Shown: positions 1 to 64,000 of the stretch, one piece after another
How the letters are laid out: every line of letters begins with the position of its first letter
Position numbering within the stretch: position 1 is the stretch's first letter
Source: Minisyncoccota bacterium
GTDB taxonomy: Bacteria > Patescibacteriota > Minisyncoccia > Phycocordibacterales > GWA1-40-21
Assembly (NCBI GenBank): GCA_041659365.1
Contig: JBAZYH010000001.1
Span: forward strand, 37,590 to 101,589
Length of the DNA stretch: 64,000 bases
Direction of reading: 5' to 3'
Translations under genes and position numbers: made by a program
Notes under the pieces: generated by a model
The model's database searches: none
What the model was told of the DNA's origin: nothing
The model's input: the letters and a program-made list of their open reading frames with translations, nothing else

Positions 1-538
1 TACTTAATAATCTCTTAGCGAGGTCTTCCAACGAAAAAGCAAACTCGAAAACAAATCCGCCTAAATTGTCTACGAAAATCCATTTGTAGAAATCCTCGGC
101 TCCGCCGAGGTTAACAAGAGTATCTTTTTTCTTTTTGTCCTCGTGGAGATAATGTCCGTAAAACCAATCATCAAGAATATTTTTAATCGTTTTGCTTTCC
201 TTTACCGGAATACCAGCAGGAAAACTGATTGTTAAATTTTCATCGTAATCACTTTGGCATTTTTGCAACTCTATTTTTTCGTCGGGCCTAACATATTGCA
301 TAAAAACAGGGAACATTTTCTTAAAACTTGTAGGTTCGCTTTCCATGTAAAGCTTTCGCACATCAAGAATAAACGAGCGAAGCAATTCCTCATTGGGTTT
401 TTGAGCATTTGGCCGCGAGTAGATAATATCGAACAGATTATTTTTCTGAAATTCCGCCATAAATGGTCGGGCGCGTATACGCCCGACCAAATCAACAAAA
501 TCAGTTATTTTTTTGCGGTCAGAATCTATCATCGGCAT
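1..538 (-). CDS. hypothetical protein, partial (C-terminus runs off the window start)
   Basis: Open frame on the minus strand from ATG at 536-538 to position 1 with no stop (MPMIDSDRKKITDFVDLVGRIRARPF...LEDLAKRLLS). Missing from the ORF track because it lacks a stop. No recognisable family. Confidence 0.35.
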   Translation of the reverse strand, partial: MPMIDSDRKKITDFVDLVGRIRARPFMAEFQKNNLFDIIYSRPNAQKPNEELLRSFILDVRKLYMESEPTSFKKMFPVFMQYVRPDEKIELQKCQSDYDENLTISFPAGIPVKESKTIKNILDDWFYGHYLHEDKKKKDTLVNLGGAEDFYKWIFVDNLGGFVFEFAFSLEDLAKRLLS

Positions 539-918
539 CCTATTATTTTATTTTTAATCCACTTAAATACATCAAATTTATTTTTTACTTCGATAAATTT
601 TTGATTATAGGTTTTATTGGAATCCAGTTTTCCTAGTTCGTAATTTTTTTCTTCTTGTATTTTTCCGAGTTTTTCTTCCAAGGCAATTACCCATTCAGAT
701 GTCGTATCATAGTTTATTCTCTCATCACCCCAATTATCTAATACTTGTTTATTTTTATTGGTAAACTCAAATTCAATCTTGTCTATGCTCAAATTATTAT
801 CTTTTAAATTTTTCTCAGCAGATAATTTTTCAACTTCTCTTTTTTCTTTATCTGAAAATAAATTAAATATCATTTTTAATAAATCCATAATTACGTCTTT
901 ATCTTTTCTTACTTGCAT
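529..918 (-). CDS. hypothetical protein (Lys/Glu-rich)
   Basis: ORF 529-1002. The annotated 5' end overlaps the upstream protease gene, so an internal Met at about 918 or 888 is the more likely start. No family recognised. Confidence 0.3.
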   Translation of the reverse strand: MQVRKDKDVIMDLLKMIFNLFSDKEKREVEKLSAEKNLKDNNLSIDKIEFEFTNKNKQVLDNWGDERINYDTTSEWVIALEEKLGKIQEEKNYELGKLDSNKTYNQKFIEVKNKFDVFKWIKNKIIGCR

Positions 919-1841
919 TATTTTACGGCCCACGCATTTAATATTCGACCTAACGATTCTATTTCGCCAAGTGTTGCATATGTGGGCATCCCAATAAAAC
1001 AATTGTTTTTTGTAAGAACCGCAATTCCGCCAGAATTTCCAGCATCAATTTTTGCCGATGTGATAAAATAATCACCGTCAATACCGGAAATAATACCTTC
1101 TGTTGCTGTAATGTCCGTCTTAGAACCTATAGTTGGATAACCCAAAACTAATACGTCATCTCCGATTTTTGGATCACCTTTTTTACAATAATTTTGTATT
1201 TTTCGTGCAATCAAATCTGAATCTGGATTATTTGGGGTTATGACAGCATTATCATAATTTTCTGAGGACAAAACGGCCCCGGCCTCTTCGCCAACTTTGT
1301 AGACTTTATCAATATCTGGGAAAGTGATCTCGCATTTATTTGGTCTATAATTATCACTACTGACTACATGTTTATTTGTATGTACAACAGGAAACCATGG
1401 CCCATAAGAACCATCGGGGTTTACGCGTCGAAGAGATTCCACCCAACCGGAACCTGCAGACATTTCCCCCGAACTCCACGCACAAACAATATAAGCCAAA
1501 CTTTTACGCCAAAAAGAAATTATTTCACCTAAACTCAACCGATCATTTTCTATATTTATCGTACTTTCTAATTGCTGCTGTTTTTCTTTCGTTGTCGCAC
1601 TTTCTTGTTTGAGTTTCTCAATCTCTGATTTCGCTTCTTCCAAAGATTTTTGTTGTGCCTCCGCTAGCTCCCGCATCTTACTTTCTTTATCTTGTGTCGT
1701 CTTCTCTTTTTCGGCTTCTGCTATTTTGTAGTTTTGGTATTGCTCCACACCGACATATCCCACACCACCAATCACAAATATACCGACAATAATAGCAACT
1801 AAAATTGGAATTTGTATAAAACCTTTTTGTTTATTTTTCAT
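918..1841 (-). CDS. trypsin-like serine protease with N-terminal membrane anchor and coiled-coil
   Basis: N-terminal TM helix, a long coiled-coil (EKEKTTQDKESKMRELAEAQQ...), and a C-terminal chymotrypsin-fold core with active-site-like DAGNSGG. Confidence 0.55.
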   Translation of the reverse strand: MKNKQKGFIQIPILVAIIVGIFVIGGVGYVGVEQYQNYKIAEAEKEKTTQDKESKMRELAEAQQKSLEEAKSEIEKLKQESATTKEKQQQLESTINIENDRLSLGEIISFWRKSLAYIVCAWSSGEMSAGSGWVESLRRVNPDGSYGPWFPVVHTNKHVVSSDNYRPNKCEITFPDIDKVYKVGEEAGAVLSSENYDNAVITPNNPDSDLIARKIQNYCKKGDPKIGDDVLVLGYPTIGSKTDITATEGIISGIDGDYFITSAKIDAGNSGGIAVLTKNNCFIGMPTYATLGEIESLGRILNAWAVK

Positions 1842-1902
1842 AACAAAATTATATCATTTACACTTTAATAAAACAAAAAATAATGATTTCCTATTTTGTG
1901 TA

Positions 1903-2640
1903 TATCACGAGTTACTAAATTTTTTAAAATCAACTCCCAGTGGATTTTAAAAAGACGACGAAATATACAGGGAATCTTCCATTACATGGACAGTACAATA
2001 CGATTAATTAAAGGATTTCTATTTTGTGTGGTCAGGAATATTTTCTCGTCGACACTCAAAAATTTCACGACCCTAGCTCGTGATTTTGTTTGCTAACAAA
2101 ATATCACTGCGCTTTCCACAAACTAAAAAACCACTTTTTAAAATCAGCTCCCGGCAGATTTTTAAAAATACGTTACAGGGACGTGAGTACACTTATCTCC
2201 CTCGACTAAAACTTTTTCGTCAAAAAGTTTTGTCTGGGCACCGCCTCGCATTTTTATTTACTAATAAAAATTGGCTCCGGCGTTCGATCCATGACGTGAG
2301 CAAATACTTTTGCTCACTTCGGGTCCACGTGTATCACGAGTTACTAAGTATAATTTTTCGCTACGCTCAAATTCTACGTAAGTACTCGCGACCCCAGCTC
2401 AGTAATTTGCCTGCTGACAAATTATACCTGCACTTTCCACAAACTAAAAAACCGCAGCAGTGCGGTTTTTCTTAACGTTTGTGGACCCGACAGGGATATC
2501 GAAGCTTACAGCTTCAGTACCCCTATTGGCTCACTTATTCGTGATTACACTCTAAGTTTGGCTCAATAGGGCTTCGATCCCTGACGTAAGTGCTATTCAA
2601 AGCACTTACTTCGGGTCCACTCGAAAAACAAAAACCGCCT
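1903..2640. repeat. two tandem copies of a noncoding unit (about 1903-2330 and 2331-2640) containing tRNA-Ala 3'-end-like fragments and hairpins
   Basis: Shared blocks tatcacgagttactaa (1903, 2331) and ctttccacaaactaaaaaacc (2110, 2440). tRNA 3'-half-like GGCGTTCGATCC...CGGGTCCAC (2273-2327) and GGGCTTCGATCCCTGACG...CGGGTCCAC (2568-2620) each carry a perfect hairpin inserted before the acceptor strand. Inverse copy gtggacccgacagggatatcgaagc at 2481-2505. Confidence 0.55.
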
Positions 2641-2664
2641 TAAAAGCGGTTAAGTTTTTCAGAG

Positions 2665-2737
2665 TGGACCCGACAGGGATCGAACCTGCCACCCCCTCAT
2701 TGCAAATGAGGTGCTCTACCAAATGAGCTACGGGCCC
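2665..2737 (-). tRNA. tRNA-Ala (anticodon UGC)
   Basis: Reverse complement GGGCCCGTAGCTCATTTGGTAGAGCACCTCATTTGCAATGAGGGGGTGGCAGGTTCGATCCCTGTCGGGTCCA folds as a cloverleaf. It has a 7-bp acceptor stem with the G3:U70 Ala identity pair, anticodon loop TTTGCAA, and T-loop TTCGATC. CCA is not encoded. Confidence 0.85.
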
Positions 2738-2799
2738 AAAAATATTTAATTATCAACCTAATTGCAAACTCGGGTCACAGATATTTTTTTGGTAAAAAA

Positions 2800-2891
2800 T
2801 TCTTCGACCCCGACTCCTTCACCTTCGTTCAGTCCGTCTTTTCACTTGGGTCCCTAACCCAAGCTCAACTCCACCACCTGAGCTAGGGCCC
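2800..2891 (-). other. tRNA-like fragment / degenerate tRNA (5' half resembles tRNA-Ala)
   Basis: Reverse complement begins GGGCCCTAGCTCAGGTGGTGGAG (acceptor plus D-arm like), but no canonical anticodon or T-arm could be folded. Confidence 0.3.
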
Positions 2892-3073
2892 AATATTTAA
2901 CTAACAAACGAAACAAAATTACTTTTGTAACGCTTGATATATTAGCATATTAATATATTTTTTCCAAGTGATTTAGCAAAATCACAATTATATAATACTT
3001 ATAAAATTTTACTAATACAATTAGTAAGAATTTTAACGAACGACGATAATTCACAGACGTCTATAATCTACGA

Positions 3074-4063
3074 CTAATCACTATCATTCTCTATTTTCTT
3101 ACCATTTAAAGCTAGTGTAATAATATGATCTAGAAAATGAGGAAAAGCACAACCAATAGCTTCTAATGATTTGGGTAATAATGATTCTTTTGTTAGACCA
3201 GGAAGTGAATTAACTTCGAGTATATATATCCCCCTCTTGTGACTTACAATGAAATCAGACCTCGAATAATGTCTTAAACCAAGTACCCTATGGGCTTCTA
3301 CCGCCATATTTTGTATGGTCTCTTTTTCTTTTGAAGAAAAATTACCCGGACATACTTCCTCTGAACACCCAGAATATTTTTCATCATAACCCCAAAAGCC
3401 TATTTCTCTGGGCTTAAGAATCTCGATAGGTAAAAGTGGATAAATACTTTTTTCTCTAAAATTTTCTATGACACCACATGTTGCTTCCCTTCCTTGTATA
3501 AATTCCTCAACAATTAAAAAATCTGAATGTCTAAACGCCTCCTCCATGGCAGGAATTATATCTTTAACGGATTTAACAATAGTAACACCGAGAGAAGAAC
3601 CGCTACCCCCTGGCTTCACAATCGCTGGCATAGGGAATGTTTTAAAAATCTCTTGTGCTTTTTCTTCCGTATTTTCACCTTTTTTAACAACTATATAAAC
3701 AGGAGTTTTTAGTCCAGCTTTTATAAAAAAATCTTTTGCAAGTACTTTATTCATACCAATAGCAGAAGCCAGAGCTTTGGAACCAGTGTATTTTACACCA
3801 AAATGATTCATCAACTGTTGAACTTTTCCGTCTTCACCATATTCACCATGAAGAGCATTAAAAACAACATCAACATCTCGAAAAACTTTTGCAGGAGCTA
3901 CTGAAACACCATCAACATACCACCCACCATTTTTAGAAATAAAAACATCTGTGGGAATATATTTATCAGGTAAATTTTCTAAAACACTCTTCCCTGTTTT
4001 AAAAGAAACTTCTGATTCCCTGCTAGGTCCGCCACGTAAAACAGCTACTTTTATTCTTTTCAT
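3074..4063 (-). CDS. ddl: D-alanine--D-alanine ligase
   Basis: Full-length ATP-grasp Ddl pattern: KVAVLRGGPSRESEVSFKTG, ALHGEYGEDGKVQQLMNHFGVKYTGS, KPGGSGSSLGVT, EVNSLPGLT. Confidence 0.9.
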   Translation of the reverse strand: MKRIKVAVLRGGPSRESEVSFKTGKSVLENLPDKYIPTDVFISKNGGWYVDGVSVAPAKVFRDVDVVFNALHGEYGEDGKVQQLMNHFGVKYTGSKALASAIGMNKVLAKDFFIKAGLKTPVYIVVKKGENTEEKAQEIFKTFPMPAIVKPGGSGSSLGVTIVKSVKDIIPAMEEAFRHSDFLIVEEFIQGREATCGVIENFREKSIYPLLPIEILKPREIGFWGYDEKYSGCSEEVCPGNFSSKEKETIQNMAVEAHRVLGLRHYSRSDFIVSHKRGIYILEVNSLPGLTKESLLPKSLEAIGCAFPHFLDHIITLALNGKKIENDSD

Positions 4064-4142
4064 AATAATATTATATCACTTATAAAAACAAAATTAAAAT
4101 AAAATACCGCCCTCATTAAAGAGAAGCGGCATTTTCAAGCTT

Positions 4143-4538
4143 TTATTCGCTTATGGATGTAAATTCAACTTCTTTACCGATAACACTGACTTTATACAAC
4201 TTTCCAATCTCAGGAATAGCCATATACTTACGATCAGTCAGCCAAGTAAAAACATTGCAAAGTATAGGTTCCCTCTCTTTTCCCTCCATTACATCAAGAA
4301 GTATGTAAATTCCATGTATATTGCGACAATAACACAGTATTTTTACAACACGACCGCCTATTTCACCAGCGAAATCTCTTGTTGGTTTACCAAGACTTTT
4401 CTTGCTACCAGAAGCAATTCCCTTATTAAAAGCTACCCCTTTCGCGTCATTAAGGACAAGAAGCATCCCTAAAAATAAGAAAACAGCAAAGATAAAAACT
4501 GTCATAAAGACCCGAAACCAAAACATACTCATGTACAT
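4143..4538 (-). CDS. hypothetical single-pass membrane protein
   Basis: N-terminal TM helix followed by a 100-aa soluble domain. No family recognised. Confidence 0.4.
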   Translation of the reverse strand: MYMSMFWFRVFMTVFIFAVFLFLGMLLVLNDAKGVAFNKGIASGSKKSLGKPTRDFAGEIGGRVVKILCYCRNIHGIYILLDVMEGKEREPILCNVFTWLTDRKYMAIPEIGKLYKVSVIGKEVEFTSISE

Positions 4539-4600
4539 CCTGAACCTCCTTTATTCAAACGTTTAAAAAACAACTCCATCGAGAATACTATATCTTTATT

Positions 4601-5932
4601 CTATTTTGTAAAGATAGACCTTTTTTCTCTATGATATTTAATAGCAAACCTATGAGCTTCACTGTTTGCAAGTAAAATATCGTTTGAATACTTTTCTGTT
4701 ATATTTTTAGATCCCAATATTGCTTTCGGTTTATGATATTCATCTTTTAAGACAGAAACAATCTCAATTTTAGATACTTCGCTCACCAAGGTCTCTCCTT
4801 TTTGAGGATTCAAGGAAAGACCTTTCTTCATTTCATTCAAAACTTTTCTAGCAACATTTATCTGAGCTTTTCCACCATCTACCACAATAATCTGAGGGAA
4901 AGCCCATTCTAAATGTTTAAACCTTCTCTCTAAAATTTCTCTCAAAGCATCAGTATCACTCCCCTTACTATTTCTTATAATAAATTTTCTATATTCATTT
5001 TTATTTATTTCTCCGTTTTCTATTACAGTCATTACACCAACATTATTTGTACCTGAAAGATGAGCTACATCATAAGCTTCAATACGAAACAGATGCGGAC
5101 TAGACGCGGATTTTATGCTGACTTGACGCGGAAAATTAAAAACATTTTCTTCATTATATTCAATATTCGACATTCTGTATTCATCTTTTATAAGAGCTAC
5201 ATCTTGAATATGATTTAGTGCGAAAATAGTTTTTTTAATATTATTTGCTTTTTCGAATTGTTGATTCTTAGCAAAAATGTTCATCTCTTTTTCAAGATTT
5301 TTTATTATTTGTTTTTTTCTACCTTCAAAAAATAATTTTATATTTTTAATGGTTTTTTGATATTCTTTCTTTGTAACCAAACCAACACAAACACCAGGAC
5401 AAAGTCCTATTTGATAATTAAAACATGGTTTATCCTGACCAATCTTACATTTATCTCTAAAAGGGAAAATTTTCCTTACTATTTTTATAGCTTCTTTAAG
5501 CTGACTTCCGTTTGTGTATGGTCCAAATTTTTCTTTAATCGAGTATTCTAATTTTTCAATATTTTCTAAATTTCTTCCACGTTCAACTAAAACTCTAGGA
5601 TAGTCCTCTTTTGTAATAACAACATAATTAAAACTCTTATTATCTTTTTCTTTTGTATTATATTTTGGTTGATGTTTTTTTATAAGCTCAGCTTCTAAAA
5701 TAATTGCCTCGAGAACTGAGTCTGTTTCTATATAATCAATTTTATCTGCAAGAAAAACCATATCCACAATAAGAGGACTTCTCATGGCTATCAAATCACT
5801 AGAAAAATAACTTTTTACTCTATCTTTAAGAGATGTAGCTTTTCCAATATACAAAATCCCTTTTCCTTTTTTGAAAAGATAGACACCAGGATTTTCTGGT
5901 AAAATATTATTTTTTATATATTGACTATTCAT
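4601..5932 (-). CDS. uvrC: excinuclease ABC subunit C (UvrC), short form lacking C-terminal HhH domain
   Basis: GIY-YIG N-terminus (PGVYLFKKGKGILYIGKATSLKDRVKSYF), UVR-like motif (FEKANNIKKTIFAL), and RNaseH-like endonuclease domain (RIEAYDVAHLSGT...IIVVDGGKAQI). 443 aa against about 600 typical. Confidence 0.85.
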   Translation of the reverse strand: MNSQYIKNNILPENPGVYLFKKGKGILYIGKATSLKDRVKSYFSSDLIAMRSPLIVDMVFLADKIDYIETDSVLEAIILEAELIKKHQPKYNTKEKDNKSFNYVVITKEDYPRVLVERGRNLENIEKLEYSIKEKFGPYTNGSQLKEAIKIVRKIFPFRDKCKIGQDKPCFNYQIGLCPGVCVGLVTKKEYQKTIKNIKLFFEGRKKQIIKNLEKEMNIFAKNQQFEKANNIKKTIFALNHIQDVALIKDEYRMSNIEYNEENVFNFPRQVSIKSASSPHLFRIEAYDVAHLSGTNNVGVMTVIENGEINKNEYRKFIIRNSKGSDTDALREILERRFKHLEWAFPQIIVVDGGKAQINVARKVLNEMKKGLSLNPQKGETLVSEVSKIEIVSVLKDEYHKPKAILGSKNITEKYSNDILLANSEAHRFAIKYHREKRSIFTK

Positions 5933-5995
5933 ATTTAATATGATTACATATTATCAGAAGTTATTAAACAACTCAAACAAAAAAAGGAGCTGATT

Positions 5996-6262
5996 ATGTT
6001 TTGGTCTTATGTTATGCAATCCCGCATTCTTACTGGAATACTTATCATTATTCCTGTAATTCTTTTTTTACTCTCCACGTTTGACAAAAGAGACGAAAAA
6101 AAAGAGATACTGGAACTTGAGCTTGTCGATACAAGTGATTCTGAAACAGATATGGTGGGAATAAGAAAAAAGGGAGTATTGTTTAGACGTAAACTTTACG
6201 CCGTTGCGATAGTTTTTATTATACTTTGTCTACTCAAAGAGTGCTTCTTTTGGCACTTCTGA
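5996..6262 (+). CDS. small two-TM membrane protein
   Basis: Strong RBS aaggag 8 nt upstream; two hydrophobic helices; followed by terminator accccgcgtacacaacgcggggt plus T-run at about 6268-6300. Confidence 0.5.
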   Translation: MFWSYVMQSRILTGILIIIPVILFLLSTFDKRDEKKEILELELVDTSDSETDMVGIRKKGVLFRRKLYAVAIVFIILCLLKECFFWHF

Positions 6263-6376
6263 ACCCTCTACCCCGCGTACACAACGCGGGGTAAGTTTTT
6301 ATTTCTTTATCATTTTTTCATAGCCCAGTAACACAACTCTGTTGCAGGATGAAGTCAGTCACAAGACAGGTTTACC

Positions 6377-7975
6377 TTACTTTTGTTTCTTATTTAATAC
6401 TCTCTTTAAGTATTTTCCTGTGAAGCTCTTCCCATTCATCGCAATATCTTCAGGAGTACCTTTTGCTATAATTTGTCCACCTTTATCTCCACCTTCTGGA
6501 CCAATATCTATAACATAATCAGCAGATTTTATGAGATCCATATTGTGTTCAATAACCATTACTGTATTTCCATTGTCTACAAGCTTTTGTAAAATCTCTA
6601 TAAGTTTTTTTACATCTTCATAATGAAGACCGATAGTTGGTTCGTCCAAGAAATAAATCGTCTTATACATTCCTGGTCTGTAAAGTTCTGAGGAAATTTT
6701 TACTCTTTGTGCCTCTCCACCCGAAAGGGTTGTTGCAGACTGTCCAAGCTTCAAATATCCAAGACCAACGTCATTTAGACATTTTATTCTATCGTAAACA
6801 TTGGGTATATCTAAAAAGAAATCCTGCGCCTCTTCTACAGTCATATCAAGTACTTGATGAACATTTTTTCCTTTATATTTTACTTCCAAAGTTTCTTTCA
6901 TAAATCTTTTTCCATTACAAATATCACAAGGTACATAAACCGTAGGAAGAAAATGCATTTCAACTTCTATGTTTCCATTACCTTCACAAGTTTCGCAACG
7001 CCCACCTTTTACGTTAAAAGAAAATCTATTTGCCTTCCATCCCCTTTCACGAGCCATCACAGTTGAAGCAAAAAGCTCACGAATAAATGTCCAACATCCA
7101 GTATATGTCGCCGGGTTTGAACGAGGAGTTCTACCTATTGGAGACTGATCTATCATTACAGTTCTGCTTATATATTCTGAACCAGTAAATGACGCGCAGT
7201 TATGAGTCTCCGTTGATCTCATTTTTCTCTCAAGTCTTGCCTGAAGATTTTTATATAATATTTCATATATAAAAGAAGATTTTCCAGAACCAGAAACTCC
7301 AGTGACACAAACAAGTTTACCTAGAGGAACATCAATATCCATATTTTTAATATTAAATATCTTTCCCCCTCTTATTTTTAATTTTCCTTTATCTTGATCC
7401 CTTCTTTTTTCTGGAATCTCTATTCTATCTTCTCCACGCAAATAACTAAGAGTAAGTGATCCACTTTCATTTTTCTTTGCTGTTAAAAGTTCGTCGAGAT
7501 ATCCAGTGACGACAACTTCTCCACCATGGACCCCAGCACCAGGACCAATATCTACGATAAAATCGGAAGCATACATGGTATCTTCGTCATGTTCCACAAC
7601 AATAATAGTATTACCTAAATCTCTAAGATCTGTAAGCGTTTTTATGAGTTTGTCATTATCTCTCTGGTGTAGTCCTATGGTTGGTTCATCGAGCACATAA
7701 AGCGCACCTACGAGCCCAGAGCCGAGCTGGGAGGCAAGACGGATCCTTTGAGCCTCTCCTCCAGAAAGTGTGTTTGCTCTTCTATTTAATGATAAATATT
7801 CTATACCAACATTGGTCATAAACAAAAGTCTAGAATCTATCTCTTTCAAAATAACATTCGATATTTCTTTTTCTGTTTCAGTAAGTTTTACTTCATTAAT
7901 AAAAGTTTTTGCATCTGTAATAGATTTTGCAACGTAGTCTACAATATTTAGACCATTTATAAGTATATGAAGTGC
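6377..7975 (-). CDS. uvrA: excinuclease ABC subunit A (UvrA), C-terminal segment, in frame with the upstream segment
   Basis: The same frame continues straight after the TAA: ALHILINGLNIVDYVAKSITDAKTFINEVKLTETEKEISNVILKEIDSRLLFMTNVGIEYLSL, then LSGGEAQRIRLASQLGSGLVG, the second ABC domain and LSGGEAQRVKI. The first Met of the track ORF is at 7849. Confidence 0.85.
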   Translation of the reverse strand, partial: ALHILINGLNIVDYVAKSITDAKTFINEVKLTETEKEISNVILKEIDSRLLFMTNVGIEYLSLNRRANTLSGGEAQRIRLASQLGSGLVGALYVLDEPTIGLHQRDNDKLIKTLTDLRDLGNTIIVVEHDEDTMYASDFIVDIGPGAGVHGGEVVVTGYLDELLTAKKNESGSLTLSYLRGEDRIEIPEKRRDQDKGKLKIRGGKIFNIKNMDIDVPLGKLVCVTGVSGSGKSSFIYEILYKNLQARLERKMRSTETHNCASFTGSEYISRTVMIDQSPIGRTPRSNPATYTGCWTFIRELFASTVMARERGWKANRFSFNVKGGRCETCEGNGNIEVEMHFLPTVYVPCDICNGKRFMKETLEVKYKGKNVHQVLDMTVEEAQDFFLDIPNVYDRIKCLNDVGLGYLKLGQSATTLSGGEAQRVKISSELYRPGMYKTIYFLDEPTIGLHYEDVKKLIEILQKLVDNGNTVMVIEHNMDLIKSADYVIDIGPEGGDKGGQIIAKGTPEDIAMNGKSFTGKYLKRVLNKKQK

Positions 7976-8986
7976 TTATTCTCTAAGTCTCGCACCCTTA
8001 CACTTTTCACAATCTTCATCAGAGAAAAAATCTTTTGTTCCAAGACCATTACACTCACTACATGCTCCATAGGGTGAGTTAAAAGAAAAAAGTCTAGGCT
8101 CTATCTCAGGATAAGAATATCCATCATAAGGGCACATGAATTTTACAGAAATCATTTTCTCTTCTTCAGGAGTTTCTATCTTAAGTAAACCTTTTGACTC
8201 ATCTATAGCTTTTTCTACAGCATCAGATAAACGCTCCTTAATAGCATCTTTTTTATCCTTAAACTCACTTATATAAAATTCATCGACAAGAACGTCTATG
8301 TCGTGTTTTTTATTTTTTGAAAGAATTATTTGATCCCTAAGCTTTTTAAGTTGACCATCTATTTTTACTGATTCATATCCTTTTTCAAGTAAATCATAAA
8401 GAAGCTGATAATATTCTCCTTTTCTTCCCACAACTACAGGTGAAAAAATTTTTATTTTATCACTTACAACTTCTACTCCAAGAATTTCCCTAGAATTCTT
8501 TGGTGCTTTAATTGCATAAACTGTATGAAAAATTGTTTCTAAGATTTCTTCCTTTGAAAGCTTCTTTATTTCTCTTCCACAAACCAAACAATGTGGTCTA
8601 CCAATTCTTGCAAAAAGAATTCTAAGATAATCATAAATTTCTGTAATAGTAGCTACTGTGGAACGAGGGTTATTTGAACGAGATTTTTGATCTATAGAAA
8701 TAGCTGGTGAAAGACCAATGATTTCATCCACATCCGGCTTCTGCATCTGATGTAAGAATTGTCTTGCATATGAAGAAAGTGACTCTATATATCTACGCTG
8801 GCCTTCCGCAAAAATAGTATCAAAAGCAAAAGATGACTTCCCTGAACCGGAAAGGCCTGTAACTGCTATCATCTTATTTCGAGGCATCTCAACTGTGATA
8901 TTCTTAAGATTATGAGTTCTAGCACCCCTTACAATAATCTTGTCAGAATTATGATTTACATCTGTTTTTGTTTTTTTTGTATTCAT
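7976..8986 (-). CDS. uvrA: excinuclease ABC subunit A (UvrA), N-terminal segment ending at an in-frame TAA
   Basis: UvrA N-terminus with Walker A ([25 protein letters not shown]) and zinc-finger region ([32 protein letters not shown]). Stop TAA at 7976-7978. Confidence 0.85.
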
Positions 8987-9082
8987 ATAACATTAAATGC
9001 CCTCTAGGTTTGCCCTAGGGGTTTATACTGAATTTATATAGTAACAATTAGTATGAAGATTGTAAATAGGTATACTTATTTT

Positions 9083-9111
9083 GACAATCAACTACATAAA
9101 CGATAACATAA
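9083..9111 (+). promoter_or_regulatory. sigma70-like promoter candidate for the NUDIX gene (TTGACA, 17 nt, TAACAT)
   Basis: ttgacaatcaactacataaacgataacat lies 8 nt upstream of the ATG at 9119. A near-identical tttgacaatcaa core also occurs at 13201. Confidence 0.35.
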
Positions 9112-9118
9112 ATAAAAA

Positions 9119-9550
9119 ATGATCTATCTTAAAAAACCTAAAAAATTCAATAGCATATTTGAAGTTGTAAGTTGTTTCTTTGAAAAAGATGGAAAAATTT
9201 TACTATTACACCGCCAGGACTACAAGCCACAAGGAAATACTTGGGGTGTTCCCGCAGGAAAAGTTGAAGTTAATGAAATTCCCATAGACGCTATTACTCG
9301 AGAACTCAAAGAAGAAATTAGCTACAAAATCAATACAGATACTTTTAAACTCACTAAAACAATTTATGTAAAATATCCTAAATACGATTTTATATATCAC
9401 ATATATTATTTACCTATAACAAAAAATTTTGAAATAAAAATTGACCCAAAAGCCCACAAAGATTTTAAATGGATAACACCTAAAGAAGCTTTAAATATGA
9501 ATTTGATTCAAGATTTAGATGCTTGTATTAAAATACAATATAATATTTAA
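9119..9550 (+). CDS. NUDIX hydrolase
   Basis: Nudix box GVPAGKVEVNEIPIDAITRELKEEISY. Confidence 0.85.
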   Translation: MIYLKKPKKFNSIFEVVSCFFEKDGKILLLHRQDYKPQGNTWGVPAGKVEVNEIPIDAITRELKEEISYKINTDTFKLTKTIYVKYPKYDFIYHIYYLPITKNFEIKIDPKAHKDFKWITPKEALNMNLIQDLDACIKIQYNI

Positions 9551-9570
9551 AAATAAAAACTTTAAAAAAT

Positions 9571-9665
9571 AATTATAATTTACACATATCAGCTATAGCT
9601 GATATGTGTAAATTATAATTATTTTAATACAAGAAGACGACTCGCAAAGCGAGTCGTCTTCTTGT
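9571..9665. terminator. bidirectional terminator region between convergent genes: 50-bp perfect palindrome plus a second perfect hairpin
   Basis: aattataatttacacatatcagctatagctgatatgtgtaaattataatt (9571-9620) and acaagaagacgactcgcaaagcgagtcgtcttcttgt (9629-9665), flanked by A/T runs. Confidence 0.55.
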
Positions 9666-9703
9666 ATTTATTTTAAAAATTTTATGAACTTTTTACTTCT
9701 ATC

Positions 9704-10084
9704 CTATCCCAAAACTTTCTCTGCAGCTTCAACTATTTCATCAAGAGAAAGTATAGCTTTAACCAGAAACATTCTTGCACCGAGTCTGGTCCCTCTCTCC
9801 ACATCAGATTTCTGTCCAAGATTCGAAAGAATAATGACTGGGGTGCCTTTTGATCTCTCATCTAAATTAAGATTCTCCATAACCTCAAAACCATTTACTT
9901 TGGGTAAAAGTAAATCAAGCAAAACTAAATCATACCTATTTAACTTAATCATAGAAATAGCGTCCTCACCATTTGAAGCCCGCCCGATGAGGGCCTTCTC
10001 ATCTATAAATTTCTTTGCAAGCATTTCGCTTAGAAGATTATCATCTTCAACTATCAATATTTTTTTACCATCAAATTTTGCCAT
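9704..10084 (-). CDS. response regulator, stand-alone receiver (CheY-like) domain
   Basis: KILIVEDD...phospho-acceptor D in LVLLDLLLP...conserved T/K region (VIILSNLG...K). 126 aa with no output domain. Confidence 0.85.
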   Translation of the reverse strand: MAKFDGKKILIVEDDNLLSEMLAKKFIDEKALIGRASNGEDAISMIKLNRYDLVLLDLLLPKVNGFEVMENLNLDERSKGTPVIILSNLGQKSDVERGTRLGARMFLVKAILSLDEIVEAAEKVLG

Positions 10085-10098
10085 TTTATTTTTAAAAA

Positions 10099-10809
10099 TT
10101 ATTCAAGTAGTAACAATATTGTAACCGTTGTCCCTTCATTTAGAGTTGAATCTATTTTAATACTACCACCATTCATTTCAAGTATTTTTCTTGTAGTATA
10201 AAGACCAATTCCACTTTTTCCAGGTTTCATTTCTATAGTATTTTCACCCTTAATAAATCCATCAAAAATATTTTTTAATCTTTCTGGGGAAATACCGACA
10301 CCTGTATCTTTTACAATTAGTCTTAAACTACTACTAATTTTATCAACAGAGATAATAACCTTACCGTTTGGCGAATATCTAAGTGCGTTGTCTACAACGT
10401 TTATAATAGCAAGTTCTATCGTCTCCATATCAGCAAAGGCGGTGGCCTCAGTACATCTATTATACTCAACTATATTATTTTTTTCTTGAACTAAATATTT
10501 TAAATTTTTTAAGACATTATCTATCAATAAACATAGATTAAATCTCTCTTTTTTAAAATCAAGCTTTTTACTGTCTTTAAAAAGATTTAATACTTCCTCT
10601 GTAATATTTATAGACTCCAAAACTTTATTATAAGACTCTTTTACTAATTGAATATCTCCGTCCTTTTTTTCTGAAATAATTGACTCAAGTAGCCACCTTG
10701 CACCATTTAATGGAGTACGAAGTCTATGAACAAGAGCCATAATTAATGTTTTATCAAAACTACACATCCTTAGATCTTCTTCCTTTTCCTTTCTCTTAAA
10801 AAAATTCAT
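10099..10809 (-). CDS. sensor histidine kinase (soluble; HisKA + HATPase_c)
   Basis: H-box LVHRLRTPLNGARW, N-box NVVDNALRYS, G-boxes KDTGVGISPERL and GKSGIGLY. Overlaps or abuts the receiver gene, so a two-component operon. Confidence 0.8.
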   Translation of the reverse strand: MNFFKRKEKEEDLRMCSFDKTLIMALVHRLRTPLNGARWLLESIISEKKDGDIQLVKESYNKVLESINITEEVLNLFKDSKKLDFKKERFNLCLLIDNVLKNLKYLVQEKNNIVEYNRCTEATAFADMETIELAIINVVDNALRYSPNGKVIISVDKISSSLRLIVKDTGVGISPERLKNIFDGFIKGENTIEMKPGKSGIGLYTTRKILEMNGGSIKIDSTLNEGTTVTILLLLE

Positions 10810-10860
10810 AAGATGATTATATCACAAGGAACAAAATATTGAACTATAAAAAATACACTA

Positions 10861-10982
10861 AACCTGGATTGCTTCGCTTCGCTCGCAAAGACACAAATTA
10901 TTAATAATGAAAAAACAGATTTCATTTTGTGAAATCTGTTTTTATTATATGTCTTTGCGAGCGAAGCGAAGCAATCCAGGTT
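10861..10982. repeat. composite palindromic element: 33-bp inverted arms (aacctggattgcttcgcttcgctcgcaaagaca) flanking a terminator-like hairpin
   Basis: Arms at 10861-10893 and 10950-10982 are perfect reverse complements. Core: aaaaaacagatttcattttgtgaaatctgttttt. The same architecture recurs at 24442-24553. Confidence 0.6.
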
Positions 10983-10999
10983 GATTTTATTAAAATTTT

Positions 11000-13063
11000 T
11001 TATTTCTTCCTTTTAATAGTTTTGACCTTTGGAGTCATTACCTTTATTTTTTCTTTCAACAATAAAATTTCGTCTCGAAGAATAGAAGCGGACTCGAAAT
11101 CTAATATTTTTACAGCGGCATTCATCTGTATTTCTTTCTGTCGAATAAGCTTTTCTGGATTTTTAACAGAGGATACCTCATCTATTCTCAAAAGCTCCTG
11201 CACGGCTTTATCATGATCACTTCTCAAATGTTCAGTAATATCTTTTATAGCCTTAATTATAGTCCTTGGAGTTATGCCATTTTTTTTATTATAGGCTATC
11301 TGTATATCTCTTCTTCTATTTGTTTCTTCTAAAGCTCTTTCTATAGAACCTGTGATTCTATCTGCATAAAGAACAACCCGTCCAGCTACGTTTCTGGCTG
11401 CACGTCCTATTGTCTGTATAAGTGAGGTATCCGAACGCAAAAATCCTTCTTTATCAGCATCAAGTATTCCTATAAACTCTACTTCTGGAAGATCAAGACC
11501 CTCTCTGAGCAAGTTTACTCCTACAAGACAGTCAAACTTCCCTCTTCTAAAACTTGTAAGAATTTCTATTCTGTCTATAGTTTTTATTTCACTATGTAAA
11601 TATTCTGCTTTAACACCTTTTTCTTTTAAATATTCACTAAGATCTTCTGCCATCTTTTTAGTAAGTGTTGTAGCAATAACTCTTCCGCCTCCTTTTATAA
11701 CTTTTAATGATTCATCTATAAAATCAAAAACTTGAGATTTATTTTTATTCTTCACTTCAGTAATCGGCCTTATTTCTACAACAGGATCAATAAGTCCAGT
11801 AGGCCTAATAACCTGCTCAACTATTTGTTCAGAATTTTCTCTCTCGTAATCTCCTGGAGTTGCTGAAGTAAAAATAACTTGATTTATTCTCTCCTCAAAT
11901 TCATCAAACTTTAGTGGTCTATTGTCCTTTGCAGATGGAAGCCTAAAACCATAATCTATAAGAGTTTTCTTTCTTGAAGCATCTCCCGCATACATACCAC
12001 GAATCTGAGAGACAGCTACGTGTGATTCATCTATAACAGTAAGAAAATCTGGAGTACCATCTTCTTTTTTAGGAAAATATTCAAGCAGACTGTCTGGAGC
12101 TTCTCCTGGATTTTTACCAGAAAAATGTCTGGAATAATTTTCTATACCATTACAATAACCAACCTCTTTTATTAAAGCGAGATCATAAGTAGTTCTCCTT
12201 CGAAGTCTTTCTGCTTCAAGATTTTTACCTTCCTTTTTCAAATCTTCGAGTTGTTTTTCCAACTCCGCTTTTATACTTTTGAAGGCTCTTTCTTGTTGTT
12301 CCTTATCTGTAATAAAATGTTTTGCAGGAAAGATAAAAATCGATTGTATATTATCTTCAACAATATTTCTTGAAACAGAATCTATTCTGGTAATAGCTGA
12401 GACTTCGTCATTCTCAATATCTATCCTTATAATAATCTTTTCGTTTACTGGCATTACTTCAATAGAATTACTTACTGCTCTAAATGTTCCAGATTTGATA
12501 TCAGAATTTGTTCTTTCAAAGTAAACACTTATAAGCTTCCTTACTAAATCTTGTCTTGAATAACTATCTCCTATTTTTAGTTTAAGATTAACTTTTTCAT
12601 ATTCCTTTGGACTTCCTAAACCATATATACAAGAAACTGATGCGACAATTATCACATCTTTCCTTGTAAGAAGTGCCTGAGTAGAAGCATGACGAAGTCG
12701 ATCAATTTCCTCATTTATCATTGCCTCTTTTTCTATATAAGTATCTGTAACAGGCATATAAGCCTCTGGCTGATAATAGTCATAATAAGAGACAAAATAA
12801 TGTACAGCATTATCAGGGAAGAATTCTTTATATTCTTGAGCAAGCTGAGCCGCAAGGGTTTTATTGTGAGCTATTACAAGAGTTGGTTTCTGTATTTGCT
12901 GGATAACATTTGCAACTGTAAAAGTTTTTCCAGAGCCAGTAACACCAAAAAGGGTTTGTTTTTTAAACCCCTTTTTAATCCCTTCAACTAGCTGTTCAAT
13001 TGCATTTGGCTGGTCACCAGCGGGAGCATAATCAGCTCGAATTTTAAACTTATTTTGTGACAT
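11000..13063 (-). CDS. uvrB: excinuclease ABC subunit B (UvrB)
   Basis: ADYAPAGDQPNAIEQLVEGI, Walker A GVTGSGKTFTVANVI, helicase motifs, C-terminal UVR domain. The track ORF starts at 13084, but the likely start is the Met at 13063 (MSQNKFKIRADY), because the upstream codons fall inside the repeat element. Confidence 0.9.
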   Translation of the reverse strand: MSQNKFKIRADYAPAGDQPNAIEQLVEGIKKGFKKQTLFGVTGSGKTFTVANVIQQIQKPTLVIAHNKTLAAQLAQEYKEFFPDNAVHYFVSYYDYYQPEAYMPVTDTYIEKEAMINEEIDRLRHASTQALLTRKDVIIVASVSCIYGLGSPKEYEKVNLKLKIGDSYSRQDLVRKLISVYFERTNSDIKSGTFRAVSNSIEVMPVNEKIIIRIDIENDEVSAITRIDSVSRNIVEDNIQSIFIFPAKHFITDKEQQERAFKSIKAELEKQLEDLKKEGKNLEAERLRRRTTYDLALIKEVGYCNGIENYSRHFSGKNPGEAPDSLLEYFPKKEDGTPDFLTVIDESHVAVSQIRGMYAGDASRKKTLIDYGFRLPSAKDNRPLKFDEFEERINQVIFTSATPGDYERENSEQIVEQVIRPTGLIDPVVEIRPITEVKNKNKSQVFDFIDESLKVIKGGGRVIATTLTKKMAEDLSEYLKEKGVKAEYLHSEIKTIDRIEILTSFRRGKFDCLVGVNLLREGLDLPEVEFIGILDADKEGFLRSDTSLIQTIGRAARNVAGRVVLYADRITGSIERALEETNRRRDIQIAYNKKNGITPRTIIKAIKDITEHLRSDHDKAVQELLRIDEVSSVKNPEKLIRQKEIQMNAAVKILDFESASILRDEILLLKEKIKVMTPKVKTIKRKK

Positions 13064-13078
13064 AATTTTGTTTTTGTG

Positions 13079-13154
13079 TGTCATTCCCGTGAAGACGGTA
13101 ATCCATGAATATTATATTTCTGTCATTGCGAGGTAGTCCGTCGCAATCCAGGTT
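13079..13154. repeat. two short palindromic repeat elements (TGTCATT-hairpin-AATCC family)
   Basis: tgtcattcccgtgaagacggtaatccatg (13079-13107) and tgtcattgcgaggtagtccgtcgcaatccaggtt (13121-13154). Confidence 0.6.
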
Positions 13155-13289
13155 ATATTAACTGATTCTATATTACCCTTGAATGAATAATAATAACATT
13201 TGACAATCAAACAATGATTATGCTACATTTTAAAAGGAAAGACAAGTGTTTTTTTTAAAAAAAAACACAAAGAAAAAGGATAGTACGTT

Positions 13290-13592
13290 ATGGAACTGTC
13301 AAAAGAAAGAATGGGTAAGATTGCAATATTAATGCTCAAGAAAATCTATGAGAGACACCAGAGTAAAATGGGTATTCTCGGCCACATCAATGCCGTGGAG
13401 TTCGTGGAAGATATTTCAGCTGATTGTGCCGACCTTCCCAAGGAAGACGACATCAAGCTCGAAGAATACTTCGCTGTAATGAGTAAGATTCTTCCGAAAG
13501 AAAGTCAGGGAACATACGATGAGGCAGTGAAAAATTTCCTGGAGAAAAAATTAGTTGCTACAAAGTCACCCGAACCCGAATCGAAAAGCTGA
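13290..13592 (+). CDS. hypothetical small acidic protein; GC-rich (about 42%) relative to genome
   Basis: RBS aaaaaggat; clear codon periodicity; followed by GC-rich terminator aaaaccgcgtgcacgacacacgcggttttctt (13655-13690). Confidence 0.5.
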   Translation: MELSKERMGKIAILMLKKIYERHQSKMGILGHINAVEFVEDISADCADLPKEDDIKLEEYFAVMSKILPKESQGTYDEAVKNFLEKKLVATKSPEPESKS

Positions 13593-13654
13593 TCTTTTTT
13601 ACAGCATTTTGACAAAGGTTTTCAAGGACGGAACAATCATCCCTACTTGAAAAT

Positions 13655-13690
13655 CAAAAACCGCGTGCACGACACACGCGGTTTTCTTAT
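13655..13690 (+). terminator. intrinsic terminator (copy 1 of an identical pair)
   Basis: ccgcgtg-cacgaca-cacgcgg stem-loop plus T-run. An identical 36-bp sequence sits at 14204-14239. Confidence 0.6.
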
Positions 13691-13795
13691 TTTTTAAAAA
13701 TTGAGTTCAAACTAAAATTGACTTAATCTGACTTATTATGTAGTCTTTTAACTAGGAAATCAAGTTCTCAAACAAAACGAGTAAAAGGAGCCAGT

Positions 13796-14182
13796 ATGAA
13801 AAGGTTTTTAGTCCGATCATCGAAAGAGAACCAGTTTTGGACTTTTTTGATCAAAAAAAGCCGTAACGGAAAAATGGGGTTATGGTTTGTGATGGTGTAT
13901 GTTAAGAGTCTCAACTTTATTACCCTTTCCCCCGTCTGGAGAAAGATTGAAAATAATGGGTTACCAAAAAATATTGGTACCCATGGCCGTTTCATTCTTG
14001 GTGGAGACATCAAGCTACTTGGTGGTGACGATGCTGGATCAAATGAAAAAGAATACATCTCACAAACAACACAAAGTGGCTCTGTTAAACACACACTTCC
14101 TTGTGACGGTTTTGGCAGAGAAAAAATATTTCGCACTCTTCTCTTACTTTCAAAAGAAAGCTCTGGAGAACAGGTTGTCTAA
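13796..14182 (+). CDS. hypothetical protein; moderately GC-rich
   Basis: Consensus RBS aaaaggagcc, 5 nt, then ATG; followed by the second copy of the identical terminator (14204-14239). Overlapping alternative-frame ORFs (13899-14462 +, 13768-14136 -) are judged spurious. Confidence 0.4.
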   Translation: MKRFLVRSSKENQFWTFLIKKSRNGKMGLWFVMVYVKSLNFITLSPVWRKIENNGLPKNIGTHGRFILGGDIKLLGGDDAGSNEKEYISQTTQSGSVKHTLPCDGFGREKIFRTLLLLSKESSGEQVV

Positions 14183-14257
14183 GGCCCAAAACCTTAGGTT
14201 AATCAAAAACCGCGTGCACGACACACGCGGTTTTCTTCTGTCACTTAAGCGACAAAA

Positions 14258-14725
14258 TCAGTCGAATCGTTTACAATTTCTACCTACAAACCAAGGTTTT
14301 TTCTCTAAATATTCAATAATAAACTCCCCTTTTCTTTTGTGGACATTATACCTTGCCTTAAAAGTTAACCATCCACAAATATCAACATTTCCCTTTTTAA
14401 TTACGTCAACCGGTAATTTAAAAAGAGAACAAAGAGTCAGTCTTGATTCTTTATCAAAATAACCAGATAAAAAATAATCACTATAATTATATTCTATATT
14501 TTCAATACCTGTAATTACAACAGATATAGCAATTGCAGTTGTACTTTTTTCCCATCCTTTTATTGGTTGTAAGAGAATTTTAAAAATTACAGGAAAACCA
14601 AAAGGCGAATTTCCCCCACTACTACCTAATGATGGTAAAGTAATTGAAAGCGAAGTTAAAACACTATGAAGTGAAGGTCCATCATCGATACTTGTAGTTA
14701 CCAGTTCTCTTTTTTCGGTAGTCAT
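14258..14725 (-). CDS. hypothetical protein
   Basis: Good RBS (aaaaaggagagtcgtATG); 155 aa; no family recognised. Confidence 0.45.
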   Translation of the reverse strand: MTTEKRELVTTSIDDGPSLHSVLTSLSITLPSLGSSGGNSPFGFPVIFKILLQPIKGWEKSTTAIAISVVITGIENIEYNYSDYFLSGYFDKESRLTLCSLFKLPVDVIKKGNVDICGWLTFKARYNVHKRKGEFIIEYLEKKPWFVGRNCKRFD

Positions 14726-14885
14726 ACGACTCTCCTTTTTGAATGAACAAGCGTATTAGTTGATGAATACACGATACATCCTTATTTCCAGTTTTACCTA
14801 GAAACGACCCAACCATACAGTCAGGAATTAATTCATTTTTATATTATATATAATATGTAGTAATGTCAATTTTTAGGATTATAAA

Positions 14886-14921
14886 TTTTACACATATACG
14901 CCATGGCGTATATGTGTAAAA
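14886..14921. repeat. perfect palindrome TTTTACACATATACGCCATGGCGTATATGTGTAAAA (copy 1 of 3)
   Basis: Perfect inverted repeat centred on CCATGG, flanked by T- and A-runs. It lies downstream of the tgt stop, so it is probably a bidirectional terminator. Confidence 0.6.
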
Positions 14922-14940
14922 TTAATTTATTAAAATACTT

Positions 14941-15066
14941 AACCTGGATTGCGACGTCAGAATACTTCCTCGCAATGACAGAAGGGGAATTTTGCGAAGC
15001 AAAATTCCCCTCTCTCCTATTTATTTTCTTTTTGTCATTGCGAGTTACTACGTCGCAATCCAGGTT
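14941..15066. repeat. two short palindromic repeat elements in opposite orientation, plus a central hairpin
   Basis: aacctggattgcgacgtcagaatacttcctcgcaatgaca (14941-14980); ggggaattttgcgaagcaaaattcccc hairpin (14984-15010); tgtcattgcgagttactacgtcgcaatccaggtt (15043-15066). Confidence 0.55.
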
Positions 15067-15076
15067 AATTTTTATT

Positions 15077-16378
15077 TTATTTAAGATATTTACTTAAAAA
15101 TTCTTTTCTAAATTTATCAAAATTATTATCTAGTATACTCTGACGGATTTTTTTAACTAGATTAACAATAAAATAGATATTATGTATTGAAGCTAGTGTT
15201 CCACCAAGCATTTCTTTACCATGGAAAAGATGACACAAATAAGCTCTAGAATAATTCTTACATGTATAACACGCGCAATCATCTTCAACGGGTTTTATAT
15301 CTATTCTAAACTCGTTATTCATTATATGAATCTTCCCTGTCTTAGTGTAAATAGTTCCGTTTCTTCCAAGCCTTGTTGGTAATACACAATCAAAAAGATC
15401 TATACCATTTTCGATTCCCATAAATAAATCTTCTGGTTCACCAATACCCAAAAGGTGTCTTGGTTTTTCTTCTGGAAGTATCTCATTTACCCATTTTACA
15501 GCAGTAGACATATCTTCTTTAGCGAAAGAACCACCTATTCCAAAACCATCAAACTTTTCTCCATCTATCTCCATTTCTGAAATTACTTTTGCAGATTTCT
15601 TTCTTAAATTTTCATCTCTACCACCTTGGATAATTCCGAATAATGCTGGGCCAAAAAAATCCTGGATTCCCGCCTCCGCGAGAATGACAGATTCGGTTTT
15701 TGTTTCTTTCAACTTTTCACTTTGAACTTTTAACTTGAGATGTTCTTCCAGACAGCGCTTTGCCCAAGAATGAGTCCTCTCAAGTGCCTCCTCTTGATAC
15801 TTCAAATCTTCGGATGGTGAAGTACACTCATCAAAAGCAAATATCATATCTGCACCTAAGTTATGTTGTATCTGTATAGATCTCTCAGGAGTAATATAGT
15901 GAACAGAACCATCTATATGAGATGTAAAAGAAACTCCATCCTGTCCTATCTTTGCCAGCCTTGGAGCATTTGAATCATCAAATCTTTCAGGAATCAAAAG
16001 AGATGGATTAGTTATTTGTATAACTTTTGATATTTCTTTTCCATAAGCAGCACCAAGAGAAAAAACTTGAAAACCACCAGAATCAGTCATACTCGGTCCG
16101 TGCCAGTTCATCATTTTATTTAAACCACCCATTTTCTTCACAGATTCATCTCCAGGCTGAAGATATAAGTGATATGTATTTGCAAGGACTACTTGAGCTC
16201 CAGTATCTCTCACCTGCTCAGGATTGACCGATTTTACTGTCCCCTTAGTCCCAACCACCACAAAAGCAGGGGTTTCTATTATCCCGTGAGCTGTTTCTAT
16301 AGTTCCTGCTCTTCCAAGCTTTCCTTCAAGCTTTTTTTCTATTTTAAAATTAATAGCTTTCACTTGGTTAATATACAT
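15077..16378 (-). CDS. tgt: queuine tRNA-ribosyltransferase
   Basis: GRAGTIETAHGIIETPAFVVVGTKG, VLANTYHLYLQPG, zinc site CACYTCKNYSRAYLCHL. The track ORF runs to 16477, but that extension overlaps a repeat element, so the Met at 16376-16378 (MYINQVKAINF) is the likely start. Confidence 0.85.
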   Translation of the reverse strand: MYINQVKAINFKIEKKLEGKLGRAGTIETAHGIIETPAFVVVGTKGTVKSVNPEQVRDTGAQVVLANTYHLYLQPGDESVKKMGGLNKMMNWHGPSMTDSGGFQVFSLGAAYGKEISKVIQITNPSLLIPERFDDSNAPRLAKIGQDGVSFTSHIDGSVHYITPERSIQIQHNLGADMIFAFDECTSPSEDLKYQEEALERTHSWAKRCLEEHLKLKVQSEKLKETKTESVILAEAGIQDFFGPALFGIIQGGRDENLRKKSAKVISEMEIDGEKFDGFGIGGSFAKEDMSTAVKWVNEILPEEKPRHLLGIGEPEDLFMGIENGIDLFDCVLPTRLGRNGTIYTKTGKIHIMNNEFRIDIKPVEDDCACYTCKNYSRAYLCHLFHGKEMLGGTLASIHNIYFIVNLVKKIRQSILDNNFDKFRKEFLSKYLK

Positions 16379-16430
16379 GAATAAATATATTACTGCAAAG
16401 AGATAAAAAATGCATTTAAGATAGAGAGTA

Positions 16431-16551
16431 AAGCTGAGCGTTTTAAAAGCCTTACGGAAATAAATTTGTAGCAACAAATTTATTGAGTAGAGAAAAAGCC
16501 CCGCGACGGCGGGACTTTTATCGTGCTTTCAAAACGCTCTGCGAGCGAGCC
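16431..16551. repeat. about 120-bp intergenic repeat (second copy, inverted, at 42118-42246)
   Basis: The reverse complement ggctcgctcgcagagcgttttgaaagcacgata...ttctctactca...ttccgtaaggcttttaaaa...gctcagc matches 42118-42246 with a different internal hairpin. Confidence 0.5.
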
Positions 16552-16552
16552 T

Positions 16553-17014
16553 CTATTTAACTTCCAATAATTCAACCTCAAAAATCAAAGTAGAATTTCC
16601 AGGTATAGGACCGTAATCATTTGGACCATAAGCAAAATCTGGAGGTATCACGAGAAGTCTCTTTCCACCAACTTTCATACCTTCTATACCTATGTCCCAA
16701 CCTTTAATAACCATTCCTGATCCAAGTGTAAATTCAAAAGGAACACCTCTATCTCTAGAACTATCAAACTTCTTACCATCTGCAAACACACCAGTATAGT
16801 GAACCTTTACAGTTTTACCTGCTGTAGCAACATCACCAGTACCTAGAGTTAAATCTTTTTGGTCAATCTGTATAACTTGAGTATCTTCTTGTTGAGTCAT
16901 TTCATTTTTATTATTATCTGAACCTATAAAATTATTTACTAATCCCGCGCCTCCAACCATCGCGAGTATAACTATAATCGAAACAGCGACTGCAATTGAT
17001 GTTTTTTTATCCAT
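16553..17014 (-). CDS. FKBP-type peptidyl-prolyl cis-trans isomerase, membrane-anchored or secreted
   Basis: N-terminal TM/signal; FKBP core [62 protein letters not shown]. Confidence 0.8.
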
Positions 17015-17123
17015 ACTTTTTTAAACTAATAAATTAAACTAATAAATTATTGACCTATCTTATATACAAATATTATATCACACGTAAAAAATAAAAAAAC
17101 GATTACCTTTTAAAAAGATGTGA

Positions 17124-17138
17124 TATAATTTATCCATG
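17124..17138 (+). promoter_or_regulatory. extended -10 (TGaTATAAT) ending 6 nt before the LOG start codon; possible leaderless transcript
   Basis: gatgtgatataatttatccATG; no room for a Shine-Dalgarno. Confidence 0.3.
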
Positions 17139-17867
17139 ATTTTTAAAAATATTTTTTCTAATAAAAAGGAATCCAATGTAGTAAAGGCAGTAAATAATTA
17201 TATATCAGCTGGCCCCATAACTACCAAAAGGATGGAAGAAATTATTAAAAAAAGGACAAAAACCACTGATAGAGAGTTTGAAAAAGGATATAAATTAATA
17301 AAGAAATATCCAAGATCAGTAAGTATCCTAGGTTCAGCAAGATTCAAGGAAGATAATATATACTACAAGCAAGCACGATCTCTAGCATATAGAATAGTAA
17401 AAGAACTAAAATATGCTGTAGTTACTGGTGGTGGTCCGGGGGTAATGGAAGCAGCAAATAGAGGGGCTTTTGAAGGGGAAGGTGTTTCTCTTGGTATCAC
17501 TATCAAACTTCCAAAAGAACAGGGTACGAACAAATATGTTACTGAATTTGCAGAATTTGAATATTTTTTCAGTAGAAAAACAATATTGTTTTTCTCAGCA
17601 GAAACTTATATTTATTATCCTGGAGGTTTTGGTACTATGGATGAATTTTTTGAAATAGTAACATTAATACAAACCAAAAAAATACCTAAAGTTCCAGTAG
17701 TTCTTGTTGGAAAAGAATTCTGGCAACCGCTTCTTGCTCTCATTAAAGAAGAATTATATGAAGATAATGCAACTATAAACGAAATCGACATGGAACTTTA
17801 TAAAATAGTTGATTCTGAAGATGAAATATTAGATATAATTCGAAAAGCTCCATATAGACAGGAATGA
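17136..17867 (+). CDS. LOG-family protein (Rossmann-fold nucleotide-binding; lysine-decarboxylase-like / cytokinin riboside 5'-monophosphate phosphoribohydrolase family)
   Basis: Motifs VVTGGGPGVMEAANRGA and YYPGGFGTMDEFFE. Uses a TGA stop. Confidence 0.8.
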   Translation: MIFKNIFSNKKESNVVKAVNNYISAGPITTKRMEEIIKKRTKTTDREFEKGYKLIKKYPRSVSILGSARFKEDNIYYKQARSLAYRIVKELKYAVVTGGGPGVMEAANRGAFEGEGVSLGITIKLPKEQGTNKYVTEFAEFEYFFSRKTILFFSAETYIYYPGGFGTMDEFFEIVTLIQTKKIPKVPVVLVGKEFWQPLLALIKEELYEDNATINEIDMELYKIVDSEDEILDIIRKAPYRQE

Positions 17868-17966
17868 TAATAAGTTAAAAGTAGAAAGTTTAAAGTTAAA
17901 AGCAATACAAATACAAAAACCACTTAAATTAAGTGGTTTTTGTATTTGTATTAAATTGTCCTTATA

Positions 17967-18326
17967 TTATATTCTATATTCCTCAAGTTTTTTTGCAACA
18001 GCAAGGGCTGTTAAATTTTCTTTTGTTTGTGCTGCACCAGGTAAATTTTCCCATAATTCTAAAATTGACTTAGAAAAAGCTTGCGCATTTTTAGCAAAAT
18101 TAATCCATCCTTCATTAGGACCAAATTCATCTTCTGATACACTAACTGTTTCTGGAGTAATATTAAACTCAGCACCATTTCTATCCCAAGTGAATTTACC
18201 TTCTCCAACCTTTTTTATTCCTTCAAGAGATTCACCATAAATTGGAGCATCCATGTATGCAACTACAGCTTCATCAAACAAGGGTTTATATATTTCTTTT
18301 TTCTCAACATCTTTAATTTCTTCCAT
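17967..18326 (-). CDS. hypothetical acidic protein
   Basis: 119 aa; no family recognised. Terminator-like hairpin aaaaccacttaaattaagtggttttt lies downstream at about 17915-17945. Confidence 0.4.
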   Translation of the reverse strand: MEEIKDVEKKEIYKPLFDEAVVAYMDAPIYGESLEGIKKVGEGKFTWDRNGAEFNITPETVSVSEDEFGPNEGWINFAKNAQAFSKSILELWENLPGAAQTKENLTALAVAKKLEEYRI

Positions 18327-18461
18327 ATTTTTATTATTAAATTACTAATACCCTAATTTTACCCCCCCTATAACTTTTTGCAATAGCAATAACAAAAAGT
18401 TCGGGCGAACACTTTTTACTAAAAGTGTTTTAGCCCCGAAAAATAATGCAAGCATATATTG

Positions 18462-18633
18462 TGTCATTCCCGTACAGACGAGAATCTAGTATTAATCAAT
18501 ACAACCTGGATTCCCTTTTTCAAGAGAATGACAATACAAAAAACTAATTAACCTGGATTGCTTCGTTCCTCGCAAAGACAATACTCATACAAATACTAAT
18601 ACTGGATTCCCGCCTACGCGGGAACGACAATAC
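18462..18633. repeat. cluster of four short palindromic repeat elements (TGTCATT...AATCC family), 9-16 bp apart
   Basis: tgtcattcccgtacagacgagaatctagtatt; aacctggattccctttttcaagagaatgacaatac; aacctggattgcttcgttcctcgcaaagacaatac; actggattcccgcctacgcgggaacgacaatac. Confidence 0.6.
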
Positions 18634-18640
18634 AAAAAAC

Positions 18641-18677
18641 GAGGAGACACCTTTTTGAGGATTTAAGGTCTCACCTC
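18641..18677. repeat. conserved imperfect hairpin element GAGGAGACACC-loop-GGTCTCACCTC (copy a), flanked by A- and T-runs
   Basis: caaaaaacGAGGAGACACCtttttgaggatttaaGGTCTCACCTCgtttttt. Other copies at 25861-25897, 30035-30071 and 30629-30665; partial copy at 46805-46828. Confidence 0.6.
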
Positions 18678-18735
18678 GTTTTTTGTTATTTTCCGCGTAA
18701 GGTCAGCGTGGTTCCGCGTCTTGTCCGCGATAGAT

Positions 18736-19467
18736 CTATTTCAACCCAAATGAAGCTTTAACCGTAACCATAATATTTTTATTTATTTTTGAAGTGTCAT
18801 AAGTTCCATAATCTGAAATTTCAAGGGAATTTGAAGGAAGCACCTGTACAACTCCACTTGAAGCAGATTTCAAAGTACCAACTTTCATGCCTGTACTTTC
18901 TGCCATTTTATTTGCTCTGGCCATTGCATCTTTTATAGCATCACTAAGCAAGCTAACTCTAACTTCAGGAAGCTTTGAATAATAATATTCAACAGGATTT
19001 ACACTAAAAATAACCCCTTGATTTATAAGTTGTTGTGCAGACTGAGCTAAAGATGTTATTTTTGTAATATCCTTAGACGAAACTTCAACCTGCTGTCTTA
19101 AAGTGTATTCTTTTTCTGTTTGAATATTATTATTGTAATTATAATTTTCAAACATAGATACAGTAGAGATTGTTATATCTTTTTCATCTATACCCTGTGT
19201 TTTTAAAAAACTTTTTACTTTAACAAGATCACTCGCAATTTGTTCATAACCCCACTTAAGAGAACTAACCTTTACTATTCTTGTAAATTCACCCGTAAAT
19301 TTTGCATTGTCAGAAACAACCTGTAGGCTAGCAGAGCCAGTCACAGTAAGTGAATCGGAAGAATATCTTGAGCTATAAAATACGGTTGAAAAAATTATTG
19401 TAGACAAAACAAGTCCCCCAGTAATAATAGCGTAACCAAGTATATTTATATTTTTTGTATTTTCCAT
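18736..19467 (-). CDS. SIMPL/DUF541-like periplasmic protein (putative)
   Basis: N-terminal TM, then a domain with the order LTVTGSASLQVVSDNAKFTGEF...ITISTVSMFENY...VQVLP that resembles YggE/BP26-type SIMPL proteins. The match is judged by eye only. Confidence 0.45.
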   Translation of the reverse strand: MENTKNINILGYAIITGGLVLSTIIFSTVFYSSRYSSDSLTVTGSASLQVVSDNAKFTGEFTRIVKVSSLKWGYEQIASDLVKVKSFLKTQGIDEKDITISTVSMFENYNYNNNIQTEKEYTLRQQVEVSSKDITKITSLAQSAQQLINQGVIFSVNPVEYYYSKLPEVRVSLLSDAIKDAMARANKMAESTGMKVGTLKSASSGVVQVLPSNSLEISDYGTYDTSKINKNIMVTVKASFGLK

Positions 19468-19609
19468 TTTTTAATCTTATTATTTTATAAATTTGTCTGT
19501 TCAAGTAGTCTTTATAAACTTTATGAACTTTTTACTTTTAACTTGTTTATATTATACACCCAAAATATACTTATTACTATATATCAATATCTGTGCTATA
19601 TTAAGACAC

Positions 19610-20311
19610 ATGGAAGAAAAAAAAGAAATAAGAATAAACAAGTACCTAGCAGACAAAGGGGTTTGTACGAGAAGAGAAGCTGACAAAATAATTGAAGCCG
19701 GTAAGGTTTTTATTAATGGCAGAAAAGCTATCTTGGGAGACAAAATTAAAGAAACTGATAGTGTTGAAGTCAAAAATAAAACTAAGAAAACCTACCTATA
19801 CTATGCCTACAATAAACCCAGAGGAATAATAACCCATAGTCCACAAAATGGAGAAAAGGATATAGCTTCATCTATAGGACTCAAAGGAGTCTTTCCTATT
19901 GGTAGACTAGATAAAGATTCTGAGGGTCTGATAATACTTACAAATGATGGAAAAATAACAGATAGACTACTTAGTCCAAAATATGAACACGACAAAGAAT
20001 ACGTAGTAAAAACTAAGTCTCCTGTAAAGCAGTTCCATCTTTCTGTAATGGAAGGAGGTATGCAACTCGAAGGTATAGAAACAAAACCATGCAAAACAAA
20101 GATATTAAGTGATGACTCTTTCTCTATAGTTTTAACAGAGGGACAAAAACATCAAATAAGAAGAATGTGTGACAATCTTTCTATACAAATAGAATCCTTA
20201 AAAAGAGTTCGTATTATGAATATAAAAATAAACGATCTAAAGACAAATATGTATCGAAAAATAGAAGGTGAGGAACTAAAAAAGTTTCTTACTTCCCTAT
20301 CTCTAGAATAA
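19610..20311 (+). CDS. pseudouridine synthase, RsuA/RluB family (S4 domain + catalytic domain)
   Basis: S4 INKYLADKGVCTRREADKIIEAGKVFINGRKA; catalytic IGRLDKDSEGLIILTNDG. The track ORF starts at 19493 with an implausible hydrophobic leader, so the start is set at the Met at 19610 (MEEKKEIRI). Confidence 0.8.
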   Translation: MEEKKEIRINKYLADKGVCTRREADKIIEAGKVFINGRKAILGDKIKETDSVEVKNKTKKTYLYYAYNKPRGIITHSPQNGEKDIASSIGLKGVFPIGRLDKDSEGLIILTNDGKITDRLLSPKYEHDKEYVVKTKSPVKQFHLSVMEGGMQLEGIETKPCKTKILSDDSFSIVLTEGQKHQIRRMCDNLSIQIESLKRVRIMNIKINDLKTNMYRKIEGEELKKFLTSLSLE

Positions 20312-20312
20312 T

Positions 20313-21389
20313 TTAGTTTATTTTAATACACTCATTAAAAGATTGAACTTCTTTATTATATAAAGTTGTCGAGTCTTTTATATTTGAGGCAAGATTATTA
20401 AAAATATGAGCTAAGTTATTATACTCAGAGACCTTCTCATTATATTTTACAACATCAGAAGTACTAGCAACTTTTAATTCACCCTCAACTTTTTTAAGGT
20501 TTATCTTTACCACACTTAAAGCATCATTATTTTTTTCTATCGTTGCTTTGTTAGAATTATTTGGCTCAACACAAAAAGACATCGGCTTACTAAAAATCTG
20601 TGCTGATATCCATACTTTTTTACCTTTATATTCACCCTCCCTTGAATATACACCGATTTCTGTATAATTTTTATTTAAAATATTTGCTCGATGTCCTTCA
20701 CTGTCCATCCAAGCCTGAACGATTTCTCTAGAACTACCAAAATTACCCAATGCAATATTTTCACCAATTATTATATATTTATAATTATTTTTTTCTGCCA
20801 GCTTAGAAGCAGAGTCTCCCGTAGGAGAAACATGCTCAAAATAAGTTTTTGCAAACATATCGTCAACACGCCCTTTTGCTATCTTCGTTAGACTATCGCT
20901 TGATTTAAGCTGCGTAAGATTTGTAGCATTTTTATTTCTCTCAATATTTGTCCAATATATTATCTGACCATCATTCAAAATCAAACTATCATTCGGACTT
21001 TCACTATCTACGAGTGGTTGGGGTAAAAGCTTATTTTTTGTTACAATATTCTTTTCTGTAATAATAGGAGTTGTGGTGCTTTCAATACCGATTTTTTCTT
21101 CTTTAACTAACGTAAGATATTCTTTCTCTTTCCCAACACAAACTTTATTACCAAAAAGTACCCTGAATTCACCTTCTTTCCATTGACCATTAGAGACAGC
21201 AAAAAAATATTGAATACAAAATTCTCTTCTTATTTGCTCGGTAATATTACTGTCTATAAAAATAATAATATTATCTATCTTTTGAAAGATTGTGTCTAAG
21301 GCAGAAGCTTTAGTAATAGAGATAGAAAAAATACAAAAAAATATCACCACCAAGAATAGTATTTTTGTGCCAATTTTATACAAATTCAT
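20313..21389 (-). CDS. secreted CAP/SCP (PR-1-like, YkwD-type) domain protein
   Basis: Signal peptide; CAP core GRVDDMFAKTYFEHVSPTGDSASKLAEKNNYKYIIIGENIALGNFGSSREIVQAWMDSEGHRANILNKNYTEIGV. Confidence 0.6.
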   Translation of the reverse strand: MNLYKIGTKILFLVVIFFCIFSISITKASALDTIFQKIDNIIIFIDSNITEQIRREFCIQYFFAVSNGQWKEGEFRVLFGNKVCVGKEKEYLTLVKEEKIGIESTTTPIITEKNIVTKNKLLPQPLVDSESPNDSLILNDGQIIYWTNIERNKNATNLTQLKSSDSLTKIAKGRVDDMFAKTYFEHVSPTGDSASKLAEKNNYKYIIIGENIALGNFGSSREIVQAWMDSEGHRANILNKNYTEIGVYSREGEYKGKKVWISAQIFSKPMSFCVEPNNSNKATIEKNNDALSVVKINLKKVEGELKVASTSDVVKYNEKVSEYNNLAHIFNNLASNIKDSTTLYNKEVQSFNECIKIN

Positions 21390-21450
21390 ATATCAATATA
21401 TTATCACAAAAATACTTTTTTGTATTTTATTTATAGTGTATAATATCTAT

Positions 21451-21858
21451 ATGAATTTTTTGAAAACTATTTTTGGTTATCTTAAATGGCACTATGGAAA
21501 AGCTCTCTTTGCAACATTCTCTTTATGGAAAAATCTTCTTTTTTTCCTGTTACGTTTTTTTTCACTTAAAAGTTTACTCACAAATTTCTTTGCACCATGG
21601 AAAAGACTCACAGAAAGCTATCCTAGAAATTTTGGAATAGACTCAGATACCCTGAAAAAGTATCTAAATACTTTTACTATAAATACAATAATGAGATTGT
21701 TCGGAATGATTTTCAGAACTTTTGCGATTACTATTGGACTAATCTGTTGTCTTACTTTTATTCTCCTACTTCCTTTTACACTAGCTTTTTGGTTAGCTTT
21801 ACCTGTTTTAATAATAGGATCTTTTTTATTTGGGTTAGTCTTAATCTTCTCCTATTAA
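21451..21858 (+). CDS. small polytopic membrane protein (about 135 aa), immediately upstream of the ClpB-like gene
   Basis: Start set at the Met at 21451 (MNFLKTIFGY); 3-4 TM helices. The ClpB-like ORF starts 7 nt after the stop, so probably co-transcribed. Confidence 0.45.
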   Translation: MNFLKTIFGYLKWHYGKALFATFSLWKNLLFFLLRFFSLKSLLTNFFAPWKRLTESYPRNFGIDSDTLKKYLNTFTINTIMRLFGMIFRTFAITIGLICCLTFILLLPFTLAFWLALPVLIIGSFLFGLVLIFSY

Positions 21859-21864
21859 ATTTTT

Positions 21865-24336
21865 ATGAAAATCAACGATTATTTAAAACAAAGTTCCTTA
21901 CATAATGTATTAACCGTAGAATCTATTGTTTCAGAAAACTTCAGAAATAAAATATCTAAATTTTCTGAAAATATGATTTATATTATTATTTTTGTAATAA
22001 TAATATATTTTCTAATAAAAGATACGGAAAAGTTTATTATATACAAACAAGCTATAGACTTCATAATACCTAAAATTATTGGACTACTCTTTATAAATAT
22101 TGGTTTACTATTTTTTTCAAAATTAATAGACTTTTATTTCTCTTCTACATACTACTTTGAAAAAATAACAAAAAATAATTATAGTAAAGATGAAATGTAT
22201 ACTTTTTCTGTTGGAAGGGTTCTTTATGCAGGTAGAAAAACAGATATTTTACATGGCTTCATGGATTCAAAAATAGGAAAGGAAGTTTTTCTAAGACTTG
22301 GTATTGGAGACGAAGATAAAGAAAATTTCTACAATACACAAAAAATAGAACCCGAAGATGTAATGCCTCAATCTAAAGGAGACATAATGAAACTGGAAGA
22401 TATTATAAATTATCTTTGTGATTACAAGAAAAATTTCATTAGTTTCTTAAACGAAAAAGGTATAAATAAAAATGACCTACTAGGAACAATAAACTGGGTT
22501 ATATATGAAATAGAGTCAGAAGAATACGAAAAACAGTGGTGGAGACCAGAAACTCTATTAAAAACAAAAGGTATGTTTGATGATTGGTCTTTTGGCAAAA
22601 CATATGTCCTCGATAAATACAGTAGAAATATATTAGAAGACGAAGAGGTCAACTCTGAGGCGATGATAATATCTAACCGTGAATCAGAAGTAGTACAAAT
22701 AGAAAATGCCCTTTCAAAATCTTCTGGTTCAAATGTAATGCTTGTAGGAAATCCTGGTCAAGAAAAAATTCAGGTAATATGGAGTCTTTGTAGAAACCTC
22801 AAAAAAAGAAAAGTTACTTCAAAAATACTTGGTAAAAAAGCTATACTCCTCTCAGTAAATTCTCTTATTTCTGTGTGCAAAGATAAAAACTCTTTTGAAG
22901 AACAACTAATAAAAATATTAAATGAGGTAACACACTCTGGAAATATTTTTCTTGTTATAGATAATTTTATTCAACTTTCAAATACAGCAAAAAAGCTTGG
23001 CAGCGATTTCACAAATATTTTTAATCCATTCTTAGAAAATTCTATTGTTCAGATAATCGCCCTGGTAAATACAAATGATTTTCACCAGTATATTGAAAAA
23101 GATAAAACATTACTTAATAACTTTGAAGTTATTTATGTTAAACCATTAGCTACAGAAGAAATAATAAAAATAATTTATGCTTCTGCACTAAACACAGAAA
23201 AACATTATGGTATATATTTTACATATCAAGCAATCAAAGAACTCGCCGAAGGTTCCGCGTACTACTTCTCTGATGGGGTTTCGACAGATAAAGCAATATC
23301 TCTTCTAAACGAAATATCTCCTTGGGCTAAAAGAAATGATAAAATTATTATTGGAAAAGATGAAGTTCTAGATTTTATAGAAAAAAAGACAAATATTCCT
23401 ACAAGTGGAAAAATATCGATAGATGAAAAAGATAAACTCTTAAAACTTGAGGAACTAATTCAAAAAAGAGTTATTGGGCAAGATGACGCTATTGTAGCTA
23501 TTAGTAATGCTCTAAGAAGAGCTAGAACAGGCGTAAGGAACCAAAATAAGCCTATAGGGTCATTCTTATTCTTTGGACCAACTGGTGTAGGAAAAACCGA
23601 AACAGCAAAAGCTTTAGCATACGTGTTTTTTGGTAATGAAGAAAACATGATGAGACTGGATATGTCTGAATATCAAACAGATGACGCAATAGAGAAACTC
23701 ACCGGTTCATTTACTACAGGTAAAACTGGAATCTTCTCAGATATGTTAAGAGAAAAACAATACGGTGTTATTCTTTTAGACGAATTTGAAAAAGCAAATA
23801 AAGATGTATTGAACTTATTTCTTCAAATATTTGATGAGGGATTTTTCTCCGATATGTCAGGACAAAAGATAAATACCAGAAATATTATTTTTATAGCCAC
23901 ATCAAACGCTGGAGCAGATACAATATTTGACATAGTAAATAAAGGTGAAAATCCAAAAAATAAAAAAGAGGAAATAATTGCAGATATAGTAAGTAGAGGT
24001 TTATTTAAACCAGAGCTTATAAACCGCTTTGATGGGACAATAATTTTTAAACCACTAGAGCACGATGATTTACTTAAAATTGCAGATATAATGCTAAAAA
24101 AAGTTTCCGAAAGAATACTTGAAAAAGGTCTCTCCATTGAATATGGTGATGACGTAATAGAATATATAATTACAAATGGAACAAACAAAGTTTTTGGTGC
24201 AAGACCTATGAATAGATTTATACAAGACTCCATAGAAGCACAAACAGCAAAACTTATAATTTCTGGAGAAGCAGTTTCTGGACGAACAATAAAATTTATT
24301 ATTGAGAATAATATACTTTTAGCAAAGATTGTATAG
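21865..24336 (+). CDS. membrane-anchored ClpA/ClpB-like AAA+ ATPase with a degenerate first nucleotide-binding domain
   Basis: The N-terminal 100 aa hold 2-3 TM helices instead of a Clp N-domain. D1 Walker A is degenerate (VMLVGNPGQEKIQVIW). D2 is canonical ClpB-like: VIGQDDAIVAISNALRRARTGVRNQNKPIGSFLFFGPTGVGKTETAKALA...ILLDEFEKANKDVLNLFLQIFDEG...FIATSNAG...ELINRFD. Confidence 0.75.
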   Translation: MKINDYLKQSSLHNVLTVESIVSENFRNKISKFSENMIYIIIFVIIIYFLIKDTEKFIIYKQAIDFIIPKIIGLLFINIGLLFFSKLIDFYFSSTYYFEKITKNNYSKDEMYTFSVGRVLYAGRKTDILHGFMDSKIGKEVFLRLGIGDEDKENFYNTQKIEPEDVMPQSKGDIMKLEDIINYLCDYKKNFISFLNEKGINKNDLLGTINWVIYEIESEEYEKQWWRPETLLKTKGMFDDWSFGKTYVLDKYSRNILEDEEVNSEAMIISNRESEVVQIENALSKSSGSNVMLVGNPGQEKIQVIWSLCRNLKKRKVTSKILGKKAILLSVNSLISVCKDKNSFEEQLIKILNEVTHSGNIFLVIDNFIQLSNTAKKLGSDFTNIFNPFLENSIVQIIALVNTNDFHQYIEKDKTLLNNFEVIYVKPLATEEIIKIIYASALNTEKHYGIYFTYQAIKELAEGSAYYFSDGVSTDKAISLLNEISPWAKRNDKIIIGKDEVLDFIEKKTNIPTSGKISIDEKDKLLKLEELIQKRVIGQDDAIVAISNALRRARTGVRNQNKPIGSFLFFGPTGVGKTETAKALAYVFFGNEENMMRLDMSEYQTDDAIEKLTGSFTTGKTGIFSDMLREKQYGVILLDEFEKANKDVLNLFLQIFDEGFFSDMSGQKINTRNIIFIATSNAGADTIFDIVNKGENPKNKKEEIIADIVSRGLFKPELINRFDGTIIFKPLEHDDLLKIADIMLKKVSERILEKGLSIEYGDDVIEYIITNGTNKVFGARPMNRFIQDSIEAQTAKLIISGEAVSGRTIKFIIENNILLAKIV

Positions 24337-24441
24337 AAAGAGTTAAAAGTTTGTAAAGTTCATAAAGCCTGCCCCGTAGCTAACTTTTTCCTTCAAAAAA
24401 GTTATGGTACTGGGGTAAAAAGTTAATAAAATACAAACGTT

Positions 24442-24615
24442 CTAGATTGCTTCGCTTTGCTCGCAAAGACACACAAAAAAAATAACACAAAGAGGTTTTT
24501 GCAAAGCAAAAACCTCTTTGTGTCTTTGCGAGCAAAGCGAAGCAATCCAGGTTTGTATTTATTTTTTTGTTGTCATTCCCATGCAGACAGCCTGCCCGCC
24601 TTAGGAGGGGGAATC
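24442..24615. repeat. composite palindromic element (inverted 30-bp arms around a 37-bp hairpin) plus one more short palindromic element
   Basis: ctagattgcttcgctttgctcgcaaagaca / cacaaagaggtttttgcaaagcaaaaacctctttgtg / tgtctttgcgagcaaagcgaagcaatccaggtt; then tgtcattcccatgcagacagcctgcccgccttaggagggggaatc (24571-24615). Sits between convergent genes. Confidence 0.6.
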
Positions 24616-24705
24616 TATAATTCTAATATAAAAAATAGCCTCATAAAATTTAAAATAAATTTTATGAGGCTATTTTTCGTAATCGTCTGTGTTCATTTTA
24701 TTAAA

Positions 24706-25014
24706 TTAGACGGTCTCAAGTTTTGCTTTGAGAGAATTCTCAACTTTAGCTCTTGCTTTGGTTTTAGATTTCTTCTCCTTACAGTCTAGATAGTAGATGC
24801 TTATCATTGTACCTATTGCGCAACCTAATGCATAAAATAGTACAATCCAAACATTATCTAGGTTATTAATTATTTTATCGAGTACATAATACCAGATTAA
24901 AATATTAATAAATGTGATGGAACCACTCGACAAAACCATGTTTTTAGAAACAAAATGTGTCCAAGTAGTTGCAATTATCATTTCAACGATACCAACAAAG
25001 AATATCATCAACAT
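24706..25014 (-). CDS. hypothetical 3-TM membrane protein
   Basis: 102 aa, hydrophobic, Lys-rich C-terminal tail. Confidence 0.4.
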   Translation of the reverse strand: MLMIFFVGIVEMIIATTWTHFVSKNMVLSSGSITFINILIWYYVLDKIINNLDNVWIVLFYALGCAIGTMISIYYLDCKEKKSKTKARAKVENSLKAKLETV

Positions 25015-25118
25015 AACTGTTTTGGATATTAAATTTTTAAAGTTCGACCAATAAAAATAACAAAGTCGTACTTTGTTATTTACCTTTGTATTATAACATA
25101 TTTTATGTATTTTGCAAG

Positions 25119-25825
25119 CTAAATAAATCCCTTTAAATAAGCTAGTCTTTCCCTTTCTGGAAACTTTTCTATAGCATATCTAAGCATAGTTCTTGGGATC
25201 TTTCTATAATATTTATTTAAAAAAAACTCTTCATCTTTTAAAGATCTCTTTCCTACTTCTCGAAGCATCCAACCGACAGCTTTATGTATAAGGTCATGTT
25301 TATCCCCCATCAATATCTCAGCAATTTTAAAAACATCTTTATACTCTCCATTTTTAATAAAAGTATAAGTAGAAATAATAGAAATTCTTTTTTCCCAAAG
25401 GTTTTTTGATACAGCAAATTTATACAACAAATATTTCGGCTTATCTATCAAGTATTCACCGACTATTCTAGGAGCTGAAAGATCTACCAAATCCCAATTG
25501 TTAGCCTGCTTTGCATTTTTAATATAAAATTCAAAGACTTTTGCTTTTTCTAGACCATTTGCCTTTTCAAATTTATCTACAAGTATAAATAAAGCGCAAA
25601 TCCTTTCTTCGTGTATTTTTGAATACAAAATTTTCTTAACTTCTGATAATTTTAGATCTCTATATTTTTAGCAACCTTTCTCGTATTAGGAACAATAATT
25701 CCTAGAAATATATCTCCTTCTCCATACTCCCCCTTTTTTGTTTTAAAAAACCTCTGCAAAATATTCGCCTTTTCAAAATTTGCAAGACTTATTAACTCAC
25801 TTTTTATATCTTCCACTTTAGCCAT
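25119..25825 (-). pseudogene. DNA alkylation repair glycosylase AlkD/AlkC-like (HEAT-repeat), disrupted by a frameshift at a T5/A5 homopolymer
   Basis: N-terminal fragment 25652-25825 ([57 protein letters not shown]) and C-terminal 169-aa ORF 25119-25628 (..SKIHEERICALFIL..WDLVDLSAPRIVG..IHKAVGWMLREVGKR..) are in different frames. Adding one base to the run at 25665-25669 fuses them into one protein. Confidence 0.6.
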
Positions 25826-25860
25826 ATCCTTATTATACTCATTTTAATGAAATAAAAAAT

Positions 25861-25897
25861 GAGGAGACGCCTTTTTTAATTCTCAAGGCCTCACCTC
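25861..25897. repeat. conserved imperfect hairpin element (copy b) with compensatory change
   Basis: GAGGAGACGCCttttttaattctcaaGGCCTCACCTC; A>G on the left arm is matched by T>C on the right arm, compared with the other copies. Confidence 0.6.
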
Positions 25898-25971
25898 ATT
25901 TTTTAAATTATAAAAATATTTATCAATACTTTATAAACTTTAAACTTTTTACTTTTAACTACTTCAGTTAA

Positions 25972-27399
25972 TTAAACGAAAGTAATCGCTTTACCCTTTT
26001 TACTTCCTCTTCCTGTTCTACCTATTCTATGAACATAGTCATCATAAGTAGCAGGAATATCATAGTTTATAACATGAGTTATATCTGCGACATCTATACC
26101 TCTTGCAGCCACATCTGTAGCAACAAGTATATTAATACCATTATTTTTAAATTGACTTAATGCCCTATCTCTTTTCGGTTGATTTTTATCACCATGAATA
26201 GAGTCAGCTTTAAAACCTCTATCAACAAGAGTATTGGAAAGTCTTTCTACACCATGTTTTGTTCTACCAAAGATAAGGACTTTACTAAATTCTGGTTTAG
26301 TCAACAAATCGTGTAATACATCGATTTTTTCTTGACCAGCAATCCTTACAACATCTTGATCAACATTTTTTGCAGTACTTCCAGTTTTAACAGAAACAGT
26401 TACAGGATTCTTTAAGAACTCCTTAATAAGCTTTTCTATATCTGGAGAGATTGTAGCTGAGAAGAATAAAGTATGTCTAGTCTTAGACATCTTTGACATA
26501 ATAAGCTTCATATCTGCTATGAATCCCATATCAAGCATTCTATCTGCCTCATCGAGTACTATAGTTGAGAAAGGTGCAAGATTGATACATTTTCTATTTA
26601 CCAAATCCTTTATTCTTCCTGGTGTACCTATAATAAAGTTATTCCAATATTTAAGCTCAGAAATCTGTCTACCTATGGGCATACCTCCTACACAACATAC
26701 AGAATATATTTTAAATCCTGCAGTAAAACTTTTTAATTCTTGATCTATCTGCATCGCGAGCTCTCTTGTAGGAACTACTATAAGTATCTCCTCCTTAGGA
26801 TTTAAAAGAACTTTTTGAATAAGGGGAATAAGAAAAGCTGCCGTCTTACCAGTACCAGTATTTGCAATACCAACAACGTCACTTCCACTAAGAATATGAG
26901 GAATTATTTTGTCTTGCACTGGAGTAGGCTCACAGTAACCTTTATCACAGATATTCTTTTTTAATTTTTCATCAATCTTAAAATCCTTAAAAAGATTTTC
27001 TGGAGTAAATTTTTCAACTACTTCATCTGCGACTGCTTTGTTTATAAATTTTGAAAAATGGATATTTTGTCCAGTATTTCTATTTCCACTTGGTCTTCTG
27101 TTTGAAGAAAAACCTCTGCTACCGCCAAAAGATGGTCTACCTGAATTTCCACTAAAAGGTTTTTTGTCACCTCTATTGAAAAATGGTTGTCTTACAAAAC
27201 TACTTGTTGAAGCTGTTCTTGTATTACTTTTTTGGTCTGAGGAAAAAGATTCACCTTTGGGTGAACTAAAATCCTTCCTACCTGTGCTTCTCTTAGATTT
27301 TCCACCAAAGGAAGAACTAAAAGGCGCAACTTTTCTAAATTGTGTCCTATACATATAATTATTTAAAACAGCAAAAATCGCCGTTTTCTTGGCTTTCAA
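25972..27399 (-). CDS. DEAD-box ATP-dependent RNA helicase with N-terminal Gly/Arg/Ser-rich disordered extension
   Basis: Q-motif region PTPVQDKIIP, Walker A ANTGTGKTAAF, DEAD (VLDEADRMLDMGF), SAT, HRIGRTGR. The real start may be an internal Met near 27354. Confidence 0.85.
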   Translation of the reverse strand: MKAKKTAIFAVLNNYMYRTQFRKVAPFSSSFGGKSKRSTGRKDFSSPKGESFSSDQKSNTRTASTSSFVRQPFFNRGDKKPFSGNSGRPSFGGSRGFSSNRRPSGNRNTGQNIHFSKFINKAVADEVVEKFTPENLFKDFKIDEKLKKNICDKGYCEPTPVQDKIIPHILSGSDVVGIANTGTGKTAAFLIPLIQKVLLNPKEEILIVVPTRELAMQIDQELKSFTAGFKIYSVCCVGGMPIGRQISELKYWNNFIIGTPGRIKDLVNRKCINLAPFSTIVLDEADRMLDMGFIADMKLIMSKMSKTRHTLFFSATISPDIEKLIKEFLKNPVTVSVKTGSTAKNVDQDVVRIAGQEKIDVLHDLLTKPEFSKVLIFGRTKHGVERLSNTLVDRGFKADSIHGDKNQPKRDRALSQFKNNGINILVATDVAARGIDVADITHVINYDIPATYDDYVHRIGRTGRGSKKGKAITFV

Positions 27400-27546
27400 A
27401 ATAGTATTGATAAAAGCCGTTATTATTAATCGTTAAATGAAGCACGGATTCTGCGACATTTTCACGCTTAATCAGTGAGATTCCCTACTAAATGGGATTT
27501 CATTAACTTTATAAGTATAGCAAAAATAGGATTAGTTGTCAAGACT

Positions 27547-28188
27547 TTATCGAATACAACGAAATAAACCTATATCACCATCATTGTTATATGTTAAATT
27601 AGGAACAACAACACCATTACCATATTCAACAATATAAAACATTCCACCATCTTCTGTTTCTGTACTAGATAAATAAAAACCAGCTTCACTATTTCTTTTA
27701 AATTTTAAATCATTATTTCCAAAAACTTGATAAGTTAAAGTTTCAATAATTTCATCTTTTGTTGGAAGTCTTTTACCCTTAGAAAAACATTTATCTTTTG
27801 CGTAAGAATAAACACCCTTATCATCTTCATCATCCCATAAATTAAGACTATATTCTGAACATTTATCTGTTGTCTCTCCACAATTAATACCAAAATACAT
27901 TAACTGAGGATTAGGAGTAATTTCTGGTATATAAACCTTACTTTCGTCAGATAATGCTACTTCTAAATCATTTATGGTACCCCCAGGATAATATCCGTTA
28001 TCAGAATAAAACATATTTATAGCATTTTTAACTTGTGCAAGCTGTTGTATTCCAGCAGTTTCTTTTGCTTTTTCTTTTGCATTATTTAAAGAAACTATAA
28101 CAATAGTAGTTAAAAACCCAATGATTGATACAACAACCAGTATTTCTATAAGAGTAAAACCTTTTAAAAATTTATTCCTATTTTTCAT
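27547..28188 (-). CDS. type IV pilin-like protein (prepilin-type N-terminal cleavage/methylation domain)
   Basis: N-terminus KGFTLIEILVVVSIIGFLTTIVIVSL is the class III signal (G/FTLIE) plus hydrophobic helix; the C-terminal globular domain has several Cys. Confidence 0.7.
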   Translation of the reverse strand: MKNRNKFLKGFTLIEILVVVSIIGFLTTIVIVSLNNAKEKAKETAGIQQLAQVKNAINMFYSDNGYYPGGTINDLEVALSDESKVYIPEITPNPQLMYFGINCGETTDKCSEYSLNLWDDEDDKGVYSYAKDKCFSKGKRLPTKDEIIETLTYQVFGNNDLKFKRNSEAGFYLSSTETEDGGMFYIVEYGNGVVVPNLTYNNDGDIGLFRCIR

Positions 28189-28279
28189 AACATTATTATA
28201 TCACTTAATGATTACAAAACCCCATCAGTAATCCTCTCTCTTCCTCCAAATATACAGAACACTTGGTATTCTGTATATT

Positions 28280-29065
28280 TTAAAATAAAGAACCTTTACC
28301 TAAATAATGTCTAAGTGTATATATCCAGTCTTCATCATCATTTTCATTCTCGAGTTTTGAATTCAAAAGCCATTCTAAATATCGTCTGTCGGTCCTCAAC
28401 ACTTCCTCTATTTGTTTATCTTTATATTTTCCAAAAGTAAATATTGTAAAGAGAGATGGTTTTTCTGATATTTCCAACATTTTATCTATTGCATCTATAT
28501 CACTTGGTAATTCTTCTTTTACTTTTAACAAAAGTCTTTGAAAAATAGCATATAAAACATTTACATCACCTTCGGCGTCGTGCGCACTACCTTCTACTTC
28601 AAGATCAAGAAAATATCTTAAATACTGGAGGTTATATTCTGGTATAAGATTTTTAGGATCTAAATATCTAGCAACTCTTAAAGTACAGATCTTTTTAGGG
28701 ACTTTTAATCCTTCTGCTTCAAGCATGGCAATATCAAATTTTGTATTATGAGCTACAAGTATTCCGTCTTTCAACAAAATCTCTAAATCTTTTGACATTG
28801 GACTACCAATGAATGGTGGTTTATCAACCAACATTTTATTTGTAATATGAGTAATACTCATAGATTTTACAGACATAGGAAGCGGTGGTTTAAAGTATTC
28901 AGTAAAGGTCCCCTTTGAGGTTTTATAACAAACCTGACAAAGTCTATCTTTGCCCAATTCATTACCTGTTGTTTCTGTATCTAAAAATATTAATTCTTTC
29001 ATCTGATTTTGCAAAATCACGTCACCCAACTGTCCTCTTAGGGGGACGCAAACTGATTTAGACAT
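28280..29065 (-). CDS. DEDDh 3'-5' exonuclease (DnaQ/ExoX-like) with C-terminal DUF3820-like motif
   Basis: Exo I LIFLDTETTG, Exo II VAHNTKFDIAML, Exo III HDAEGDVNVL; C-terminal FGKYKDKQIEEVLRTDRRYLEWLL. Confidence 0.75.
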   Translation of the reverse strand: MSKSVCVPLRGQLGDVILQNQMKELIFLDTETTGNELGKDRLCQVCYKTSKGTFTEYFKPPLPMSVKSMSITHITNKMLVDKPPFIGSPMSKDLEILLKDGILVAHNTKFDIAMLEAEGLKVPKKICTLRVARYLDPKNLIPEYNLQYLRYFLDLEVEGSAHDAEGDVNVLYAIFQRLLLKVKEELPSDIDAIDKMLEISEKPSLFTIFTFGKYKDKQIEEVLRTDRRYLEWLLNSKLENENDDEDWIYTLRHYLGKGSLF

Positions 29066-29233
29066 ATTCTTAAAAATATGACATTATCTATTAAAATTTA
29101 TAAATTAAGTATATCAAAAAATATGATATTAAAATAGAGAAAATAAATCTGGATTGCCAAGAATTAATAGACAAACAAATGAAAAAACAAACTAGGTTTA
29201 ATAAAATAAAAACATATGATATTAAATCAATAC

Positions 29234-29923
29234 TTAATGATTATACTTAATATTCATCTCTCTATCCATATCGTCCATATATTCTTTTGTGGTTTTAAGT
29301 TTTATATCTTTTATTGATAAAACAGCATTTACTTCACCGCGACTAATTAATTTAAATACTAATTGCAATTTTGTTGATTCAAATATTGGTTCAGCTGTAC
29401 CATCCATATAATCATCACGAGACATCTGAAGATCTGAACCAATATATCCAATTATTTCAGAATTGTCATTTAAATCTTTAAGAGATACAACAAAATAGTC
29501 TCCATCACCAGCCTTGGTAAATTTATAATTAAAAGTCAAAACTCCACCATCAAAATCTTTCGGAACATCAACTACTGCAAACACACCAGCATTAGCTTCT
29601 TCTTTTATGAGATACTCACCATTATTAAATATAACATCCCCAAATGTTTCAAAAATATTTTTTATTGTGTTTGTATTAAATTCACTTATTGATAAAACTT
29701 TTGATTTTATTGTTGTCGTCCCAACATTTCCATCAGAAACTGTCATATTTACTACTTTATCATTATCAATAATATTATCAGTAGTCGTTGTTGCTATTAT
29801 GGAGATAGTATTTTGTACATTTATTTTTTTATTTACATAAATATAAAAACCCCCACCAATTAATAACAAAATAATAACTGCAATTATTATTGAAAGTTTA
29901 AAATATTTTTGATTATTTTTCAT
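29234..29923 (-). CDS. hypothetical membrane-anchored extracytoplasmic protein
   Basis: N-terminal TM; Thr/Asn-rich linker; 150-aa domain; no family recognised. Confidence 0.4.
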   Translation of the reverse strand: MKNNQKYFKLSIIIAVIILLLIGGGFYIYVNKKINVQNTISIIATTTTDNIIDNDKVVNMTVSDGNVGTTTIKSKVLSISEFNTNTIKNIFETFGDVIFNNGEYLIKEEANAGVFAVVDVPKDFDGGVLTFNYKFTKAGDGDYFVVSLKDLNDNSEIIGYIGSDLQMSRDDYMDGTAEPIFESTKLQLVFKLISRGEVNAVLSIKDIKLKTTKEYMDDMDREMNIKYNH

Positions 29924-30034
29924 AATAAAATTATATCAAAATCTATTTAATAATGATACTTTAATTTATTTTATAAATACCACTTTGTCTTTACGAGTAG
30001 AAAAAAATAATCCAGATTTAATAAAACAAAAATC

Positions 30035-30071
30035 GAGGAGACACCTTTTTGAAGATTTAAGGTCTCACCTC
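30035..30071. repeat. conserved imperfect hairpin element (copy c)
   Basis: aaaaatcGAGGAGACACCtttttgaagatttaaGGTCTCACCTCaattttt; downstream of the RRM gene stop region. Confidence 0.6.
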
Positions 30072-30131
30072 AATTTTTGTTTAAAAAAAAACACACTTTC
30101 GTGTGTTTTTTTAAAAAACTCTAAGATAATA

Positions 30132-30398
30132 TTAGTATCTGCTTGGTCTTTCTTCCTTTGGTCTTGCTTCGTTTACTGTCAATTTTCTGCCATCAAGCTC
30201 TTGACCATTCCACATCTCTATAGCTGCCTTTGCACCTTCATCTGTTGCCATCTCAACAAAGCCGAAGCCTTTTGATCTACCTGTCATTTTGTCCATGATG
30301 ATAGCTGCTGATGTAACTTCTCCTGCTTTTGAAAAAGCTGCTGATAAAGCGTCCTCTGATGTGCTATAAGAAACACCACCTACATATAATTTCTTCAT
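30132..30398 (-). CDS. RNA-binding protein with single RRM domain
   Basis: RNP-2 LYVGGV, RNP-1 KGFGFVEM; 88 aa. Confidence 0.8.
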   Translation of the reverse strand: MKKLYVGGVSYSTSEDALSAAFSKAGEVTSAAIIMDKMTGRSKGFGFVEMATDEGAKAAIEMWNGQELDGRKLTVNEARPKEERPSRY

Positions 30399-30628
30399 TC
30401 TCTAAATATATTAACACTAACTTAATAAAACCCTAAAATTTTCCAGGAGATAGAAAGATGACTAACCTTTCAAAAATATCCAAGATACTTCTTAGTTATT
30501 GACAAGTATATACCATATTGAATATTTTGTCAACATCAAAAATATCCTATTTTATAAGGGTATCTGTTGATAACTTTAGTTTATACAAACTTAATTACCT
30601 TCTATAGATAAATAGAAATAAAAAAACT

Positions 30629-30665
30629 GAGGAGACACCTTTTTAAAGATTTAAGGTCTCACCTC
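30629..30665. repeat. conserved imperfect hairpin element (copy d), immediately downstream of rpoD
   Basis: aaaaaactGAGGAGACACCtttttaaagatttaaGGTCTCACCTCggtttttt. Confidence 0.6.
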
Positions 30666-30681
30666 GGTTTTTTCTACTTAT

Positions 30682-31923
30682 TTAATAACTCTGCAATCTA
30701 TTTATCTTCTCATGATTTCTTATCTTTTCATGAGCCTTGGCTTCAATCTGTCTTATTCTCTCTCTTGTAACGCCAAATTCTGTTCCCACCTCTTCAAGAG
30801 TGTGAGTAACCCCATCATTTAAACCATGTCTCATTTCAAGTATTTTTCTTTCTTTGAGAGAAAGATCGTCGAGTATTTCTTTTACTTGGTCGGATAATAT
30901 TCTTCTTGAAGATTCTTGATCTGGAGAAAGTATCTTATCATCTGCAACAAAGTCCCCGAGAGTAGACTTACCATCATCACTATCATCACCAACGGGTGCC
31001 TCGAGAGAAACAGTATCTTGGTCAATCTTTTCAATCATATAAACTTTTTCTACTTCAAGACCCATCTCTGTAGCGATTTCATCTGACATTGGTTCTCTAC
31101 CCAAATCTTGTGAAAGTCTTCTGTAAACTTGTTTGTATTTTGCAATAGTTTCAACCATGTGTACGGGGACACGAATAGTTCTTGATTGATCTGCGAGAGC
31201 TCTTGTAATAGCTTGTCTGATCCACCATGTAGCATAAGTAGAAAACTTATAACCCTTTGTCCAATCAAATTTATCTACAGCTTTAAAAAGACCCAGGTTT
31301 CCTTCTTGTATCAAATCAAGAAGTGTAAGATCTGCACTTCTACCAACATATTTTTTTGCAATAGAAACAACAAGTCTAAGGTTTGCTTTTGCAAGAAGAC
31401 TCTTCGCTTCTGTATCACCGGCCTCAATTTTCCTAGCCAAATCTTTCTCCATAGAAGCACTTATAAGTGGGTACTGCCCTATTTCTTTAAGATAAATTTG
31501 TATAGAGTCATAGCTAGCATCTGCTGATCTACCACTATATGTATATTTCTTTACTTGTTCATCAAGAACCTCAAGCATTCCACCTCCTTCAAGAACGTCG
31601 ATACCAGCGACTATAAATTTATTATAAAGTTCATCAAGAAAAATAACATCGTCTTCAATCTTTGGAAATTCTTTTAAAATCTCATCATAAGTAACAAAAC
31701 CTCTTTCTCTACCCTTATTCAATATTCTTTCGGCCTTAATATCACTTTCTCTCCTTTTAATAGAAACTTTGGGAGAAGAAATTGTTTTTTGTTTTATTTC
31801 TTCTTTTTTAGCAACTTTTTTAACAACAGTTTTTTTGACTGGCTTTGCTTTTATAACTTTTGGTTTAGAGACTTTTGCTTTTTTTGCCTTAGATACAACT
31901 TTTGTTTTTTTCTTTGATGACAT
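30682..31923 (-). CDS. rpoD: RNA polymerase sigma factor RpoD (sigma-70 family) with Lys-rich N-terminal region
   Basis: Region 2 [54 protein letters not shown]; region 4 [23 protein letters not shown]. Confidence 0.9.
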
Positions 31924-31927
31924 ATTT

Positions 31928-33670
31928 TTATATAAATTTATTAACTTCTTTTTTAATCTCGCCCAGCCTTTTCATTATTTCATTCAACCTTATTGATATT
32001 GAACTTGCCCTATCTGTAGCTTTTTCACCTTCGGCCTTTTTTAAATCTGACAACAAACTAGTAATCTCTTTTTTAAAATATTCTTCCTGTAAATTTAACA
32101 GGAGGTATTCTATTTCTCTCTTTATTTTATTATCATCTAAATTACCATAATACCCTTCAGCCTCAAATGCAAGTTCACTTTGTTTATCTTTCAGTTCAGT
32201 TTCAAATTTATTATAATTATCTTGTCCTAAGATGTCCTTAATTTTAACTTTCAAACCACCAGAATCTATTATAGTTTTATCTTTTAATGTCTCCTGACTA
32301 GCTATTATAGATGCCAAACTTCTTTCTATAGAACCTTTCTTTAATCTATCTGAACTTATCTCTCTTTCTATTGTTTTATTTTCCTCTTGATTCTTTATTT
32401 GAAACTCTTCATCCAATTTTACTTTATTCAAATCCTCCATTACATATTCTTCTTTCGTCCCTACTATATCTGCAATCTTTGCCACATATCTACCTTTTTC
32501 AGTTTCACTTTGCAAAAGATAAATATACGGTAGTACCCGCTTTTTTATTTCTGGCCAAAGTTTTTTCTTATCTGTAATTTCTGAAGTTATTCTATTTAAA
32601 AGAAAATCAATCAAATGTATAGAATTTTTTATAACATCTTTAAATTTCTCTTTGTCCTTTAATACTAAATCTGCAGGATCAAAACCATCTGGTATTGCCG
32701 CAACTTTAACATCCATTCCTAAAGATAGAGCTAACGCCCACCCCCTTTCTGCAGCTTTTGCCCCGGCATTATCAGAATCAAAAGACATTATTATCTTATT
32801 TGAAATTCTTTTTAATATAGTTAAATGATCAATAGTGAGAGCTGTCCCAGAAGAAGCTACGGTATTTGTAAAACCAGCTTGATGAGACATTATTATATCC
32901 ATTTGACCTTCTACAAGAATAGAAAAATCAAACTTTCTAATAGAGTGTTTTGCTCTATCAAGTCCGTAAAGAATTCTAGATTTATCAAAAACTTCTGTTT
33001 GTGGACTATTCAAGTATTTTGCAGACTTTCCATCATCATGAAGAATTCTTCCTGAGAAAGCAATAACTCTTCCAGCAGTATCAAAGATAGGAAACATTAT
33101 TCTACCTCTGAATCTATCATAAGTGTTTTGACCTTCTGTCTTTATCATACCAGCACGAAGCATTTCATCATCAGTATAACCTTTTGACTTCAAATATTCA
33201 TATATAGTTCTCCATTCATCTCTCACATATCCTACTCTCCACTCTTTAATAGTTTTTTCTGTAAGTCCTCTCTTCTTTAAATATTCAAGAGGTATTTCTT
33301 CGTCCAACAAATTCTTCTCTAAAAACAAAGTTGTAGCTTCAAGTAGTGAAAATATTCTTTCTCTTTTATCATCAACTTTTGGAGCAAACTGTTCTATAGT
33401 AATACCCGCTTTGTCTGCAAGAAGTTTTAATGCACCAATAAAATCTATACTTTCAAACTCTTGAACAAAAGTAAAAATATCTCCCTTTGCCTGACATCCA
33501 AAACAGTAGTAACTTCCGCGATCTGGAGACACAAAAAAAGACGGCGTTTTTTCATTGTGAAAAGGACACCTTGCTTTGAAGTTGTTACCAGCTCTTTCTA
33601 ATTTTATGTAAGAGCCGACAACTTCTTCAATACTTAATTTTTCTTTTATTTGTTCTACGGATGAGGACAT
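31928..33670 (-). CDS. dnaG: DNA primase DnaG
   Basis: CHC2 zinc finger [30 protein letters not shown]; [32 protein letters not shown]...SFDSDNAG. Confidence 0.9.
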
Positions 33671-33681
33671 AAATATAATAT

Positions 33682-34686
33682 TTATTTAATTAAAAAATAA
33701 TTATCACTAGAATCACAAATGTTTTTACCACCTATAAAATCACAAATTTTAATCTTATATTTAGTATTAGTTTTAATGTCATTATCTCCAGGAAAAGATG
33801 ATACAAAAACCCCTTCTCCTAAATTATCAATATAATAACGATTATCCTCTCTTACGATTGAATCATTAGTATCAATAATATAAACCTTAAAATTTGGCAA
33901 CGAAGAATATACACCGTTAATACTAGATGTTGCCGATGGAAAATATTTATTTCCCTCTGAGGTAGTCCACCTAAACATTAAATCTCCGGCCATAATAATC
34001 TGACTATAAGGGATAACTTCACCTCCATTTGGTGAAAGAACAGTAATTGAGGGTTGAATTAAGGTTGCTTCACATTTTTCCTCCCAAACTCTCAAGCATT
34101 TATTTTTTACTTCACACCAAGAATATCCAGCTGAACCTGTACAACCATGAATATCTTTATCACCACCTACAATATTATTCATAAATTTAAATGATGAAAT
34201 AATATTTTGACCAACTAGATATTCTGGTGAAGCCTCTTTAGTTGCTTTACTAACATCTAAATTCCACCAAGATTGAGCAGGCTGGTTACTACCAAAATCA
34301 GCAATAGATTCTATTCGCCCATCTGGCATATATATCAAGACACGATAACTGACCCCGATACTTTGGTATCCTGGAAAATTGTAACGGAGAGGGCTTTCAA
34401 CTGTTATTGATACAGTAACTGCATTTGATGTATTATTAATATTACTTTTATCAATAATTTTCCAATCTGATGGATATTTTACTTCAAATCCACCCCAAGT
34501 ATTTGTATAAGTTTTCCAATCTTTAGTCTCATCTATAGTTGGTGCAGATCTACCAGGAAAACAAAGCGGTGGCCAACAAGGGAAATTACTCTTTGATGTT
34601 TTTATATAGAATATTCCACCGCCAATTGCAAAAATAGCAACAATAGCGATTATTATAGGAATGACGAAACCTTTTTGTGAATTCAT
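33682..34686 (-). CDS. hypothetical membrane-anchored/secreted protein (Cys-containing extracytoplasmic domain)
   Basis: N-terminal TM IPIIIAIVAIFAIGGGIFYI; no family recognised. Confidence 0.4.
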   Translation of the reverse strand: MNSQKGFVIPIIIAIVAIFAIGGGIFYIKTSKSNFPCWPPLCFPGRSAPTIDETKDWKTYTNTWGGFEVKYPSDWKIIDKSNINNTSNAVTVSITVESPLRYNFPGYQSIGVSYRVLIYMPDGRIESIADFGSNQPAQSWWNLDVSKATKEASPEYLVGQNIISSFKFMNNIVGGDKDIHGCTGSAGYSWCEVKNKCLRVWEEKCEATLIQPSITVLSPNGGEVIPYSQIIMAGDLMFRWTTSEGNKYFPSATSSINGVYSSLPNFKVYIIDTNDSIVREDNRYYIDNLGEGVFVSSFPGDNDIKTNTKYKIKICDFIGGKNICDSSDNYFLIK

Positions 34687-34774
34687 AGTTTAATTAATTA
34701 ATCTAATTAATAAACAATTTTTAGGAGTCGGTCTTTATGAAGATAATCCCCGAAACAATCTATTTTTAAAAATT

Positions 34775-34858
34775 CTGGATTGCTTCGGGATTGCCCTCGC
34801 AAAGACGAACTCGATACCCTGAAAGGAACTCTGGATTCCCGTCTTCACGGGAATGACA
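34775..34858. repeat. two short palindromic repeat elements between rpoC stop and downstream gene
   Basis: ctggattgcttcgggattgccctcgcaaagacg (34775-34807); ctggattcccgtcttcacgggaatgaca (34831-34858). Confidence 0.55.
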
Positions 34859-34884
34859 AATACCTTAAAACTATAATCTAAAAT

Positions 34885-37800
34885 CTAATTTTCGTAACTA
34901 TCTCCATCCAACTCTTGTTGAAGATCTTTTATCATTTGGTATTTCTTACTACCCGCAAAACCAGTACCAGCAGGAATTACTCTACCAATAATAACATTTT
35001 CTTTTAGACCAGTTAAACTATCTTTTGTACCCTTAATAGCAGCATTTATAAGTATTCTTACTGTGTGTTGGAATGATGCAGCTGAAAGGAAACTCCTTCT
35101 GGAAAGTGAAGATTCTGTAATACCCATAACCATAAGTTTTGCTTCCATTTCTTTTCCTTTCTTTTCTTTGATATCTCTATTTTCAAGAACTAAATCAAGT
35201 TCATCGATAATATCTCCAATGCAATAATCTGAAGTACCTGGATCAGTAACAACCTTCTTTGAGAACATTTGTTTAACAATAATCTCAATGTGTTTTCTAG
35301 CAACAGCTTCTCCTTGAAGTTCATAAGGTTTACCAACTTCAGTAATAATATAATCCATCGCTCTATCTTTTCCTGCGAATTCAAATATTTCATCTGTATC
35401 TGCAGAACCATCTGTAAGTAGTTGTCCTTTCGCAATCTTTTCTCCAACTTTTACAAGTGGCATTCTTTTTGGACTAAACACATACTCAACTTCACCAGAC
35501 TTCTTTACCTTACCCTTATCTTCTATATCAGCCATAACTGTAATTATTTTTTCTTTACCAAAATCTTTTACAGAAGTTACAAGTCCGTTTACAGTAGCAA
35601 CTATAGCAGGGTTCTTTGGTCTTCTCTTTTCAAAGATTTCTTCAACTCTAGGCAAACCTTGTGTAATATCTCCACCAACAGATGCAGTACCTCCAGAGTG
35701 GAAAGTTCTCATTGTAAGCTGTGTACCTGGCTCACCGATAGCCTGTGCAGCTATTGTACCAACAGCTTCTCCAACATCTATAAGTGCACTTCTTCCAAGA
35801 TCCATACCGTAACATTTTGCACAAATACCGTGTAGTGTTTTACATGACAATGGTGATCTAGCAACAATTCTTTCTACTTCAGCTTGTTCTATCTTTTGTG
35901 CATCATCCTTTGTAAGTAAATGTCCTTTTTCGAACATAACCTTTCCATCTTTTAGAATCACATCTTCAGCAAGTACTCTACCTCTAATATTTTTTGCTAC
36001 AGAAGAGCCTGTGTCCATACCTGAATTTCCTTTTATAATAATACCTTCTTTTGTTCCACAATCTTGTTCTGTAATTATTATATCCTGAGCAACATCAAAC
36101 AATCTTCTTGTAAGATATCCGGCTTTAGCAGTGTTTAATGCTGTGTCTGTAAGACCTTTTCTTGAACCGTGAGTTGTAATGAAATATTCAATAGGTGTAA
36201 GACCTTCTTTTGTAGAACTTATAACTGGGAATTCAATAGTTTCACCCATTGTGTTCTGAATCAAACCTTTCATACCAGCCATTTGTGTAAGAGAACCTAG
36301 AGATCCTCTAGCTCCTGACTTCCACATATCATATACAGAACCATTCTTATCAAGTGCTCCAGGAATAAGTTTCTCGAGCTCACCTTTTGCACCCTGCCAT
36401 ATTTCAACATTTCTTCTAACTCTTTCTTCTTCAGTTAGTAAACCTTCATTAAACTGTTCCATAACTTCCAAAGATTTACCTTTTGCAGATTTAATAACAC
36501 CTCCTTTTTCTACAGGAATTTGTACGTCATCAATACCCCAAGTAACTCCAGAAACTGTTGCATATTTAAATCCAAAATTCTTAATCTTATCCATGATAGG
36601 AGCAATCTTGTCTGGACCATGTTGTATTATAAGATCATCAATAATTTTTGATATTTGTTTTTTATCTATCTCTTTATTTACAAAAGGATAGTCACTAGGA
36701 AGAACACTGTTGAAAAGTAATCTTCCAACACTAGTCTCAAAAAGTTGTCCATTAAACTGAGCATACTTTATTTTTTCTGATGGTAAGATTTTTATTTTTG
36801 TTCTAAATCCTACAATACCAAGATCATATGCAGTAATACCAGCATTTGTAGATGAAAAATATTTACCCTCTCCCTTTTCACCTTCAACAATTTTTGTCAT
36901 CCAGAAACAACCAAGAACGATATCCAAAAGCTTTGCAGAAATTGTTGGTTCTCCATTTCCTGGTCTCAAAACGTTTTTATTAGCAGCCATTATATCTCGT
37001 GCCTCTCTTTGTGCTTCTTCTCCAAGTGGTACGTGAACAGCCATCTGGTCACCATCGAAGTCAGCATTAAAAGCAGTACATACAAGTGGGTGAACTTGAA
37101 TAGCATTACCCTCTATAAGTATAGGTCTGAAAGCTTGAATACCAAGCCTGTGAAGTGTAGGTGCTCTGTTTAAAAGTACATATTTATCTTTAATAACATC
37201 TTCAAGTATTGCCCAAACTTCGGCTACGCCATCATCTATAAGCTTACCTGCACCTCTTATATTGTAAGCTAATTCTTTACTCAAAAGCTGAGAAATAACA
37301 AACGGTCTAAAAAGCTCAAGTGCCATATGTTTTGGCAAACCACACTGGTCAAGATGAAGATCAGGACCAACAACAATAACGGATCTACCTGAATAGTCTA
37401 CACGCTTACCCAAAAGGTTAAGTCTAAACAAACCTCTTTTACCCTTAAGGTTATCTGCGAGAGATTTAAGAGGTCTCTTTTGTGATGCACTTCCTAAAGC
37501 TGAAAATAGTGAGTTACCATGTCTAATAGAATTATCTATAAGAGCGTCTACAGCTTCTTGTAAAATTCTTTTTTCATTTCTTAAAATAACATCAGGAGCA
37601 CTTATTTCTTTAAGCTTAAGTAATCTATTATTTCTATTTATAACTCTTCTGTACAAATCATTCACATCTGATGTAGCAAATCTACCTCCATCAAGCGGAA
37701 CCATAGGTCTAAGTGCTGGTGGTATAACTGGAATTTTTGTAAGGAACATCCACTCAGGTCTTGAACCAGAAGCTATCATAGATCTTATAAGACTAAGTCT

Positions 37801-38562
37801 CTTATTTAATTTTTCACTATCAATAGTATTTGCTTTTTCAAGTTTTCCTTCAATTTTCTTTGCAAGCTCTACTAAATCAAGTTTTTTTAATATTTCATAA
37901 ATAACTTCTCCACCGATACCAGCTTCAAAAGCTGCACCGTATTTAATAGAAAACTTATGGAACATAACTTCATCCAAAACTTTTCCTTCTTGGATACTCT
38001 CAACTTCTTTCTTTGCATTAAGAGCCATCTCTTTAAGAGCCTCCTTCGTCTTTTCGTCTGTAACAGATTTTACTTTGTTTTTGAATTCGTTATCTATTTC
38101 TTTAAGAATTCTTTCTTTTTCTGATTCTGTTGTTTTTATAATTATGTATCCTGCAAAGTATATAACTTTTTCAAGATCACCTACTGACATTCCCATTATT
38201 GCACCCAATCTTGAAGGAGTACCCCTCAAAAACCAGATATGAGAAACAGGTGATGAAAGCGCAATGTGTCCCATTCTCTCTCTTCTTACTATTGATCTTA
38301 TTATTTCAACCCCACATTTTTCACAAACAATTCCCTTATATCTTATACCTTTGTATTTACCACAGTAACATTCATAATCCTTATCTGGACCAAATATCTT
38401 CTCATCGAAAAGTCCGCCTCTTTCTGATCTCTGAGTTCTGTAATTTATAGTTTCTGGTTTTGTGATCTCACCAAAAGACCATCCTTCGATGACTTCTGGA
38501 GAAGCAACACTAATAGATATTATGTTGAAATTTTGATCTGCTGATGATTTATTTATTTTCAT
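34885..38562 (-). CDS. rpoC: DNA-directed RNA polymerase subunit beta'
   Basis: Zinc finger CYCGKYKGIRYKGIVCEKCGVEI, catalytic NADFDGDQMAVH, full-length 1225 aa. Confidence 0.95.
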   Translation of the reverse strand: MKINKSSADQNFNIISISVASPEVIEGWSFGEITKPETINYRTQRSERGGLFDEKIFGPDKDYECYCGKYKGIRYKGIVCEKCGVEIIRSIVRRERMGHIALSSPVSHIWFLRGTPSRLGAIMGMSVGDLEKVIYFAGYIIIKTTESEKERILKEIDNEFKNKVKSVTDEKTKEALKEMALNAKKEVESIQEGKVLDEVMFHKFSIKYGAAFEAGIGGEVIYEILKKLDLVELAKKIEGKLEKANTIDSEKLNKRLSLIRSMIASGSRPEWMFLTKIPVIPPALRPMVPLDGGRFATSDVNDLYRRVINRNNRLLKLKEISAPDVILRNEKRILQEAVDALIDNSIRHGNSLFSALGSASQKRPLKSLADNLKGKRGLFRLNLLGKRVDYSGRSVIVVGPDLHLDQCGLPKHMALELFRPFVISQLLSKELAYNIRGAGKLIDDGVAEVWAILEDVIKDKYVLLNRAPTLHRLGIQAFRPILIEGNAIQVHPLVCTAFNADFDGDQMAVHVPLGEEAQREARDIMAANKNVLRPGNGEPTISAKLLDIVLGCFWMTKIVEGEKGEGKYFSSTNAGITAYDLGIVGFRTKIKILPSEKIKYAQFNGQLFETSVGRLLFNSVLPSDYPFVNKEIDKKQISKIIDDLIIQHGPDKIAPIMDKIKNFGFKYATVSGVTWGIDDVQIPVEKGGVIKSAKGKSLEVMEQFNEGLLTEEERVRRNVEIWQGAKGELEKLIPGALDKNGSVYDMWKSGARGSLGSLTQMAGMKGLIQNTMGETIEFPVISSTKEGLTPIEYFITTHGSRKGLTDTALNTAKAGYLTRRLFDVAQDIIITEQDCGTKEGIIIKGNSGMDTGSSVAKNIRGRVLAEDVILKDGKVMFEKGHLLTKDDAQKIEQAEVERIVARSPLSCKTLHGICAKCYGMDLGRSALIDVGEAVGTIAAQAIGEPGTQLTMRTFHSGGTASVGGDITQGLPRVEEIFEKRRPKNPAIVATVNGLVTSVKDFGKEKIITVMADIEDKGKVKKSGEVEYVFSPKRMPLVKVGEKIAKGQLLTDGSADTDEIFEFAGKDRAMDYIITEVGKPYELQGEAVARKHIEIIVKQMFSKKVVTDPGTSDYCIGDIIDELDLVLENRDIKEKKGKEMEAKLMVMGITESSLSRRSFLSAASFQHTVRILINAAIKGTKDSLTGLKENVIIGRVIPAGTGFAGSKKYQMIKDLQQELDGDSYEN

Positions 38563-38594
38563 ATTTTTGTTTTTAGTTATTTTATTTGCAAAAA

Positions 38595-41500
38595 TTATTT
38601 TTCATCATTATCGTCACTCAAATCTTCATTCTTGAGTTCAACGTTAAGACCAAGACCTTTCATACTATTAAGTAATACAAGGAATGATGCTGGTAAGTTT
38701 GGTTGCTTTAATCTTTCTCCTTTAACTATAGAGTCAAACGCGGCTGATCTTCCTACAATATCATCTGATTTGATAGTGAGCATTTCTCTGAGTGTATAAG
38801 CAGCACCGTAACCCAATAGAGCCCACACCTCCATTTCTCCAAATCTCTGTCCTCCTCCTTGTGCTCTTCCTCCCAAAGGCTGTTGAGTAATCATTGAGTA
38901 AGGTCCGATAGATCTCATGTGTATCTTGTCTTCAACTTCATGGTGCAGTTTCAAGATATACATATATCCAACTGAAATATCTTGTTCAAAATGTTGACCA
39001 TTTCTTCCATCATAGAGTCTCATTTTACCTGATTCATTGTAACCTGATTTTTTAAGTTCTTCTTTTATTTCTTTTTCTGTAGCACCCATAAATGGTGGAA
39101 CAACAGCTTGGTAGTTTAAAGTATTTGCAGCAAGACCAAGGTGGAGCTCAAGAATCTGTCCTAAGTTCATACGAGAAGGAACACCAAGCGGTGTGAGGAT
39201 AAGATCTACAGGAGTACCATCTTCCATATAAGGCATATCTTCAACTGGTAATATTCTTGAGATAACTCCTTTGTTTCCGTGTCTTCCAGCAAGTTTGTCT
39301 CCAACAGAAATATTTCTAAGTTGAGCGATTTCTATATGTATTCTCTTTATTATACCTGATTCAAGCTTATCTCCATTTTCTCTTGAAAAGATTTTTACAG
39401 TAATAATTCTTCCTCTCTTTCCGCTTTCGAGTCTCTTTGATGTATCTTTTACATCTCTTGCTTTTTCTCCGAAAATTGATCTTAGGAGTCTCTCTTCTGG
39501 TGTAAGTTGTGTTTCTCCTTTTGGAGTAATCTTACCTACAAGTATATCTCCAGGAACAACTTCAGCACCAACTCTTATAATACCGTCTTCATCTAAGTTT
39601 TTAAGTTTTGATTCACCAACGTTTGGAATATCATGAGTTGTAACTTCAGGTCCAAGTTTTGTATCGCGAACATTTACAACAAATTCTTCAATGTGGATAG
39701 ATGAGAATTTACTGTTCTTTACCATTCTCTCTGAAATAATTATAGCGTCTTCATAGTTTGAACCGCTCCATGTCATGAAAGCAACAAGTGCATTTTGACC
39801 AATAGCCATTTCTCCGTTTACAGAAGAAGATGTATCAGCGAGTAAATCACCTTTCTTAACTTTCTGTCCAAGATCTACTGATGGTCTCTGATGGAAAGGA
39901 GTAAAACCGTTTGTTCTTGAAAAACTTACAAGTCTGTGCTCTTTTTCTTTTCCACTCTTTGTACCTTTTACAACAATTCTTCTAGCATCAACCGCAGTAA
40001 CAGTACCTTCTTCTTCTGAGAAAATAACTCTTCCTGTATATTTTGCTGCTGCTGCCTCAATACCTGTAGCAACTAAAGGTGCTTCCGCGACAACACAAGG
40101 AACTGCCTGCTTTTGCATGTTTGATCCCATCAATGCTCTGTTTGCATCATCGTGGTTTAGGAATGGAATCATAGATGTAGCAATAGAAAATGCTTGGTTT
40201 GCAGAAACATCTATGTAGTTAACTTCTTCTCTTTTAACAAGAGTTGGAATACCATTTACACGAACTTCAACCTCATCATCTGTGATCTTTCCTTTATCAT
40301 CATAATGAGTAGCACCGTGAGCAATCTTGAAACCTTCTTCTTCTAAAGCGTTAAAATATTTTACTTCATCTGTAACAACTCCTTTTATAACTTTTGCATA
40401 AGGAGTTTCAATCATTCCAAAATCATTAACTCTAGCATATGTTGAGAGTCTCAAAATAAGACCGATGTTCTGACCTTCAGGTGTGTGAATTGGACAAACT
40501 CTTCCATAGTGTGAAGGGTGAACGTCTCTAACTTCAAAACCAGCTCTTTCTCTTGTAAGTCCTCCAGGTCCTAGAGCAGATAATGTTCTCAAGTGTTCAA
40601 TTTCTTCGAGAATGTTTGTCTGTTGCATAAACTGAGACAATTGGTTTGTTGTAAAGAATTCTTTTATTCTAGCTTGTAGGGGTCTTGAAGAAACAAATTG
40701 TACAGGCATAGTAATATCAGGGTCTATAGTAGACATTCTATCCTGAATATTTCTTTTCATCTGTGCAATACCAACTCTGATTTTTGCTTGTAGTAATTCT
40801 CCAACGAATCTTATTCTTCTTGAACCCAAATGGTCGATATCATCTTCTACGGCTTCTGGATCATTGTTTAAAGCAACAATGTTTTTTACAATCACAACCA
40901 AATCATCAACAGTAATGTTTTTCTTTTCAAGAGACTCCTCATCCATAGGTTTATTAAATCTCTTGTTGAATTTAAATCTTCCAACTCTTGAAATATCGTA
41001 TCTCTCTTTATTGAAAATAGAATCCACAAAACCTTTTGCGTTTTCTGCAGAAGCTAGATCTCCGTCTCTAAGTCTTTTATATATTTCAAGGAATGAATCA
41101 TCCTGAGTTTTTGCATGATCCTTAAGTATAGTAGTTTCTATAACCTTAAGAGCTTCTTCATCATCTTTAAATAATTCCAAAATTTCTTTTTCTGTCTTTA
41201 TACCCAAAACTCTCAAAAGAGAAGAAATCGCGAACTTTCTCTTTTTATCAATTTTTACGTATATAGCACCGTCAGACTCAGATTCTATTTCAATCCAAGC
41301 ACCTCTTGCAGGAATAACTTTTGCACCGAAGAAATTCTTTCCTTTTGAATCATTCAATGTAAAGAAAATACCGTATGATCTTGCAAGCTGAGGAACAACA
41401 ACTCTTTCAATACCATTGATAATGAAAGTACCGTGATCTGTCATTAGAGGAATTTCTGAAAGGAAAATCTCTTGCTCTTTTGTTGTACCAAGAGTTTTAT

Positions 41501-41843
41501 TTACCAACTTTACTTTAGCTTTAAACTGACCCTCAAAAGAAATTTTCTTTTCTTTAGAATAAAATTCGTCGTACTTTGGAGCTGCAACTTCTAGACCAGT
41601 AAAAGACAATTCAAACTTTTTGTCTGCATAATCCTTTATTGGAGAAAATTCTTTCAAAACATCTCCTATACCTTCACTGAGAAGCCATCTGTAAGACTTC
41701 ATCTGGTGATCCACTAGATTAGGAATGTCGATAAGAGGTTTCTTGAATTTATTGAAATACTTTTTTTCAAGTTTTCCTCCCAACACTCCGTCTATCAAAA
41801 CATTTGCGGGTTTTTTCATCATTGCTCTGTTTATAGTTAACAA
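38595..41843 (-). CDS. rpoB: DNA-directed RNA polymerase subunit beta
   Basis: Full-length 1082 aa with conserved beta-subunit blocks (GEMEVWALLGYGAAYTLREMLTIKSDD; rifampicin-region-like QLSQFMQQTN). Confidence 0.95.
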   Translation of the reverse strand: MLTINRAMMKKPANVLIDGVLGGKLEKKYFNKFKKPLIDIPNLVDHQMKSYRWLLSEGIGDVLKEFSPIKDYADKKFELSFTGLEVAAPKYDEFYSKEKKISFEGQFKAKVKLVNKTLGTTKEQEIFLSEIPLMTDHGTFIINGIERVVVPQLARSYGIFFTLNDSKGKNFFGAKVIPARGAWIEIESESDGAIYVKIDKKRKFAISSLLRVLGIKTEKEILELFKDDEEALKVIETTILKDHAKTQDDSFLEIYKRLRDGDLASAENAKGFVDSIFNKERYDISRVGRFKFNKRFNKPMDEESLEKKNITVDDLVVIVKNIVALNNDPEAVEDDIDHLGSRRIRFVGELLQAKIRVGIAQMKRNIQDRMSTIDPDITMPVQFVSSRPLQARIKEFFTTNQLSQFMQQTNILEEIEHLRTLSALGPGGLTRERAGFEVRDVHPSHYGRVCPIHTPEGQNIGLILRLSTYARVNDFGMIETPYAKVIKGVVTDEVKYFNALEEEGFKIAHGATHYDDKGKITDDEVEVRVNGIPTLVKREEVNYIDVSANQAFSIATSMIPFLNHDDANRALMGSNMQKQAVPCVVAEAPLVATGIEAAAAKYTGRVIFSEEEGTVTAVDARRIVVKGTKSGKEKEHRLVSFSRTNGFTPFHQRPSVDLGQKVKKGDLLADTSSSVNGEMAIGQNALVAFMTWSGSNYEDAIIISERMVKNSKFSSIHIEEFVVNVRDTKLGPEVTTHDIPNVGESKLKNLDEDGIIRVGAEVVPGDILVGKITPKGETQLTPEERLLRSIFGEKARDVKDTSKRLESGKRGRIITVKIFSRENGDKLESGIIKRIHIEIAQLRNISVGDKLAGRHGNKGVISRILPVEDMPYMEDGTPVDLILTPLGVPSRMNLGQILELHLGLAANTLNYQAVVPPFMGATEKEIKEELKKSGYNESGKMRLYDGRNGQHFEQDISVGYMYILKLHHEVEDKIHMRSIGPYSMITQQPLGGRAQGGGQRFGEMEVWALLGYGAAYTLREMLTIKSDDIVGRSAAFDSIVKGERLKQPNLPASFLVLLNSMKGLGLNVELKNEDLSDDNDEK

Positions 41844-42117
41844 ACATTAATAAAGCTAATAAAACAGCCAAATGTTGGTTTTCCCACTGAGAAAAATAAG
41901 TACGATTTTGAGAATAAATTCTCATAAAACTAAAATACAGAAAAAAAGACACCTCTTCCTTTTAAGGTTTCTTTTTCCTCTTTTTTAGTTTTATCTTATT
42001 TTTCTAAGCAAGATATTTTTCCAACTTAATCTGGCCTATACATTTGGCGCTTTACGCCTGCAACTCATTCATATTTAAAGCTAAAGATAGTATATATTAA
42101 TTAATAAAAAAAGTAAA

Positions 42118-42374
42118 GGCTCGCTCGCAGAACTTTTCTAAAGCACGATATAAATTTTTTCGTCAAAAAATTTATTCTCTACTCAGGTAATTTTTTGCTA
42201 AAAATTACCTTCCGTAAGGCTTTTAAAAAGCTCAGCTTCGCTCGCTATTGTGAATTCAATATCCTTGTGAGGTGAGTATTTTTAGTATTGTATTTGTATT
42301 GTCATTCCTGCGTAGGCAGGAATCCAGTATTATCGTATTTGTGTCATTACGAGCAAGGCGTAGTAATCCAGGTT
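42118..42374. repeat. repeat-rich leader upstream of rpoB: about 120-bp repeat (copy of 16431-16551) followed by two short palindromic elements
   Basis: ggctcgctcgcagaacttttctaaagcacgatataaa...ttccgtaaggcttttaaaaagctcagcttcgctcgc (42118-42246); ttgtcattcctgcgtaggcaggaatccagtatt (42299-42331); tgtcattacgagcaaggcgtagtaatccaggtt (42342-42374). Confidence 0.55.
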
Positions 42375-42508
42375 AATTGAATTTCCCCTTATTTATAGAC
42401 ATATTTATGAATTTATACAAAATCATTGACAAATATAGTAATAGGGTGTATAATAGGATGTAGGAAGTAAATCAACCCCAGTAAGGTGATTTTGAAAAGG
42501 AGGGTTTT

Positions 42509-42910
42509 ATGAAAAACTGGATGCTCGGTGCACTAATGATGGGATTAGGGTTTTTACTCTTTGTTTCCGTCTGTACACGTACACTAGGTCCCTGTAATAA
42601 AAAATCAGAGACCCAGACCAAAACCGAAATCGAGGAGGTTGTCGCAACTACCTTGGGTTGGAGGGAAATCAAATCCCTGCCAGTCCCTGTTGTGACTACC
42701 AACGCGAGCATTTATACTTATGTCAGTCAGCTGAAATTCGGATTCGGTGATGGGCCGATTCACACTGCACTGATTACCAAAGTAGTGACTTTTAAGTACT
42801 GGAAAATCGGTGACGAAGTTCTCGTCGTAATGGTTCCAGGAACAGTCGGCAACATTCCGACACCAACCTTCATCGTGATCGATTATCGTCCACAGGAACA
42901 GAAGAAATAA
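42509..42910 (+). CDS. putative lipoprotein, hypothetical; strongly GC-rich (about 47%) relative to genome
   Basis: Strong RBS aaaaggagggtttt-ATG; signal peptide with lipobox-like FVSVC; followed by terminator agcacctagcgaaagcgggtgct plus T-run (42947-42978). Confidence 0.5.
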   Translation: MKNWMLGALMMGLGFLLFVSVCTRTLGPCNKKSETQTKTEIEEVVATTLGWREIKSLPVPVVTTNASIYTYVSQLKFGFGDGPIHTALITKVVTFKYWKIGDEVLVVMVPGTVGNIPTPTFIVIDYRPQEQKK

Positions 42911-42981
42911 TCCTGTAGTTCGATGAACACAATCACAAACAGCAGCACCTAGCGAAAGCGGGTGCTGTTTTCTTTTTCCCC

Positions 42982-43020
42982 GTCATTGCGAGAAGGTAAT
43001 CCGACGTCGCAATCCAGGTT
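42982..43020. repeat. short palindromic repeat element
   Basis: gtcattgcgagaaggtaatccgacgtcgcaatccaggtt. Confidence 0.55.
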
Positions 43021-43023
43021 AAT

Positions 43024-43605
43024 TTACAAAAACTTCTTAATCTTAAAATCTTCAAACAACTGTAACCCTTTAATCTGTTCTGGAGTTATTTTAGTAGAGT
43101 CATATTTAATATCAAAAGTATCAGGGTCATAAAAAGTCACATCACTTACCCCAGCTTTTTTAAGCTCATAAACTATAAGTGGTGCATGCCCTGTACATGG
43201 TATATCTATCTGAACTTTTAATTCACTCAAGTCACTAGCGAGTACAAAATTTGCTCCACTTTTTATATTTGTCATCCAAGGGAACACAACATAAAAAAGT
43301 AAAACATTTACAAGTATCATACTAGAAAAAAGAATCGATATATGTCTGACTTTATTTGTACAACATTGTTTCTTAAAATAAAAATATGAATATACAGAAG
43401 CAATAATAAAAGAGAGAATTACTGAAGCAGGAAAAATCCATTTACTAGATAAAAAGTTTTTTAAAAAAGCTGTTCCAAAACCAACCCCAGTGATCATAAG
43501 TATTGCAAAAGCAATACACCCTATATGAGGAATAATTGAAAGTAAAATCCCCTTTCCTATACCAGAACCAATATTATTTTTTTGTTTGTTTTGCTCTTTT
43601 TGCAT
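43024..43605 (-). CDS. hypothetical membrane protein (4 TM) with C-terminal soluble domain
   Basis: Hydrophobic helices; C-terminal IDIPCTGHAPLIVYELKKAGVSDVTFYDP domain; no family recognised. Confidence 0.45.
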   Translation of the reverse strand: MQKEQNKQKNNIGSGIGKGILLSIIPHIGCIAFAILMITGVGFGTAFLKNFLSSKWIFPASVILSFIIASVYSYFYFKKQCCTNKVRHISILFSSMILVNVLLFYVVFPWMTNIKSGANFVLASDLSELKVQIDIPCTGHAPLIVYELKKAGVSDVTFYDPDTFDIKYDSTKITPEQIKGLQLFEDFKIKKFL

Positions 43606-43646
43606 TACTAAATAATTATAACATATAAAATAATGAAATATTTTTT

Positions 43647-43717
43647 TGTCATTGCGAGGTAGTCCGTCGCAATCCAGGTTTTATAAATTCTGGATTCCCG
43701 TCTACACGGGAATGACA
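43647..43717. repeat. two short palindromic repeat elements
   Basis: tgtcattgcgaggtagtccgtcgcaatccaggtt (43647-43680; identical to 13121-13154); ctggattcccgtctacacgggaatgaca (43690-43717). Confidence 0.6.
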
Positions 43718-43747
43718 ATACAAAAATCAAGGTTAAACCTTAGTTTT

Positions 43748-44830
43748 TTATTCAACCCTAAAATTCACCCTTCCTATCACCTTTCCTTTCAAGGTTAAAA
43801 TATTAACTCTCCACTCACCTAAAGAAACGCTGTATTTTTCTGAATATGTCCTGTAACCATCATCTCTACCACCGACAATCGAAAGATTAACCCTACCCGA
43901 AGTAATCCATTCTTTTTTAATTTCGTCATAATACTGCCACTCGTGTATTATCTTTGTATCAAATTTTGTCGGAGAAAAAATCGAAGTAAAAACATACGTA
44001 GGCTCACCTTCTATTTTATGATAGATCTCATAAACTCTAAAATAATCTCTCCAGGTTTTCATCTCTCCTTTTAAAATATATTCACCATTTTTATCCTTAC
44101 TAACAAAGCGGTAAACCCCCGCATCTTTCAAAGCAAGAGGTATTGGAGGAATAATATTTCCAAAATACATTCCATTCATTATTATAAAAGTTCCTAAAAT
44201 ACTATAGATTAGTCCTCTCTTACTTTTAACAAACTTTTCCTTTGCAAAAATTATAAGTATCTTAGCTATCAACCAAATAAAAAATAAACTTAATATTCCA
44301 CTATAAATAAAAACGTCATCTCCAATTCTTCCAAAAAATACTGGTAATAAATAAATCAAAAACATATATACAGAAAGAAACAAAGTAACTAGTTGTAATG
44401 TAAGTTTAGAATAATGTTTTACCCAAATTTCATTACCTATTAGTAGAGCAAATATTATCAAAATAAAAGGCCAACTCAAAAATAAGGTAGAACTTCTAAA
44501 ATAAAAAACTATATAAGTACTAAATAAATTACCAAAAGCAAACTGTATAATAAAGGTCAGCCAAAAATCTATATCGTTACCATATTCACTTTTAATTTTT
44601 CCTGCCTTAACTTTGTTATCTAAATAATGTAAAAATATAATTCCAAATACAGCTATAAATAACTGTATTAATATCCAAAGATTATTCGTAAGATTATCTA
44701 CCCTAGTTAAAGTAAGTGGTGTTATTATTAAACCAAGAATAAGACCAGAAGATGAAAAAAATCTACTATACTTTTCAAAAAGTTTTATTAGGTTTCCTAT
44801 TATTTTTTTTAATTTAATTATAAAATTCAT
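43748..44830 (-). CDS. hypothetical polytopic membrane protein (about 8 TM) with C-terminal beta-rich domain
   Basis: Multiple hydrophobic helices; C-terminal about 100-aa soluble domain; no family recognised. Confidence 0.5.
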   Translation of the reverse strand: MNFIIKLKKIIGNLIKLFEKYSRFFSSSGLILGLIITPLTLTRVDNLTNNLWILIQLFIAVFGIIFLHYLDNKVKAGKIKSEYGNDIDFWLTFIIQFAFGNLFSTYIVFYFRSSTLFLSWPFILIIFALLIGNEIWVKHYSKLTLQLVTLFLSVYMFLIYLLPVFFGRIGDDVFIYSGILSLFFIWLIAKILIIFAKEKFVKSKRGLIYSILGTFIIMNGMYFGNIIPPIPLALKDAGVYRFVSKDKNGEYILKGEMKTWRDYFRVYEIYHKIEGEPTYVFTSIFSPTKFDTKIIHEWQYYDEIKKEWITSGRVNLSIVGGRDDGYRTYSEKYSVSLGEWRVNILTLKGKVIGRVNFRVE

Positions 44831-44877
44831 TTTTAAAATATGTAATCATAGAAAAAAATTAGTATTTGCTTTGTATT

Positions 44878-44956
44878 GTGTCATCCTCGCGTATGCGGGG
44901 ATCCAGTATTTGAATTATTTTAAAAATCCTGGATTCCCGTCTGCACGGGAATGACA
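44878..44956. repeat. two short palindromic repeat elements
   Basis: tgtgtcatcctcgcgtatgcggggatccagtatt (44878-44910); cctggattcccgtctgcacgggaatgaca (44928-44956). Confidence 0.55.
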
Positions 44957-44975
44957 TACAAATAGAAAAATTAAT

Positions 44976-45494
44976 TTACATTTTTCTAGAATCATATGCC
45001 CAGTGTAATAATGTCTGCCTTTGTTTTGTTCTACAATAAATATCTTTTACCCTACAATTATTCCTTATTTGTCCAACATGTCTTCTCATCTTTTTCCATC
45101 TAGAGATTTGTTTTCTGTCTTCGTCTTGTAGCCTCCTTCCCATATAATACCGACAATACCACTGAAACCATCCTCTAGGGTCACATTCATTATTTATCCA
45201 ACCTTTCCTTCTCCAAACCAACAAAGATTGACTAGCATTTACTCCAAAATAATTTAATTTAGGGTCATGCACATCGTGACAAAGTTTTGCTTTTTTAAAC
45301 CAATCTTTTGGAAATTCCTTTTGACAATCTGTCATATATTTTCCACCAAAAACTCCAAGCTCAAGCATTTCATTAGGAGATAAATCTGGTTTAAAATCTT
45401 TATCAAAATTCTTCCCTACCGGTTCAGTAAGTTCGTACTTATAATTTTCCTGCATTAAATCATTTACTAAAATCTTTTTCATCTTTAAAAACAA
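44976..45494 (-). CDS. conserved-looking hypothetical protein, Trp/Cys/Arg-rich
   Basis: 172 aa; motifs GWFQWYCRYYMGRR, RQTLLHWAYD. Overlaps the M29 gene's 3' end by 10 nt, so operonic. Family not recognised. Confidence 0.5.
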   Translation of the reverse strand: MFLKMKKILVNDLMQENYKYELTEPVGKNFDKDFKPDLSPNEMLELGVFGGKYMTDCQKEFPKDWFKKAKLCHDVHDPKLNYFGVNASQSLLVWRRKGWINNECDPRGWFQWYCRYYMGRRLQDEDRKQISRWKKMRRHVGQIRNNCRVKDIYCRTKQRQTLLHWAYDSRKM

Positions 45495-46756
45495 TACTGT
45501 CCATTTTCAAATATTATTTTTTCTTTTCCATCTTTCAAATAAGCAGTGATTTTTCTATCAGTTGTACTAATAATATCATTATGTACAGAAGAATTATTAT
45601 AACCAAGTTTTTCCCAAGTATTTTTTGAAACTTTATCTGGATTTCCTATATAACAATCGTGATATGAATTACCAATAGCAATATGCGTATTACCATATTT
45701 ACCACCAAAATTTTCATCATATAAGGTATTCGCCATAAACTTTGTTATCCTTGAAAATCTTTTATCGGTCATAGAAAATTCTCCGATTTTATTTGCTCCT
45801 TCAGTAGCAATAATCTCTTTTAGAAGTTTTTCATTCTTTTCCGCCTTACTTTTTATAATAATACCATCTTTAAATTCGAGTTCTATACCTTCAATAAAAT
45901 TCCCAAAAGCATAAAGCGGCTGATTAAATTTAACATGACCATTTGTACCCCTCCAATCTGGAGAAGTAAAAATCTCAAAACTCGGGATATTTCTTCCACT
46001 ACCACCAACCCATTTTCTCTTATCACCTATCTTAATCCATAAGTCTGTACTCTCACTTTCAATATGAACTTGATCAATATCCATATTGTTTAATTTCTCC
46101 TTATAAATCTCCATTTCATCATAAACAGATTTCCATTTTGCAACAGGGTCTTTCTCATCTAAGAAACATGATTTAATTATTTGATTCCAATATTCCTTAA
46201 AAGTCATTCTAGACTCCTTAGCAATCTCCTCAGTAGCATAAGTACCCAAAGTCCAAGTAAATTTTCCTGCATTTTCTTTTTTGTCTCTCCACTCTCTCCA
46301 TGGTTTAAAAATCTTACTTCTAGACATTATTTTTTTGGAATCTATTTTTTGTAATGATCTTAAGTTAGTTTCACTATCAATAAAAATAGAATGATCAACT
46401 TGATTGAGCAAACCTTTCATATAAGAAGCTGGAAAAAATTCTACTTGATGGTCTTCAGAATACAAATAAAAATCTTGATCGACGTTATAATCTTTATCAT
46501 TTGAAGGACGGTAATCAGATATAACATGTCCACCAGCTTTCCATATAGCCCTTCTTATCTCTATATACAAAGGTTTAGCAACTTCCTGTACTATAAGTTG
46601 AACTACCTCGCCCTTTTTAATTCCAGCTCCACTACCCAAAGCAAAATTTACTAATACATTTGCATAATTTTCTAAAATTCTTTTTGACGGGCAGTAAACT
46701 TTTTTCATGTGATTTTGTATTTTTGAAAAAATGAGGTGATGATCTTGCAAGATCAT
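45485..46756 (-). CDS. aminopeptidase, M29 (AmpS/aminopeptidase T) family
   Basis: N-terminal ILENYANVLVNFALGSGAGIKKGEVVQL and downstream HIAIG/metal-ligand blocks resemble M29 aminopeptidases. Judged by eye. Confidence 0.65.
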   Translation of the reverse strand: MILQDHHLIFSKIQNHMKKVYCPSKRILENYANVLVNFALGSGAGIKKGEVVQLIVQEVAKPLYIEIRRAIWKAGGHVISDYRPSNDKDYNVDQDFYLYSEDHQVEFFPASYMKGLLNQVDHSIFIDSETNLRSLQKIDSKKIMSRSKIFKPWREWRDKKENAGKFTWTLGTYATEEIAKESRMTFKEYWNQIIKSCFLDEKDPVAKWKSVYDEMEIYKEKLNNMDIDQVHIESESTDLWIKIGDKRKWVGGSGRNIPSFEIFTSPDWRGTNGHVKFNQPLYAFGNFIEGIELEFKDGIIIKSKAEKNEKLLKEIIATEGANKIGEFSMTDKRFSRITKFMANTLYDENFGGKYGNTHIAIGNSYHDCYIGNPDKVSKNTWEKLGYNNSSVHNDIISTTDRKITAYLKDGKEKIIFENGQYCF

Positions 46757-46804
46757 GTCGCGTAGTGTCCGTTGAAACGCGACGCAAACTAATAGAAAAC
46801 TTCC
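46752..46804 (-). promoter_or_regulatory. conserved leader hairpin abutting the M29 start codon (second copy at 58091-58142)
   Basis: mRNA sense: GGAAGTTTTCTATTAGTTTGCGTCGCGTTTCAACGGACACTACGCGAC-ATG. Stem GTCGCGT/ACGCGAC here; GTCGCGC/GCGCGAC in the other copy, a compensatory pair. Confidence 0.45.
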
Positions 46805-46843
46805 TTAAATCTTAAAAAGGTGTCTCCTCATTTTTTCTTCTCT

Positions 46844-47590
46844 CTACTTCTTTATAAATCCCTCAAGAGCTTTCAACGCTTCAACAGGAACCATATATAC
46901 AACAGTATTAGACTGGTCTGAAGACATATCATTTATAGACTGAAGAGTTCTCAAATGAAGAGCACCTGGTGTAGCAGCAAGCATCGCAGCTGCTTTTGAA
47001 ATATTTTCAGATGCAGCAAGCTCTCCTTCAGAATTAATAATAACGGCTCTCTTTTCTCTTTCTGCTTCTGCTTGTTTACCAATAGTTCTTTCCATTTCAG
47101 CAGGAAGACTTACATCTTTAAGCTCAACGTTCTGAACCTTCAAACCCCAGGCATCTGTTTCTTTGTCTACAATTTCTCTTATTCTGTCAGCAATCTTATC
47201 CCTACTTGAAAGAAGTTCATCGAGAGTAACCTCACCCACAATATTTCTCATCGTTGTCTGAGCGTATTGTGATATTGCGTATCTAAAATCCTCAACCTCA
47301 ATAATTGCCTTGTTTGCATCAGAAACTTTATAATAAATAACAGCATTAACTTTTACAGAAACATTGTCTCTTGTAATAGCATTCTGATCTGGAACATCTA
47401 CGGCTTTTATTCTAACATCTACCTTTTGATAACTTTGAAAAATAGGCAAAACAATTCTCCACCCAGGCTCCATAATTCCCGAAAACTTTCCTATTGTAAA
47501 TCTTACACCTCTTTCATATTGATTAATCTGTTTAATAGAAATCAATAATACAAAACCAACAAAAAATAATAAATCCCAAAAAATATTCAT
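46844..47590 (-). CDS. SPFH/band-7 (stomatin/prohibitin-like) membrane protein
   Basis: N-terminal TM; SPFH core YERGVRFTIGKF...VDVPDQNAITRDNVSVKVNAVIYYKV; C-terminal coiled coil. Confidence 0.8.
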   Translation of the reverse strand: MNIFWDLLFFVGFVLLISIKQINQYERGVRFTIGKFSGIMEPGWRIVLPIFQSYQKVDVRIKAVDVPDQNAITRDNVSVKVNAVIYYKVSDANKAIIEVEDFRYAISQYAQTTMRNIVGEVTLDELLSSRDKIADRIREIVDKETDAWGLKVQNVELKDVSLPAEMERTIGKQAEAEREKRAVIINSEGELAASENISKAAAMLAATPGALHLRTLQSINDMSSDQSNTVVYMVPVEALKALEGFIKK

Positions 47591-48012
47591 AATATTATTA
47601 TTAAATTAACTTATAATACATTGATTATATCATATGGGATTTCATTACAAATTTAAATTAAGTCTATTTACATAATCATCATTAAACGGCTTAAAATATA
47701 ACTATAAAAAGTTATCCACAACATATGTTTGACGCTAATGCAAAATGTTGTCATCATATAAATATGCATATTAAAAGATATTGCGAATTAAATAGAAATT
47801 ACATGCCGATCTCTCACGTCGGTCTCTTTAGTATTTATACCTCAGATAAAATGTTCAATATTTCGTTTAGCCGCGATATTTTTAAAAGGTCACGCAGATC
47901 TTAAAAAATAAATCTCTTTCTTAATTAGAAAAATCTCGGCTGAGCAAAAGTCGAGATTTTTGTTTGGCATTGTTCTTTAAACTGTTCCTTAACAACTCAA
48001 AAAAGGTGGTAA

Positions 48013-49203
48013 ATGATGAAAAAGTCAGTCGTAGTATGTTATTTATCTATTCTTTCCCTCTTCACTATGGGGATAGGATTTCACGCAGGAATTTACTCAA
48101 ACTTCTTGCGTTCTGCCGGACTAGATGAACTTCAAATAAATCTAGTAAATGTGTTCTTCTTCGTGACACTGTTTCTGTTTGAAATTCCAACAGGTATCTT
48201 TGCAGATGTGTATGGTCGTAAGAAATCTTTCTTGATTTCTTGTTCCCTACTTTCTGTATCAATGCTTGTGTATTCTTTCTCAGAAACGTTCTGGGGTTTC
48301 TCTTTTGCAGAAACCATCGCAGCAATAGGTATAACTTTCTACAGCGGTGCTTTCCAAGCATGGTTTGTAGATAGTTTAAAACACCATGGATATGGAGGAA
48401 AATTAAACAAAGTATTTGCATGGGAGAGCACGACAAGATCACTTTCTTGTATAGCAAGTGCGATTGTTGGTGGATACCTTGCAGATATTTCATATTCCCT
48501 ATCATGGCTCGCTGGAGGAATATTCTATATCATTACACTCGTGATTTCAGCAGTTGTAATGAAAGAAGAATACTTCAAACATAAGCACCACTCACTTGGA
48601 GAAGCTCTAAGTGTAATGAAGTTAACAGCAATTGGGAGTATTCGTTTCACTCGTAGAAATAAAGCATTTCGTTTTGTCGTCATTATCGGCACAATACAAA
48701 TGTTTTGTTTTATGGCTCCCAATATGCAATGGCAAAAAATATTCATTGATAAAGTAAATTTGAATGTCTATATGGGGATTGTTATGGCATTCATACAAAT
48801 CATGGTCATTATTGGTAGTCAAATATCTAGGAAAAATATTTTTAATTTTTCTACAAACGAGAAAGTAGGTATGGCAATAAGCCAACTAATAATCGGTATC
48901 GGAATAACATTCACAGTCATATTTCAAAGTTTTCCGATAACAATAGTATTTTTCTTGATGCACGAGGTCGGAAGAGGTATGTTTGGACCAATCAAAAGTA
49001 GCTATCTTCAGGAAAATATTCCTTCGAAGAAAAGGGCTACTATTGGTTCATTTGAGTCAATGTATACACATATCGGTGGGGCTTTAGGACTTGTCGCGTC
49101 TGGTTGGATTGCTAAAGATATTGGTATTCCGGCAGCATGGATCATGTCTGGCTTAATCTTAATAGTTATGAGTATCTTTGTGTTTGTTAAAAACAAAAAA
49201 TAA
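48013..49203 (+). CDS. MFS transporter
   Basis: 12 predicted TM helices; MFS signature GIFADVYGRKKSF in loop 2-3. RBS aaaaaggtgg. Confidence 0.8.
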   Translation: MMKKSVVVCYLSILSLFTMGIGFHAGIYSNFLRSAGLDELQINLVNVFFFVTLFLFEIPTGIFADVYGRKKSFLISCSLLSVSMLVYSFSETFWGFSFAETIAAIGITFYSGAFQAWFVDSLKHHGYGGKLNKVFAWESTTRSLSCIASAIVGGYLADISYSLSWLAGGIFYIITLVISAVVMKEEYFKHKHHSLGEALSVMKLTAIGSIRFTRRNKAFRFVVIIGTIQMFCFMAPNMQWQKIFIDKVNLNVYMGIVMAFIQIMVIIGSQISRKNIFNFSTNEKVGMAISQLIIGIGITFTVIFQSFPITIVFFLMHEVGRGMFGPIKSSYLQENIPSKKRATIGSFESMYTHIGGALGLVASGWIAKDIGIPAAWIMSGLILIVMSIFVFVKNKK

Positions 49204-49295
49204 TATATGAACTCGAATAAATATATAAACAAATCGGTCAGTTTTTTCTTTTTAGAAAAAACTGACCGATTTTTGTCTGTTTATATTTTATCCCC

Positions 49296-49649
49296 CTACT
49301 TCCCAATCTTCCCCAACAACAAACTAAACAATTCATAAAAGTTAGATTGTACCTCAGCCTGATCCGTAGCTTTAGTAAACTTCTCCCAACAAGCAAAAGC
49401 ATCTTTGTCTTTTAGAGCTCGTATAGAGTTTTCTAGTTGTAATCTATCTTCAAATGAGACTTCTTTATTACCTCGGAGTACTTTATCTACAAACAACCTA
49501 GTAAATGATAATACATCACTATTAATTCGTTGTTTTTGTTCTATTGTATCTATTTCTTTTATAACGACAAAGTACTTCACAGTGAAGAAGACGTTGCTTA
49601 TTACAAGTGATGCAAACAATATAATTATCAAAACTTTTAATCTATTCAT
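49296..49649 (-). CDS. hypothetical protein with N-terminal TM helix
   Basis: 117 aa; no family recognised. Confidence 0.4.
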   Translation of the reverse strand: MNRLKVLIIILFASLVISNVFFTVKYFVVIKEIDTIEQKQRINSDVLSFTRLFVDKVLRGNKEVSFEDRLQLENSIRALKDKDAFACWEKFTKATDQAEVQSNFYELFSLLLGKIGK

Positions 49650-49663
49650 ACTAATATATCTTA

Positions 49664-52600
49664 TTAATAATTAATCTTTCTACCACGACGAATGATAAAA
49701 ATTGTTACAAAGTATATTAAAGCAATAGAGACTATTAAGGTAAAAATATTCTGTACCTTAAACACCTTCCCCCACCCAAACTCCCCCTTCATCTCCACAT
49801 TCATAAATACACCTTTACTCTCCTCCACTTTGAATGATTCACTCTGGTAATCAGAGTATCCAAGGGCAGTAACTGTAAGGTAATAATCTCCAGGAGGAAC
49901 AAGGAATGAGTATCTTCCTGTCACATCGGTTGTTTGTGGATTCTTTTGTTTGAAATTATCTCCTGGCCAGAGTTCGTAGGTAGAAGTCTCTGGATTCTTC
50001 CAGTAGATAGAAGATACAGCATTAGCAATACGTATTTCTTTGTCACCACCAATCTTCTCATATATATATCCTTCAGGATCAACAAGTACAATCATACTTA
50101 GTTCTCTTTGTTCTTTCGTTTTATCTTCATAACTAATTATGGTCTTTAGTTCATATTGTCCAAGAGTATATGGAGAAGACACATCTGCAGTCCAGATACC
50201 ATTACCACTATCCTTGTAATCAAACTTAGCTACAACAAGTTCTCTTTCCTCTACAGCATCTAGTACTGAAGCATTTTGTTTTACATAACTTTCTTGAAAC
50301 ATTAGATATCCATCGATTCTTTTAGCTTTTGATTCTGGTTTGACTGCAAACTTGAGTAACTGTCCTTGTATAGTGTTTAATTTTTGTGTAGTAAATCCCT
50401 CATTTGATACAGATAGTTTTACATTTAAATCTATAGATTCATCGAATGTTCTTACAAAGATTAAGTTTGTAGGAACTTTATTACTTTGTGTTTGTGTGAA
50501 GTTTGAAATAGAAATATTGTTTGATAGACCAAAGTATTCTGCAAGACCTGGTAATAAAACTCCACCCATAGATAGGTCATTATTTAATGATGTTATAGTT
50601 GGGAACTTATTTATTATGTTCTTGAAAGCTACTGGTAAGTTGATGAGGTTCACCATTTCTGATGGAACTATTTCTCCTATATTATTATTTAAATTAGTTT
50701 GATCTTCTTCTGTAACAGATACTGGTGGAAGAGTAACTTCTGGTACTGGTATTATTGAAGTAATAATATCAATAATCTTTTCTATTGTAGGTGTGGTACT
50801 TAGGGTAACTGAGGTAGAAACAACTGATGAAGCTACGTTTGAAGCATCAAGTGATCTTGCATATACAGTATAGTCCCCATCAGGACAGGTTGTATCTGCT
50901 CCACAGAGATTGTATTCATATGTGGTTTGTACTGGAATGATTATCGCTTTATTGAAATCTGGATTATTAGATATTATTATCAGCTTGGTATCTGTATTGG
51001 GTGTGATATTAAGTGTGACTATTCTATCATCAGTCCTATTTGATGTTCGTATATCAAATAGGTTATCTGGTGTAGTTTGTGATGTTGTTGTAATAGGTTC
51101 TGATGTAGTTGTTCCACCGCTACTACCTCTTACTCTATATGTTATGTGAGTTGTACTACTTGTAGAGTCAGAATTATTGTAAGAATCATTACATGCAATG
51201 TATATGTCTTTAGTACCTGAAGTAAATGATGGTAGTGTACATGAGATTAATAAACTATTTGATGTACATGAGATGTCTGCTGACATATCATCATATGATT
51301 TGTTTGTAATGGCTAGTCTACAATCTCCATTTTCACTTATAGTGAAAGTTACAAGTTGACTTGCACGTGAGATATAGGAGTCGTCTGCAGGGGAAACACT
51401 TGATACTGTCGGTGCACTAGCATCCCATGTAAGTATATATTCATCATATGTAGAATTTCCTGCATTATCTGTGACTGTAAGTCTAATTGTATAAGTACCA
51501 TCTGTAGTTGCAGATATTGTTGTTGATGAAGCTGTAGTTGTACCGAATGTTATACCTATACCAGACCAAAGATATGAAGCTATACCTGAAGTAGTATCGC
51601 TTGATGTAGAAGTCTGAGTGAAGGTGGATGATCGAGTTTGATCTAATCCAACAGTAGTCGTTGGAACTGTGATATCAAGTATAAATGACCCCATAGAAGT
51701 AAAACTAGACGCAAGCGATCCATCATTATTTTGTGCACACCAATAATATGTACCATCCAAACCGATAGTAGATGATGGGGTGTAGGTAGTTGTGGCAGAA
51801 TCAGAAACAGTTTCTGTAGATGTACCAGAATTTACAATGTTTAAATTATTTAAACAATCATTTGCTGTAGTAGAAGATATACGATAGTTGGTAGTACCAG
51901 TATCTCCAGTATTTGGATCTGAATAATAAGCTGAGAGTGTCGGAGTGTTGTCGTTTGTATAAGAAGCGTTTGACGGAGATACTAATGTTGGTATGTTTGG
52001 AGCAGAGTTGAATGTCCAATTTGTATTATTACCACTATCTACAGAGTTCATTGGAGCTATTGCTTTCCCACTTGCAGTAGAATCTTTTATATTTAAATAG
52101 TTTGCTATGACAGTAGCTGGATTACTTACATTAATATTCCACTTGGTGCCAGAGATACTTGATATCAAACTAAGTAAATTATTTGCTATACCACTGAGTG
52201 TAAGAGAATTAGATATATTTGTAGTAGAGTTTGCCGCAAACGTAAGAGTACTGCTACTTGTAACTGATTTTACAAAATTATAGAAAGTATTTGAACCTGT
52301 TATGGATTGATTTTCTCCATTGAAAGTTATTGTAGAGCTACCTGTGTTGAAAGTGCCGGAGTTGGTGAGGTTTCCACTGAGGTTTATGTTGTGGTTGTTG
52401 GTTGTAAAAATAGAATTCGCACTGATTGTAAAATCACCCAAGAATGTTACTGGATTTTGTAGACTAATTGTTGAAATACTTAAATCAACTTCATTTCCAG
52501 AACCCAAATTATAAATATCATCTATTTCACTTTGCGTTAAGGCAACATTATAAATCCTAATATCATCCAAGCTTCTTTCCTGATTGTTTACTGAAGGTAG

Positions 52601-55600
52601 AGAACCTAATAAAAATGACAAACCCGTTGTATCTACTGAAGCAGAAGATGTCAAAGGTGATGTTGCCAAAACTCCATTAATATATGTTTTCCAAGAGCTA
52701 CCATCTCTCATAAATGTTAGATGCGTCCATTCTCCACCACTTATGGGCATAGAATATTGTCCTTCTCCAGCTGGAGTATTAAACGCAATTCTACCACTAT
52801 TACTCCAATATGAATAAATAACATAATTACTGAATCCAAACAAACCAGCATGAGAAGAACTATTTGACATTCTCGCCCAGAAAGATATTGTCCAATTATT
52901 AGTTCCACTAAAAGTATCTTTAATAACAGAGGCATCTATATTATTTTCTCCTGAAAATGCCAAGGCAGTATTTATTTTTCCTGAGGTTGTTAATATACTT
53001 GTATCTTGAGAAGCCGTCACATCAAAATTATTTGAGGTATTATCATCCACTGTTGTTCCACTCGTATCATTCATCCTATAATGAGCAACAAGTCCATTTG
53101 CGACTGAAGAAAAAATTGATACATCATTCAAATTAGAAACCCCCACATCCAAAGACGTAGTCGCCCCGTTAAGAGTCAACGTTCCACCATTTGCATTAAA
53201 ATTATCAGAGTTTGTAAAATTACCAGAGACAGTAAGATTACCAGAAGTAGAGTTAAATGTTCCAGAATTGATTAATAAATCTCCAGTTAAAGTAATACTG
53301 TTCGTTCCTCCATTAAATACTCCATTGTCTTGAGTAAAATCACCTGAAATAGAAAGTGTACCAGAGGTTGAATTAAATATTCCATCTGATATAGATAAGT
53401 TACCACTTAGAGTTATGGCTCCTGTTCCTCCATTGAAAGTTCCATTGCTTTGAGTGAAACCACTCGTACTAAGTGTATTTGATATTGTAAGAGTTCCTAC
53501 ATTTAGTATTACCCCACCAGTAAAGGTATTAGCTCCTGTAAGAGATAATTCTCCTGTACCAGCTTTTGTCATAGAGTATGCACCAGAGACTATTCCTCCG
53601 ACAGTAAGTTTAGCGGTGTTGTTTGTGGTAATGATACGATTTGCTGGTAAGGTAATATTTGCAGTACCCAGATTCAAATCATTAGTTCCACCAAAAGTAA
53701 TATCACCACTCCATGTCTGCGCATTATTTCCAGACAGTGTCACAGCACTAACTGAAGTATTATCTATTGTTCCACCTACTATAATAAGTGAACCTGCACC
53801 AATAGCACCAGCACTATTTATATTTAATGTACCAGCATTTAGAGTTGTAGATGTTATTGTGTTTGAGTTTATTAAAGTCAGTATTCCATCATTTTGAGTA
53901 ATGGAAGTTGCTGTAATAGTATATGATGATGTTTGAGTTATTGTGCCTGTATAACCTGTAGCAATAGTAAGAGTACCAGTAGTAACATTTGTATCTATAT
54001 CACAATTTGTTGTGTCGGCACTATCAAAAGTTACTGGTTGTCCTGCCTCAGGAACTCCAGCTCCACCTGCACCTCCAGAAGTTAATGACCAATTGTTTGT
54101 ATCATTCCAACTAGATGTTGAACCTACCCAATATTTAGATACTGAAGGAGTTGAAGGAATAGCCACTTCTCCTGCTATCCATGTTGGTCCACTTATTAAT
54201 GTTCCATTATTTGCACTATCTGAGAAATCAGAAACTGCTGTTCCTGTACCTTCATCAAAATGATAACCAGCAACTAAACCACTATTAAACGGAGCTACTG
54301 TTTTGTCTCCATAAACTCCAGTACCACTATTATATAGACCGAGTATTTCTGGAGCTGATAAAGTACGGTTCCAGATATTTATTTCGTCCAAACCACCATT
54401 CAAAAACCAAGATGAATCAGCACCCATGCCGAAATATTTAATATTGACGATATTTGTGATTGGTTTAGAGTCTTGGTATTGCGCACCGTCAATATAAAGT
54501 GTTGCGGTTCGTCCAACTCCTTCTGTATATGACTCTGTTAGAGTGACTAAATGCCAACCAGTCCAAGTAAGACCATCCATACCCATCCAATTAATTTGGA
54601 CGCCATCAGTATTTGAGCCAAAATAAAGATTATTATCAGAATACCAAAGACCAAAGTATGCCACATTTACACCTGTACCTCCAATCAAAGCATTGGATGC
54701 TGTAAAATCCTTTACCCATAGTGAATATGTCATATCAACACCACTGTCTGCTATTGGAGTTGTCAAATCGACATAACTACTTCCACCAAAACTCAAAGCA
54801 TAACTACCTTCAGTTGGATCAACTACGTAATCCACCTCCACCTCTCCGATAATCTTTAGATCAAAAACATCTGTCGGACTACCAAGCTCAGGTATAAGCT
54901 TTTTATAAAGTCCTTCATGATCAATATTAAATGTAGCGACAAGTTGATTAGTATCTGTAGTATAAGCTTCTATAGTTACAGGAGTAGAACTTGCAGGTTT
55001 GGCATAGATAGTAATATCATTTGCATTAGTAAGTATTTTTTCAAAGGTAACTCTGACATATTGTCCATCTGATAAAGGAGCGTAGTTACCATCTTGTGTT
55101 TTTACAGTGTCATAAATATCAGCAAGTATTTCTTTGTTTGCATCAAGTTGAAAAGCTTTTGAAATAAATATGATTTCAAAAGTCTGGACTGATAAGTGAG
55201 GTACTGTCCATTCTACATAGTCTAGCTTTCCATTGTTGTCGAGGTCATATGCTTTGAAGGTGACATTCTGATCTCCGTTGTTTGACCACTTTATTTTTAT
55301 TTTATCTTCTTGTCCTACTTTATATATTTCAGGAATGTTTGTAAAAGCCAGAACGTTTGTTATTGGTATTTCTCCTTCTACAGAAGAAACAGTAACTACC
55401 TTACCTGTGTCTGTTGTAGCTTCGGCTATTGTAGGGGCTGGAGTTTCATATTCAACAGTAACCAAGTCGGTTGATGTTGCAGTTGTAGAAGTAGAAGTTG
55501 TACTTGTTATAAATGTTGGAATTGATGTAGATGCTAATTCATCTAAAACTTTTATATCTTCATTTGACGAACCTCCACCACCTCCACCTGTTGTGATTTC

Positions 55601-56443
55601 TTCTTCTGCTTGTCCATTTTCTAGAGTGGATGTAGCTATATCTTCTGCTTGCCCGTTTTCTAGGGTTGTTGTAGAAACATCTGTCTCATCGGTAGTAGTT
55701 GCTACTTCGTCTGTGGTAGTACCTACGTCTGTAATTATTATCTCTTCTGTGGTAGTTGATACCAATTCTGTTGATGTGGAAACTTCTTCAATAGTAGATA
55801 CTACTTCGTCTGTTGTACTTGCTAATTCATCTACAACATCTTCAATAACTACATCATTTACAACATTTGTACTTTCTTCATTTATAACTTCTTCAATTAC
55901 AACAGGTGTTTCTTCTTCTGGTATGTCAACTACAGCAGAAACATCTACAGTAACCATTTCTGGTTCTGTAGAAGCTTCATCTACAGTAGCAAAAGAAGAA
56001 CCTACTTTTGAGAAGGCTCGACTTATTGAAGCAAAGAAACCTTTTGTATTTTGTTTCTTTACTAATTCAGCTAGAGCAAGTGATGCTTCTGATTTACTTC
56101 TTTCGTTTGATAATTTAGATAGTTTAATTCTGTCTTCGTTTGTGAGTTTAGAAGATGTTTGTATTTTGTTATTACTTACTGTAGATGTAGATATTTTTAT
56201 ATCATTAGCAATACTAGGAATCTCTACTAGATGTTGTAACCTATTTATATCGGAAACACTTACTGTTTTTATCCATCTAATTGGCTCACCTCCAAGTGAT
56301 GGGAGTTGCTTTATACTAAAGTTACTTACAATGGATTTGTTGCCTGTACTTGGAGCAAAGTAAAACAAAGCAAAAGCTATAATGAATGATCCGAGAATAG
56401 GAGAGATTGTTTTTATGCTTTTAAAAATGTTTTGTTTGTTCAT
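49664..56443 (-). CDS. giant cell-surface protein (2259 aa): N-terminal signal-anchor, Thr/Ser-rich low-complexity, two LamG/concanavalin-like lectin domains, beta-helix-like repeats, carboxypeptidase-regulatory-like beta-sandwich, C-terminal TM helix plus RRGRK tail
   Basis: LamG-like motifs LDEINIWNRTLSAPEI and SLDDIRIYNVALTQSEIDDIYN; repetitive TLT/GN segments (NTAKLTVGGIVSG...GTGELSLTGANTFTGGVILNVGTLTISN); CarbopepD_reg-like TGRYSFLVPPGDYYLTVTALGYSDYQSESFKV; C-terminus FTLIVSIALIYFVTIFIIRRGRKINY. Confidence 0.8.
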   Translation of the reverse strand: MNKQNIFKSIKTISPILGSFIIAFALFYFAPSTGNKSIVSNFSIKQLPSLGGEPIRWIKTVSVSDINRLQHLVEIPSIANDIKISTSTVSNNKIQTSSKLTNEDRIKLSKLSNERSKSEASLALAELVKKQNTKGFFASISRAFSKVGSSFATVDEASTEPEMVTVDVSAVVDIPEEETPVVIEEVINEESTNVVNDVVIEDVVDELASTTDEVVSTIEEVSTSTELVSTTTEEIIITDVGTTTDEVATTTDETDVSTTTLENGQAEDIATSTLENGQAEEEITTGGGGGGSSNEDIKVLDELASTSIPTFITSTTSTSTTATSTDLVTVEYETPAPTIAEATTDTGKVVTVSSVEGEIPITNVLAFTNIPEIYKVGQEDKIKIKWSNNGDQNVTFKAYDLDNNGKLDYVEWTVPHLSVQTFEIIFISKAFQLDANKEILADIYDTVKTQDGNYAPLSDGQYVRVTFEKILTNANDITIYAKPASSTPVTIEAYTTDTNQLVATFNIDHEGLYKKLIPELGSPTDVFDLKIIGEVEVDYVVDPTEGSYALSFGGSSYVDLTTPIADSGVDMTYSLWVKDFTASNALIGGTGVNVAYFGLWYSDNNLYFGSNTDGVQINWMGMDGLTWTGWHLVTLTESYTEGVGRTATLYIDGAQYQDSKPITNIVNIKYFGMGADSSWFLNGGLDEINIWNRTLSAPEILGLYNSGTGVYGDKTVAPFNSGLVAGYHFDEGTGTAVSDFSDSANNGTLISGPTWIAGEVAIPSTPSVSKYWVGSTSSWNDTNNWSLTSGGAGGAGVPEAGQPVTFDSADTTNCDIDTNVTTGTLTIATGYTGTITQTSSYTITATSITQNDGILTLINSNTITSTTLNAGTLNINSAGAIGAGSLIIVGGTIDNTSVSAVTLSGNNAQTWSGDITFGGTNDLNLGTANITLPANRIITTNNTAKLTVGGIVSGAYSMTKAGTGELSLTGANTFTGGVILNVGTLTISNTLSTSGFTQSNGTFNGGTGAITLSGNLSISDGIFNSTSGTLSISGDFTQDNGVFNGGTNSITLTGDLLINSGTFNSTSGNLTVSGNFTNSDNFNANGGTLTLNGATTSLDVGVSNLNDVSIFSSVANGLVAHYRMNDTSGTTVDDNTSNNFDVTASQDTSILTTSGKINTALAFSGENNIDASVIKDTFSGTNNWTISFWARMSNSSSHAGLFGFSNYVIYSYWSNSGRIAFNTPAGEGQYSMPISGGEWTHLTFMRDGSSWKTYINGVLATSPLTSSASVDTTGLSFLLGSLPSVNNQERSLDDIRIYNVALTQSEIDDIYNLGSGNEVDLSISTISLQNPVTFLGDFTISANSIFTTNNHNINLSGNLTNSGTFNTGSSTITFNGENQSITGSNTFYNFVKSVTSSSTLTFAANSTTNISNSLTLSGIANNLLSLISSISGTKWNINVSNPATVIANYLNIKDSTASGKAIAPMNSVDSGNNTNWTFNSAPNIPTLVSPSNASYTNDNTPTLSAYYSDPNTGDTGTTNYRISSTTANDCLNNLNIVNSGTSTETVSDSATTTYTPSSTIGLDGTYYWCAQNNDGSLASSFTSMGSFILDITVPTTTVGLDQTRSSTFTQTSTSSDTTSGIASYLWSGIGITFGTTTASSTTISATTDGTYTIRLTVTDNAGNSTYDEYILTWDASAPTVSSVSPADDSYISRASQLVTFTISENGDCRLAITNKSYDDMSADISCTSNSLLISCTLPSFTSGTKDIYIACNDSYNNSDSTSSTTHITYRVRGSSGGTTTSEPITTTSQTTPDNLFDIRTSNRTDDRIVTLNITPNTDTKLIIISNNPDFNKAIIIPVQTTYEYNLCGADTTCPDGDYTVYARSLDASNVASSVVSTSVTLSTTPTIEKIIDIITSIIPVPEVTLPPVSVTEEDQTNLNNNIGEIVPSEMVNLINLPVAFKNIINKFPTITSLNNDLSMGGVLLPGLAEYFGLSNNISISNFTQTQSNKVPTNLIFVRTFDESIDLNVKLSVSNEGFTTQKLNTIQGQLLKFAVKPESKAKRIDGYLMFQESYVKQNASVLDAVEERELVVAKFDYKDSGNGIWTADVSSPYTLGQYELKTIISYEDKTKEQRELSMIVLVDPEGYIYEKIGGDKEIRIANAVSSIYWKNPETSTYELWPGDNFKQKNPQTTDVTGRYSFLVPPGDYYLTVTALGYSDYQSESFKVEESKGVFMNVEMKGEFGWGKVFKVQNIFTLIVSIALIYFVTIFIIRRGRKINY

Positions 56444-56531
56444 GCAAAAATAATATAAAAGAAGATCTCTTTTTATGGAGTAATTTTATCATGATAGTGA
56501 AGGTAAATAAAGGAGAAATGGGTGTGGATAA

Positions 56532-56996
56532 TTATTTGTTTAACCAAGTGATTGTAAGTTGCAAAATAGTTGCGAAAGAGACCCAAAGTAAATAAGGAAT
56601 ATTAATATAAGCAACCCAGGTAACATATGGAAAAATAATAATAATAGACCAGATAAGTGTTCCGAGAATTAATAATATATCCATCGCAGCCAATAGGTTA
56701 TTTTGTAAACTAAACTGAAAGTATGTAAAAGAAAAATTAAAAACTAAGTTTAATATAAAAGGTAATAAAACAATAAAAGGAATTTTGTTTGTAAAATATA
56801 AATAAATAACATATCCAAAAGAAATAGCAATAAGTATATAAAGAAAAGTCCAAACTGGACCAAATATCCAAGAAGGTGGAGCAAAAAATGGTCTGATTAA
56901 TGTGGAATACCAATTATATTGAGTCATAAAAAAATAAATTATTTTAATAAATATACGTAGCCCATCCTCACTTTTTATATTAATATTATATAACAA
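56532..56996 (-). CDS. TspO/MBR family tryptophan-rich sensory protein
   Basis: WYSTLIRPFFAPPSWIFGPVWTFLYILIAISFGY plus 5 TM helices. The probable start is the internal Met (MTQYNWY) near 56927. Confidence 0.7.
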   Translation of the reverse strand: MLYNINIKSEDGLRIFIKIIYFFMTQYNWYSTLIRPFFAPPSWIFGPVWTFLYILIAISFGYVIYLYFTNKIPFIVLLPFILNLVFNFSFTYFQFSLQNNLLAAMDILLILGTLIWSIIIIFPYVTWVAYINIPYLLWVSFATILQLTITWLNK

Positions 56997-57034
56997 ATAT
57001 CAAACCCCCGCACTCATAATGCAGGGGTTATCAT

Positions 57035-57298
57035 TTATCTGGTATAGTAGCTTTTTGTGGGATTAGTAATACCGATAAAAAAAAGACCGAAAATACCAAA
57101 AGAAAAACATGTAAGGATATGCGGCTTATGTAATTGGGATATCTTGAATCTGATTCCCTTTTGAGTAAAAATCGATGTAATCAAAAAAGTAAAAATACCA
57201 GATAAAAAATAAATCCATAAAAAATCAATTCCTATCACCAACCAAAGTATCATCATTAAAGTAAATAATACAAGGGCAACACTTTTTTTCATATTCAT
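57035..57298 (-). CDS. small 2-3 TM membrane protein
   Basis: 87 aa, hydrophobic. Confidence 0.35.
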   Translation of the reverse strand: MNMKKSVALVLFTLMMILWLVIGIDFLWIYFLSGIFTFLITSIFTQKGIRFKISQLHKPHILTCFSFGIFGLFFIGITNPTKSYYTR

Positions 57299-57418
57299 AC
57301 GAATCCTCCTTTTTTGTTTAAAAACAACAAGTTCATTAATAGGTATAATTTATTGTTGTTTACTTGTCAATTTAAATCCTATTTTTTCTAATTAGTTTAC
57401 TATAGGTAATTCATTAAT

Positions 57419-57452
57419 TTCACACATATACGCCATGGCGTATATGTATGTT
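57419..57452. repeat. 34-bp palindrome (copy 2, one mismatch) overlapping the stop codon of the Cas2-like ORF
   Basis: ttcacacatatacgccatggcgtatatgtatgtt. Confidence 0.6.
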
Positions 57453-57840
57453 AATTAAAAATATTATTTTTTTCTGAATATTCTTTTGCTAATCTAAAAG
57501 TTTTTAAATTATCTTTCAATCCTATAGATTTAATATAATCAACAAAACTTTTTGGTAACGGAGAAGGTCCAACCCAAACACTCCTCTGAATCATTACATA
57601 ACCAAACTTTTTTAAATGTCTACGAAGCCAATCTCGTTCAGTCTTTTGATCGTGTGAGATATCATACATAACAATTAATTTTTTAGGTGATTCTTTTTTG
57701 AAATTTGATTGAAACGAAACATTGTATGTATCTCTTACTTTATTTTTTCTATTTTCTTTTTTTCTTTTATCAAAATCAGGACTACTTGTTGGAATACCAA
57801 AAGAATTAACCCACACCCCTTTATAGTTATGTTTACTCAT
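57451..57840 (-). CDS. Cas2-like ferredoxin-fold small protein with a 50-aa basic N-terminal extension; solitary, no other cas genes or array
   Basis: Residues about 54-100 (KKLIVMYDISHDQKTERDWLRRHLKKFGYVMIQRSVWVG) match the Cas2 beta-alpha-beta core (lvvYDis..krRrkvaklLkryG.rvQySVFec). C-terminal LKDNLKTFRL resembles the Cas2 DSVRIYRL strand. Bracketed by identical palindromes. Confidence 0.4.
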   Translation of the reverse strand: MSKHNYKGVWVNSFGIPTSSPDFDKRKKENRKNKVRDTYNVSFQSNFKKESPKKLIVMYDISHDQKTERDWLRRHLKKFGYVMIQRSVWVGPSPLPKSFVDYIKSIGLKDNLKTFRLAKEYSEKNNIFN

Positions 57841-57855
57841 TTTAATATTATATAC

Positions 57856-57893
57856 TTTTTACACATATACGCCATGGCGTATATGTGTAAAAA
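57856..57893. repeat. 34-bp perfect palindrome (copy 3) immediately upstream of the Cas2-like ORF
   Basis: tttttacacatatacgccatggcgtatatgtgtaaaaa. Confidence 0.6.
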
Positions 57894-57954
57894 GTAATAA
57901 ATTATTTTTTTAAATAATACTTTTATATTATTATTGTTGTGTTAGTATAGATAT

Positions 57955-58079
57955 TGAATTTCCGATTTGGGTGTAGGTAGTCCTCTACCGAATAACGAGG
58001 CGTCGGATAAAACGCCTACAAGGGTTTTCGGGCCTAGAGACCCAACTTCTACCAGCTCTGCACATGAGAGCTGGTTTTT
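57955..58079 (+). ncRNA. candidate small structured RNA (GC-rich island ending in intrinsic terminator); family unknown
   Basis: About 115 nt at about 48% GC in a 25% GC spacer, with internal helices (aggcgtcggataaaacgcct; gggcctagagaccc). Ends with cagctctgcacatgagagctgg plus TTTTT (58053-58079). Attempts to fold it as tRNA, tmRNA or SRP RNA failed. Confidence 0.25.
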
Positions 58080-58090
58080 CATTTAGCAAA

Positions 58091-58142
58091 ATGATGTCGC
58101 GCAATTGTCCATTAAAGCGCGACACAAACTAATAGACATCTC
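58091..58142 (-). promoter_or_regulatory. second copy of the conserved leader hairpin element (see 46752-46804)
   Basis: Minus-sense: GTGGAGATGTCTATTAGTTTGTGTCGCGCTTTAATGGACAATTGCGCGAC-ATCATTTTGCTAAATG, followed by a short GC-rich Arg-rich frame without an ATG. Confidence 0.4.
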
Positions 58143-58162
58143 CACATTTTTTATTTTTGTCA

Positions 58163-58852
58163 TTATCTGAAAGATTTTTCATATTTTGAATCTAAATAAA
58201 TCCTATCAATTACTACCTTTAGAAAATTTGCAATAAATGAATTATCAATTCTATAGAAAAACTTCTTTGCACGAGATAAGAATACTGTGCTTTCTTTAAA
58301 GACTATCAAAGTACAATTTCCTGACAACGGCTCGTTTAAAAAACGAGCTGAGCCACTTCTATCCTTTATCGCATTATTCTCATTATTACTAAGTGCCAAC
58401 TTAAAATAATGTAATGCTTTTAAACTACCAATACCTTTTAAAATAATCCCCTTATTTGAAATCTTCTTCTGCCAATTTAAAAAATTAATTCGATCATTAA
58501 ATAAAGACTTTATTTCCTCATCTGTTTCTATTGAATAAATAACCTCACCTTTTTTTAGATTCAATAATTCCTCAAAAAAATTATTGATTTGTGATAAAGA
58601 ATCATTTTGCTTGAACTCACATTTTATATATTTATTATCACATAAAGAATACAAAAAACCATCTTTAATGGTTATTTTTTTTCTATTTAATGTATTCAAT
58701 GAGTTATAAATACTAGTACGAGCAATATTCAACTTTTTACTTATTTCAGATACAGAAAGAAACCTATTTTTTTGAAGTAGATTAAATATCTTTTCTTCAG
58801 TTGGTTTTAATACTAAAAAATCTCTTACTTTCATATATTGAATAGTGTACAT
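58163..58852 (-). CDS. winged-helix transcriptional regulator (TrmB/MarR-like N-terminal HTH) with C-terminal domain
   Basis: N-terminal LKPTEEKIFNLLQKNRFLSVSEISKKLNIARTSIYNSLNTL, typical of wHTH regulators; 229 aa. Confidence 0.5.
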   Translation of the reverse strand: MYTIQYMKVRDFLVLKPTEEKIFNLLQKNRFLSVSEISKKLNIARTSIYNSLNTLNRKKITIKDGFLYSLCDNKYIKCEFKQNDSLSQINNFFEELLNLKKGEVIYSIETDEEIKSLFNDRINFLNWQKKISNKGIILKGIGSLKALHYFKLALSNNENNAIKDRSGSARFLNEPLSGNCTLIVFKESTVFLSRAKKFFYRIDNSFIANFLKVVIDRIYLDSKYEKSFR

Positions 58853-58919
58853 TATATGTACAAATAATGCAAAAAAAACTTCCTTATTGTTTAATGATTA
58901 TAGAAAGGAGATTAAAAGC

Positions 58920-59090
58920 ATGAGAAGAAACAAAAATGAAGAAATTAGAAAAGCAATTGAAAAACTTCAAAAAAAGTGTGAACATGAATGGAAATATTCA
59001 CATCAGTATTGTCCGCACGGTCTAATGCGAAGTGTTCACTCCAAAGATATCTATGTATGTTCTGTATGTGGTGTAAAAGAAGAAAGGTGA
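58920..59090 (+). CDS. small zinc-ribbon protein (about 56 aa)
   Basis: RBS aaaggagattaaaagcATG; Cys/His ligands CEHEW...CPHG...CSVCG. Followed by terminator ctccaggaaagaattcctggag plus T-run (59100-59130). The track ORF start at 58845 is probably too far upstream. Confidence 0.45.
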   Translation: MRRNKNEEIRKAIEKLQKKCEHEWKYSHQYCPHGLMRSVHSKDIYVCSVCGVKEER

Positions 59091-59131
59091 CCTAAACCTG
59101 GCTCCAGGAAAGAATTCCTGGAGCTTTTTAT

Positions 59132-60274
59132 CTAAATCTTAAACTCAATCACATCTCCATCTTTAACTACATATTCCTTCCCTTCTGTTCTTACCAAACC
59201 TTTTTCTCTTGCTTGACCATAAGAACCAACTTCAAGAAGTTTATTCCATTCTATAACCTCAGCACGCACAAACTTTTCTTTAAAATCTCCATGTATAGCG
59301 GTTCCGGCTTCTGGTGCAGTCCACCCCTTTTTAATAGTCCAGGCGCGAGTTTCATCTTCTCCTGTAGTAAAATAAGTCATAAGACCAAGTAAGTCGTAGC
59401 CTGCTTTTATAAGATTATCTACTCCATCTTCCTTAGACAATTTTTCTTCTCCTGCTAAGGCACTTCTCATTTCTTCTTTTTCAGCACCCTCGAAATCTTT
59501 TAATTCTTGCTCTATACCTGCATCTACTATCACATATTTAGAGTTAGTTTCTTTTCCGCCAGAGGCGGATCCGCCTTGGGCGGAAAAGAAATCCATTAAC
59601 TTTTTCCAACGATCATCTTTTATATCATCCAAGTTTTTTCCACCAGTTTTTTTATTTAAAATATAAAGTATTGGTTTTGCAGTAAGAAGACAAAGTTTTT
59701 TCGCTTCTTCTATTTCCTTTTCATCTAAAACTGCAGTACTAGAAAGTTTTCCTACTTCAAGCACAGCGTTTAACTTTACTAATGCACTTTTCTCTATAAC
59801 AGCACTTTTACTTCCTCTTTTGATATCACTTTCTATATTACTAAGTCTTTTGGATACAGTCTGAAGATCAGCAAGAACGAGCTCAAGATTAATAGTCTCA
59901 ATATCTGAAAGTGGATTTATCACTCCATTTACATGAATAACGTTATCATCTTCAAAGATACGGACCACTTCAGCGATAGCATCTGTCTCACGAATATTTG
60001 TAAGGAATTTATTTCCCAAACCTTCACCAGCAGAAGCTCCTTTTACAAGTCCAGCAATATCCACAAATTCAACTGCAGCAGGAATAGTTTTTGCCGCTTT
60101 AGAAAATTCTGAAAGCTTCCAAAGTCTTGGGTCAGGTACAGCAACAACACCTACAGATGGATCTATAGTACAAAAAGGATAATTTTCACAAGCTACAGCC
60201 TTACGAGTAAGCGCATTAAAAAGTGTACTTTTCCCGACGTTTGGTAAACCTACAATTCCGATTGATAATGACAT
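59132..60274 (-). CDS. ychF: ribosome-binding ATPase YchF (Obg-like GTPase family)
   Basis: G1 GIVGLPNVGKSTLFNALT, G3/G4 blocks, C-terminal TGS domain (EFKI). Contains a Gly/Ser-rich insertion. Confidence 0.85.
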   Translation of the reverse strand: MSLSIGIVGLPNVGKSTLFNALTRKAVACENYPFCTIDPSVGVVAVPDPRLWKLSEFSKAAKTIPAAVEFVDIAGLVKGASAGEGLGNKFLTNIRETDAIAEVVRIFEDDNVIHVNGVINPLSDIETINLELVLADLQTVSKRLSNIESDIKRGSKSAVIEKSALVKLNAVLEVGKLSSTAVLDEKEIEEAKKLCLLTAKPILYILNKKTGGKNLDDIKDDRWKKLMDFFSAQGGSASGGKETNSKYVIVDAGIEQELKDFEGAEKEEMRSALAGEEKLSKEDGVDNLIKAGYDLLGLMTYFTTGEDETRAWTIKKGWTAPEAGTAIHGDFKEKFVRAEVIEWNKLLEVGSYGQAREKGLVRTEGKEYVVKDGDVIEFKI

Positions 60275-60381
60275 AATGTAAATACTTTAGCAGATTTTTT
60301 TATTTTAAGATAGGTTTTTTCTATAATAGACTAATCACAATAAATTAAAAAACTTCATAATATATTATGAAGTTTTTTAAT

Positions 60382-60612
60382 TTATTGCATCAGTTTTCTT
60401 AATTCATTCTGATTCTCTCTCATAACTTCCATGGATGCAGACATCTGATCCTTACCTTCCTTCATCTTTTGTTCAATCTTTTTTGCTATATCATTAAAGA
60501 ATTCTGGATTCTTTTCTATAGCTCCTATTATCTTATTTTGTTGATCTTCTGGAAGCCCCTTCATCTGCGACTTCAACATCTGCTTCATCATTATATTTTT
60601 GAAAAATCCCAT
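60382..60612 (-). CDS. hypothetical small Lys/Glu/Met-rich helical protein
   Basis: 76 aa; no RBS evident; low confidence. Confidence 0.3.
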   Translation of the reverse strand: MGFFKNIMMKQMLKSQMKGLPEDQQNKIIGAIEKNPEFFNDIAKKIEQKMKEGKDQMSASMEVMRENQNELRKLMQ

Positions 60613-60786
60613 ATGTTTATTTATCCGACCAAAATTATTTTTGGTTTAGGATTATTATTTAATTTAATAATTATTACTAGATATTTATATCATATTTTTA
60701 ATATTTTTAAAACATATAAAAAATGAAATTTTGCTTCACAAAATTCCCTTTTTTCTTAAAAACCAAAATATCAACTTTTATTTAAA

Positions 60787-62361
60787 TTAATTCTTTCCTG
60801 AAAACAAAATTTTATCGCCTTCATCCAAACCATAGATTATTTCTGTCATTCCATTATCACCCTGAATACCAATATTTATATTTTTAGTAACTATATTATT
60901 TCCATCCATTTTTTGTACGGAATATTTATCATCATTTTCGGATATCGCATACCTTGGTATAGACAAAACATTTTCTTTTTTGTTTACCTCTATCTCTACG
61001 TCTACAGTAAGTCCACTCTTTAATCTATTGTCTATTTTATCAAAGACAATCTTTAGTTTAAAATTTGGAATATTATCTATCAAAGTCTCTGCTGGTTCTA
61101 TATAAACAAGTTTTCCAACAAAATTCTCATTAGGAAAAGCATCCATTGTCATTTTTACAACATTACCAATATTAACTTTCCCTATGTTTATTTCTGGAAC
61201 GTATGCTTCTACTTCAAAGTTCGATATCGATATTACAGAAACCATAACAGTGTTAGGAGAAACTATCTCACCAACTTTTGCTTCCTGCTTAGTAATAATT
61301 CCATCTATGGGAGAATAAATTACGTTTTTTGAAAGCTGAGCCTGAATACCTGCAACTTGAGCCTTAGCACCTTCAACCAATGATTCCTGCGTATTTGTTT
61401 GTTCTAAAGTATATCCAGATTTCTTTACCTTTAACTCGCTTTGAGAAATCTTAGAAGAATAAGATAGTGATTCATATTCATTTATACTCGCTGTTAAATT
61501 GTTTATTGCTAAATTTATATTAGTTCTTGCCGTTGAAATATTTAATTTCCATACATCTATTTCTGCTTGGGTTATATAATCATCAGCTAATATAGAGCTT
61601 AAAGCAAAAGCACTATCATCAAGAAGTTTTTTTACTGCATTTAAATTTATTTTTGAAGTATTGTAGTAAATAGCAAGGTCTGACACTTCAGTTAAACTTC
61701 TGAGAGATTTATTCCAAGAAATAAGAATATCTTCTACATCATTTTTTTCACTCCTAATATCATCCTCCAAACCAGAATCGACACTAAATTTTAAATATGA
61801 ATTATACCTAACCGGATCAACAAAAATTGGGTAAAGTTTATTTCTAACAGAGTCATCTGCTACCGTATATGTGTCTCTAATATTATTCATTAAAGAAATT
61901 TTTGACTGATTAAAATCAGAGCTAGCTTTATCTGTTTTTATATACTGTAAATCAAGCTCTTCTGACCTTGTTCCCTTTATCATTTCAGAAAGTTTTGATT
62001 GCTCCGCAGAAAGATTAGCTTCTACTTGAAGTAAATTCGCATTTAACTCACTAGAATCAAGTCTCACTAGGGACTGCCCTAATTTTACAGTATCCCCAAC
62101 AGAAGCAAAAACATAGGTGACCTTACCACTCTTTTCAAAAGACAAATCAGCAGAAGAAGCAGATTTTGTCTTACCAGAAACACTTACAGTCTGAACAATA
62201 TCACTCCTTTTTACAGTTATTATTTCCTGTGTTTTATTTTTATTATTATTTATTAATGATAAAGATATTAAAATAACAACAATTATTATTGCGGGTATAA
62301 AAAATTTTGGCTTTTTAACAAAATTTAATATTTTATCTTTTGAATTTTTTATTTTTTCCAT
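60787..62361 (-). CDS. HlyD-family membrane fusion (periplasmic adaptor) protein, long coiled-coil form
   Basis: N-terminal TM; beta-barrel/lipoyl hairpin VSGKTKSASSADLSFEKSGKVTYVFASVGDTVKLGQSLVRLD; extended coiled coil. Upstream of the ABC ATPase and permease. Confidence 0.75.
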   Translation of the reverse strand: MEKIKNSKDKILNFVKKPKFFIPAIIIVVILISLSLINNNKNKTQEIITVKRSDIVQTVSVSGKTKSASSADLSFEKSGKVTYVFASVGDTVKLGQSLVRLDSSELNANLLQVEANLSAEQSKLSEMIKGTRSEELDLQYIKTDKASSDFNQSKISLMNNIRDTYTVADDSVRNKLYPIFVDPVRYNSYLKFSVDSGLEDDIRSEKNDVEDILISWNKSLRSLTEVSDLAIYYNTSKINLNAVKKLLDDSAFALSSILADDYITQAEIDVWKLNISTARTNINLAINNLTASINEYESLSYSSKISQSELKVKKSGYTLEQTNTQESLVEGAKAQVAGIQAQLSKNVIYSPIDGIITKQEAKVGEIVSPNTVMVSVISISNFEVEAYVPEINIGKVNIGNVVKMTMDAFPNENFVGKLVYIEPAETLIDNIPNFKLKIVFDKIDNRLKSGLTVDVEIEVNKKENVLSIPRYAISENDDKYSVQKMDGNNIVTKNINIGIQGDNGMTEIIYGLDEGDKILFSGKN

Positions 62362-62372
62362 CTTTTTTGTTG

Positions 62373-63065
62373 TTAACTAATAAATTTATTTTCTCCTGTT
62401 GTATTATCTGCTATCACTCCGTCTGATAATGTTATTACTCTATGAGCTACCATCGCATAATCTTTCTCATGAGTAACCATAACTATTGTCTGTCCCTCTC
62501 TACTAAGCTCCAAAAAAACTTTTAATACTGTCTCTGCCGTCTCACTATCTAAATTTGCCGTTGGTTCATCCGCAAAGATTATTTTTGGACTATGACCTAT
62601 TGCTCTCGCTATACTTACTCTCTGCTGTTGTCCACCAGATAATTGACTGGGAAGATTTTCTAACTTATCCAATAAACCAACTTTCTCGAGAGCAATCCTT
62701 GAAATACGTTCAGCAGTCTTTTTATCTGTACCTTGCATAAGAAGTGGTAACATAACATTTTCAAGAGAATTAAGTTCTGGTATAAGAGCATAATCTTGAA
62801 AAACAAAACCAAGTTCTCTTAATCTAAACTGTGTTTTCTCTTGTGGGTTAAGTTTAGAAATATTTACATTATCAACTATTATATCACCACTATTGGGTTC
62901 ATCTAAAAGACTGAGTTGATACATCAAAGTACTTTTTCCAGAACCAGATCTTCCAGTAATAGCGACAAATTCTCCTTTTTTTACATGTATATCAAGCCCT
63001 TTCAAAACAACAAGTTCAGAATCTCCTACTTTAAATTTTTTTATTATACCTTTTGCTTTTATCAT
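62373..63065 (-). CDS. ABC transporter ATP-binding protein (MacB/LolD-like)
   Basis: Walker A GRSGSGKST, signature LSGGQQQRVSIARA, Walker B IIFADEPT. The start is set at ATG 63063-63065 (MIKAKGIIKKF), because the track's upstream extension (TTG at 63098) runs into a repeat element. Confidence 0.85.
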   Translation of the reverse strand: MIKAKGIIKKFKVGDSELVVLKGLDIHVKKGEFVAITGRSGSGKSTLMYQLSLLDEPNSGDIIVDNVNISKLNPQEKTQFRLRELGFVFQDYALIPELNSLENVMLPLLMQGTDKKTAERISRIALEKVGLLDKLENLPSQLSGGQQQRVSIARAIGHSPKIIFADEPTANLDSETAETVLKVFLELSREGQTIVMVTHEKDYAMVAHRVITLSDGVIADNTTGENKFIS

Positions 63066-63073
63066 TTTTGTAT

Positions 63074-63106
63074 TGTCATTGCGAGCATAGCGTCGCAATC
63101 CAGGTT
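63074..63106. repeat. short palindromic repeat element 9 nt upstream of the ABC ATPase start codon
   Basis: tgtcattgcgagcatagcgtcgcaatccaggtt. Confidence 0.6.
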
Positions 63107-63175
63107 AATTTTATTTTTATTGTCTTTTCTTTATTTTACCATATTCAATATTCAACATTTTATATTCTCTCCAAA

Positions 63176-64000
63176 CTATCTTCCCAATATTGCGTCTAAA
63201 GTATTTTGCCTTACAACTATCTGTGCTGGTATGTATCCTGCGATTATTGTAGCAATCATTAAAAGCCCGACCCTTACCAAAACCCCAGAAATGGTCACCG
63301 AAAGTATTCCATCACTAAAAGGAAAATCTATTGGGTTTGCATCAAAGTAAGGTTTAAGTAAAGCAAAAAGTATTAGACACCCTAAAGCTGTTCCAATAAA
63401 AGCATAAAATATTGCCTGCCTTACATAAGCCGTTTTTATTGCACTTGATTCTATACCTATACCTTTTAATATTCCAATAAATTTTCTTCTAGTAATAGCA
63501 TTAATATAAATCACAATAAAAATAGTTATAGAAGCCACAACAAGTCCAATGCTTCCGACTACATTTCCTAAAAGTGCAAAAGTATTTATAAGGTCGGTAA
63601 GAAATTTTGGTTTTGCTTCATCAAACGTTTGAATCTTTCCATATTTATCTGCACCAGTCATCTTTATCGCATCTCTTACAAGCTCAGGGCTTATACCTGG
63701 TTTTATTTTTATCGCCATTTCATTTACATTGAAATCATTCTTACCTGCAAGTATCCTAAACTGAGATTCGGGCATAAAAACTCTTCTAGATATTTCATCA
63801 ACTTTTGTTTTTACAATACCTTTTATTATCATCTCTCTAGTATTTACACCGATAGTAATCCTCACTTTATCACCAACCTTCGCATCGCTTAAAGTAGAAA
63901 AGCCCGCAGTCTCTACAGGAAAATATTTCTTTAAAAGCATCGAACCTATTATCACTTTATCTGTATCATCTGCTTTTAAATATTCACCTTCTATTAAGAA
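63176..64000 (-). CDS. ABC transporter permease, FtsX-like (MacB/LolE-type), partial (N-terminus beyond window end)
   Basis: FtsX-type motif TRRKFIGILKGIGIESS and 3-4 C-terminal TM helices. The frame stays open through position 64000, upstream of the Met at 63955. Confidence 0.7.
   Translation of the reverse strand, partial: FLIEGEYLKADDTDKVIIGSMLLKKYFPVETAGFSTLSDAKVGDKVRITIGVNTREMIIKGIVKTKVDEISRRVFMPESQFRILAGKNDFNVNEMAIKIKPGISPELVRDAIKMTGADKYGKIQTFDEAKPKFLTDLINTFALLGNVVGSIGLVVASITIFIVIYINAITRRKFIGILKGIGIESSAIKTAYVRQAIFYAFIGTALGCLILFALLKPYFDANPIDFPFSDGILSVTISGVLVRVGLLMIATIIAGYIPAQIVVRQNTLDAILGR

Follow-up and report, generated by a model that had tools for sequence, protein, structure and literature searches.

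An intact tRNA-Ala gene among partial copies of its own 3' end

We asked what the partial tRNA copies around a tRNA-Ala gene of a Minisyncoccota bacterium, a CPR organism of the Paceibacterota, are. The DNA studied, hereafter the window, is a stretch of 64,000 nt (GCA_041659365.1, contig JBAZYH010000001.1, positions 37,590-101,589 of the forward strand). Within positions 1900-2891 of the window, an intact tRNA-Ala(UGC) is accompanied by three partial copies of the tRNA 3' end, of which one is in sense orientation and two are antisense and interrupted by a hairpin, and by a fragment that resembles a tRNA 5' half. The intact gene lies on the minus strand at 2664/2665-2737 (ARAGORN; 64.6 bits with the Infernal model RF00005); it has G3:U70 and does not encode CCA. 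Every occurrence of the tRNA 3'-end 10-mers in the window falls inside this locus, as do all four exact occurrences of CGGGTCCAC. A conserved sigma-70-like promoter (TTGGAA, 17 nt, TAATAT), read from the sequence, is located at 2939..2967 on the minus strand, and the same motif is also found upstream in the relatives L003, L004 and L013.

A minus-sense copy of the tRNA 3' end, which the initial annotation had placed at 2481-2505, was found at 2481-2503, where 17 of 17 bases are identical (ATCCCTGTCGGGTCCAC), together with a T-loop-like extension. Two plus-sense segments, described there as tRNA 3' halves with an inserted hairpin, are also present (2283-2328 and 2573-2620), and each consists of TTCGATCC(A/C)TGACG, then an 8-9 bp hairpin, then CTTCGGGTCCAC; as tRNA halves, they did not hold up. 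Their hairpin loops have 6 or 8 nt instead of the 7 nt of an anticodon loop, and the plus-strand T-stem pairing is absent from the homologues in L004 and L008. Since this T-stem is not kept in relatives, the two pieces are better described as antisense arms of modules that lie on the minus strand. The fragment resembling a 5' half indeed forms no cloverleaf: it starts with GGGCCCTAGCTCAGGTGGT at 2891->2873 (minus strand), and neither ARAGORN nor Infernal (E<=10) detected a tRNA in it.

A search of positions 1800-3100 with the tRNA model (Infernal RF00005, E<=10) returned only the tRNA-Ala gene, with no other tRNA and no tmRNA. The suggestion of a split, permuted or intron-containing tRNA was thus supported by neither ARAGORN nor Infernal. 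A permuted tmRNA, whose sole hint was a 17.7-bit tmRNA_permuted match, was rejected, as was an alternative genetic code behind the odd region, because no single stop codon was singled out by a gain in ORF length. We also could not reproduce a proposed tandem duplication of a ~400-bp unit: the repeats are spaced by 214, 290-292, 321 and 429 nt, and Tandem Repeats Finder reports none.

The array is composed of modules and bidirectional terminators

On the minus strand, the array consists of the module types U1, W, U2, W' and a U3-like remnant, with bidirectional terminators between them. A module of roughly 75-160 nt follows a common plan: terminator, antisense acceptor 3' strand, hairpin H1, antisense T-stem/T-loop, scaffold, UGUAA hairpin and sense tRNA 3' end. 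The first antisense arm (g1, ~10 nt) comes immediately after the bidirectional terminator and is complementary to the acceptor 3' strand through C74. H1, a conserved 8-9 bp hairpin, is placed exactly between tRNA positions 66 and 65, that is, at the acceptor/T-stem junction, and the second arm (g2, ~12 nt) is complementary to the T-stem 3' strand and the T-loop. After g2 comes one of several conserved scaffolds, which is usually followed by the UGUAA-loop hairpin and the sense copy of the tRNA 3' end.

Closest to the tRNA, a bidirectional intrinsic terminator at 2633..2651 (terminator scan and inverted-repeat search, both strands) belongs to a palindrome with 31-nt arms (2611-2641 and 2643-2673), which extends into the tRNA 3' end on one side and into g1 on the other. 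In L004 and L006 the terminator segment between ...CCAC and GTGG... has been swapped as a cassette, with 47-51% identity compared to >90% for its flanks. Module U1 (2479..2622, minus strand; covariance-model hit of 144 bits) comprises g1 (2611-2620), H1 (2586-2609), g2 (2573-2583), a central conserved hairpin domain (2517-2572), the UGUAA hairpin (2501-2515) and the sense copy described above. A second bidirectional terminator, b (2446..2470, read from the sequence on both strands), is flanked by ...TCCACAAAC and GTTTGTGGA and is 95% identical to its counterparts in L004 and L006. Module W (2330..2445, minus strand) was defined by repeat comparison and by its 88% identity to L004; it has GTTTGTGGAAAG at the start, a covarying hairpin with the loop YCAGCAGR, the motif GAGCTGGGGTCGCGAGTAC, and CTTAGTAACTCGTGATACAC at the end, and the W end motif occurs twice in the window versus 0 expected.

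Module U2 (2171..2329, minus strand; 34 bits, E = 4.5e-8 with the covariance model) contains g1 at 2319-2328, H1 at about 2295-2317, g2 at 2283-2293, a scaffold of two covarying A/T hairpins and GCGAGGCGGTGCCCAGAC, and a degenerate sense copy, TCCCTGTAACG, at 2171-2181; its complete homologue lies in L004 at 6335-6491. An A/T-rich palindromic terminator-like hairpin was found on both strands by repeat search at 2134..2169, with a second copy at 1919-1954. Module W' occupies 2060-2132 of the minus strand (repeat comparison) and is followed on that strand by a degenerate U3-like module, namely ATTCCTGACCAC and then GTACTG-TCCA-TGTAA-TGGA-AGATTCCCTGTAT at 1965-1996, with a 3' module match at 1996. 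The array ends with TTTAGTAACTCGTGATATAC at 1900-1919 (minus strand).

Upstream of the tRNA and behind the promoter lies module A (2757..2891, minus strand), which is 91% identical over 309 nt in L003/L012 and is also conserved in L006. It includes a 5' tRNA-Ala-like fragment (2869-2891; sequence and repeat comparison), the A scaffold (..AAGACGGA-hairpin-GAGTCGGGGTCG..), an A/T hairpin, GTGACCCGAG, and an anticodon-loop-like fragment, TTTGCAATTAGG, at 2757-2768. In the relative with an empty site, the promoter abuts tRNA-Ala directly. A-type scaffolds are also present downstream of tRNA-His and tRNA-Leu in L008.

Related modules follow other tRNA genes and track the local tRNA

The comparison with relatives, proposed earlier as a check for the presence or absence of islands, revealed both empty and occupied sites and demonstrated a family of modules with a shared architecture, sequence conservation, covariation, a defined strand and a match that tracks the local tRNA. 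The 23-mer core of U1 occurs in other Paceibacterota behind tRNA-His (L008), behind tRNA-Trp (L011) and at L009, where the tRNA is lost to the contig end; at all three the arms match the local tRNA and H1 sits at the 65/66 junction. Analogous modules are located behind tRNA-Ser, tRNA-Val and tRNA-Arg(GCG) in L026, behind tRNA-Leu in L008, and behind tRNA-Ala in L004, L006, L017 and L027. Modules accompany 11 of the 14 assessable tRNA loci, and tRNA-matched modules were found for at least seven tRNA identities other than Ala (His, Trp, Val, Ser, Leu and Arg among them). A covariance model trained on six U1 units gave 16 matches in 209 kb, all 16 directly 3' of a tRNA and on the same strand, including units outside the training set (E = 1e-13 to 1e-5). 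The family sample amounts to 13-16 units from about 10 genomes and represents close relatives, as the scans of genome and metagenome DNA were queried with the exact U1 core.

The sense copies lie 167-183 nt beyond the tRNA 3' end in the window and occupy equivalent places in L004, L006 and L008. Three tRNA positions (59, 60 and 66) differ between the lineages of the window and L004, and each of these substitutions reappears in all sense and antisense copies. Roughly half of the units (U1 of L004 and L006, L011, the Ser and Val units of L026, and U2 of the window) retain only a shortened or degenerate acceptor portion in their sense copy, so that a full minihelix is impossible there; what is preserved throughout is H1, the T-stem-like helix and the scaffold. 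The U1 and U2 scaffolds have exchanged positions between the window and L004, and homology breaks off exactly at ...CCAC, at GTGG... and at the TCGA of the T-loop, a pattern that fits DNA recombination as well as RNA function.

We searched for the modules among known elements. The Rfam 15 search contained no module family; above threshold it reported only tRNA, plus RNase P in L011, and the sub-threshold matches were inconsistent noise. GOLLD, ROOL, YrlA, T-box and riboswitches were therefore rejected as the identity of the modules. The U1 core and a U2 motif were absent from 2.9 million viral contigs, and the W-end 16-mer gave only chance matches there within coding regions, so a phage or viral origin was discarded. 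The ORFs adjoining the arrays either had no Pfam domains or were ordinary genes. A primer-binding-site reading failed because the arms end at C74 and run on into the genomic trailer instead of CCA. Dispersal as SINE-like repeats, another early suggestion, was not seen within the window: the modules do have inverted arms, and the family is spread over many tRNA loci of related genomes, yet all copies in the window lie in one locus, and the modules have neither a fixed terminal sequence nor a short target duplication. In the literature we found nothing specific on CPR tRNA-like RNAs or on serine recombinases at CPR tRNAs.

The modules are conserved and are predicted to fold as RNA

Next, we compared the conservation of the modules to that of neutral sites. 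Between the window and L004, four-fold sites of ddl are 49% identical, while the modules are 88-95% and the tRNA 93% identical. Neutral decay of the copies after loss of an element is contradicted by these values, and the pieces, conserved in sequence far above neutral sites, are not passive scars.

U1 has a fold energy of -69.7 kcal/mol (z = -9.0), and its predicted fold consists of a 10-bp helix, the H1 branch and a 7-bp helix, with no unpaired base in the 3' strand. As modelled, the modules are thus mimics of an acceptor/T minihelix, in which an acceptor-like and a T-stem-like helix are predicted to stack and to share a continuous 3' strand; H1 would take the place of the D and anticodon arms, and the scaffold that of the T-loop. 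According to the same predictions, the first arm can alternatively prolong the terminator hairpin into the genuine tRNA 3' end. In an alignment of 13 units, 32 of the 39 modelled base pairs showed compensatory changes, and 93.5% of cells were paired, compared to 71% in shuffled and 33-47% in slid controls; this alignment was fitted by the U1 covariance model, so that its covariation counts favour the structure. Independently, RNAalifold supported 16 of the 39 pairs with six sequences. The conserved UGUAA/CGUAG loop is carried on nine distinct stems.

On the tRNA-sense strand, G:T exceeds A:C by 20 to 4, and an extra U:G pair was found four times in the UGUAA hairpins versus no A:C. The AlaRS identity rule concerns G3:U70. 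In the Ala units A:U stands in place of G3:U70 (a perfect Watson-Crick arm), so by this rule the Ala mimic should not be aminoacylated. A scan for promoters of the modules' own found 6 versus 4.6 expected by chance, none of them convincing, and every module sits directly behind a good intrinsic terminator. This means that expression of the modules would need read-through.

Serine-recombinase islands insert between the tRNA and the modules in relatives

In relatives, the 3' terminus of tRNA-Ala, tRNA-Arg or tmRNA is the exact insertion point of islands encoding a large serine recombinase (Pfam Resolvase + Recombinase + Zn_ribbon_recom); the islands lie between the tRNA and the modules. One such island is present in L012, the closest relative. 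L015, L016 and L017 have an identical Ddl, yet differ exactly at the ...CCAC junction, and L013, with tRNA-Ala but without modules, represents an empty site. The islands cross over after C74, and matches of >=8 nt between their sequences and the tRNA 3' end did not exceed chance; hence the observed islands cannot have made the tRNA copies. In every complete or half-visible island (L015, L026, L027) the far junction is TIR-CCAC followed by the terminator and a module. The array lies at the attachment site of an abundant family of CPR large-serine-recombinase islands (>6,500 recombinase homologues at E<=1e-30), on its chromosomal side.

Near-perfect inverted repeats are nested within the islands: the recombinase gene is enclosed by repeats of 115-118 nt and the cargo by repeats of 140-268 nt. 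Those flanking the recombinase gene are perfect and, like the targeting of tRNA/tmRNA 3' termini, apparently unusual. The islands carry defence-like cargo. In L026, a 24-bp perfect palindrome takes in the acceptor 3' strand of tRNA-Ser. No recombinase gene was found in the window or adjoining most of the module-bearing tRNAs.

When the inverted repeats and interiors of the islands were compared to the arrays by BLAST, only the shared terminator matched, and we discarded the idea that the modules are remnants of island ends. RNA-guided recombination of the IS110 bridge-RNA type was also rejected, as a DEDD-type gene was not found nearby and both arms are complementary to one strand of a single contiguous target, whereas the guide pairs of a bridge RNA address opposite strands of target and donor; nor do the islands themselves contain a tRNA-matching segment that could act as a bridge-RNA-like guide.

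Discussion

Why should a module copy the end of the tRNA that it follows? We favour, at roughly even chances, the explanation that the tRNA trailers of Paceibacterota and related CPR bacteria encode an RNA family not described before, namely the modules, whose fold mimics the acceptor/T minihelix of the cognate tRNA. The modules would be transcribed by read-through from the tRNA promoter, and tRNA end-maturation enzymes, for example RNase P and RNase Z, may act on their tRNA-like ends to process or stabilise the RNA. Three processes could keep modules and tRNA matched: conversion of short tracts among the repeats, correction of the palindrome across the terminator, and selection that favours pairing. 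Recombination at the repeated tRNA ends would shuffle, duplicate and truncate modules and so give the locus its debris-like look. Against this explanation, no role accounts for why the sequence of a module has to equal that of the neighbouring tRNA. A bolder version, which we put forward only tentatively, is that of a 'shadow' RNA accompanying many tRNA genes in these CPR bacteria, a new non-coding class that copies and base-pairs the cognate acceptor/T-arm 3' strand around interchangeable scaffolds, co-evolves with it, and acts on or replaces the tRNA; candidate roles would be tRNA-end processing or quality control, a decoy for enzymes that target the acceptor stem, or control of the recombinase attachment site.

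Known tRNA mimics include the viral TLS, mascRNA and the tRNA-like domains of tmRNA and YrlA. Like them, the modules are predicted to combine stacked acceptor-like and T-like helices with a 3' strand of tRNA type and to use non-tRNA RNA for the other arms, and by analogy their processing by tRNA enzymes is plausible. Unlike the known mimics, which have a fixed sequence of their own, the modules copy whichever tRNA lies upstream, contain neither G3:U70 nor an encoded CCA nor a canonical 7-nt T-loop, and are arranged in arrays; the Rfam models of tRNA, tmRNA and YrlA did not match them. 3'ETS-leuZ is a functional RNA in a tRNA 3' trailer that depends on the tRNA promoter. The modules are likewise encoded in the trailer and would share this dependence, whereas 3'ETS sponges are short, unstructured and not complementary to their own tRNA.

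The main rival explanation, serious although in our judgement rather improbable, is that the modules are non-autonomous miniature integrative cassettes, similar to cis-mobilisable elements or MITEs, that a recombinase inserted and accreted at the tRNA 3' end. Crossovers in the T-loop or at the 3' terminus would then have left the sense copies as direct repeats of the attR type, and a single-stranded form could use the inverted arms to rebuild the attachment site as a folded duplex. Such folding is known from the filamentous phage CTX and from integron attC sites. The locus is a proven recombinase hot spot with an empty site in L013, module order and content vary among relatives (the scaffold swap and the terminator exchange are examples), and the same scaffold type occurs at different tRNAs.

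The closest parallel is provided by the Dehalococcoides ssrA islands, whose serine recombinase DsiB belongs to the CcrB family and for which gene-free 'cis-mobilisable' segments have been proposed (PMC3146451). There, too, a serine recombinase of ~540 aa adjoins the tRNA-like gene convergently, islands accrete in tandem 3' of the gene, ~20 bp direct repeats of its 3' end start in the T-loop, as do the repeats that bound the modules, and each repeat is immediately preceded by a conserved motif, as is each sense copy here (PMC3146451). In addition, partial tRNA gene fragments are known by-products of integration (PMC9897764). However, no recombinase islands other than the CPR ones were found, and these cross over after C74 and carry neither a copy of the target nor module-like sequence. 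In the CPR, many different tRNAs are involved rather than a single tmRNA, and the segments are non-coding units of 75-160 nt that combine covarying scaffolds with a junction hairpin and an antisense copy, features that are not described for ssrA islands. The island enzyme shares its domain set, a short site and the lack of target duplication with phage-type large serine recombinases, but it is the neighbour of the modules in relatives and not part of them, and both its absence beside most module-bearing tRNAs and the lack of modules in the viral contigs speak against cassettes. Variable stems with conserved loops and the 5:1 excess of G:T over A:C indicate a single-stranded functional form of fixed polarity. 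Moreover, the antisense arms agree with the tRNA more closely than the sense copies do, which a crossover could not produce.

Quite unlikely, in our view, is the second alternative, that the palindrome and the additional sense copies are host-side attachment-site architecture owed to the serine-recombinase islands, either because they offer additional or decoy landing pads or because repeated cleavage and repair produced them, with template switching in the quasi-palindrome keeping the copies matched to the tRNA. The constant far junction, the nested inverted repeats that bound island parts and the palindrome at tRNA-Ser of L026 all agree with it, as does the resemblance of the U1 sense copy and its CCAC/AAAC-terminator to the empty site of L017. 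A half-site of a large serine recombinase measures 20-25 bp; H1, which splits the inverted half-site 10 bp from its boundary, should disrupt it. This alternative also leaves the scaffolds and conserved loops without a role, modules are present behind island-free tRNAs (His, Leu, Trp, Val, Ser), and by-products of repair would not keep 88-95% identity.

The weakest explanation, decaying neutral scars or split, permuted or intron-containing tRNA halves, is very improbable and largely refuted: several copies are indeed truncated or degenerate (U2 of the window and the U3-like remnant), and the 5'-half-like and anticodon-loop fragments upstream are of a kind common near integration sites (PMC9897764), but conservation well above the ddl four-fold sites, extensive compensatory changes, one plan repeated at many tRNAs in distant lineages, and the loop sizes and plus-strand T-stems already described contradict it. 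The initial proposal of integration and excision scars was therefore right in part. The tRNA 3' end is an integration hot spot, direct copies bound the modules and a relative retains the empty site, and the arrangement resembles attL/attR scars in its partial 3' (and 5') copies beside an intact gene (PMC9897764, PMC4383910). In contrast to the sense, decaying copies at island ends of the scar model, here the antisense copies are best kept, the copies are split at a structurally defined point, and the whole unit, with tRNA-matched arms, is constrained and recurs genome-wide behind tRNAs.

Pieces of such modules are prone to be mislabelled as tRNA pseudogenes or spurious ORFs, as illustrated by a spurious 131-aa ORF at 2080-2475 that overlies the array. 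Separately, the analysis defined a very abundant family of CPR serine-recombinase islands with precise targeting of tRNA/tmRNA 3' ends and a nested inverted-repeat design, which through its defence-like cargo is relevant to the plasticity of CPR genomes and also to the discovery of recombinase tools. CPR genomes are minimal, so that hundreds of conserved non-coding bases behind many tRNAs need explaining. If the modules are functional RNAs, their sequence is slaved to the neighbouring tRNA gene; we know of no earlier RNA family of which this is true. They would then represent a natural "tRNA-scaffolded RNA" system, and they offer a handle on tRNA maturation and mimicry in the largely uncultivated CPR bacteria.

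Results

The window comes from the chromosome of a Candidatus Paceibacterota (CPR) bacterium. Its GC content is ~32%, and its sole tRNA, tRNA-Ala(UGC) (2664-2737, minus strand), sits within 1.2 kb (1842-3073) that lack a credible ORF; a 131-aa ORF there (2080-2475) spans the repeats and carries no domain. The D-Ala-D-Ala ligase (Ddl) gene lies at 3074-4063 (minus strand), and uvrA, uvrB, uvrC and a trypsin-like peptidase gene are among the neighbours. One in-frame TAA (7976-7978) breaks uvrA (6377-8986, minus strand), which is intact in relatives (867-883 aa); read-through, a pseudogene or an error in the sequencing could explain the TAA. By far the longest ORF of the window (2,259 aa) is at 49664-56443 on the minus strand.

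The initial annotation had described the tRNA surroundings as tRNA-derived debris, chiefly of serial integration and excision, and the underlying observation is real. A sense copy of the tRNA 3' end (2481-2503), two hairpin-split copies on the opposite strand (2283-2328 and 2573-2620) and a 5'-half-like start (at 2891) are all present, and every occurrence of tRNA 3'-end 10-mers in the 64 kb is confined to this locus. The proposed 400-bp tandem duplication is not borne out: Tandem Repeats Finder detects none, and the repeats are spaced by 214, 290, 321 and 429 nt. tRNA predictors call none of the fragments, even at E<=10. Two Logan contigs assembled independently from short reads of this organism (SRR18595301) end inside the array, at ~2812 and ~2066, consistent with repeats confounding assembly.

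On the minus strand the array runs from a promoter through module A (which carries the 5' tRNA-like start), tRNA-Ala, a bidirectional terminator, module U1, a terminator, modules W and U2 and a terminator-like hairpin to W', which is followed by a degenerate unit resembling U3. U1 (2622 to 2479, minus strand) begins with GTGGACCCGA, antisense to the acceptor 3' strand as far as C74, followed by A, the hairpin G[TAAGTGCT...AGCACTTA]C and GU, and then by CAGGGATCGAA, antisense to the T-loop and the 3' strand of the T-stem. A conserved 55-nt hairpin domain, GUACUG and the hairpin GAAGC-UGUAA-GCUUC come next, and GAUAU-CCCUGUCGGGUCCAC, the sense copy, closes the module. The predicted fold (-69.7 kcal/mol, z = -9.0) has two helices, one acceptor-like (10 bp) and one T-stem-like (7 bp), on a common unbroken 3' strand. 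In it the first hairpin occupies the place of the tRNA D and anticodon arms and the scaffold that of the T-loop; thus, the supposed 3' halves with inserted hairpins are the 5' arms of minus-strand modules.

Three relatives (L003/L012, L004 and L006; Ddl 81-88% identical) have the same modules at a tRNA-Ala in the same place. Their tRNAs differ from that of the window at positions 59, 60 and 66, and each genome's own version is present in all its sense and antisense copies. The terminator between ...CCAC/ and /GTGG... (slashes mark junctions, here the tRNA 3' end and the module start) is unrelated between the window and L004/L006, whereas both flanks are >90% identical, and the scaffolds of U1 and U2 are interchanged between the window and L004. 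The modules are exchangeable. A 199-aa ORF without a Pfam domain (L006, 6860-7459) has modules on either side within the array and resembles a gene cassette framed by repeats of the tRNA end. In L013 (Ddl 76% identical), the promoter and tRNA are present and the modules absent.

An exact search with the U1 core located the family behind tRNA-His (L008/L010) and tRNA-Trp (L011), and in L009, where the contig end cuts off the tRNA. At these loci the arms are antisense to the local tRNA 3' end and the conserved hairpin sits precisely at the junction of positions 66 and 65. The plan recurs at loci retrieved for other purposes: after tRNA-Ser, tRNA-Val and tRNA-Arg(GCG) in L026, from a GC-richer lineage, and after tRNA-Leu (L008) and tRNA-Ala (L017, L027). 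Among the loci examined, it was not found behind tRNA-Ile, tRNA-Asn or tRNA-Arg(UCU), nor in L013. A covariance model based on six units of U1 gave 16 matches in 209 kb, every one immediately downstream of a tRNA and on its strand, with no match elsewhere; among them are units with other scaffolds and units from L026 (E = 1e-13 to 1e-5). No Rfam 15 family matches the modules, and the family was not found in the literature searched.

In an alignment of 13 units, 93.5% of cells were paired, compared with 71% in shuffles and 33-47% with partners slid, and 32 of the 39 pairs had changes on both sides; this alignment was fitted to the covariance model and so is biased in favour of structure. RNAalifold on six unfitted sequences still gave changes on both sides in 16/39 pairs. 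Loops and junction bases are kept while stems vary, the UGUAA/CGUAG loop occurring on nine different stems. On the tRNA-sense strand G:T outnumbers A:C (20 versus 4), which points to a single-stranded functional form of that polarity. Between the window and L004, identity is 49% at ddl four-fold sites, 88-95% in the modules and 93% in the tRNA, which speaks for constraint on the modules. A perfect 24-bp palindrome after tRNA-Ser (L026, 12470-12522) takes in the final 9-10 nt of this tRNA and is the cleanest case of a terminator hairpin extending into the acceptor 3' strand.

The initial annotation was right about the site as an integration hot spot, since in relatives recombinase islands insert there, and wrong about the pieces, which are conserved folded modules. 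In the closest relative (L012), a large serine recombinase gene (547 aa) lies at the tRNA ...CCAC/ end, convergent with the tRNA and bracketed by perfect 115-nt inverted repeats (7929-8043 and 9513-9627). Defence-like genes (EcoRI-type methylase, GmrSD/HNH, SIR2, DUF87 ATPase) figure in the island cargo of L012 (9874-17433) and L024 (1832-8784); L012 has a methylase, GmrSD, SIR2 and others, and the L024 cargo also includes a Y1 (IS200-type) transposase together with a T4SS-coupling-like ATPase. The recombinase belongs to a very large CPR family with >6,500 homologues at E<=1e-30 (top matches 60-87% identical), other members of which adjoin tRNA-Ala (L024, L027), tRNA-Arg (L026) and tmRNA (L025). 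The recombinase-flanking repeats are 115-118 nt and 97-100% complementary in L012, L025 (399-515 and 1982-2098), L026 (9823-9940 and 11412-11529) and L027 (9829-9944 and 11411-11526). Their inner copy codes for the recombinase C-terminus, and the reading frame continues into the antisense tRNA.

Two islands are complete (L026, L027). The tRNA is followed by a 116-118-nt repeat, the recombinase gene and the inverted repeat, and then by 8 kb of cargo bounded by a second inverted-repeat pair (140-268 nt) ending in CCAC/, after which come the terminator and module. Across L012, L025, L026 and L027, all segment boundaries read CCAC/.../GTGG, which suggests that the segments are invertible or exchangeable. 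Among strains with identical Ddl, L017 has the empty junction (tRNA-CCAC/terminator and module), L015 the far junction (island-CCAC/terminator and module) and L016 a third junction type. The islands contain no tRNA-derived segment and no similarity to modules. Together with the junctions, this places the modules on the chromosome, distal to the attachment site: an inserting island separates a tRNA from its modules. The separated modules are partly degraded in both island-bearing loci (first arm shortened in L027, hairpin lost at L026 tRNA-Arg), a weak hint from two cases that adjacency to the tRNA matters.

Adjoining the attachment-site end, the islands of L012 and L015 also carry a conserved hairpin-rich non-coding stretch (L012 9628-9810, L015 5110-5300; 88% identical over 190 nt) that closes with a terminator-like stem plus T-run, GGATTCGGCAGGACGAA...TTCGTCCTGCCGAA...GCGGGCGTAATCC-TTTTT. 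It has no Rfam match and may be an island-encoded small RNA. A further ~570 nt (L015 5300-5870), separating the island end from the first longer ORFs, is comparatively GC-rich with long hairpins; it has two short called genes only (46 and 65 aa, no Pfam) and no Rfam match.

Discussion

We favour, at about even odds, the reading that the modules are a tRNA-trailer RNA family that mimics the acceptor/T minihelix of the cognate tRNA around interchangeable scaffolds. Such RNAs would be expressed by read-through from the tRNA promoter, and their ends, shaped like those of a tRNA, would serve in processing or stabilisation. Three processes could maintain their match to the tRNA: conversion between the short repeats, correction of the quasi-palindrome that spans the terminator, and selection on pairing. 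Weak points are that each unit is preceded by a terminator, that about half of the units have lost the acceptor part of their sense copy, and that no role demands a sequence equal to that of the neighbouring tRNA.

The main alternative, possible but clearly less probable, is that the units are att-site cassettes mobilised by a recombinase. They would then parallel Dehalococcoides ssrA, which has accreted direct-repeat-bounded segments and a serine recombinase with its crossover in the T-loop (PMC3146451). Shuffling, direct repeats and sharp breakpoints would all follow from such cassettes; however, a suitable recombinase is lacking, and the antisense arms and polarity signal are left unexplained. 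A host-side role in the attachment site fits less well and is improbable. Poorest is the fit of neutral debris or odd tRNA genes, which we consider very improbable.

Partial tRNA gene fragments are well-known by-products of integration (PMC9897764); apparently new is a unit that is conserved, folded and tRNA-tracking. The outcome is a family of tRNA-matched structured modules and, beside it, a well-defined family of CPR serine-recombinase islands.

Follow-up and report, generated by a model that had tools for sequence, protein, structure and literature searches.

A single in-frame TAA codon interrupts an otherwise conserved uvrA gene in a Patescibacteria genome

The uvrA gene described here carries one in-frame TAA at codon 337. 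The lesion is of the ordinary nonsense kind and involves no novel mechanism: it reflects either a very recent pseudogenization or an error in the consensus, and the gene is fully conserved in all other respects. We favor a genuine, very recent nonsense mutation of the Glu337 codon, GAA to TAA, at least in the variant followed by the assembler, with a probability of about 0.6. This estimate takes in both a dominant and a minority allele. The analysis covers a stretch of 64,000 nucleotides, called the window below, with a G+C content of 29–36%. The best homologues are named Candidatus Paceibacterota, Patescibacteria or Minisyncoccia. Coordinates are collected in Table 1.

Table 1. Coordinates in the window of the uvrA parts, of other repair genes and of independently assembled contigs
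Feature	Position	Strand	Remarks
uvrC, intact	4601..5932	minus	GIY-YIG, UVR and UvrC RNase H domains; colinear with relatives
uvrA reading frame	6377..8986	minus	870 codons: 869 sense positions including one internal TAA, plus the natural stop
Natural uvrA terminator TAA	6377-6379	minus	same place as in relatives
uvrA in-frame remainder, 532 codons	6377..7975	minus	first ABC signature LSGGEAQRIRLA, Walker B, entire second ATPase module
Premature TAA, codon 337	7978..7976	minus	plus strand reads TTA at 7976-7978
uvrA N-terminal fragment, 336 aa	7979..8986	minus	first Walker A, zinc-module cysteines, UvrB-binding domain
uvrB, intact	11000..13063	minus	all UvrB domains; start MSQNKFKIRADY, 687 aa per NCBI, MFA5934313.1
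alkD-like DNA-alkylation-repair gene, frameshifted	25119..25825	minus	1-nt deletion near 25,665-25,675 in GCTAAAAATATAGAG
alkD pieces	25825..25652 (57 aa); 25628..25119 (169-aa ORF)	minus	
Logan contigs of run SRR18595301	2812-5349; 5321-6521; 8627-9595; 24531-25890		

The interrupted reading frame

A first-pass annotation of this DNA had described uvrA as broken by a single in-frame TAA with no frameshift, and translation confirms this description, since homology to UvrA continues past the stop without a change of frame. The 336-residue part upstream matches the NCBIfam UvrA equivalog model NF001503 over positions 2–294 (396 bits, E 3e-118), and the 532-residue part downstream matches it over positions 421–942 (828 bits, E 8e-249). 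The downstream part also scores 800 bits against TIGR00630, exceeding the cut-off of 729.8. The UvrB-binding domain PF17760 is found at residues 175–273 (E 1e-22). Both ABC modules are present in the translation, each with Walker A, the LSGGE signature and Walker B. The sequence past the stop leads, as had been proposed, into the first ABC signature, and the Walker B of the first module (VLDEPTIGLH) is also located downstream of the stop. The second module has the Walker A GVSGSGKSS, the signature LSGGEAQRVKIS and the Walker B FLDEPTIGLH. In its two ABC ATPase modules, zinc-module cysteines and UvrB-binding domain the gene resembles canonical class I UvrA (PDB 9gxk, 2r6f, 3pih, 3zqj), from which it differs in that its frame is not uninterrupted. 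Aligned to 9gxk, the orthologue P0001 scores 1026 bits. The gene lies on the minus strand, which the first-pass annotation left unstated.

A six-frame scan of the window for stops with at least 80 open codons on either side returned four cases: uvrA, a gene boundary at 21856 and two positions antisense to rpoC. The interrupted frame of uvrA is not a chance occurrence. The TAA at 21856 was considered as a second broken gene and rejected; it lies between the ORF of a small membrane protein and a ClpB-like ORF, the latter with an ATG of its own.

The 118,221-bp source contig is present in both JGI/IMG and NCBI, with the proteins of the NCBI metagenome-assembled genome (MAG) numbered MFA5934306 to MFA5934326. 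JGI/IMG calls uvrA as two proteins, one of 336 aa ("excinuclease ABC subunit A") and one of 480 aa starting at the ATG at 7819, and both pieces are on record solely as these calls on the source contig. At NCBI, uvrC is MFA5934308 and uvrB is MFA5934313, and no accession number between these two is free for a UvrA protein, which suggests that the gene is annotated there as a pseudogene.

The ancestral codon

Of the 120 best homologues, 119 have glutamate opposite the stop, and the remaining one was missed by the search pattern. A tblastn search gave the same picture: among 126 Patescibacteria-type loci covering the site, 125 have Glu at codon 337, and the sole exception is the window itself. 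In the solved UvrA structure 9gxk, too, the corresponding residue is a conserved Glu.

The nearest DNA relatives (L001–L003, L004, L005 and L167) are 87–90% identical to the window in nucleotides and 95–98% in amino acids, and the order ddl, uvrC, uvrA, NUDIX, response regulator, kinase, uvrB is kept in them. The window uvrA is colinear with intact orthologues (97% amino acid and about 90% nucleotide identity) and shows no indels or rearrangement relative to them. At codon 337, the five closest DNA relatives carry GAA or GAG between identical flanks; they read CTT AGA GAA/GAG GAA/GAG GCA CTT, whereas the window reads CTT AGA GAA TAA GCA CTT. Therefore, the lesion amounts to one G>T transversion on the coding strand, that is, C>A at plus-strand position 7978. 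Relative to L001, the GAA-to-TAA change leaves both the flanks and the frame as they were. The premature stop is absent from the members of the closest 90% clusters; those of the closest one are at most 97.9% identical, and all carry Glu. The other member of the cluster containing the 336-aa fragment, P0373, is a different relative and likewise has Glu. In the comparison with orthologues, which had been proposed earlier as a check, the stop was absent from every relative.

The window gene shares the features of the "internal stop" pseudogenes of NCBI PGAP, in which one substitution makes a conserved sense codon a stop while frame and flanks are kept. It differs from older pseudogenes, in which extra stops, indels and raised dN/dS are seen, none of which occurs in the window uvrA.

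Constraint and age of the stop

We compared the window with each relative using the Nei–Gojobori method. The dN/dS of uvrA is 0.014–0.049 upstream of the stop and 0.019–0.035 downstream, and between pairs of intact relatives it is 0.027–0.063. Set against four unanimous relatives, the codon changes unique to the window comprise 44 synonymous changes and one conservative replacement (I>L), and each intact relative has 4–18 unique replacements. No relaxed constraint or secondary lesion was found in either half of the gene. Under neutral drift, the downstream half should have gathered roughly 145 × f extra replacements, where f is the fraction of the terminal branch. Because at most one replacement is observed, f is estimated to lie below about 3% of the terminal branch. 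Judged from these substitutions, the stop would have to be either extremely young or not real.

Of the options raised in the first-pass annotation, a sequencing or assembly error and a recent pseudogenizing mutation both fit a singleton GAA-to-TAA change under unrelaxed constraint; readthrough found no support.

Genuine mutation or consensus artefact

If the mutation is genuine, one G:C>T:A transversion would have turned the Glu337 codon GAA into TAA, and the cells themselves would carry this base, as opposed to its having entered through an error in the consensus. The competing explanation is an artefact of consensus, sequencing or variant choice, with cells that carry GAA and an intact uvrA. 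We regard it as a possibility to be taken seriously, though the less probable of the two. The sources proposed for an A at plus-strand position 7978 are low coverage, oxidative C>A damage in the library and an assembler following a rare variant. G>T (C>A) changes are a typical oxidative-damage artefact of library preparation, and the change seen here is of that type. The TAA is a singleton against every relative, and a gene with no further lesions and a dN/dS as low as that of intact genes is exactly what a consensus error would look like. In addition, a fixed null allele of uvrA is a priori unlikely, given the strong purifying selection on the gene in all relatives. An outright assembly artefact, a run of N, is found inside uvrA at a locus from another MAG of the same clade (L009).

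The quality of the assembly argues against an artefact. Four independent Logan contigs from run SRR18595301, totaling 6,068 nt, are 100% identical to the window, without a single difference. The remainder of the 64 kb is free of other nonsense lesions, and its sole frameshift, in the alkD-like gene, is reproduced independently. Moreover, few random substitutions create stops, so that an error landing as a stop within 64 kb is improbable unless the error rate is high. For the genes rpoB, rpoC, rpoD, dnaG, tgt, uvrB and uvrC, the match to the respective model extends over the full length. We considered a noisy long-read assembly as the origin of the stop and rejected it, since rpoB, rpoC, rpoD, dnaG and tgt match full-length family models in this way.

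The same Logan assembly also holds evidence on the other side. It is fragmented into contigs of 1–2.5 kb and breaks inside uvrA at 6521 and 8627, which fits modest coverage or strain mixtures. The breaks within uvrA are also a hint of strain heterogeneity, so that the TAA could be a minority allele. We searched for an independent contig across 7976-7978 by exact look-ups of the predicted N- and C-terminal fragments and of proteins with Glu337, and found none in Logan or elsewhere. The queries were the 336-aa N-terminal fragment, residues 111–336 and 112–336, the 490- and 480-aa C-terminal fragments, seven guessed partial or internal-start products, and two proteins with Glu337 (a guessed 720-aa Logan product and the entire 869-aa sequence). 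No exact match to a 38-nt pattern, with the variable base given as N, was found in metagenome_contigs or genome_contigs, and a homology search with a 232-aa query across the stop returned distant fragments only. The 29-mers at the Logan breakpoints are shared with relatives at no locus, and a literature search on run SRR18595301 found nothing.

Can the stop be decoded?

Explanations in which the TAA is somehow decoded or bypassed are improbable even when taken all together. A change in the genetic code, with TAA reassigned to an amino acid, is the least probable of them. Stop-codon reassignment does occur in some lineages of Patescibacteria (UGA to Gly in Gracilibacteria and Absconditabacteria). 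However, the code of the window is standard, and TAA is its principal terminator. In a crude set of 57 non-overlapping ORFs, 37 end in TAA, 12 in TAG and 8 in TGA, in agreement with the earlier remark that all three codons terminate genes here. TAA ends uvrA and uvrB at homologous ends, in uvrA at the same position as in relatives, and ends rpoB at model position 1095 of 1096. An internal TAA is found in no other conserved gene of the window. The earlier judgment that wholesale reassignment was unlikely can therefore be sharpened, because these 37 ORFs, uvrA, uvrB and rpoB among them, exclude it; the window itself refutes a reassigned TAA, and we assign this explanation a negligible probability.

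A leaky stop is very unlikely, though less so than a new code. The TAA would then be real, and enough ribosomes would read through it to supply full-length UvrA, either by near-cognate decoding or with a suppressor tRNA for UAA that is encoded elsewhere. The preserved frame and the perfectly conserved 532 codons downstream would agree with this, and a suppressor tRNA could be encoded in the genome beyond the window. The youth of the mutation, however, explains the downstream conservation more simply. The TAA occurs in no relative, which leaves no way for a readthrough signal to have evolved. A stretch of 131 nt around and downstream of the stop folds no more stably than shuffled sequences (minimum free energy −15.1 kcal/mol versus −13.9 ± 2.9, z = −0.41). 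The 64-kb window contains no suppressor tRNA, and its only tRNA is tRNA-Ala(UGC). In bacteria, both release factors read UAA, and with TAA as the main terminator (37 of the 57 ORFs) an efficient UAA suppressor would be harmful. The likeness to programmed stop-codon readthrough in bacteria is superficial, being merely an in-frame stop with coding continuing after it. Unlike such systems, the stop of the window is not conserved, lacks a stimulatory structure, is UAA rather than UGA or UAG, and has no dedicated tRNA in view. A related and slightly less probable variant is a real TAA at which low-level decoding of UAA, near-cognate or by a suppressor tRNA from elsewhere in the genome, still yields some full-length UvrA; the allele would then be leaky and lower expression without being a null.

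More improbable again is a split gene, in which the two halves would be made separately, the second by re-initiation, and would assemble into a working UvrA. The 480-aa ORF called by JGI could be taken in favor of this, and an ABC module could in principle be rebuilt from pieces. However, the first in-frame start candidates (TTG 7849, TTG 7825 and ATG 7819) lie 43–53 codons past the stop, at the cost of about 50 conserved residues. No Shine–Dalgarno motif precedes the internal starts of uvrA, and no promoter-like site was found in 7600-8300. Most initiation in the genome seems to take place on transcripts of leaderless appearance, with TGTGATATAAT located 7–8 nt before the ATG in many genes of the window. 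In all relatives, UvrA is a single chain.

Predicted consequence of the stop

If the mutation is genuine and the stop is obeyed, a 336-residue fragment would be released as the sole expected product; the remainder would be expected to stay untranslated, and we infer that no full-length UvrA is made. The UvrB-binding and insertion domains of UvrA sprout from its first nucleotide-binding domain (PMC11985968), which places the Walker A of site I before residue 337 and the signature and Walker B of that site after it. The fragment would keep the first Walker A and the UvrB-binding domain, and would lack the first signature, the first Walker B and the whole second module. Such a truncated UvrA could form neither the composite ATP sites nor the DNA-binding dimer. 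Because it lacks the signature and Walker B of site I and the second module, it should be inactive. The strain should then lack UvrA-dependent damage recognition despite intact uvrB and uvrC. The intactness of these two genes, as claimed previously, is borne out by their complete domain sets; the start of uvrB was assessed against L001.

The alkD-like gene and repair-gene loss

A second damaged repair gene, the frameshifted alkD-like gene, had also been reported, and this too holds. The match to PF08713 is split over two frames, with positions 1–41 in one and 62–213 in another. Over the junction, the homologues read KVAK[KN]Y.DLKLSEV, and GCTAAAAATATAGAG in the window is one base short. The frameshift recurs in an independent assembly, since the Logan contig L168, which matches the window at 100% identity, shows the same split with calls of 57 and 169 aa. 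The count of two damaged repair genes is thus factually right, and the independent reproduction of the frameshift indicates that lesions in this Paceibacteria MAG can be real.

Lesions in two of roughly five repair genes, versus none in about fifty other genes, correspond to roughly p = 0.01 in a post-hoc comparison, which is suggestive. We do not build on this clustering, because the comparison is post-hoc and uvrA shows no relaxed selection. If the uvrA allele is real and dominant, the strain would be without nucleotide-excision damage recognition and without AlkD. With both lesions real and dominant, it would be a natural repair-deficient (mutator-like) Paceibacteria strain. The case would then offer a small example of ongoing repair-gene loss in a lineage with reduced genomes. 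Otherwise, the lesion is of consequence mainly for annotation: uvrA should be entered as an internal-stop pseudogene, or with GAA if reads correct the base.

Absence of the insertion domain

The insertion domain of UvrA (PF17755; NF001503 positions 295–420; residues 305–419 of 9gxk) has no counterpart in the window uvrA, and it is missing from all 120 best homologues. Structural work has described this domain as essential for DNA coordination (PMC11985968). Its absence is a clade trait of Patescibacteria UvrA and not part of the lesion, and it sets the whole clade apart from canonical class I UvrA. For specialists in DNA repair, this clade-wide absence may be of greater interest than the stop codon itself.

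Interrupted uvrA and alkD-like Genes

Damage inside uvrA is also seen in a related MAG. At L009:3120-3275 (the related locus on CAZEMP010000003.1), about 150 nt of unrelated sequence lies within the gene, bringing two in-frame stops and ending in an N-run. This interruption is a scaffolding artefact, and it provides a case of assembly damage inside the uvrA family. In addition, UvrA fragments of 300-400 aa are found in other Patescibacteria assemblies on long contigs of 54-230 kb (proteins P0122, P0126, P0131, P0140, P0142 and P0160). Therefore, interrupted or truncated uvrA calls may not be rare among Patescibacteria MAGs.

The alkD-like gene of the window is split into 57-aa and 169-aa pieces, and an independent Logan contig (L168, run SRR18595301) shows this split as well. 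The 169-aa piece corresponds to MFA5934326.1 at NCBI. The positions of this and other features are collected in the table below.

Features of the window
Feature	Position	Strand	Description
alkD-like gene, broken	25119-25825	minus	1-nt deletion in GCTAAAAATATAGAG
UvrA insertion-domain site	7979-8040	minus	linker of ~12 residues
Small hydrophobic ORF and 823-aa ClpB/ClpA-like ATPase	21292-24336	plus	one frame; TAA 21856-21858 between
uvrB to tgt	13600-15077		1.4 kb; short, overlapping, low-confidence ORFs only
Start of ddl	4063		with TGTGATATAAT
Start of kinase gene	10809		with TGTGATATAAT
Start of LOG-family gene	17136		with TGTGATATAAT
Repeat family 1	14884-14923, 57853-57896, 57413-57447		perfect palindrome, 36-44 nt, at least three places
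Repeat family 2	13121-13155, 15033-15067, 43643-43680		direct repeat, 34-38 nt

The UvrA Insertion Domain

The insertion domain (Pfam PF17755), corresponding to residues 305-419 of the UvrA structure 9gxk and positions 295-420 of the NCBIfam model NF001503, is missing from UvrA across the whole Patescibacteria clade (the window, the homologues P0001-P0120 and loci L001-L151), where the protein is about 860-900 aa long. A short linker stands in its place. In contrast, the Clostridia loci recovered in the same search retain a 345-nt block at this site. The domain has been described in structural papers as essential for DNA coordination (PMC11985968).

Other Features of the Window

The ClpB-like region was considered as one broken gene, and this reading was rejected. 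It comprises two genes, the ATPase having its own ATG two codons past the TAA. Within ClpB, only the C-terminal AAA module gives a strong match to the ClpB-like protein.

In the close relative L001, the uvrB-tgt interval carries a gene for an acetyltransferase together with two small hypothetical ones, and the corresponding stretch of the window aligns with it in fragments only.

Three gene starts are preceded by TGTGATATAAT, an extended -10-like box located 7-8 nt upstream of the ATG, and a Shine-Dalgarno motif is present at almost none of the gene starts in the window. Taken together, these sequence features suggest that initiation in this genome is mostly leaderless or SD-independent.

Two families of short intergenic repeats occur in the window, and pieces of these repeats also match intergenic DNA of L001. 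Both families look like terminators or REP-like elements.

Follow-up and report, generated by a model that had tools for sequence, protein, structure and literature searches.

The window analysed here, a stretch of chromosomal DNA of 64,000 nucleotides with 32% G+C, carries the genes uvrA/B/C, tgt, a clpB-like gene, rpoB/C, dnaG and rpoD. At 10861-10982, next to the 3' end of uvrB, two inverted arms enclose a hairpin core. The question raised by this composite is whether it is a MITE, as the original prediction proposed, or an arrangement of another kind. Our analysis shows that it is a real, non-random and known kind of repeat arrangement and almost certainly not an IS-derived MITE. The reading that we favour, with a probability of about 0.6, is a head-to-head dimer of REP units which brackets a terminator-like hairpin just past gene stop codons. 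REP stands for repetitive extragenic palindrome, a short hairpin that recurs in the DNA between genes.

The Composite Next to uvrB

The features of this locus, named copy 1 below, are as follows.

10099-10809, minus strand: histidine-kinase gene, downstream of copy 1
10861-10893, minus strand: left arm, a type-A unit TGTC-TTTGC-GAGCGAAGCGAA-GCAAT-CCAGGTT, exact match to the 33-mer
10911-10943, unstranded: core, a 14-bp stem AAAAACAGATTTCA / TGAAATCTGTTTTT within the 56-nt spacer 10894-10949
10950-10982, plus strand: right arm, a type-A REP unit, 17 nt from the uvrB stop codon (11000-11002)
11000-13063, minus strand: uvrB, its 3' end adjoining copy 1; identified by Pfam and by 100% identity with a 687-aa UvrB from Candidatus Paceibacterota

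The 33-mer TGTCTTTGCGAGCGAAGCGAAGCAATCCAGGTT is found at 10950-10982 on the plus strand and at 10861-10893 on the minus strand with 0 mismatches, and no such match appeared in 100 shuffles. This confirmed the exact 33-bp inverted arms of the original prediction (33/33 identity). The core had been described as a terminator-like hairpin, and this also held: its 14-bp stem stands between an A-run and a T-run and was flagged on both strands. The linkers that join the arms to the core are 16 and 6 nt long and are not complementary. Folded as RNA, copy 1 reached -79.8 kcal/mol (z = -16.1 versus shuffles). A promoter-like box, TGTGATATAAT (TGnTATAAT-like), lies between copy 1 and the start codon of the histidine-kinase gene.

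Three Composites with Unrelated Cores

A second copy with the same arms around a different core had been placed at 24442-24553. It was found there with one arm mismatch and an 18-bp core stem. A lack of further copies had been named as a point against the prediction; a third composite of the same design, overlooked at first, is present at 14941-15066.

24442-24473, minus strand: copy 2 left arm, outer end degenerate (CTAGATT instead of CTGGATT, without AACC)
24485-24523, unstranded: copy 2 core hairpin, ACACAAAGAGGTTTTTGC-aaa-GCAAAAACCTCTTTGTGT, 18-bp stem, overlapping the right arm by 3 nt
24521-24553, plus strand: copy 2 right arm, one mismatch to the copy 1 arm
14941-14980, minus strand: copy 3 left arm, GTCATTGCGAG-GAAGTATTCTGACGTC-GCAATCCAGGTT on that strand
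14984-15010, unstranded: copy 3 core hairpin, GGGGAATTTTGC-GAA-GCAAAATTCCCC
15033-15066, plus strand: copy 3 right arm, with a loop TTACTACGTC unlike that of the left arm, which makes this copy a heterodimer

The arms of copy 2, taken as 24442-24473 and 24519-24550, are 32 nt each and 97% complementary, and both carry the identical G-to-A variant. The core of this copy is terminator-like on the minus strand, and its RNA fold has an energy of -78.8 kcal/mol (z = -16.6 versus shuffles). The fold of copy 3 reaches -70.7 kcal/mol (z = -12); the terminator scan did not flag its core, and its right arm ends ~10 nt from the tgt stop codon (15077-15079).

All three composites are head-to-head pairs with spacers of 51-58 nt, and each spacer contains a hairpin; the tag end of one unit is 0-6 nt away from this hairpin, that of the other unit 14-22 nt. 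Neither the cores nor the spacers show mutual homology, nor can they be aligned. The earlier description of inverted arms around a variable hairpin core is thus borne out by three composites with unrelated cores. The sequence scan found the features of an intrinsic terminator, a G+C-containing hairpin and a T-run, in cores 1 and 2, and by their sequence the cores look like resident terminators. Against the favoured reading, the T-run stands on the correct strand for the upstream gene in copy 1 only.

The Arms Belong to a Family of Hairpin Units

The arms had been assigned to a family of short palindromic elements, and the assignment stands: the ~30-nt hairpin repeat to which they belong, (C/T)GTC-ATTGC...GCAAT-CCAG, occurs about 25 times in the window. 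The sequence CCTGGATTGC, with at most one mismatch, occurs 17 times in the window versus 1.5 expected. A regex census of the window gave 23 units of two types, with degenerate ones additional to these. Type A follows the pattern GTC[A/T]TTGCGAG-N-GCAATCCAG(GTT), and type B follows GTCATTCCCG-N-CGGGAATCCAG. Nearly all units of the window are intergenic, between co-directional or convergent genes, and they are arranged as singletons, tail-to-tail pairs, one four-unit cluster and the three head-to-head type-A pairs. Those outside the composites include the following.

13080-13151, plus strand: solo units, type B at 13080-13106 and type A at 13122-13151
15662-15688, minus strand: type-B unit in frame inside tgt, encoding VILAEAGIQ
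18463-18628, unstranded: BIME-like cluster of four units (B+, B-, A-, B-)
18463-18532: tail-to-tail pair in this cluster
34775-34857, minus strand: A and B units downstream of rpoC
42301-42371, plus strand: B and A units
42982-43017, plus strand: half-composite, a solo type-A unit located 13 nt past a terminator hairpin
43648-43716, unstranded: tail-to-tail A/B pair
44880-44955, unstranded: tail-to-tail B/B pair
63075-63103, plus strand: solo type-A unit

Copy 2 is adjoined by a type-B-like unit with a long insert at 24565-24615 (TTGTCATTCCCATGCAGACAGCCTGCCCGCCTTAGGAGGGGGAATCTAT), and a further hairpin lies on its other side at 24371-24417. The tag ends of many units (18506, 18602, 42301, 43690, 63075) abut TTTGTATT-like sequence, and the unit at 18506-18532 has TTGTATT on both sides. 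The occurrence of TTTGTATT ahead of the unit heads may be a target preference or a coincidence; as it is lineage-specific and coincides with the T-tails of terminators, it is given here as an observation only.

The design of type A is constant across 420 units: GTC, the outer stem ATTGC, GAG, an insert, CG(A/T/C)(A/G), GCAAT and C. The variable insert measures 7-45 nt in these units and usually forms a hairpin of its own. The most frequent of all versions is the minimal GCGAG-CGAAGCGAA-GCAATC, the sequence of the arm studied here. For the covariation analysis, 47 distinct units of equal length were aligned. The inner helix covaries, with 21 cells changed on both sides versus 3.9 in shuffles, a score that was reached by 0 of 500 shuffles. 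The pairing of this helix is 84%, versus 20-56% in slid controls. In the 47 distinct units, which come from many phyla, GTC is preceded by C or T and rarely by G. Most units have ATTGC/GCAAT followed by CCAG, while the arm subtype has a T.T at position 1 (TTTGC/GCAAT). Taken alone, this subtype (GTCTTTGC...) forms a weak hairpin with an outer stem of 4-5 bp. The stem-loop of type B is ATTCCCGT-GAAG-ACGGGAAT.

The inner loops are mostly G-N-A closed by C-G. Such loops are typical of very stable DNA mini-hairpins of the d(GCGAAGC) type, and because of this resemblance they would, by analogy, point to a hairpin formed at the DNA level. Four parts make up each unit: the unpaired tag (C/T)GTC, the outer stem ATTGC/GCAAT, a small internal loop around a variable inner hairpin, and a CCA(G) tail.

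Orthologous Sites in Relatives

Five related contigs (L001-L005) were recovered via UvrB homologues. L004 and L005 are close sisters, with UvrB 98% identical. The window UvrB is ~92% identical to those of L001, L002, L004 and L005 alike; the histidine-kinase identities, 77-78% to L004/L005 versus 63-67% to L001/L002, place the window beside the L004/L005 pair.

The gap between uvrB and the kinase gene is 23 nt in L001 and 50 nt in L002, with neither arms nor a hairpin. In L005 it holds a plain terminator, AAATACAAAAAGGATTTTTGC-TTT-GCGAAAATCCTTTTTGTATTT, without arms. In L004 it holds the same composite as copy 1, with a core ~90% similar. Two double changes distinguish this orthologue from the window copy: both arms have G in the window versus A in L004, and a pair of the core stem is C-G in the window versus T-A in L004. 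These changes indicate that pairing has been maintained in both the arm and the core helices, and the window and L004 form a clean orthologue pair in which compensatory changes have kept a long palindrome paired. At the clpB/DUF5698 site of L004, only a different plain terminator is present.

The element is absent from orthologous sites in some relatives, namely L001, L002 and L005 at uvrB and L004 at clpB. Ordinary terminators without arms in relatives had been named as a finding that would speak against the prediction; L005 has one at uvrB, but its hairpin differs from core 1. The composite is dispensable. The four-unit cluster at 18463-18628, which lies downstream of a SIMPL gene, is orthologous in L004 and L005 with one member replaced. 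Since the terminator at the clpB site differs and a cluster member was replaced, 3' intergenic regions turn over quickly.

At the uvrB site, the core 1 hairpin is absent wherever the arms are absent, and no core 1 without arms was seen, which counts against the favoured reading. Meanwhile, hairpins of the core 2 type (GAGGTTTTYGC-NNN-GCRAAAACCTC, with ATACAAA / TTTGTAT flanks) occur as plain terminators elsewhere in the relatives (L002 3036-3066, L004 7775-7805), and downstream of tgt in L001 such a hairpin has one unit attached.

The in-frame type-B unit of tgt is also present at L004 8513-8539, the peptide being S/F-VI-L/S-A-E/K-AG-I/V-Q. It lies in a hypervariable loop common to the window and L004 and not found in L001, L002 or L005. 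The loop groups L004 with the window although L004 is otherwise the sister of L005, and the sequences thus suggest recombination. A type-B unit is also seen at the annotated 5' end of uvrB at L002 6890-6916 and L003 416-442. Because the gene call with this unit is 741 aa versus ~690 aa elsewhere, the unit was probably absorbed into an over-extended uvrB ORF in L002 and L003.

Occurrence beyond This Genome

The head-to-head pattern CTCGCAAWGAC-N35-65-GTCWTTGCGAG was found at no fewer than 120 loci in species-representative genomes of many phyla. The matches listed include Alpha-, Beta- and Gammaproteobacteria, Desulfobacterota-type organisms, Bacteroidota, Chloroflexota and Planctomycetota, as well as Nitrospinota, Clostridia, a spirochaete (Treponema), Helicobacter, Rickettsiales and Patescibacteria. 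The exact 29-mer of the arm occurs at at least 120 metagenome-contig loci with a GC content of 0.32-0.70; among the matches listed, it is seen in unrelated genomes and in diverse contexts, also inside genes. The 26-mer core of the arm, GTCWTTGCGAGCRAAGCGAAGCAATC (A or T at the fourth base), is present in 117 stretches of IMG/VR viral contigs (L246-L362). Unit density differs about sevenfold between close Paceibacterota relatives.

A head-to-head partner within 120 nt accompanies 25 of the 136 exact-arm occurrences among the metagenome matches listed, and the other 111 have none. Since this is the extent of head-to-head pairing, the composite is a dimer of units. The original prediction had taken the small elements for solo ends of a larger unit; the direction is the reverse, and the ~30-nt unit is the basic entity. 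Half-composites, consisting of a hairpin and one unit, were found at the tgt terminator of L001, at window position 42982 and in L157. In a set of GC-rich metagenome contigs (L159, L176, L190, L163, L188), one heterodimer recurs with different flanks while part of its spacer (GGACTTT...) is conserved, and tandem arrays are also present among them.

Rfam searches of the sequence at gathering thresholds returned tRNA only; at permissive thresholds they returned, besides, only generic long-hairpin (miRNA-precursor) models, all below the cut-offs. A literature search with GTCATTGCGAG-type sequence strings gave primer matches only, and the RepRanger and Coxiella MITE papers contained no matching sequences.

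Relation to Known Repeat Families

The closest known repeats are those of the CGTC-tagged REP superfamily (Di Nocera, De Gregorio & Rocco 2013, BMC Genomics 14:522; PMC3733652). The superfamily includes the dRS3-type units of Neisseria and the short RPEs of Rickettsia, and its members have an unpaired CGTC tag (TGTC in many), A-T at stem positions 1-2 and a CCA tail. Head-to-head dimers predominate, and their spacers of 20-100 bp include stem-loops in some cases; they are homodimers and heterodimers, the latter being common. Copies lie downstream of genes and also in frame within genes, DNA-repair genes included, and no associated or dedicated transposase is described. Families 1-4 have stems of 8-9 bp and loops of 4-5 nt (Table 1), and the authors allow that bulged variants may have escaped detection.

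The units described here are alike in the TGTC tag of the arms, the A-T stem start of most units and the CCA(G) tail. They are also alike in the head-to-head dimers with structured spacers, both homodimeric and heterodimeric, and in the positions downstream of genes with an in-frame intragenic copy. No transposase linked to the units was seen in the window or the sampled loci. Type-B units fit the 8-9-bp stem and the 4-5-nt loop, and their peptide VILAEAGI resembles the published CGTC-1 peptide VIPAKAGI. In contrast, the outer stem of type A, GTC-[A/T]TTGC-GAG-variable hairpin-CGWR-GCAAT-CC, is 5 bp long and is accompanied by an internal loop and a 7-45-nt insert, and the five phyla named in the paper do not include Patescibacteria/CPR. 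None of the typical type-A peptides is present in its supplementary list of intragenic copies. Since the stem and loop metrics differ and the type-A peptides are missing from that list, the arm type may be a bulged family not catalogued in PMC3733652, a comparison made by text metrics and not by consensus sequences. The weak hairpin formed by the arm subtype alone, which does not fit the 8-9-bp stem and the 4-5-nt loop, also counts against the favoured reading.

The window units resemble the BIMEs of E. coli in forming clusters of alternating orientation in 3' intergenic regions. They differ in unit sequence and in the absence of the BIME linker motifs and of the IHF and gyrase sites. The Correia/NEMIS, RUP and ERIC MITEs are likewise intergenic palindromes of ~100-150 bp that fold as RNA hairpins. 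However, they are conserved internally, whereas here the arms alone are common to the copies, and in Correia and RUP target duplications are found as well, together with termini like those of insertion sequences.

Target-Site Duplications and the Search for a Transposase

In a classical MITE, the composite would be a deletion derivative of an IS with a DDE transposase, and its 33-bp arms would be TIRs mobilised by cut-and-paste in trans. A length of ~120 bp, terminal inverted repeats, several copies and the absence from some orthologous sites agree with such an origin. However, the flanking direct repeats are 3-4 nt long versus a median of 4 at 2000 random positions, with a slack of +/-8 nt allowed in the test, so that target-site duplications do not exceed chance. 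Pfam detected no transposase in any window ORF of at least 150 aa or in several shorter ones. An element with the same arms that carries a transposase was sought in the window and in ~2.6 Mb of fetched loci, and none was found; between long-range inverted identical units in these ~2.6 Mb, only FadL, AraC, malonyl-CoA decarboxylase and MFS genes were seen. The internal sequences of the three composites are not homologous, and the arms are independently folding REP units, mostly singletons and spread over many phyla among the matches listed. The MITE proposed in the original prediction is largely refuted by these results, and we regard it as extremely improbable.

The only RAYT-like gene seen is located at L004 9319-9981 (220 aa), between tgt and uvrB. 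It matches Pfam Y1_Tnp with E = 6e-9 and falls below the cut-off of NCBIfam REP_Tyr_transpos. Within L004 9270-9995 it is bracketed by inverted copies of the hairpin GATAGAG-N7-CTCTATC, the upstream one being GTAG-tagged, and a third copy lies in frame within the gene. A RAYT interrupted and flanked by its own hairpin in this way is a subclass-2.4-like trait (PMC6006769). This hairpin is absent from the window, and a tblastn search with the RAYT of L004 gave no match in the window or in ~1 Mb of sampled loci.

The presence of this gene in a relative agrees with a REPIN-type origin, in which the whole dimer would be mobile as a single-stranded DNA hairpin moved by a single-copy RAYT encoded elsewhere in the genome. 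In REPINs the tag is GTAG, the spacers of different copies are homologous, and the same REPs flank the cognate RAYT (Bertels & Rainey 2011, PMC3116915). The composites share with them the architecture of two inverted REPs and a spacer that form one long hairpin, the coexistence of singletons and doublets, and the lack of target-site duplications, as expected of Y1 (tyrosine, RAYT-type) transposition. The variable presence among relatives, the tandem arrays and the recurrence of one heterodimer with a partly conserved spacer at different GC-rich loci speak for the same origin. Nevertheless, the tag here is TGTC or CGTC, the three window spacers are unrelated, and singletons dominate among the matches listed. 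The RAYT of L004 is bracketed and interrupted by its own GTAG-tagged hairpin, not by these units, and a RAYT accompanied by these units was not seen in the window or the sampled loci. In PMC3733652, no transposase is tied to CGTC REPs. We consider that movement of the whole dimer is unlikely.

Origin of the Composites

In the favoured reading of a REP dimer around a terminator-like hairpin, units would have been inserted on each side of resident terminator hairpins with their tag ends facing the hairpin. As a palindromic target is the same on both strands, the insertions would come to be inverted. Stepwise addition of units is favoured because plain terminators of the core 2 type and half-composites exist. 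The units may spread via single-stranded DNA hairpins, by analogy with GTAG REPs and the RAYT tyrosine transposases, and the identity of the arms could then be kept by intra-palindrome template switching, gene conversion or selection for pairing. A 33/33 identity, however, is equally expected from a single duplication or from transposition of the whole unit, which weakens this reading.

One such duplication would be a fold-back event, in which a single unit beside a terminator was copied across by intramolecular template switching and the composite itself never moved. The identical arms of copy 1, the private variant common to both arms of copy 2, the half-composites and the concerted double changes between the window and L004 are all consistent with it. 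However, the symmetry breaks between the arms and the core, where the linkers of copy 1 differ in length and are not complementary, and the arms of copy 3 have different loops. Heterodimers are, moreover, common in the CGTC class according to PMC3733652. We therefore find it rather improbable that the composites arose in this manner.

Possible Function and Significance

Roles reported for REP and BIME sequences are termination and the stability of mRNA 3' ends. On the basis of these roles, the position after stop codons and the terminator-like cores, the composite is probably a reinforced terminator or an RNA 3'-end structure. Copy 1 is predicted to terminate uvrB transcription, probably also to shield the RNA 3' end, and probably to separate uvrB from the kinase operon, which keeps its own TGnTATAAT-like box downstream. 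When transcribed, the composite would terminate transcription in both directions or form a hairpin that protects the 3' end, so that uvrB would be insulated from the operon downstream.

A function of this kind could also be the whole explanation, that is, a host-selected regulatory structure such as an extended terminator or a protein-binding palindrome, with arms conserved by function and no mobile history. The location directly after stop codons, the terminator-like cores and the compensatory changes that preserve pairing fit this explanation. On the other hand, close relatives manage without the composite at the same sites, cluster membership turns over between relatives, and the same 29-mer occurs in unrelated genomes in varied contexts, including inside genes. 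A purely host-selected origin is thus very doubtful.

The REP dimers described here extend CGTC-type REPs and their head-to-head dimers to reduced candidate-phyla-radiation genomes, a new host phylum. One short sequence is strongly conserved across phyla without a known enzyme that moves it, a question that has stood since 2013. The type-A unit might be a still-active mobile hairpin present throughout bacteria, and its dimers around terminators would then be a self-spreading 'portable terminator' moved by a conserved non-RAYT enzyme. This idea agrees with the exact 26-29-mers common to genomes of 32-70% GC and to viral contigs, with an inner stem that is hypervariable and with the G-N-A loops; we put it forward as speculative and quite unlikely. 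If it were true, Paceibacterota genomes of ~1000 genes would offer a very small search space for the enzyme.

Other Repeats and Gene Oddities Nearby

On the minus strand at 7849-7990, uvrA is split into the ORFs 7976-8986 and 6377-7849 by an in-frame TAA (...GCGAGACTTAGAGAATAAGCACTTCAT...), while the UvrA of the relatives is a single protein of 867-879 aa. A nonsense mutation, recoding or an error of the assembly could account for the split.

Perfect or near-perfect palindromes built on TTTACACATAT-N-ATATGTGTAAA occur at 9566-9625, 14881-14926 and 57853-57896 (60, 46 and 44 bp). They constitute a repeat family of their own, which may represent operators or divergent-promoter sites. Near-identical terminator hairpins, CGAGGAGACACCTT-N11-AAGGTCTCACCTCG, are found in the window at 18632-18686, 25841-25917 and 30017-30089 and in L004 at ~296-345, and they recur in relatives. 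An exact 37-nt direct repeat, AATCAAAAACCGCGTGCACGACACACGCGGTTTTCTT, which is a terminator-like hairpin, is present at 13652-13688 and 14201-14237, 549 nt apart. It lies within the variable uvrB-tgt intergenic hotspot, where the relatives have different small genes.

Follow-up and report, generated by a model that had tools for sequence, protein, structure and literature searches.

GTC-tagged hairpin repeats in the intergenic spacers of a Paceibacterota-like bacterium: likely relatives of the targets of Ssn nucleases

Short palindromes with conserved ends recur in the spacers of a 64-kb stretch of DNA (the window) from a candidate-phyla-radiation (CPR), Paceibacterota-like bacterium, and they raise the question of what kind of element they are and what recognizes them. 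A sequence-only reading had proposed REP/BIME- or MITE-like elements, or recognition sites for an unknown DNA- or RNA-binding protein. The family itself is real: 24 clear copies and three remnants lie between positions 10864 and 63103. The strict pattern TGTCATT-N15-35-AATCCAG has six exact matches against 0.00 expected, and a loose pattern has 27, where 300 Markov-1 simulations gave 3.4 on average and at most 11. All of the sites listed in that reading hold a copy, with 15043 corrected to 15034-15063 and only a degenerate 3' remnant at 29149, and its observations that the repeats occur in both orientations (13 clear copies on the plus strand and 11 on the minus) and are GC-richer than the genome (~50-65% versus 32%) stand. 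Its statement that they fill nearly every intergenic spacer was too broad: 13 of 45 spacers are occupied, and the window holds no copy in 1-10800 or 45000-63000. The site at 10861-10982, which had been set apart as a different element, is a head-to-head pair of the same family. An in-frame copy within tgt (15662-15688) had not been listed, nor had the remnants that start at 29987 and 34731. The window lies on one replichore and its copies show no strand bias, which gives no indication that the repeats serve a single replication strand.

Each unit consists of an unpaired 5' tag, (T)GTC, a stem beginning A-T, T-A, a small loop that is often of the GNRA/GAA type, and an unpaired 3' tail, C-CAG, that gives the unit its polarity. 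The ends, (T)GTC(A/T)TT ... AATCCAG(GTT), are common to three stem classes. Class B (11 copies) is 27 nt long with an 8-bp stem and a 4-nt loop; class A (seven copies) has a 7-bp ATTGCGA/TCGCAAT stem and a longer loop, of 6-13 nt between GCGAG and GTCGC; class C (GTCTTTGCGAGCGAAGCGAAGCAATCCAG; six copies) is not a stable hairpin on its own. The stems had been described as always self-complementary. Class A and B copies do fold significantly as DNA (-7 to -7.6 kcal/mol, z -3.2 to -6.2), but class C does not, being no more stable under nearest-neighbour rules than shuffled sequence (z +0.38). Co-variation of the stems is borne out by compensatory changes on both sides at six of the eight class B pairs, although the paired percentage is inflated because the alignment was selected for at least six of eight pairs. 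A covariance model built from the class B copies retrieves all seven class A copies at full length (E 0.008-0.035); no other match in the window reaches E<0.3. Stems that vary while their pairing is preserved point to a folded single strand, rather than duplex sequence, being read. The earlier suggestion of selection on structure was right in kind.

The class B copies begin at 13080-13106 (plus strand; one stem mismatch, tail CCAT, 39.4 bits). The copy inside tgt (15662-15688, minus strand, 42.4 bits) lies on the sense strand of the gene, in frame, where it encodes SVILAEAGIQ within a 21-residue insertion relative to solved TGT. A cluster follows at 18463-18489 (plus; tail CTAG), 18506-18532 (minus; AT-richer stem) and 18602-18628 (minus; GTCGTTCCCGCGTAGGCGGGAATCCAG, directly preceded by a terminator-like hairpin and its T-tail), together with a short class C copy at 18553-18579 (minus). 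A class B-like copy at 24572-24618 (plus) carries a 20-nt loop insertion (z -1.2), and that at 34831-34857 (minus; GTCATTCCCGTGAAGACGGGAATCCAG) is the best match to the model (46.6 bits, z -3.65). The remainder lie at 42301-42327 (plus; compensated stem CCTG/CAGG), 43690-43716 (minus; directly after a terminator T-tail, with ..AAGGTTTAACCTTGATTTTTGTATT running straight into GTC) and, tail-to-tail with each other, 44880-44906 (plus; ATCC../..GGAT stem) and 44929-44955 (minus).

Class A is represented on the plus strand at 13122-13151 (GTCATTGCGAGGTAGTCCGTCGCAATCCAG), 42343-42371 (a variant with the compensated stem ATTAC/GTAAT), 42982-43017, 43648-43677 (tail-to-tail with 43690) and 63075-63103 (10 nt before the point where an ABC-ATPase gene probably starts). 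The copy at 14944-14979 (minus; 13-nt structured loop, z -3.2), which has an identical counterpart in a Saccharibacteria MAG, stands head-to-head with that at 15034-15063 (plus) across a spacer hairpin, GGGGAATTTTGC-GAA-GCAAAATTCCCC. Paired head-to-head, class C copies make up 116-nt palindromes that surround terminators: the copies at 10864-10892 (minus) and 10951-10979 (plus) are the left and right halves of one, which when folded together reaches -52.5 kcal/mol (z -16) and encloses an A-run/hairpin/T-run (10911-10943) that is bidirectionally terminator-like and scored on both strands, and those at 24442-24470 (minus) and 24522-24550 (plus) flank a terminator-like hairpin at 24484-24524. A class C variant lies at 34775-34806 (minus). 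The degenerate remnants are at 29149-29183 (minus; 3' end GGCAATCCAG kept), 29987-30015 (plus; GTCTTTACGAG...AATAATCCAG) and, possibly, 34731-34763 (plus; GTCTTTATGAAG...AACAATCTAT). Pairs are direct (head-to-tail) in five cases, mostly of mixed class (A+B or C+B), head-to-head in three and tail-to-tail in three.

Elements of this description are already known, and the family, although real, is therefore ordinary. The REPs tagged with CGTC or TGTC include dRS3/NTS of Neisseria and RPE-4/6 of Rickettsia (Di Nocera, De Gregorio and Rocco 2013, PMC3733652) and, since a redefinition in 2025, count as NTS or 'Ssn-related motifs' (SRM), the cutting sites of a small GIY-YIG single-stranded DNA nuclease, Ssn (Chenal 2025, PMC11893778). 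Class B is identical to the Neisseria NTS consensus (CGTCATTCCCGCGMAVGCGGGAATCYRG) at 24-25 of 28 positions and shares with NTS/dRS3 the 20-nt ATTCCC-N8-GGGAAT core, the GTC tag and the C after the stem. The published SRM pattern (PMC11893778) is fitted by five class B copies, that at 18463 among them, against 0.08 expected, whereas classes A and C fall outside it. The present repeats differ from the Neisseria system in their host, a CPR bacterium of 32% GC, in the absence of ssnA from the window, in being scattered over many spacers instead of gathered into large mosaics, and in the number of copies on terminator tails. Family CGTC-1 (PMC3733652) is similar in its often-TGTC tag, 8-bp stem starting AT, 4-nt loop and CCA tail, in its dimers, in its mostly intergenic position between unidirectional or convergent genes, in occasional in-frame copies in genes of DNA or RNA transactions (here tgt) and in having no transposase nearby. 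However, Patescibacteria/CPR are not among the five phyla listed for the CGTC superfamily, in which head-to-tail pairs are described as negligible (here they are about as common as the other arrangements), and class A loops exceed the 4-5 nt of the four families described.

Hairpins of this kind cluster around Ssn-type genes elsewhere. Of 33 IMG/VR loci that carry an Ssn-type gene, 29 have GTC-tagged hairpins within 300 bp of it. Genes for the 94-96-residue GIY-YIG family have 27-nt GTCATTCCGG..CCGGAATCCAG copies beside them, no more than 150 bp away, and the proteins have read-through tails, VIPAKAGIQ or VIPVKTGIQ, encoded by class B-type copies. As in the window, conserved ends accompany variable, compensated stems. 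The association extends to the CPR, with members of the family in Patescibacteria (P0271) and Moranbacteria (P0321) that are 46-53% identical to the proteobacterial type; in two CPR genomes the gene is directly preceded by sense-strand tagged hairpins, that of L042 being class A/C-like (GTCATTGCGAGCG...GAGCGAAGCAATC). The same class A sequence also occurs in Opitutales, Rhodospirillales, Pelagibius, Saccharibacteria and Paceibacterota, at 31-65% GC. Taken together, the anatomy, polarity, hairpins, compensated stems, near-identity to NTS and differences in copy content from a close relative, and the clustering around Ssn-type genes, CPR included, make it probable that these repeats are GTC-tagged REPs, of the same kind as NTS/SRM, the hairpin targets of Ssn. 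The earlier REP-like reading was right in kind, the anatomy being that of the CGTC/TGTC-tagged superfamily, though the tag is GTC and not the GTAG of RAYT-linked elements. Recognition by a protein was likewise well judged, but the protein need no longer be called unknown, given Ssn in other bacteria (PMC11893778) and the association reproduced here.

No Ssn-type gene is present in the window (best HMM E 8.9) or in 28 loci (L002-L029) taken around class A and C patterns, and the nuclease link is thus one that we infer for this genome rather than observe; 19% of SRM-rich genomes are without a detectable Ssn (PMC11893778). An Ssn encoded by this genome is likewise putative, as is the biological role of the repeats here. 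That classes A and C would also be substrates is suggested by their shared flanks and by one CPR locus. In the most likely mechanism, a unit exposed as single-stranded DNA during replication or repair, or on incoming transforming DNA, would fold into its hairpin; a single-domain GIY-YIG nuclease of the Ssn family, of ~95 residues, would bind the hairpin and the C that follows the stem, and would cut the strand a few nucleotides to the 5' side of the GTC tag. Such cutting may trim motif-bearing single-stranded DNA or limit its recombination, and is probably also what has spread the repeats.

A different possibility is that the repeats act mainly at the level of RNA, the hairpins and the long head-to-head palindromes being transcribed in mRNA 3' ends or 5' leaders and serving in transcript stability, in termination or processing, or as small RNAs, the DNA nuclease being irrelevant here. 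The genes on either side are unidirectional or convergent at 11 of the 13 occupied spacers, and many copies directly follow an intrinsic terminator's T-rich tail or surround terminator-like hairpins, a position that implies their transcription at mRNA 3' ends; most REPs have been argued to be transcribed (PMC3733652). Furthermore, the consensus of the expressed Wolbachia small RNA WsnRNA46 (Rfam RF02625; GuGuCauCC...GGgauCcaG / CugGauuCC...GGauGaCa) consists of tail-to-tail GTC-tagged hairpins like 44880/44929, although that pair, at 32.6 bits, falls short of the gathering score of 65.3 and is therefore not a member. Against this, the copies have no T-runs after them and are not scored as terminators, their orientation with respect to flanking genes is mixed, and their asymmetric ends, the GTC tag and C-CAG tail, are the single-stranded DNA cues of Ssn, whose N. 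meningitidis form (SsnA) does not bind the motif as RNA (PMC11893778). An RNA role would also leave the same 30-nt sequence across phyla of 31-65% GC unexplained. We regard it as doubtful as the main activity, but the repeats may act secondarily as RNA hairpins.

Comparison with a syntenic relative (L011, 78-86% identical) bears on the remaining alternatives. It lacks the pairs 43648/43690 and 44880/44929, the latter with its whole spacer, and the copy 42301; at the site of 42343 it has a class C-like copy, and it keeps 35 of the 36 bases of 42982 between flanks of ~78% identity. Such differences in copy content between closely related genomes suggest that turnover has been recent. This, the conservation of 42982, the compensated stems and the Ssn-type genes with flanking copies in other CPR genomes all speak against decaying relics, spread earlier by an Ssn-type or other enzyme since lost from this reduced genome, and now drifting without function. 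That reading, to which the three remnants, the 20-nt loop insertion, the failure of class C to fold, the lack of a nuclease gene in the window and the proposal that CGTC repeats may be on their way to disappearing (PMC3733652) lend some weight, seems to us unlikely. Operators for a double-stranded DNA-binding transcription factor or nucleoid protein are very improbable: some copies do lie 10-50 nt before start codons or in divergent promoter regions (13080/13122, 42301/42343 and 63075), but most are found downstream of genes, one is intragenic, and the preserved pairing points to a folded strand. Mobilization by a RAYT (IS200/IS605-type), as in the REP/BIMEs of E. coli and Pseudomonas, or as MITEs with the head-to-head pairs serving as IS terminal inverted repeats, we consider extremely improbable. 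GTAG-tagged REPs are likewise small intergenic hairpins in alternating-orientation dimers, with an unpaired tag that sets polarity and a dedicated nuclease-type enzyme that recognizes the single-stranded hairpin, and the 116-nt palindromes might suggest MITEs. Yet that enzyme is an HUH tyrosine transposase rather than a GIY-YIG protein, and neither a RAYT, for which the sequence-only reading had proposed a search, nor any Y1 or other transposase was detected by Pfam/NCBIfam among 50 window ORFs, every gene-model gene included. CGTC repeats have been associated with a transposase in no species (PMC3733652), and the sites that differ from L011 show no visible target-site duplications. The MITE reading has no support, as terminal inverted repeats with target duplications and a transposase are both missing.

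Two copies also affect how neighbouring genes are read. The GTCATT of the copy at 13080 is the source of a spurious upstream ATG in the longest uvrB ORF, and the copy at 63075 is read through by an over-long ABC-ATPase ORF (..YARNDN..).

The GTC-tagged hairpin repeats of the window belong to a class that has already been described and whose partner enzyme is known. Such repeats were classed as "CGTC-tagged REPs" in the 2013 survey of Di Nocera et al. (PMC3733652), where CGTC-1 is dRS3 of Neisseria and Rickettsia RPE-4/6 are included. CGTC-1 combines an unpaired tag that is often TGTC (a CCTC variant also occurs) with an AT-starting 8-bp stem (A-T, then T-A), a 4-nt loop, and an unpaired CCA tail; CGTC REPs form dimers, lie between unidirectional or convergent genes, have no linked transposase, and occur in frame within genes of DNA/RNA transactions (PMC3733652). 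The protein partner and its biochemistry were published in 2025: SsnA, a 94-aa single-domain GIY-YIG nuclease, recognises the hairpin in ssDNA form only and makes its cut a few nucleotides upstream; binding depends critically on the C that follows the palindrome, and cutting on the three bases that precede it (PMC11893778). Its Neisseria target repeat, NTS (CGTCATTCCCGCGMAVGCGGGAATCYRG), encompasses dRS3 (ATTCCC-N8-GGGAAT), and a degenerate Ssn-related motif (SRM) has also been defined (Chenal et al. 2025, PMC11893778). What the window adds is modest: an example from the CPR (Paceibacterota-like), with three stem classes that share a single tag and tail and occur together, a placement that is consistently at terminator tails, mixed direct pairs, an in-frame copy in tgt, and presence/absence differences from a close relative. 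The lineage lends itself to studying the spread of these repeats and whether the specificity of Ssn depends on the stem.

The family picked out by the sequence-only reading is real. Its strict pattern, TGTCATT-N15-35-AATCCAG, has 6 matches in the window against 0.00 in 100 dinucleotide shuffles, and the looser GTC[ATG]T[TC]-N14-41-[AG]ATC[CT]A[GT] has 27, where 300 Markov-1 simulations averaged 3.4 (maximum 11). Site-by-site inspection placed 24 clear copies, together with 3 remnants, within 10864-63103, a density of ~0.4 copies per kb that accounts for ~7% of the window's non-coding DNA. The window is ordinary bacterial chromosome of 32% GC with a single GC-skew trend, relative to which the clear copies (13 on the plus and 11 on the minus strand) have no strand bias with respect to replication. 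All but one of them lie in the ~10.5 kb of intergenic DNA; the sites listed from sequence alone stand, with the omission of this one, which is inside tgt. That copies sit in "nearly every intergenic spacer" was an overstatement, as they occupy 13 of 45 spacers in a simple gene model, and a covariance-model scan of the window found none before 10800 or at 45000-63000. The site at 10861-10982, previously set apart as something different, consists of two copies of this family arranged head to head. The view that this is not a CRISPR array holds, the copies being dispersed, irregularly spaced, and in both orientations.

The 5' tag (T)GTC(A/T)TT and the 3' end AATCCAG, usually followed by GTT, are common to all copies, and GTC starts every clear one. 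The part that the ends enclose falls into three classes: in class B (11 copies, of which ten are exactly 27 nt, e.g. GTCATTCCCGTGAAGACGGGAATCCAG) an 8-bp stem closes a loop of 4 nt; in class A (7 copies, GTCATTGCGAG-N6-13-GTCGCAATCCAG) a 7-bp ATTGCGA/TCGCAAT stem closes a longer, partly structured loop; and class C (6 copies, GTCTTTGCGAGC(G/A)AAGCGAAGCAATCCAG) has only about 4 bp of stem. When folded as ssDNA, both class A and class B reach significant stability (-7.0 to -7.6 kcal/mol, z -3.2 to -6.2). The earlier description of the stems as always self-complementary fails for class C, which on its own is not significantly stable (z +0.38). This class contains GCGAAGC, a DNA mini-hairpin of notable stability, which nearest-neighbour rules underestimate. 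The eleventh class B copy, at 24572-24618, carries a 20-nt GC-rich insertion in its loop (..CAGACAGCCTGCCCGCCTTAGGAGG..), and similar "nested" insertions (GAGCCTGTGCCCGC..) are seen in copies beside Ssn genes at three loci from other genomes (L050, L056, and L057).

A class-B-type alignment of 21 distinct sequences from the window and related loci, preselected for at least 6 of 8 pairs, has changes on both sides in 6 of the 8 stem pairs and a sharp stem register, with 98.8% of cells paired against 20-54% in slid controls. Positions G1, T2, C3, and C24 are invariant in it. A covariance model built from class B only recovers all seven class A copies at full length (E 0.008-0.035, which are rough values) and no class C copy in a scan of the window. 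A compensated change is found within class A, where ATTAC/GTAAT replaces ATTGC/GCAAT in copy 42343. A REP-like, structure-constrained family had been sensed correctly from the outset.

Like NTS and SRM repeats, the copies are ssDNA hairpins with a conserved upstream GTC and a C right after the palindrome, and hence have an orientation. Class B differs from NTS at 3-4 of 28 positions, with 6 copies falling within 3-4 mismatches, and 5 class B copies fit the SRM pattern HGTCWYN(0-2)YYVSBRHN(0-5)WNVSBRGN(0-2)RNCYNB (PMC11893778) exactly, where 0.08 would be expected; classes A and C do not fit it. The 10 class B copies of 27 nt have the tag, stem, loop, and tail of CGTC-1, from which class A departs in its 7-bp stem and longer loop and class C in having about 4 bp only. 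The window copies also resemble CGTC-1 in being multicopy, mainly intergenic, and without a transposase. Whereas head-to-head dimers predominate in CGTC-1, the window has 3 head-to-head, 3 tail-to-tail, and 5 head-to-tail (direct) pairs. The tail-to-tail pairs are spaced by 12-22 nt and the direct pairs, for the most part of mixed class, by 15-24 nt. The head-to-head pairs have spacers of 51-58 nt, and each surrounds an A-run/hairpin/T-run with the score of a bidirectional terminator; folded in full, the unit at 10864-10979 reaches -52.5 kcal/mol.

Single copies often begin directly after a terminator T-tail, as at 43690, where ...AAGGTTTAACCTTGATTTTTGTATT runs straight into GTCATTCCCG, and likewise at 18602. 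Because copies follow T-tails, the T-rich 5' flank (T at -1, directly before GTC, in 38 of the 44 copies from the window and the low-GC loci) is largely a terminator-tail feature. We considered TTGTATT as a specific target and rejected it, since the word is common (52 in the window) and also follows terminators that have no element; it is therefore a feature of terminator tails and only possibly a target preference. Two bidirectional terminator hairpins, at 9633-9661 and 17905-17951, have TTGTATT tails on both sides and no GTC-tagged element, and represent "empty" counterparts of the occupied sites. A second conserved repeat, an imperfect hairpin GAGGAGACACC-N15-GGTCTCACCTC between an A-run and a T-run, occurs at 18641-18677, 25861-25897, 30035-30071, and 30629-30665, and in two loci from other genomes (about 1463-1511 of L011 and about 4352-4420 of L013). 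It resembles a bidirectional terminator, yet its sequence is kept across copies and related genomes, and GTC-tagged elements frequently begin right after its T-tail.

We checked the connection with Ssn independently in a very large family of 94-96-aa GIY-YIG proteins, which we retrieved with a query seed. The annotated N-terminal extensions of several members read VIPAKAGIQ, VIPVKTGIQ, or FRRTPES and are translations of class-B-type copies located just upstream in the sense orientation. In three fetched loci, 27-nt copies of the GTCATTCCGG..CCGGAATCCAG type lie in both orientations within 150 bp of such a gene, and GTC-tagged hairpins were found within 300 bp at 29 of 33 IMG/VR loci that carry one. 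The stems of the IMG/VR hairpins are very diverse, some with long structured class-A-like loops, and the ends GTCAT... and ...CCA are constant. Members from the CPR (P0271 of Patescibacteria and P0321 of Moranbacteria) are 46-53% identical to the proteobacterial type. At one locus (L037), a tagged hairpin stops 6 nt before the ATG of the Ssn-type gene; at another (L042), a sense-strand GTCATTGCGAGCG...GAGCGAAGCAATC, which is class A/C-like, stands directly before the gene and three other tagged hairpins follow it. The window itself yielded no Ssn gene to a GIY/YIG regular expression, to phmmer with three seeds, to an HMM of 209 retrieved Ssn-type proteins run on all six-frame ORFs of at least 20 aa, or to Pfam/NCBIfam on 50 ORFs; its sole GIY-YIG domain is that of UvrC. 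For the window organism, we infer the link to Ssn, and a cognate enzyme would bind the copies as ssDNA and cut them a few nucleotides upstream. The shared ends, the covariance-model matches, and one CPR locus suggest that the link may extend to classes A and C.

A scan of a genome collection for class A (12 loci) and a metagenome scan for class A/C with a low-GC 3' flank (13 loci) revealed the spread of these elements across phyla, and none of these loci contains an Ssn gene. Class A, as GTCATTGCGAG..GTCGCAATCCAGG, is found in phyla of very different base composition, namely at high GC (60-65%) in loci L002-L009 (Opitutales, Rhodospirillales, and Pelagibius), where inverted pairs separated by about 25 bp are frequent, and at low GC (31-34%) in the window, L007, and L010-L013. 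The same scans revealed L011, a 3.8-kb contig of a "Candidatus Paceibacterota" MAG that is syntenic with 42359-46213 at 78-86% nucleotide identity. This synteny, and the presence of the same three classes with the same flanks in contigs of Saccharibacteria MAGs, identify the source as a CPR/Patescibacteria genome. In L011, the pair 43648/43690 is absent from the orthologous position, as are copy 42301 and the whole spacer 44831-44975 with its pair 44880/44929; the counterpart of the window's class A variant 42343 is a class-C-like copy in L011. Copy 42982 is retained in the relative at 35 of 36 bases, with flanks that are ~78% identical.

A GTAG-tagged REP system with its tyrosine transposase (RAYT) was rejected, since every copy bears the tag GTC[A/T]T and not GTAG (GT[AG]G), and the 50 window ORFs scanned include no RAYT (Y1/HUH transposase), other transposase, or stand-alone small nuclease. 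The MITE-like alternative raised from sequence alone fits poorly with units of 27-36 nt (MITEs being 70-300 bp) and with a window in which no IS was found; no target-site duplications were seen at sites that differ from L011, where divergence of the spacers obscures the insertion boundaries. A role at the RNA level is plausible and need not exclude one in DNA. It is favoured by the position of copies on terminator tails and by a match of the pair 44880/44929 to the Rfam family WsnRNA46 (RF02625, Wolbachia sRNA 46) that lies below threshold (32.6 bits; gathering score 65.3). The consensus of this family, matched in the window at 44860-44975, is an inverted pair of GTC-tagged hairpins, and this curated sRNA family appears to be a dimer of the GTC-tagged DNA repeat class. 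Only a tRNA passes gathering thresholds when Rfam is run on the window, and sub-threshold miRNA matches arise from the long palindromes.

The family may also be orphaned and decaying, which would fit its remnants, the insertion in one loop, and the weak folding of class C. A more novel scheme would take the three diversified stem classes of this ultra-small CPR genome, with their common tag and tail, the preference for sites after T-tails (TTTGTATT immediately before GTC), and the often mixed direct pairs as the work of one Ssn of relaxed specificity, or of stem-specific paralogues, copying units to a preferred target in the manner of IS200/IS605, or else would have a different protein read classes A and C. 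We consider this unlikely. If it were true, near-identical class A copies from 31% to 65% GC would mean repeated horizontal spread of a selfish nuclease-plus-hairpin module, and, in organisms that subsist on scavenged DNA, the module might control whether single strands entering the cell recombine.

The copies also bear on the coding regions and annotation of the window, whose genes include uvrA, uvrB, uvrC, tgt, dnaG, rpoD, rpoB, and rpoC. The complete 27-nt repeat at 15662-15688 lies in frame on the sense strand of tgt (15077-16378, minus strand) and encodes SVILAEAGIQ. Compared with the solved Zymomonas TGT, the protein has an insertion of 21 residues (around 15650-15715) that includes this peptide and is located after the RWAKR helix region and before the ALFGI(Q)QG motif. 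RPE/REP copies that are read in frame have been reported from Rickettsia and other bacteria, a parallel to this case. Elsewhere, copies mislead annotation by giving spurious N-terminal extensions. The start ATG of the longest uvrB ORF comes from the GTCATT of copy 13080, and homology starts 11 residues later, the true start being likely the second Met; an ABC-ATPase ORF (62373-63098) translates copy 63075 into ..YARNDN.. ahead of its likely Met. The copies also create false small ORFs, whose peptides include VIPAKAGIQ and ARND.

Some minor features of the window lie apart from the family. The uvrA gene (6377-8986, minus strand) is in two ORFs, 7976-8986 matching the UvrA profile at 2-294 and 6377-7849 at 463-942, separated by a stop codon and only 126 bp, which leaves the central region ~170 residues short; the gene is either a pseudogene or encodes a shortened UvrA in two pieces. 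At 57451-57840 and 58163-58852 (both minus strand), a small Cas2/PaaX_M-like protein adjoins an HTH protein, and the window has no CRISPR array and no other cas genes. A third small repeat, a hairpin GTCGCG-N-CGCGAC followed by AAACTAATAGA, occurs at 46757-46810 and 58095-58143 and also in L007 and L013; the copy at 46757-46810 is directly 5' of the minus-strand start codon of an M29 peptidase gene, and the repeat may be a leader or regulatory hairpin. Finally, a different small GIY-YIG subfamily (P0096 and P0101), retrieved with our first seed (MYYVYIL..HNSGK..REKYLKSGKGR), was rejected as the partner, as its CPR genes lie inside tRNA arrays and are not flanked by the repeats. In two CPR genomes (L014 at 10350-10870 and L016 at 270-910), these genes accompany repeated tRNA-like copies with GC-rich hairpin inserts (e.g. 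CTGCGCCAGAGGCGCACCCGCCTCCGGCGGGG) in the T-arm region, in what looks like a separate mobile or intervening-sequence system.
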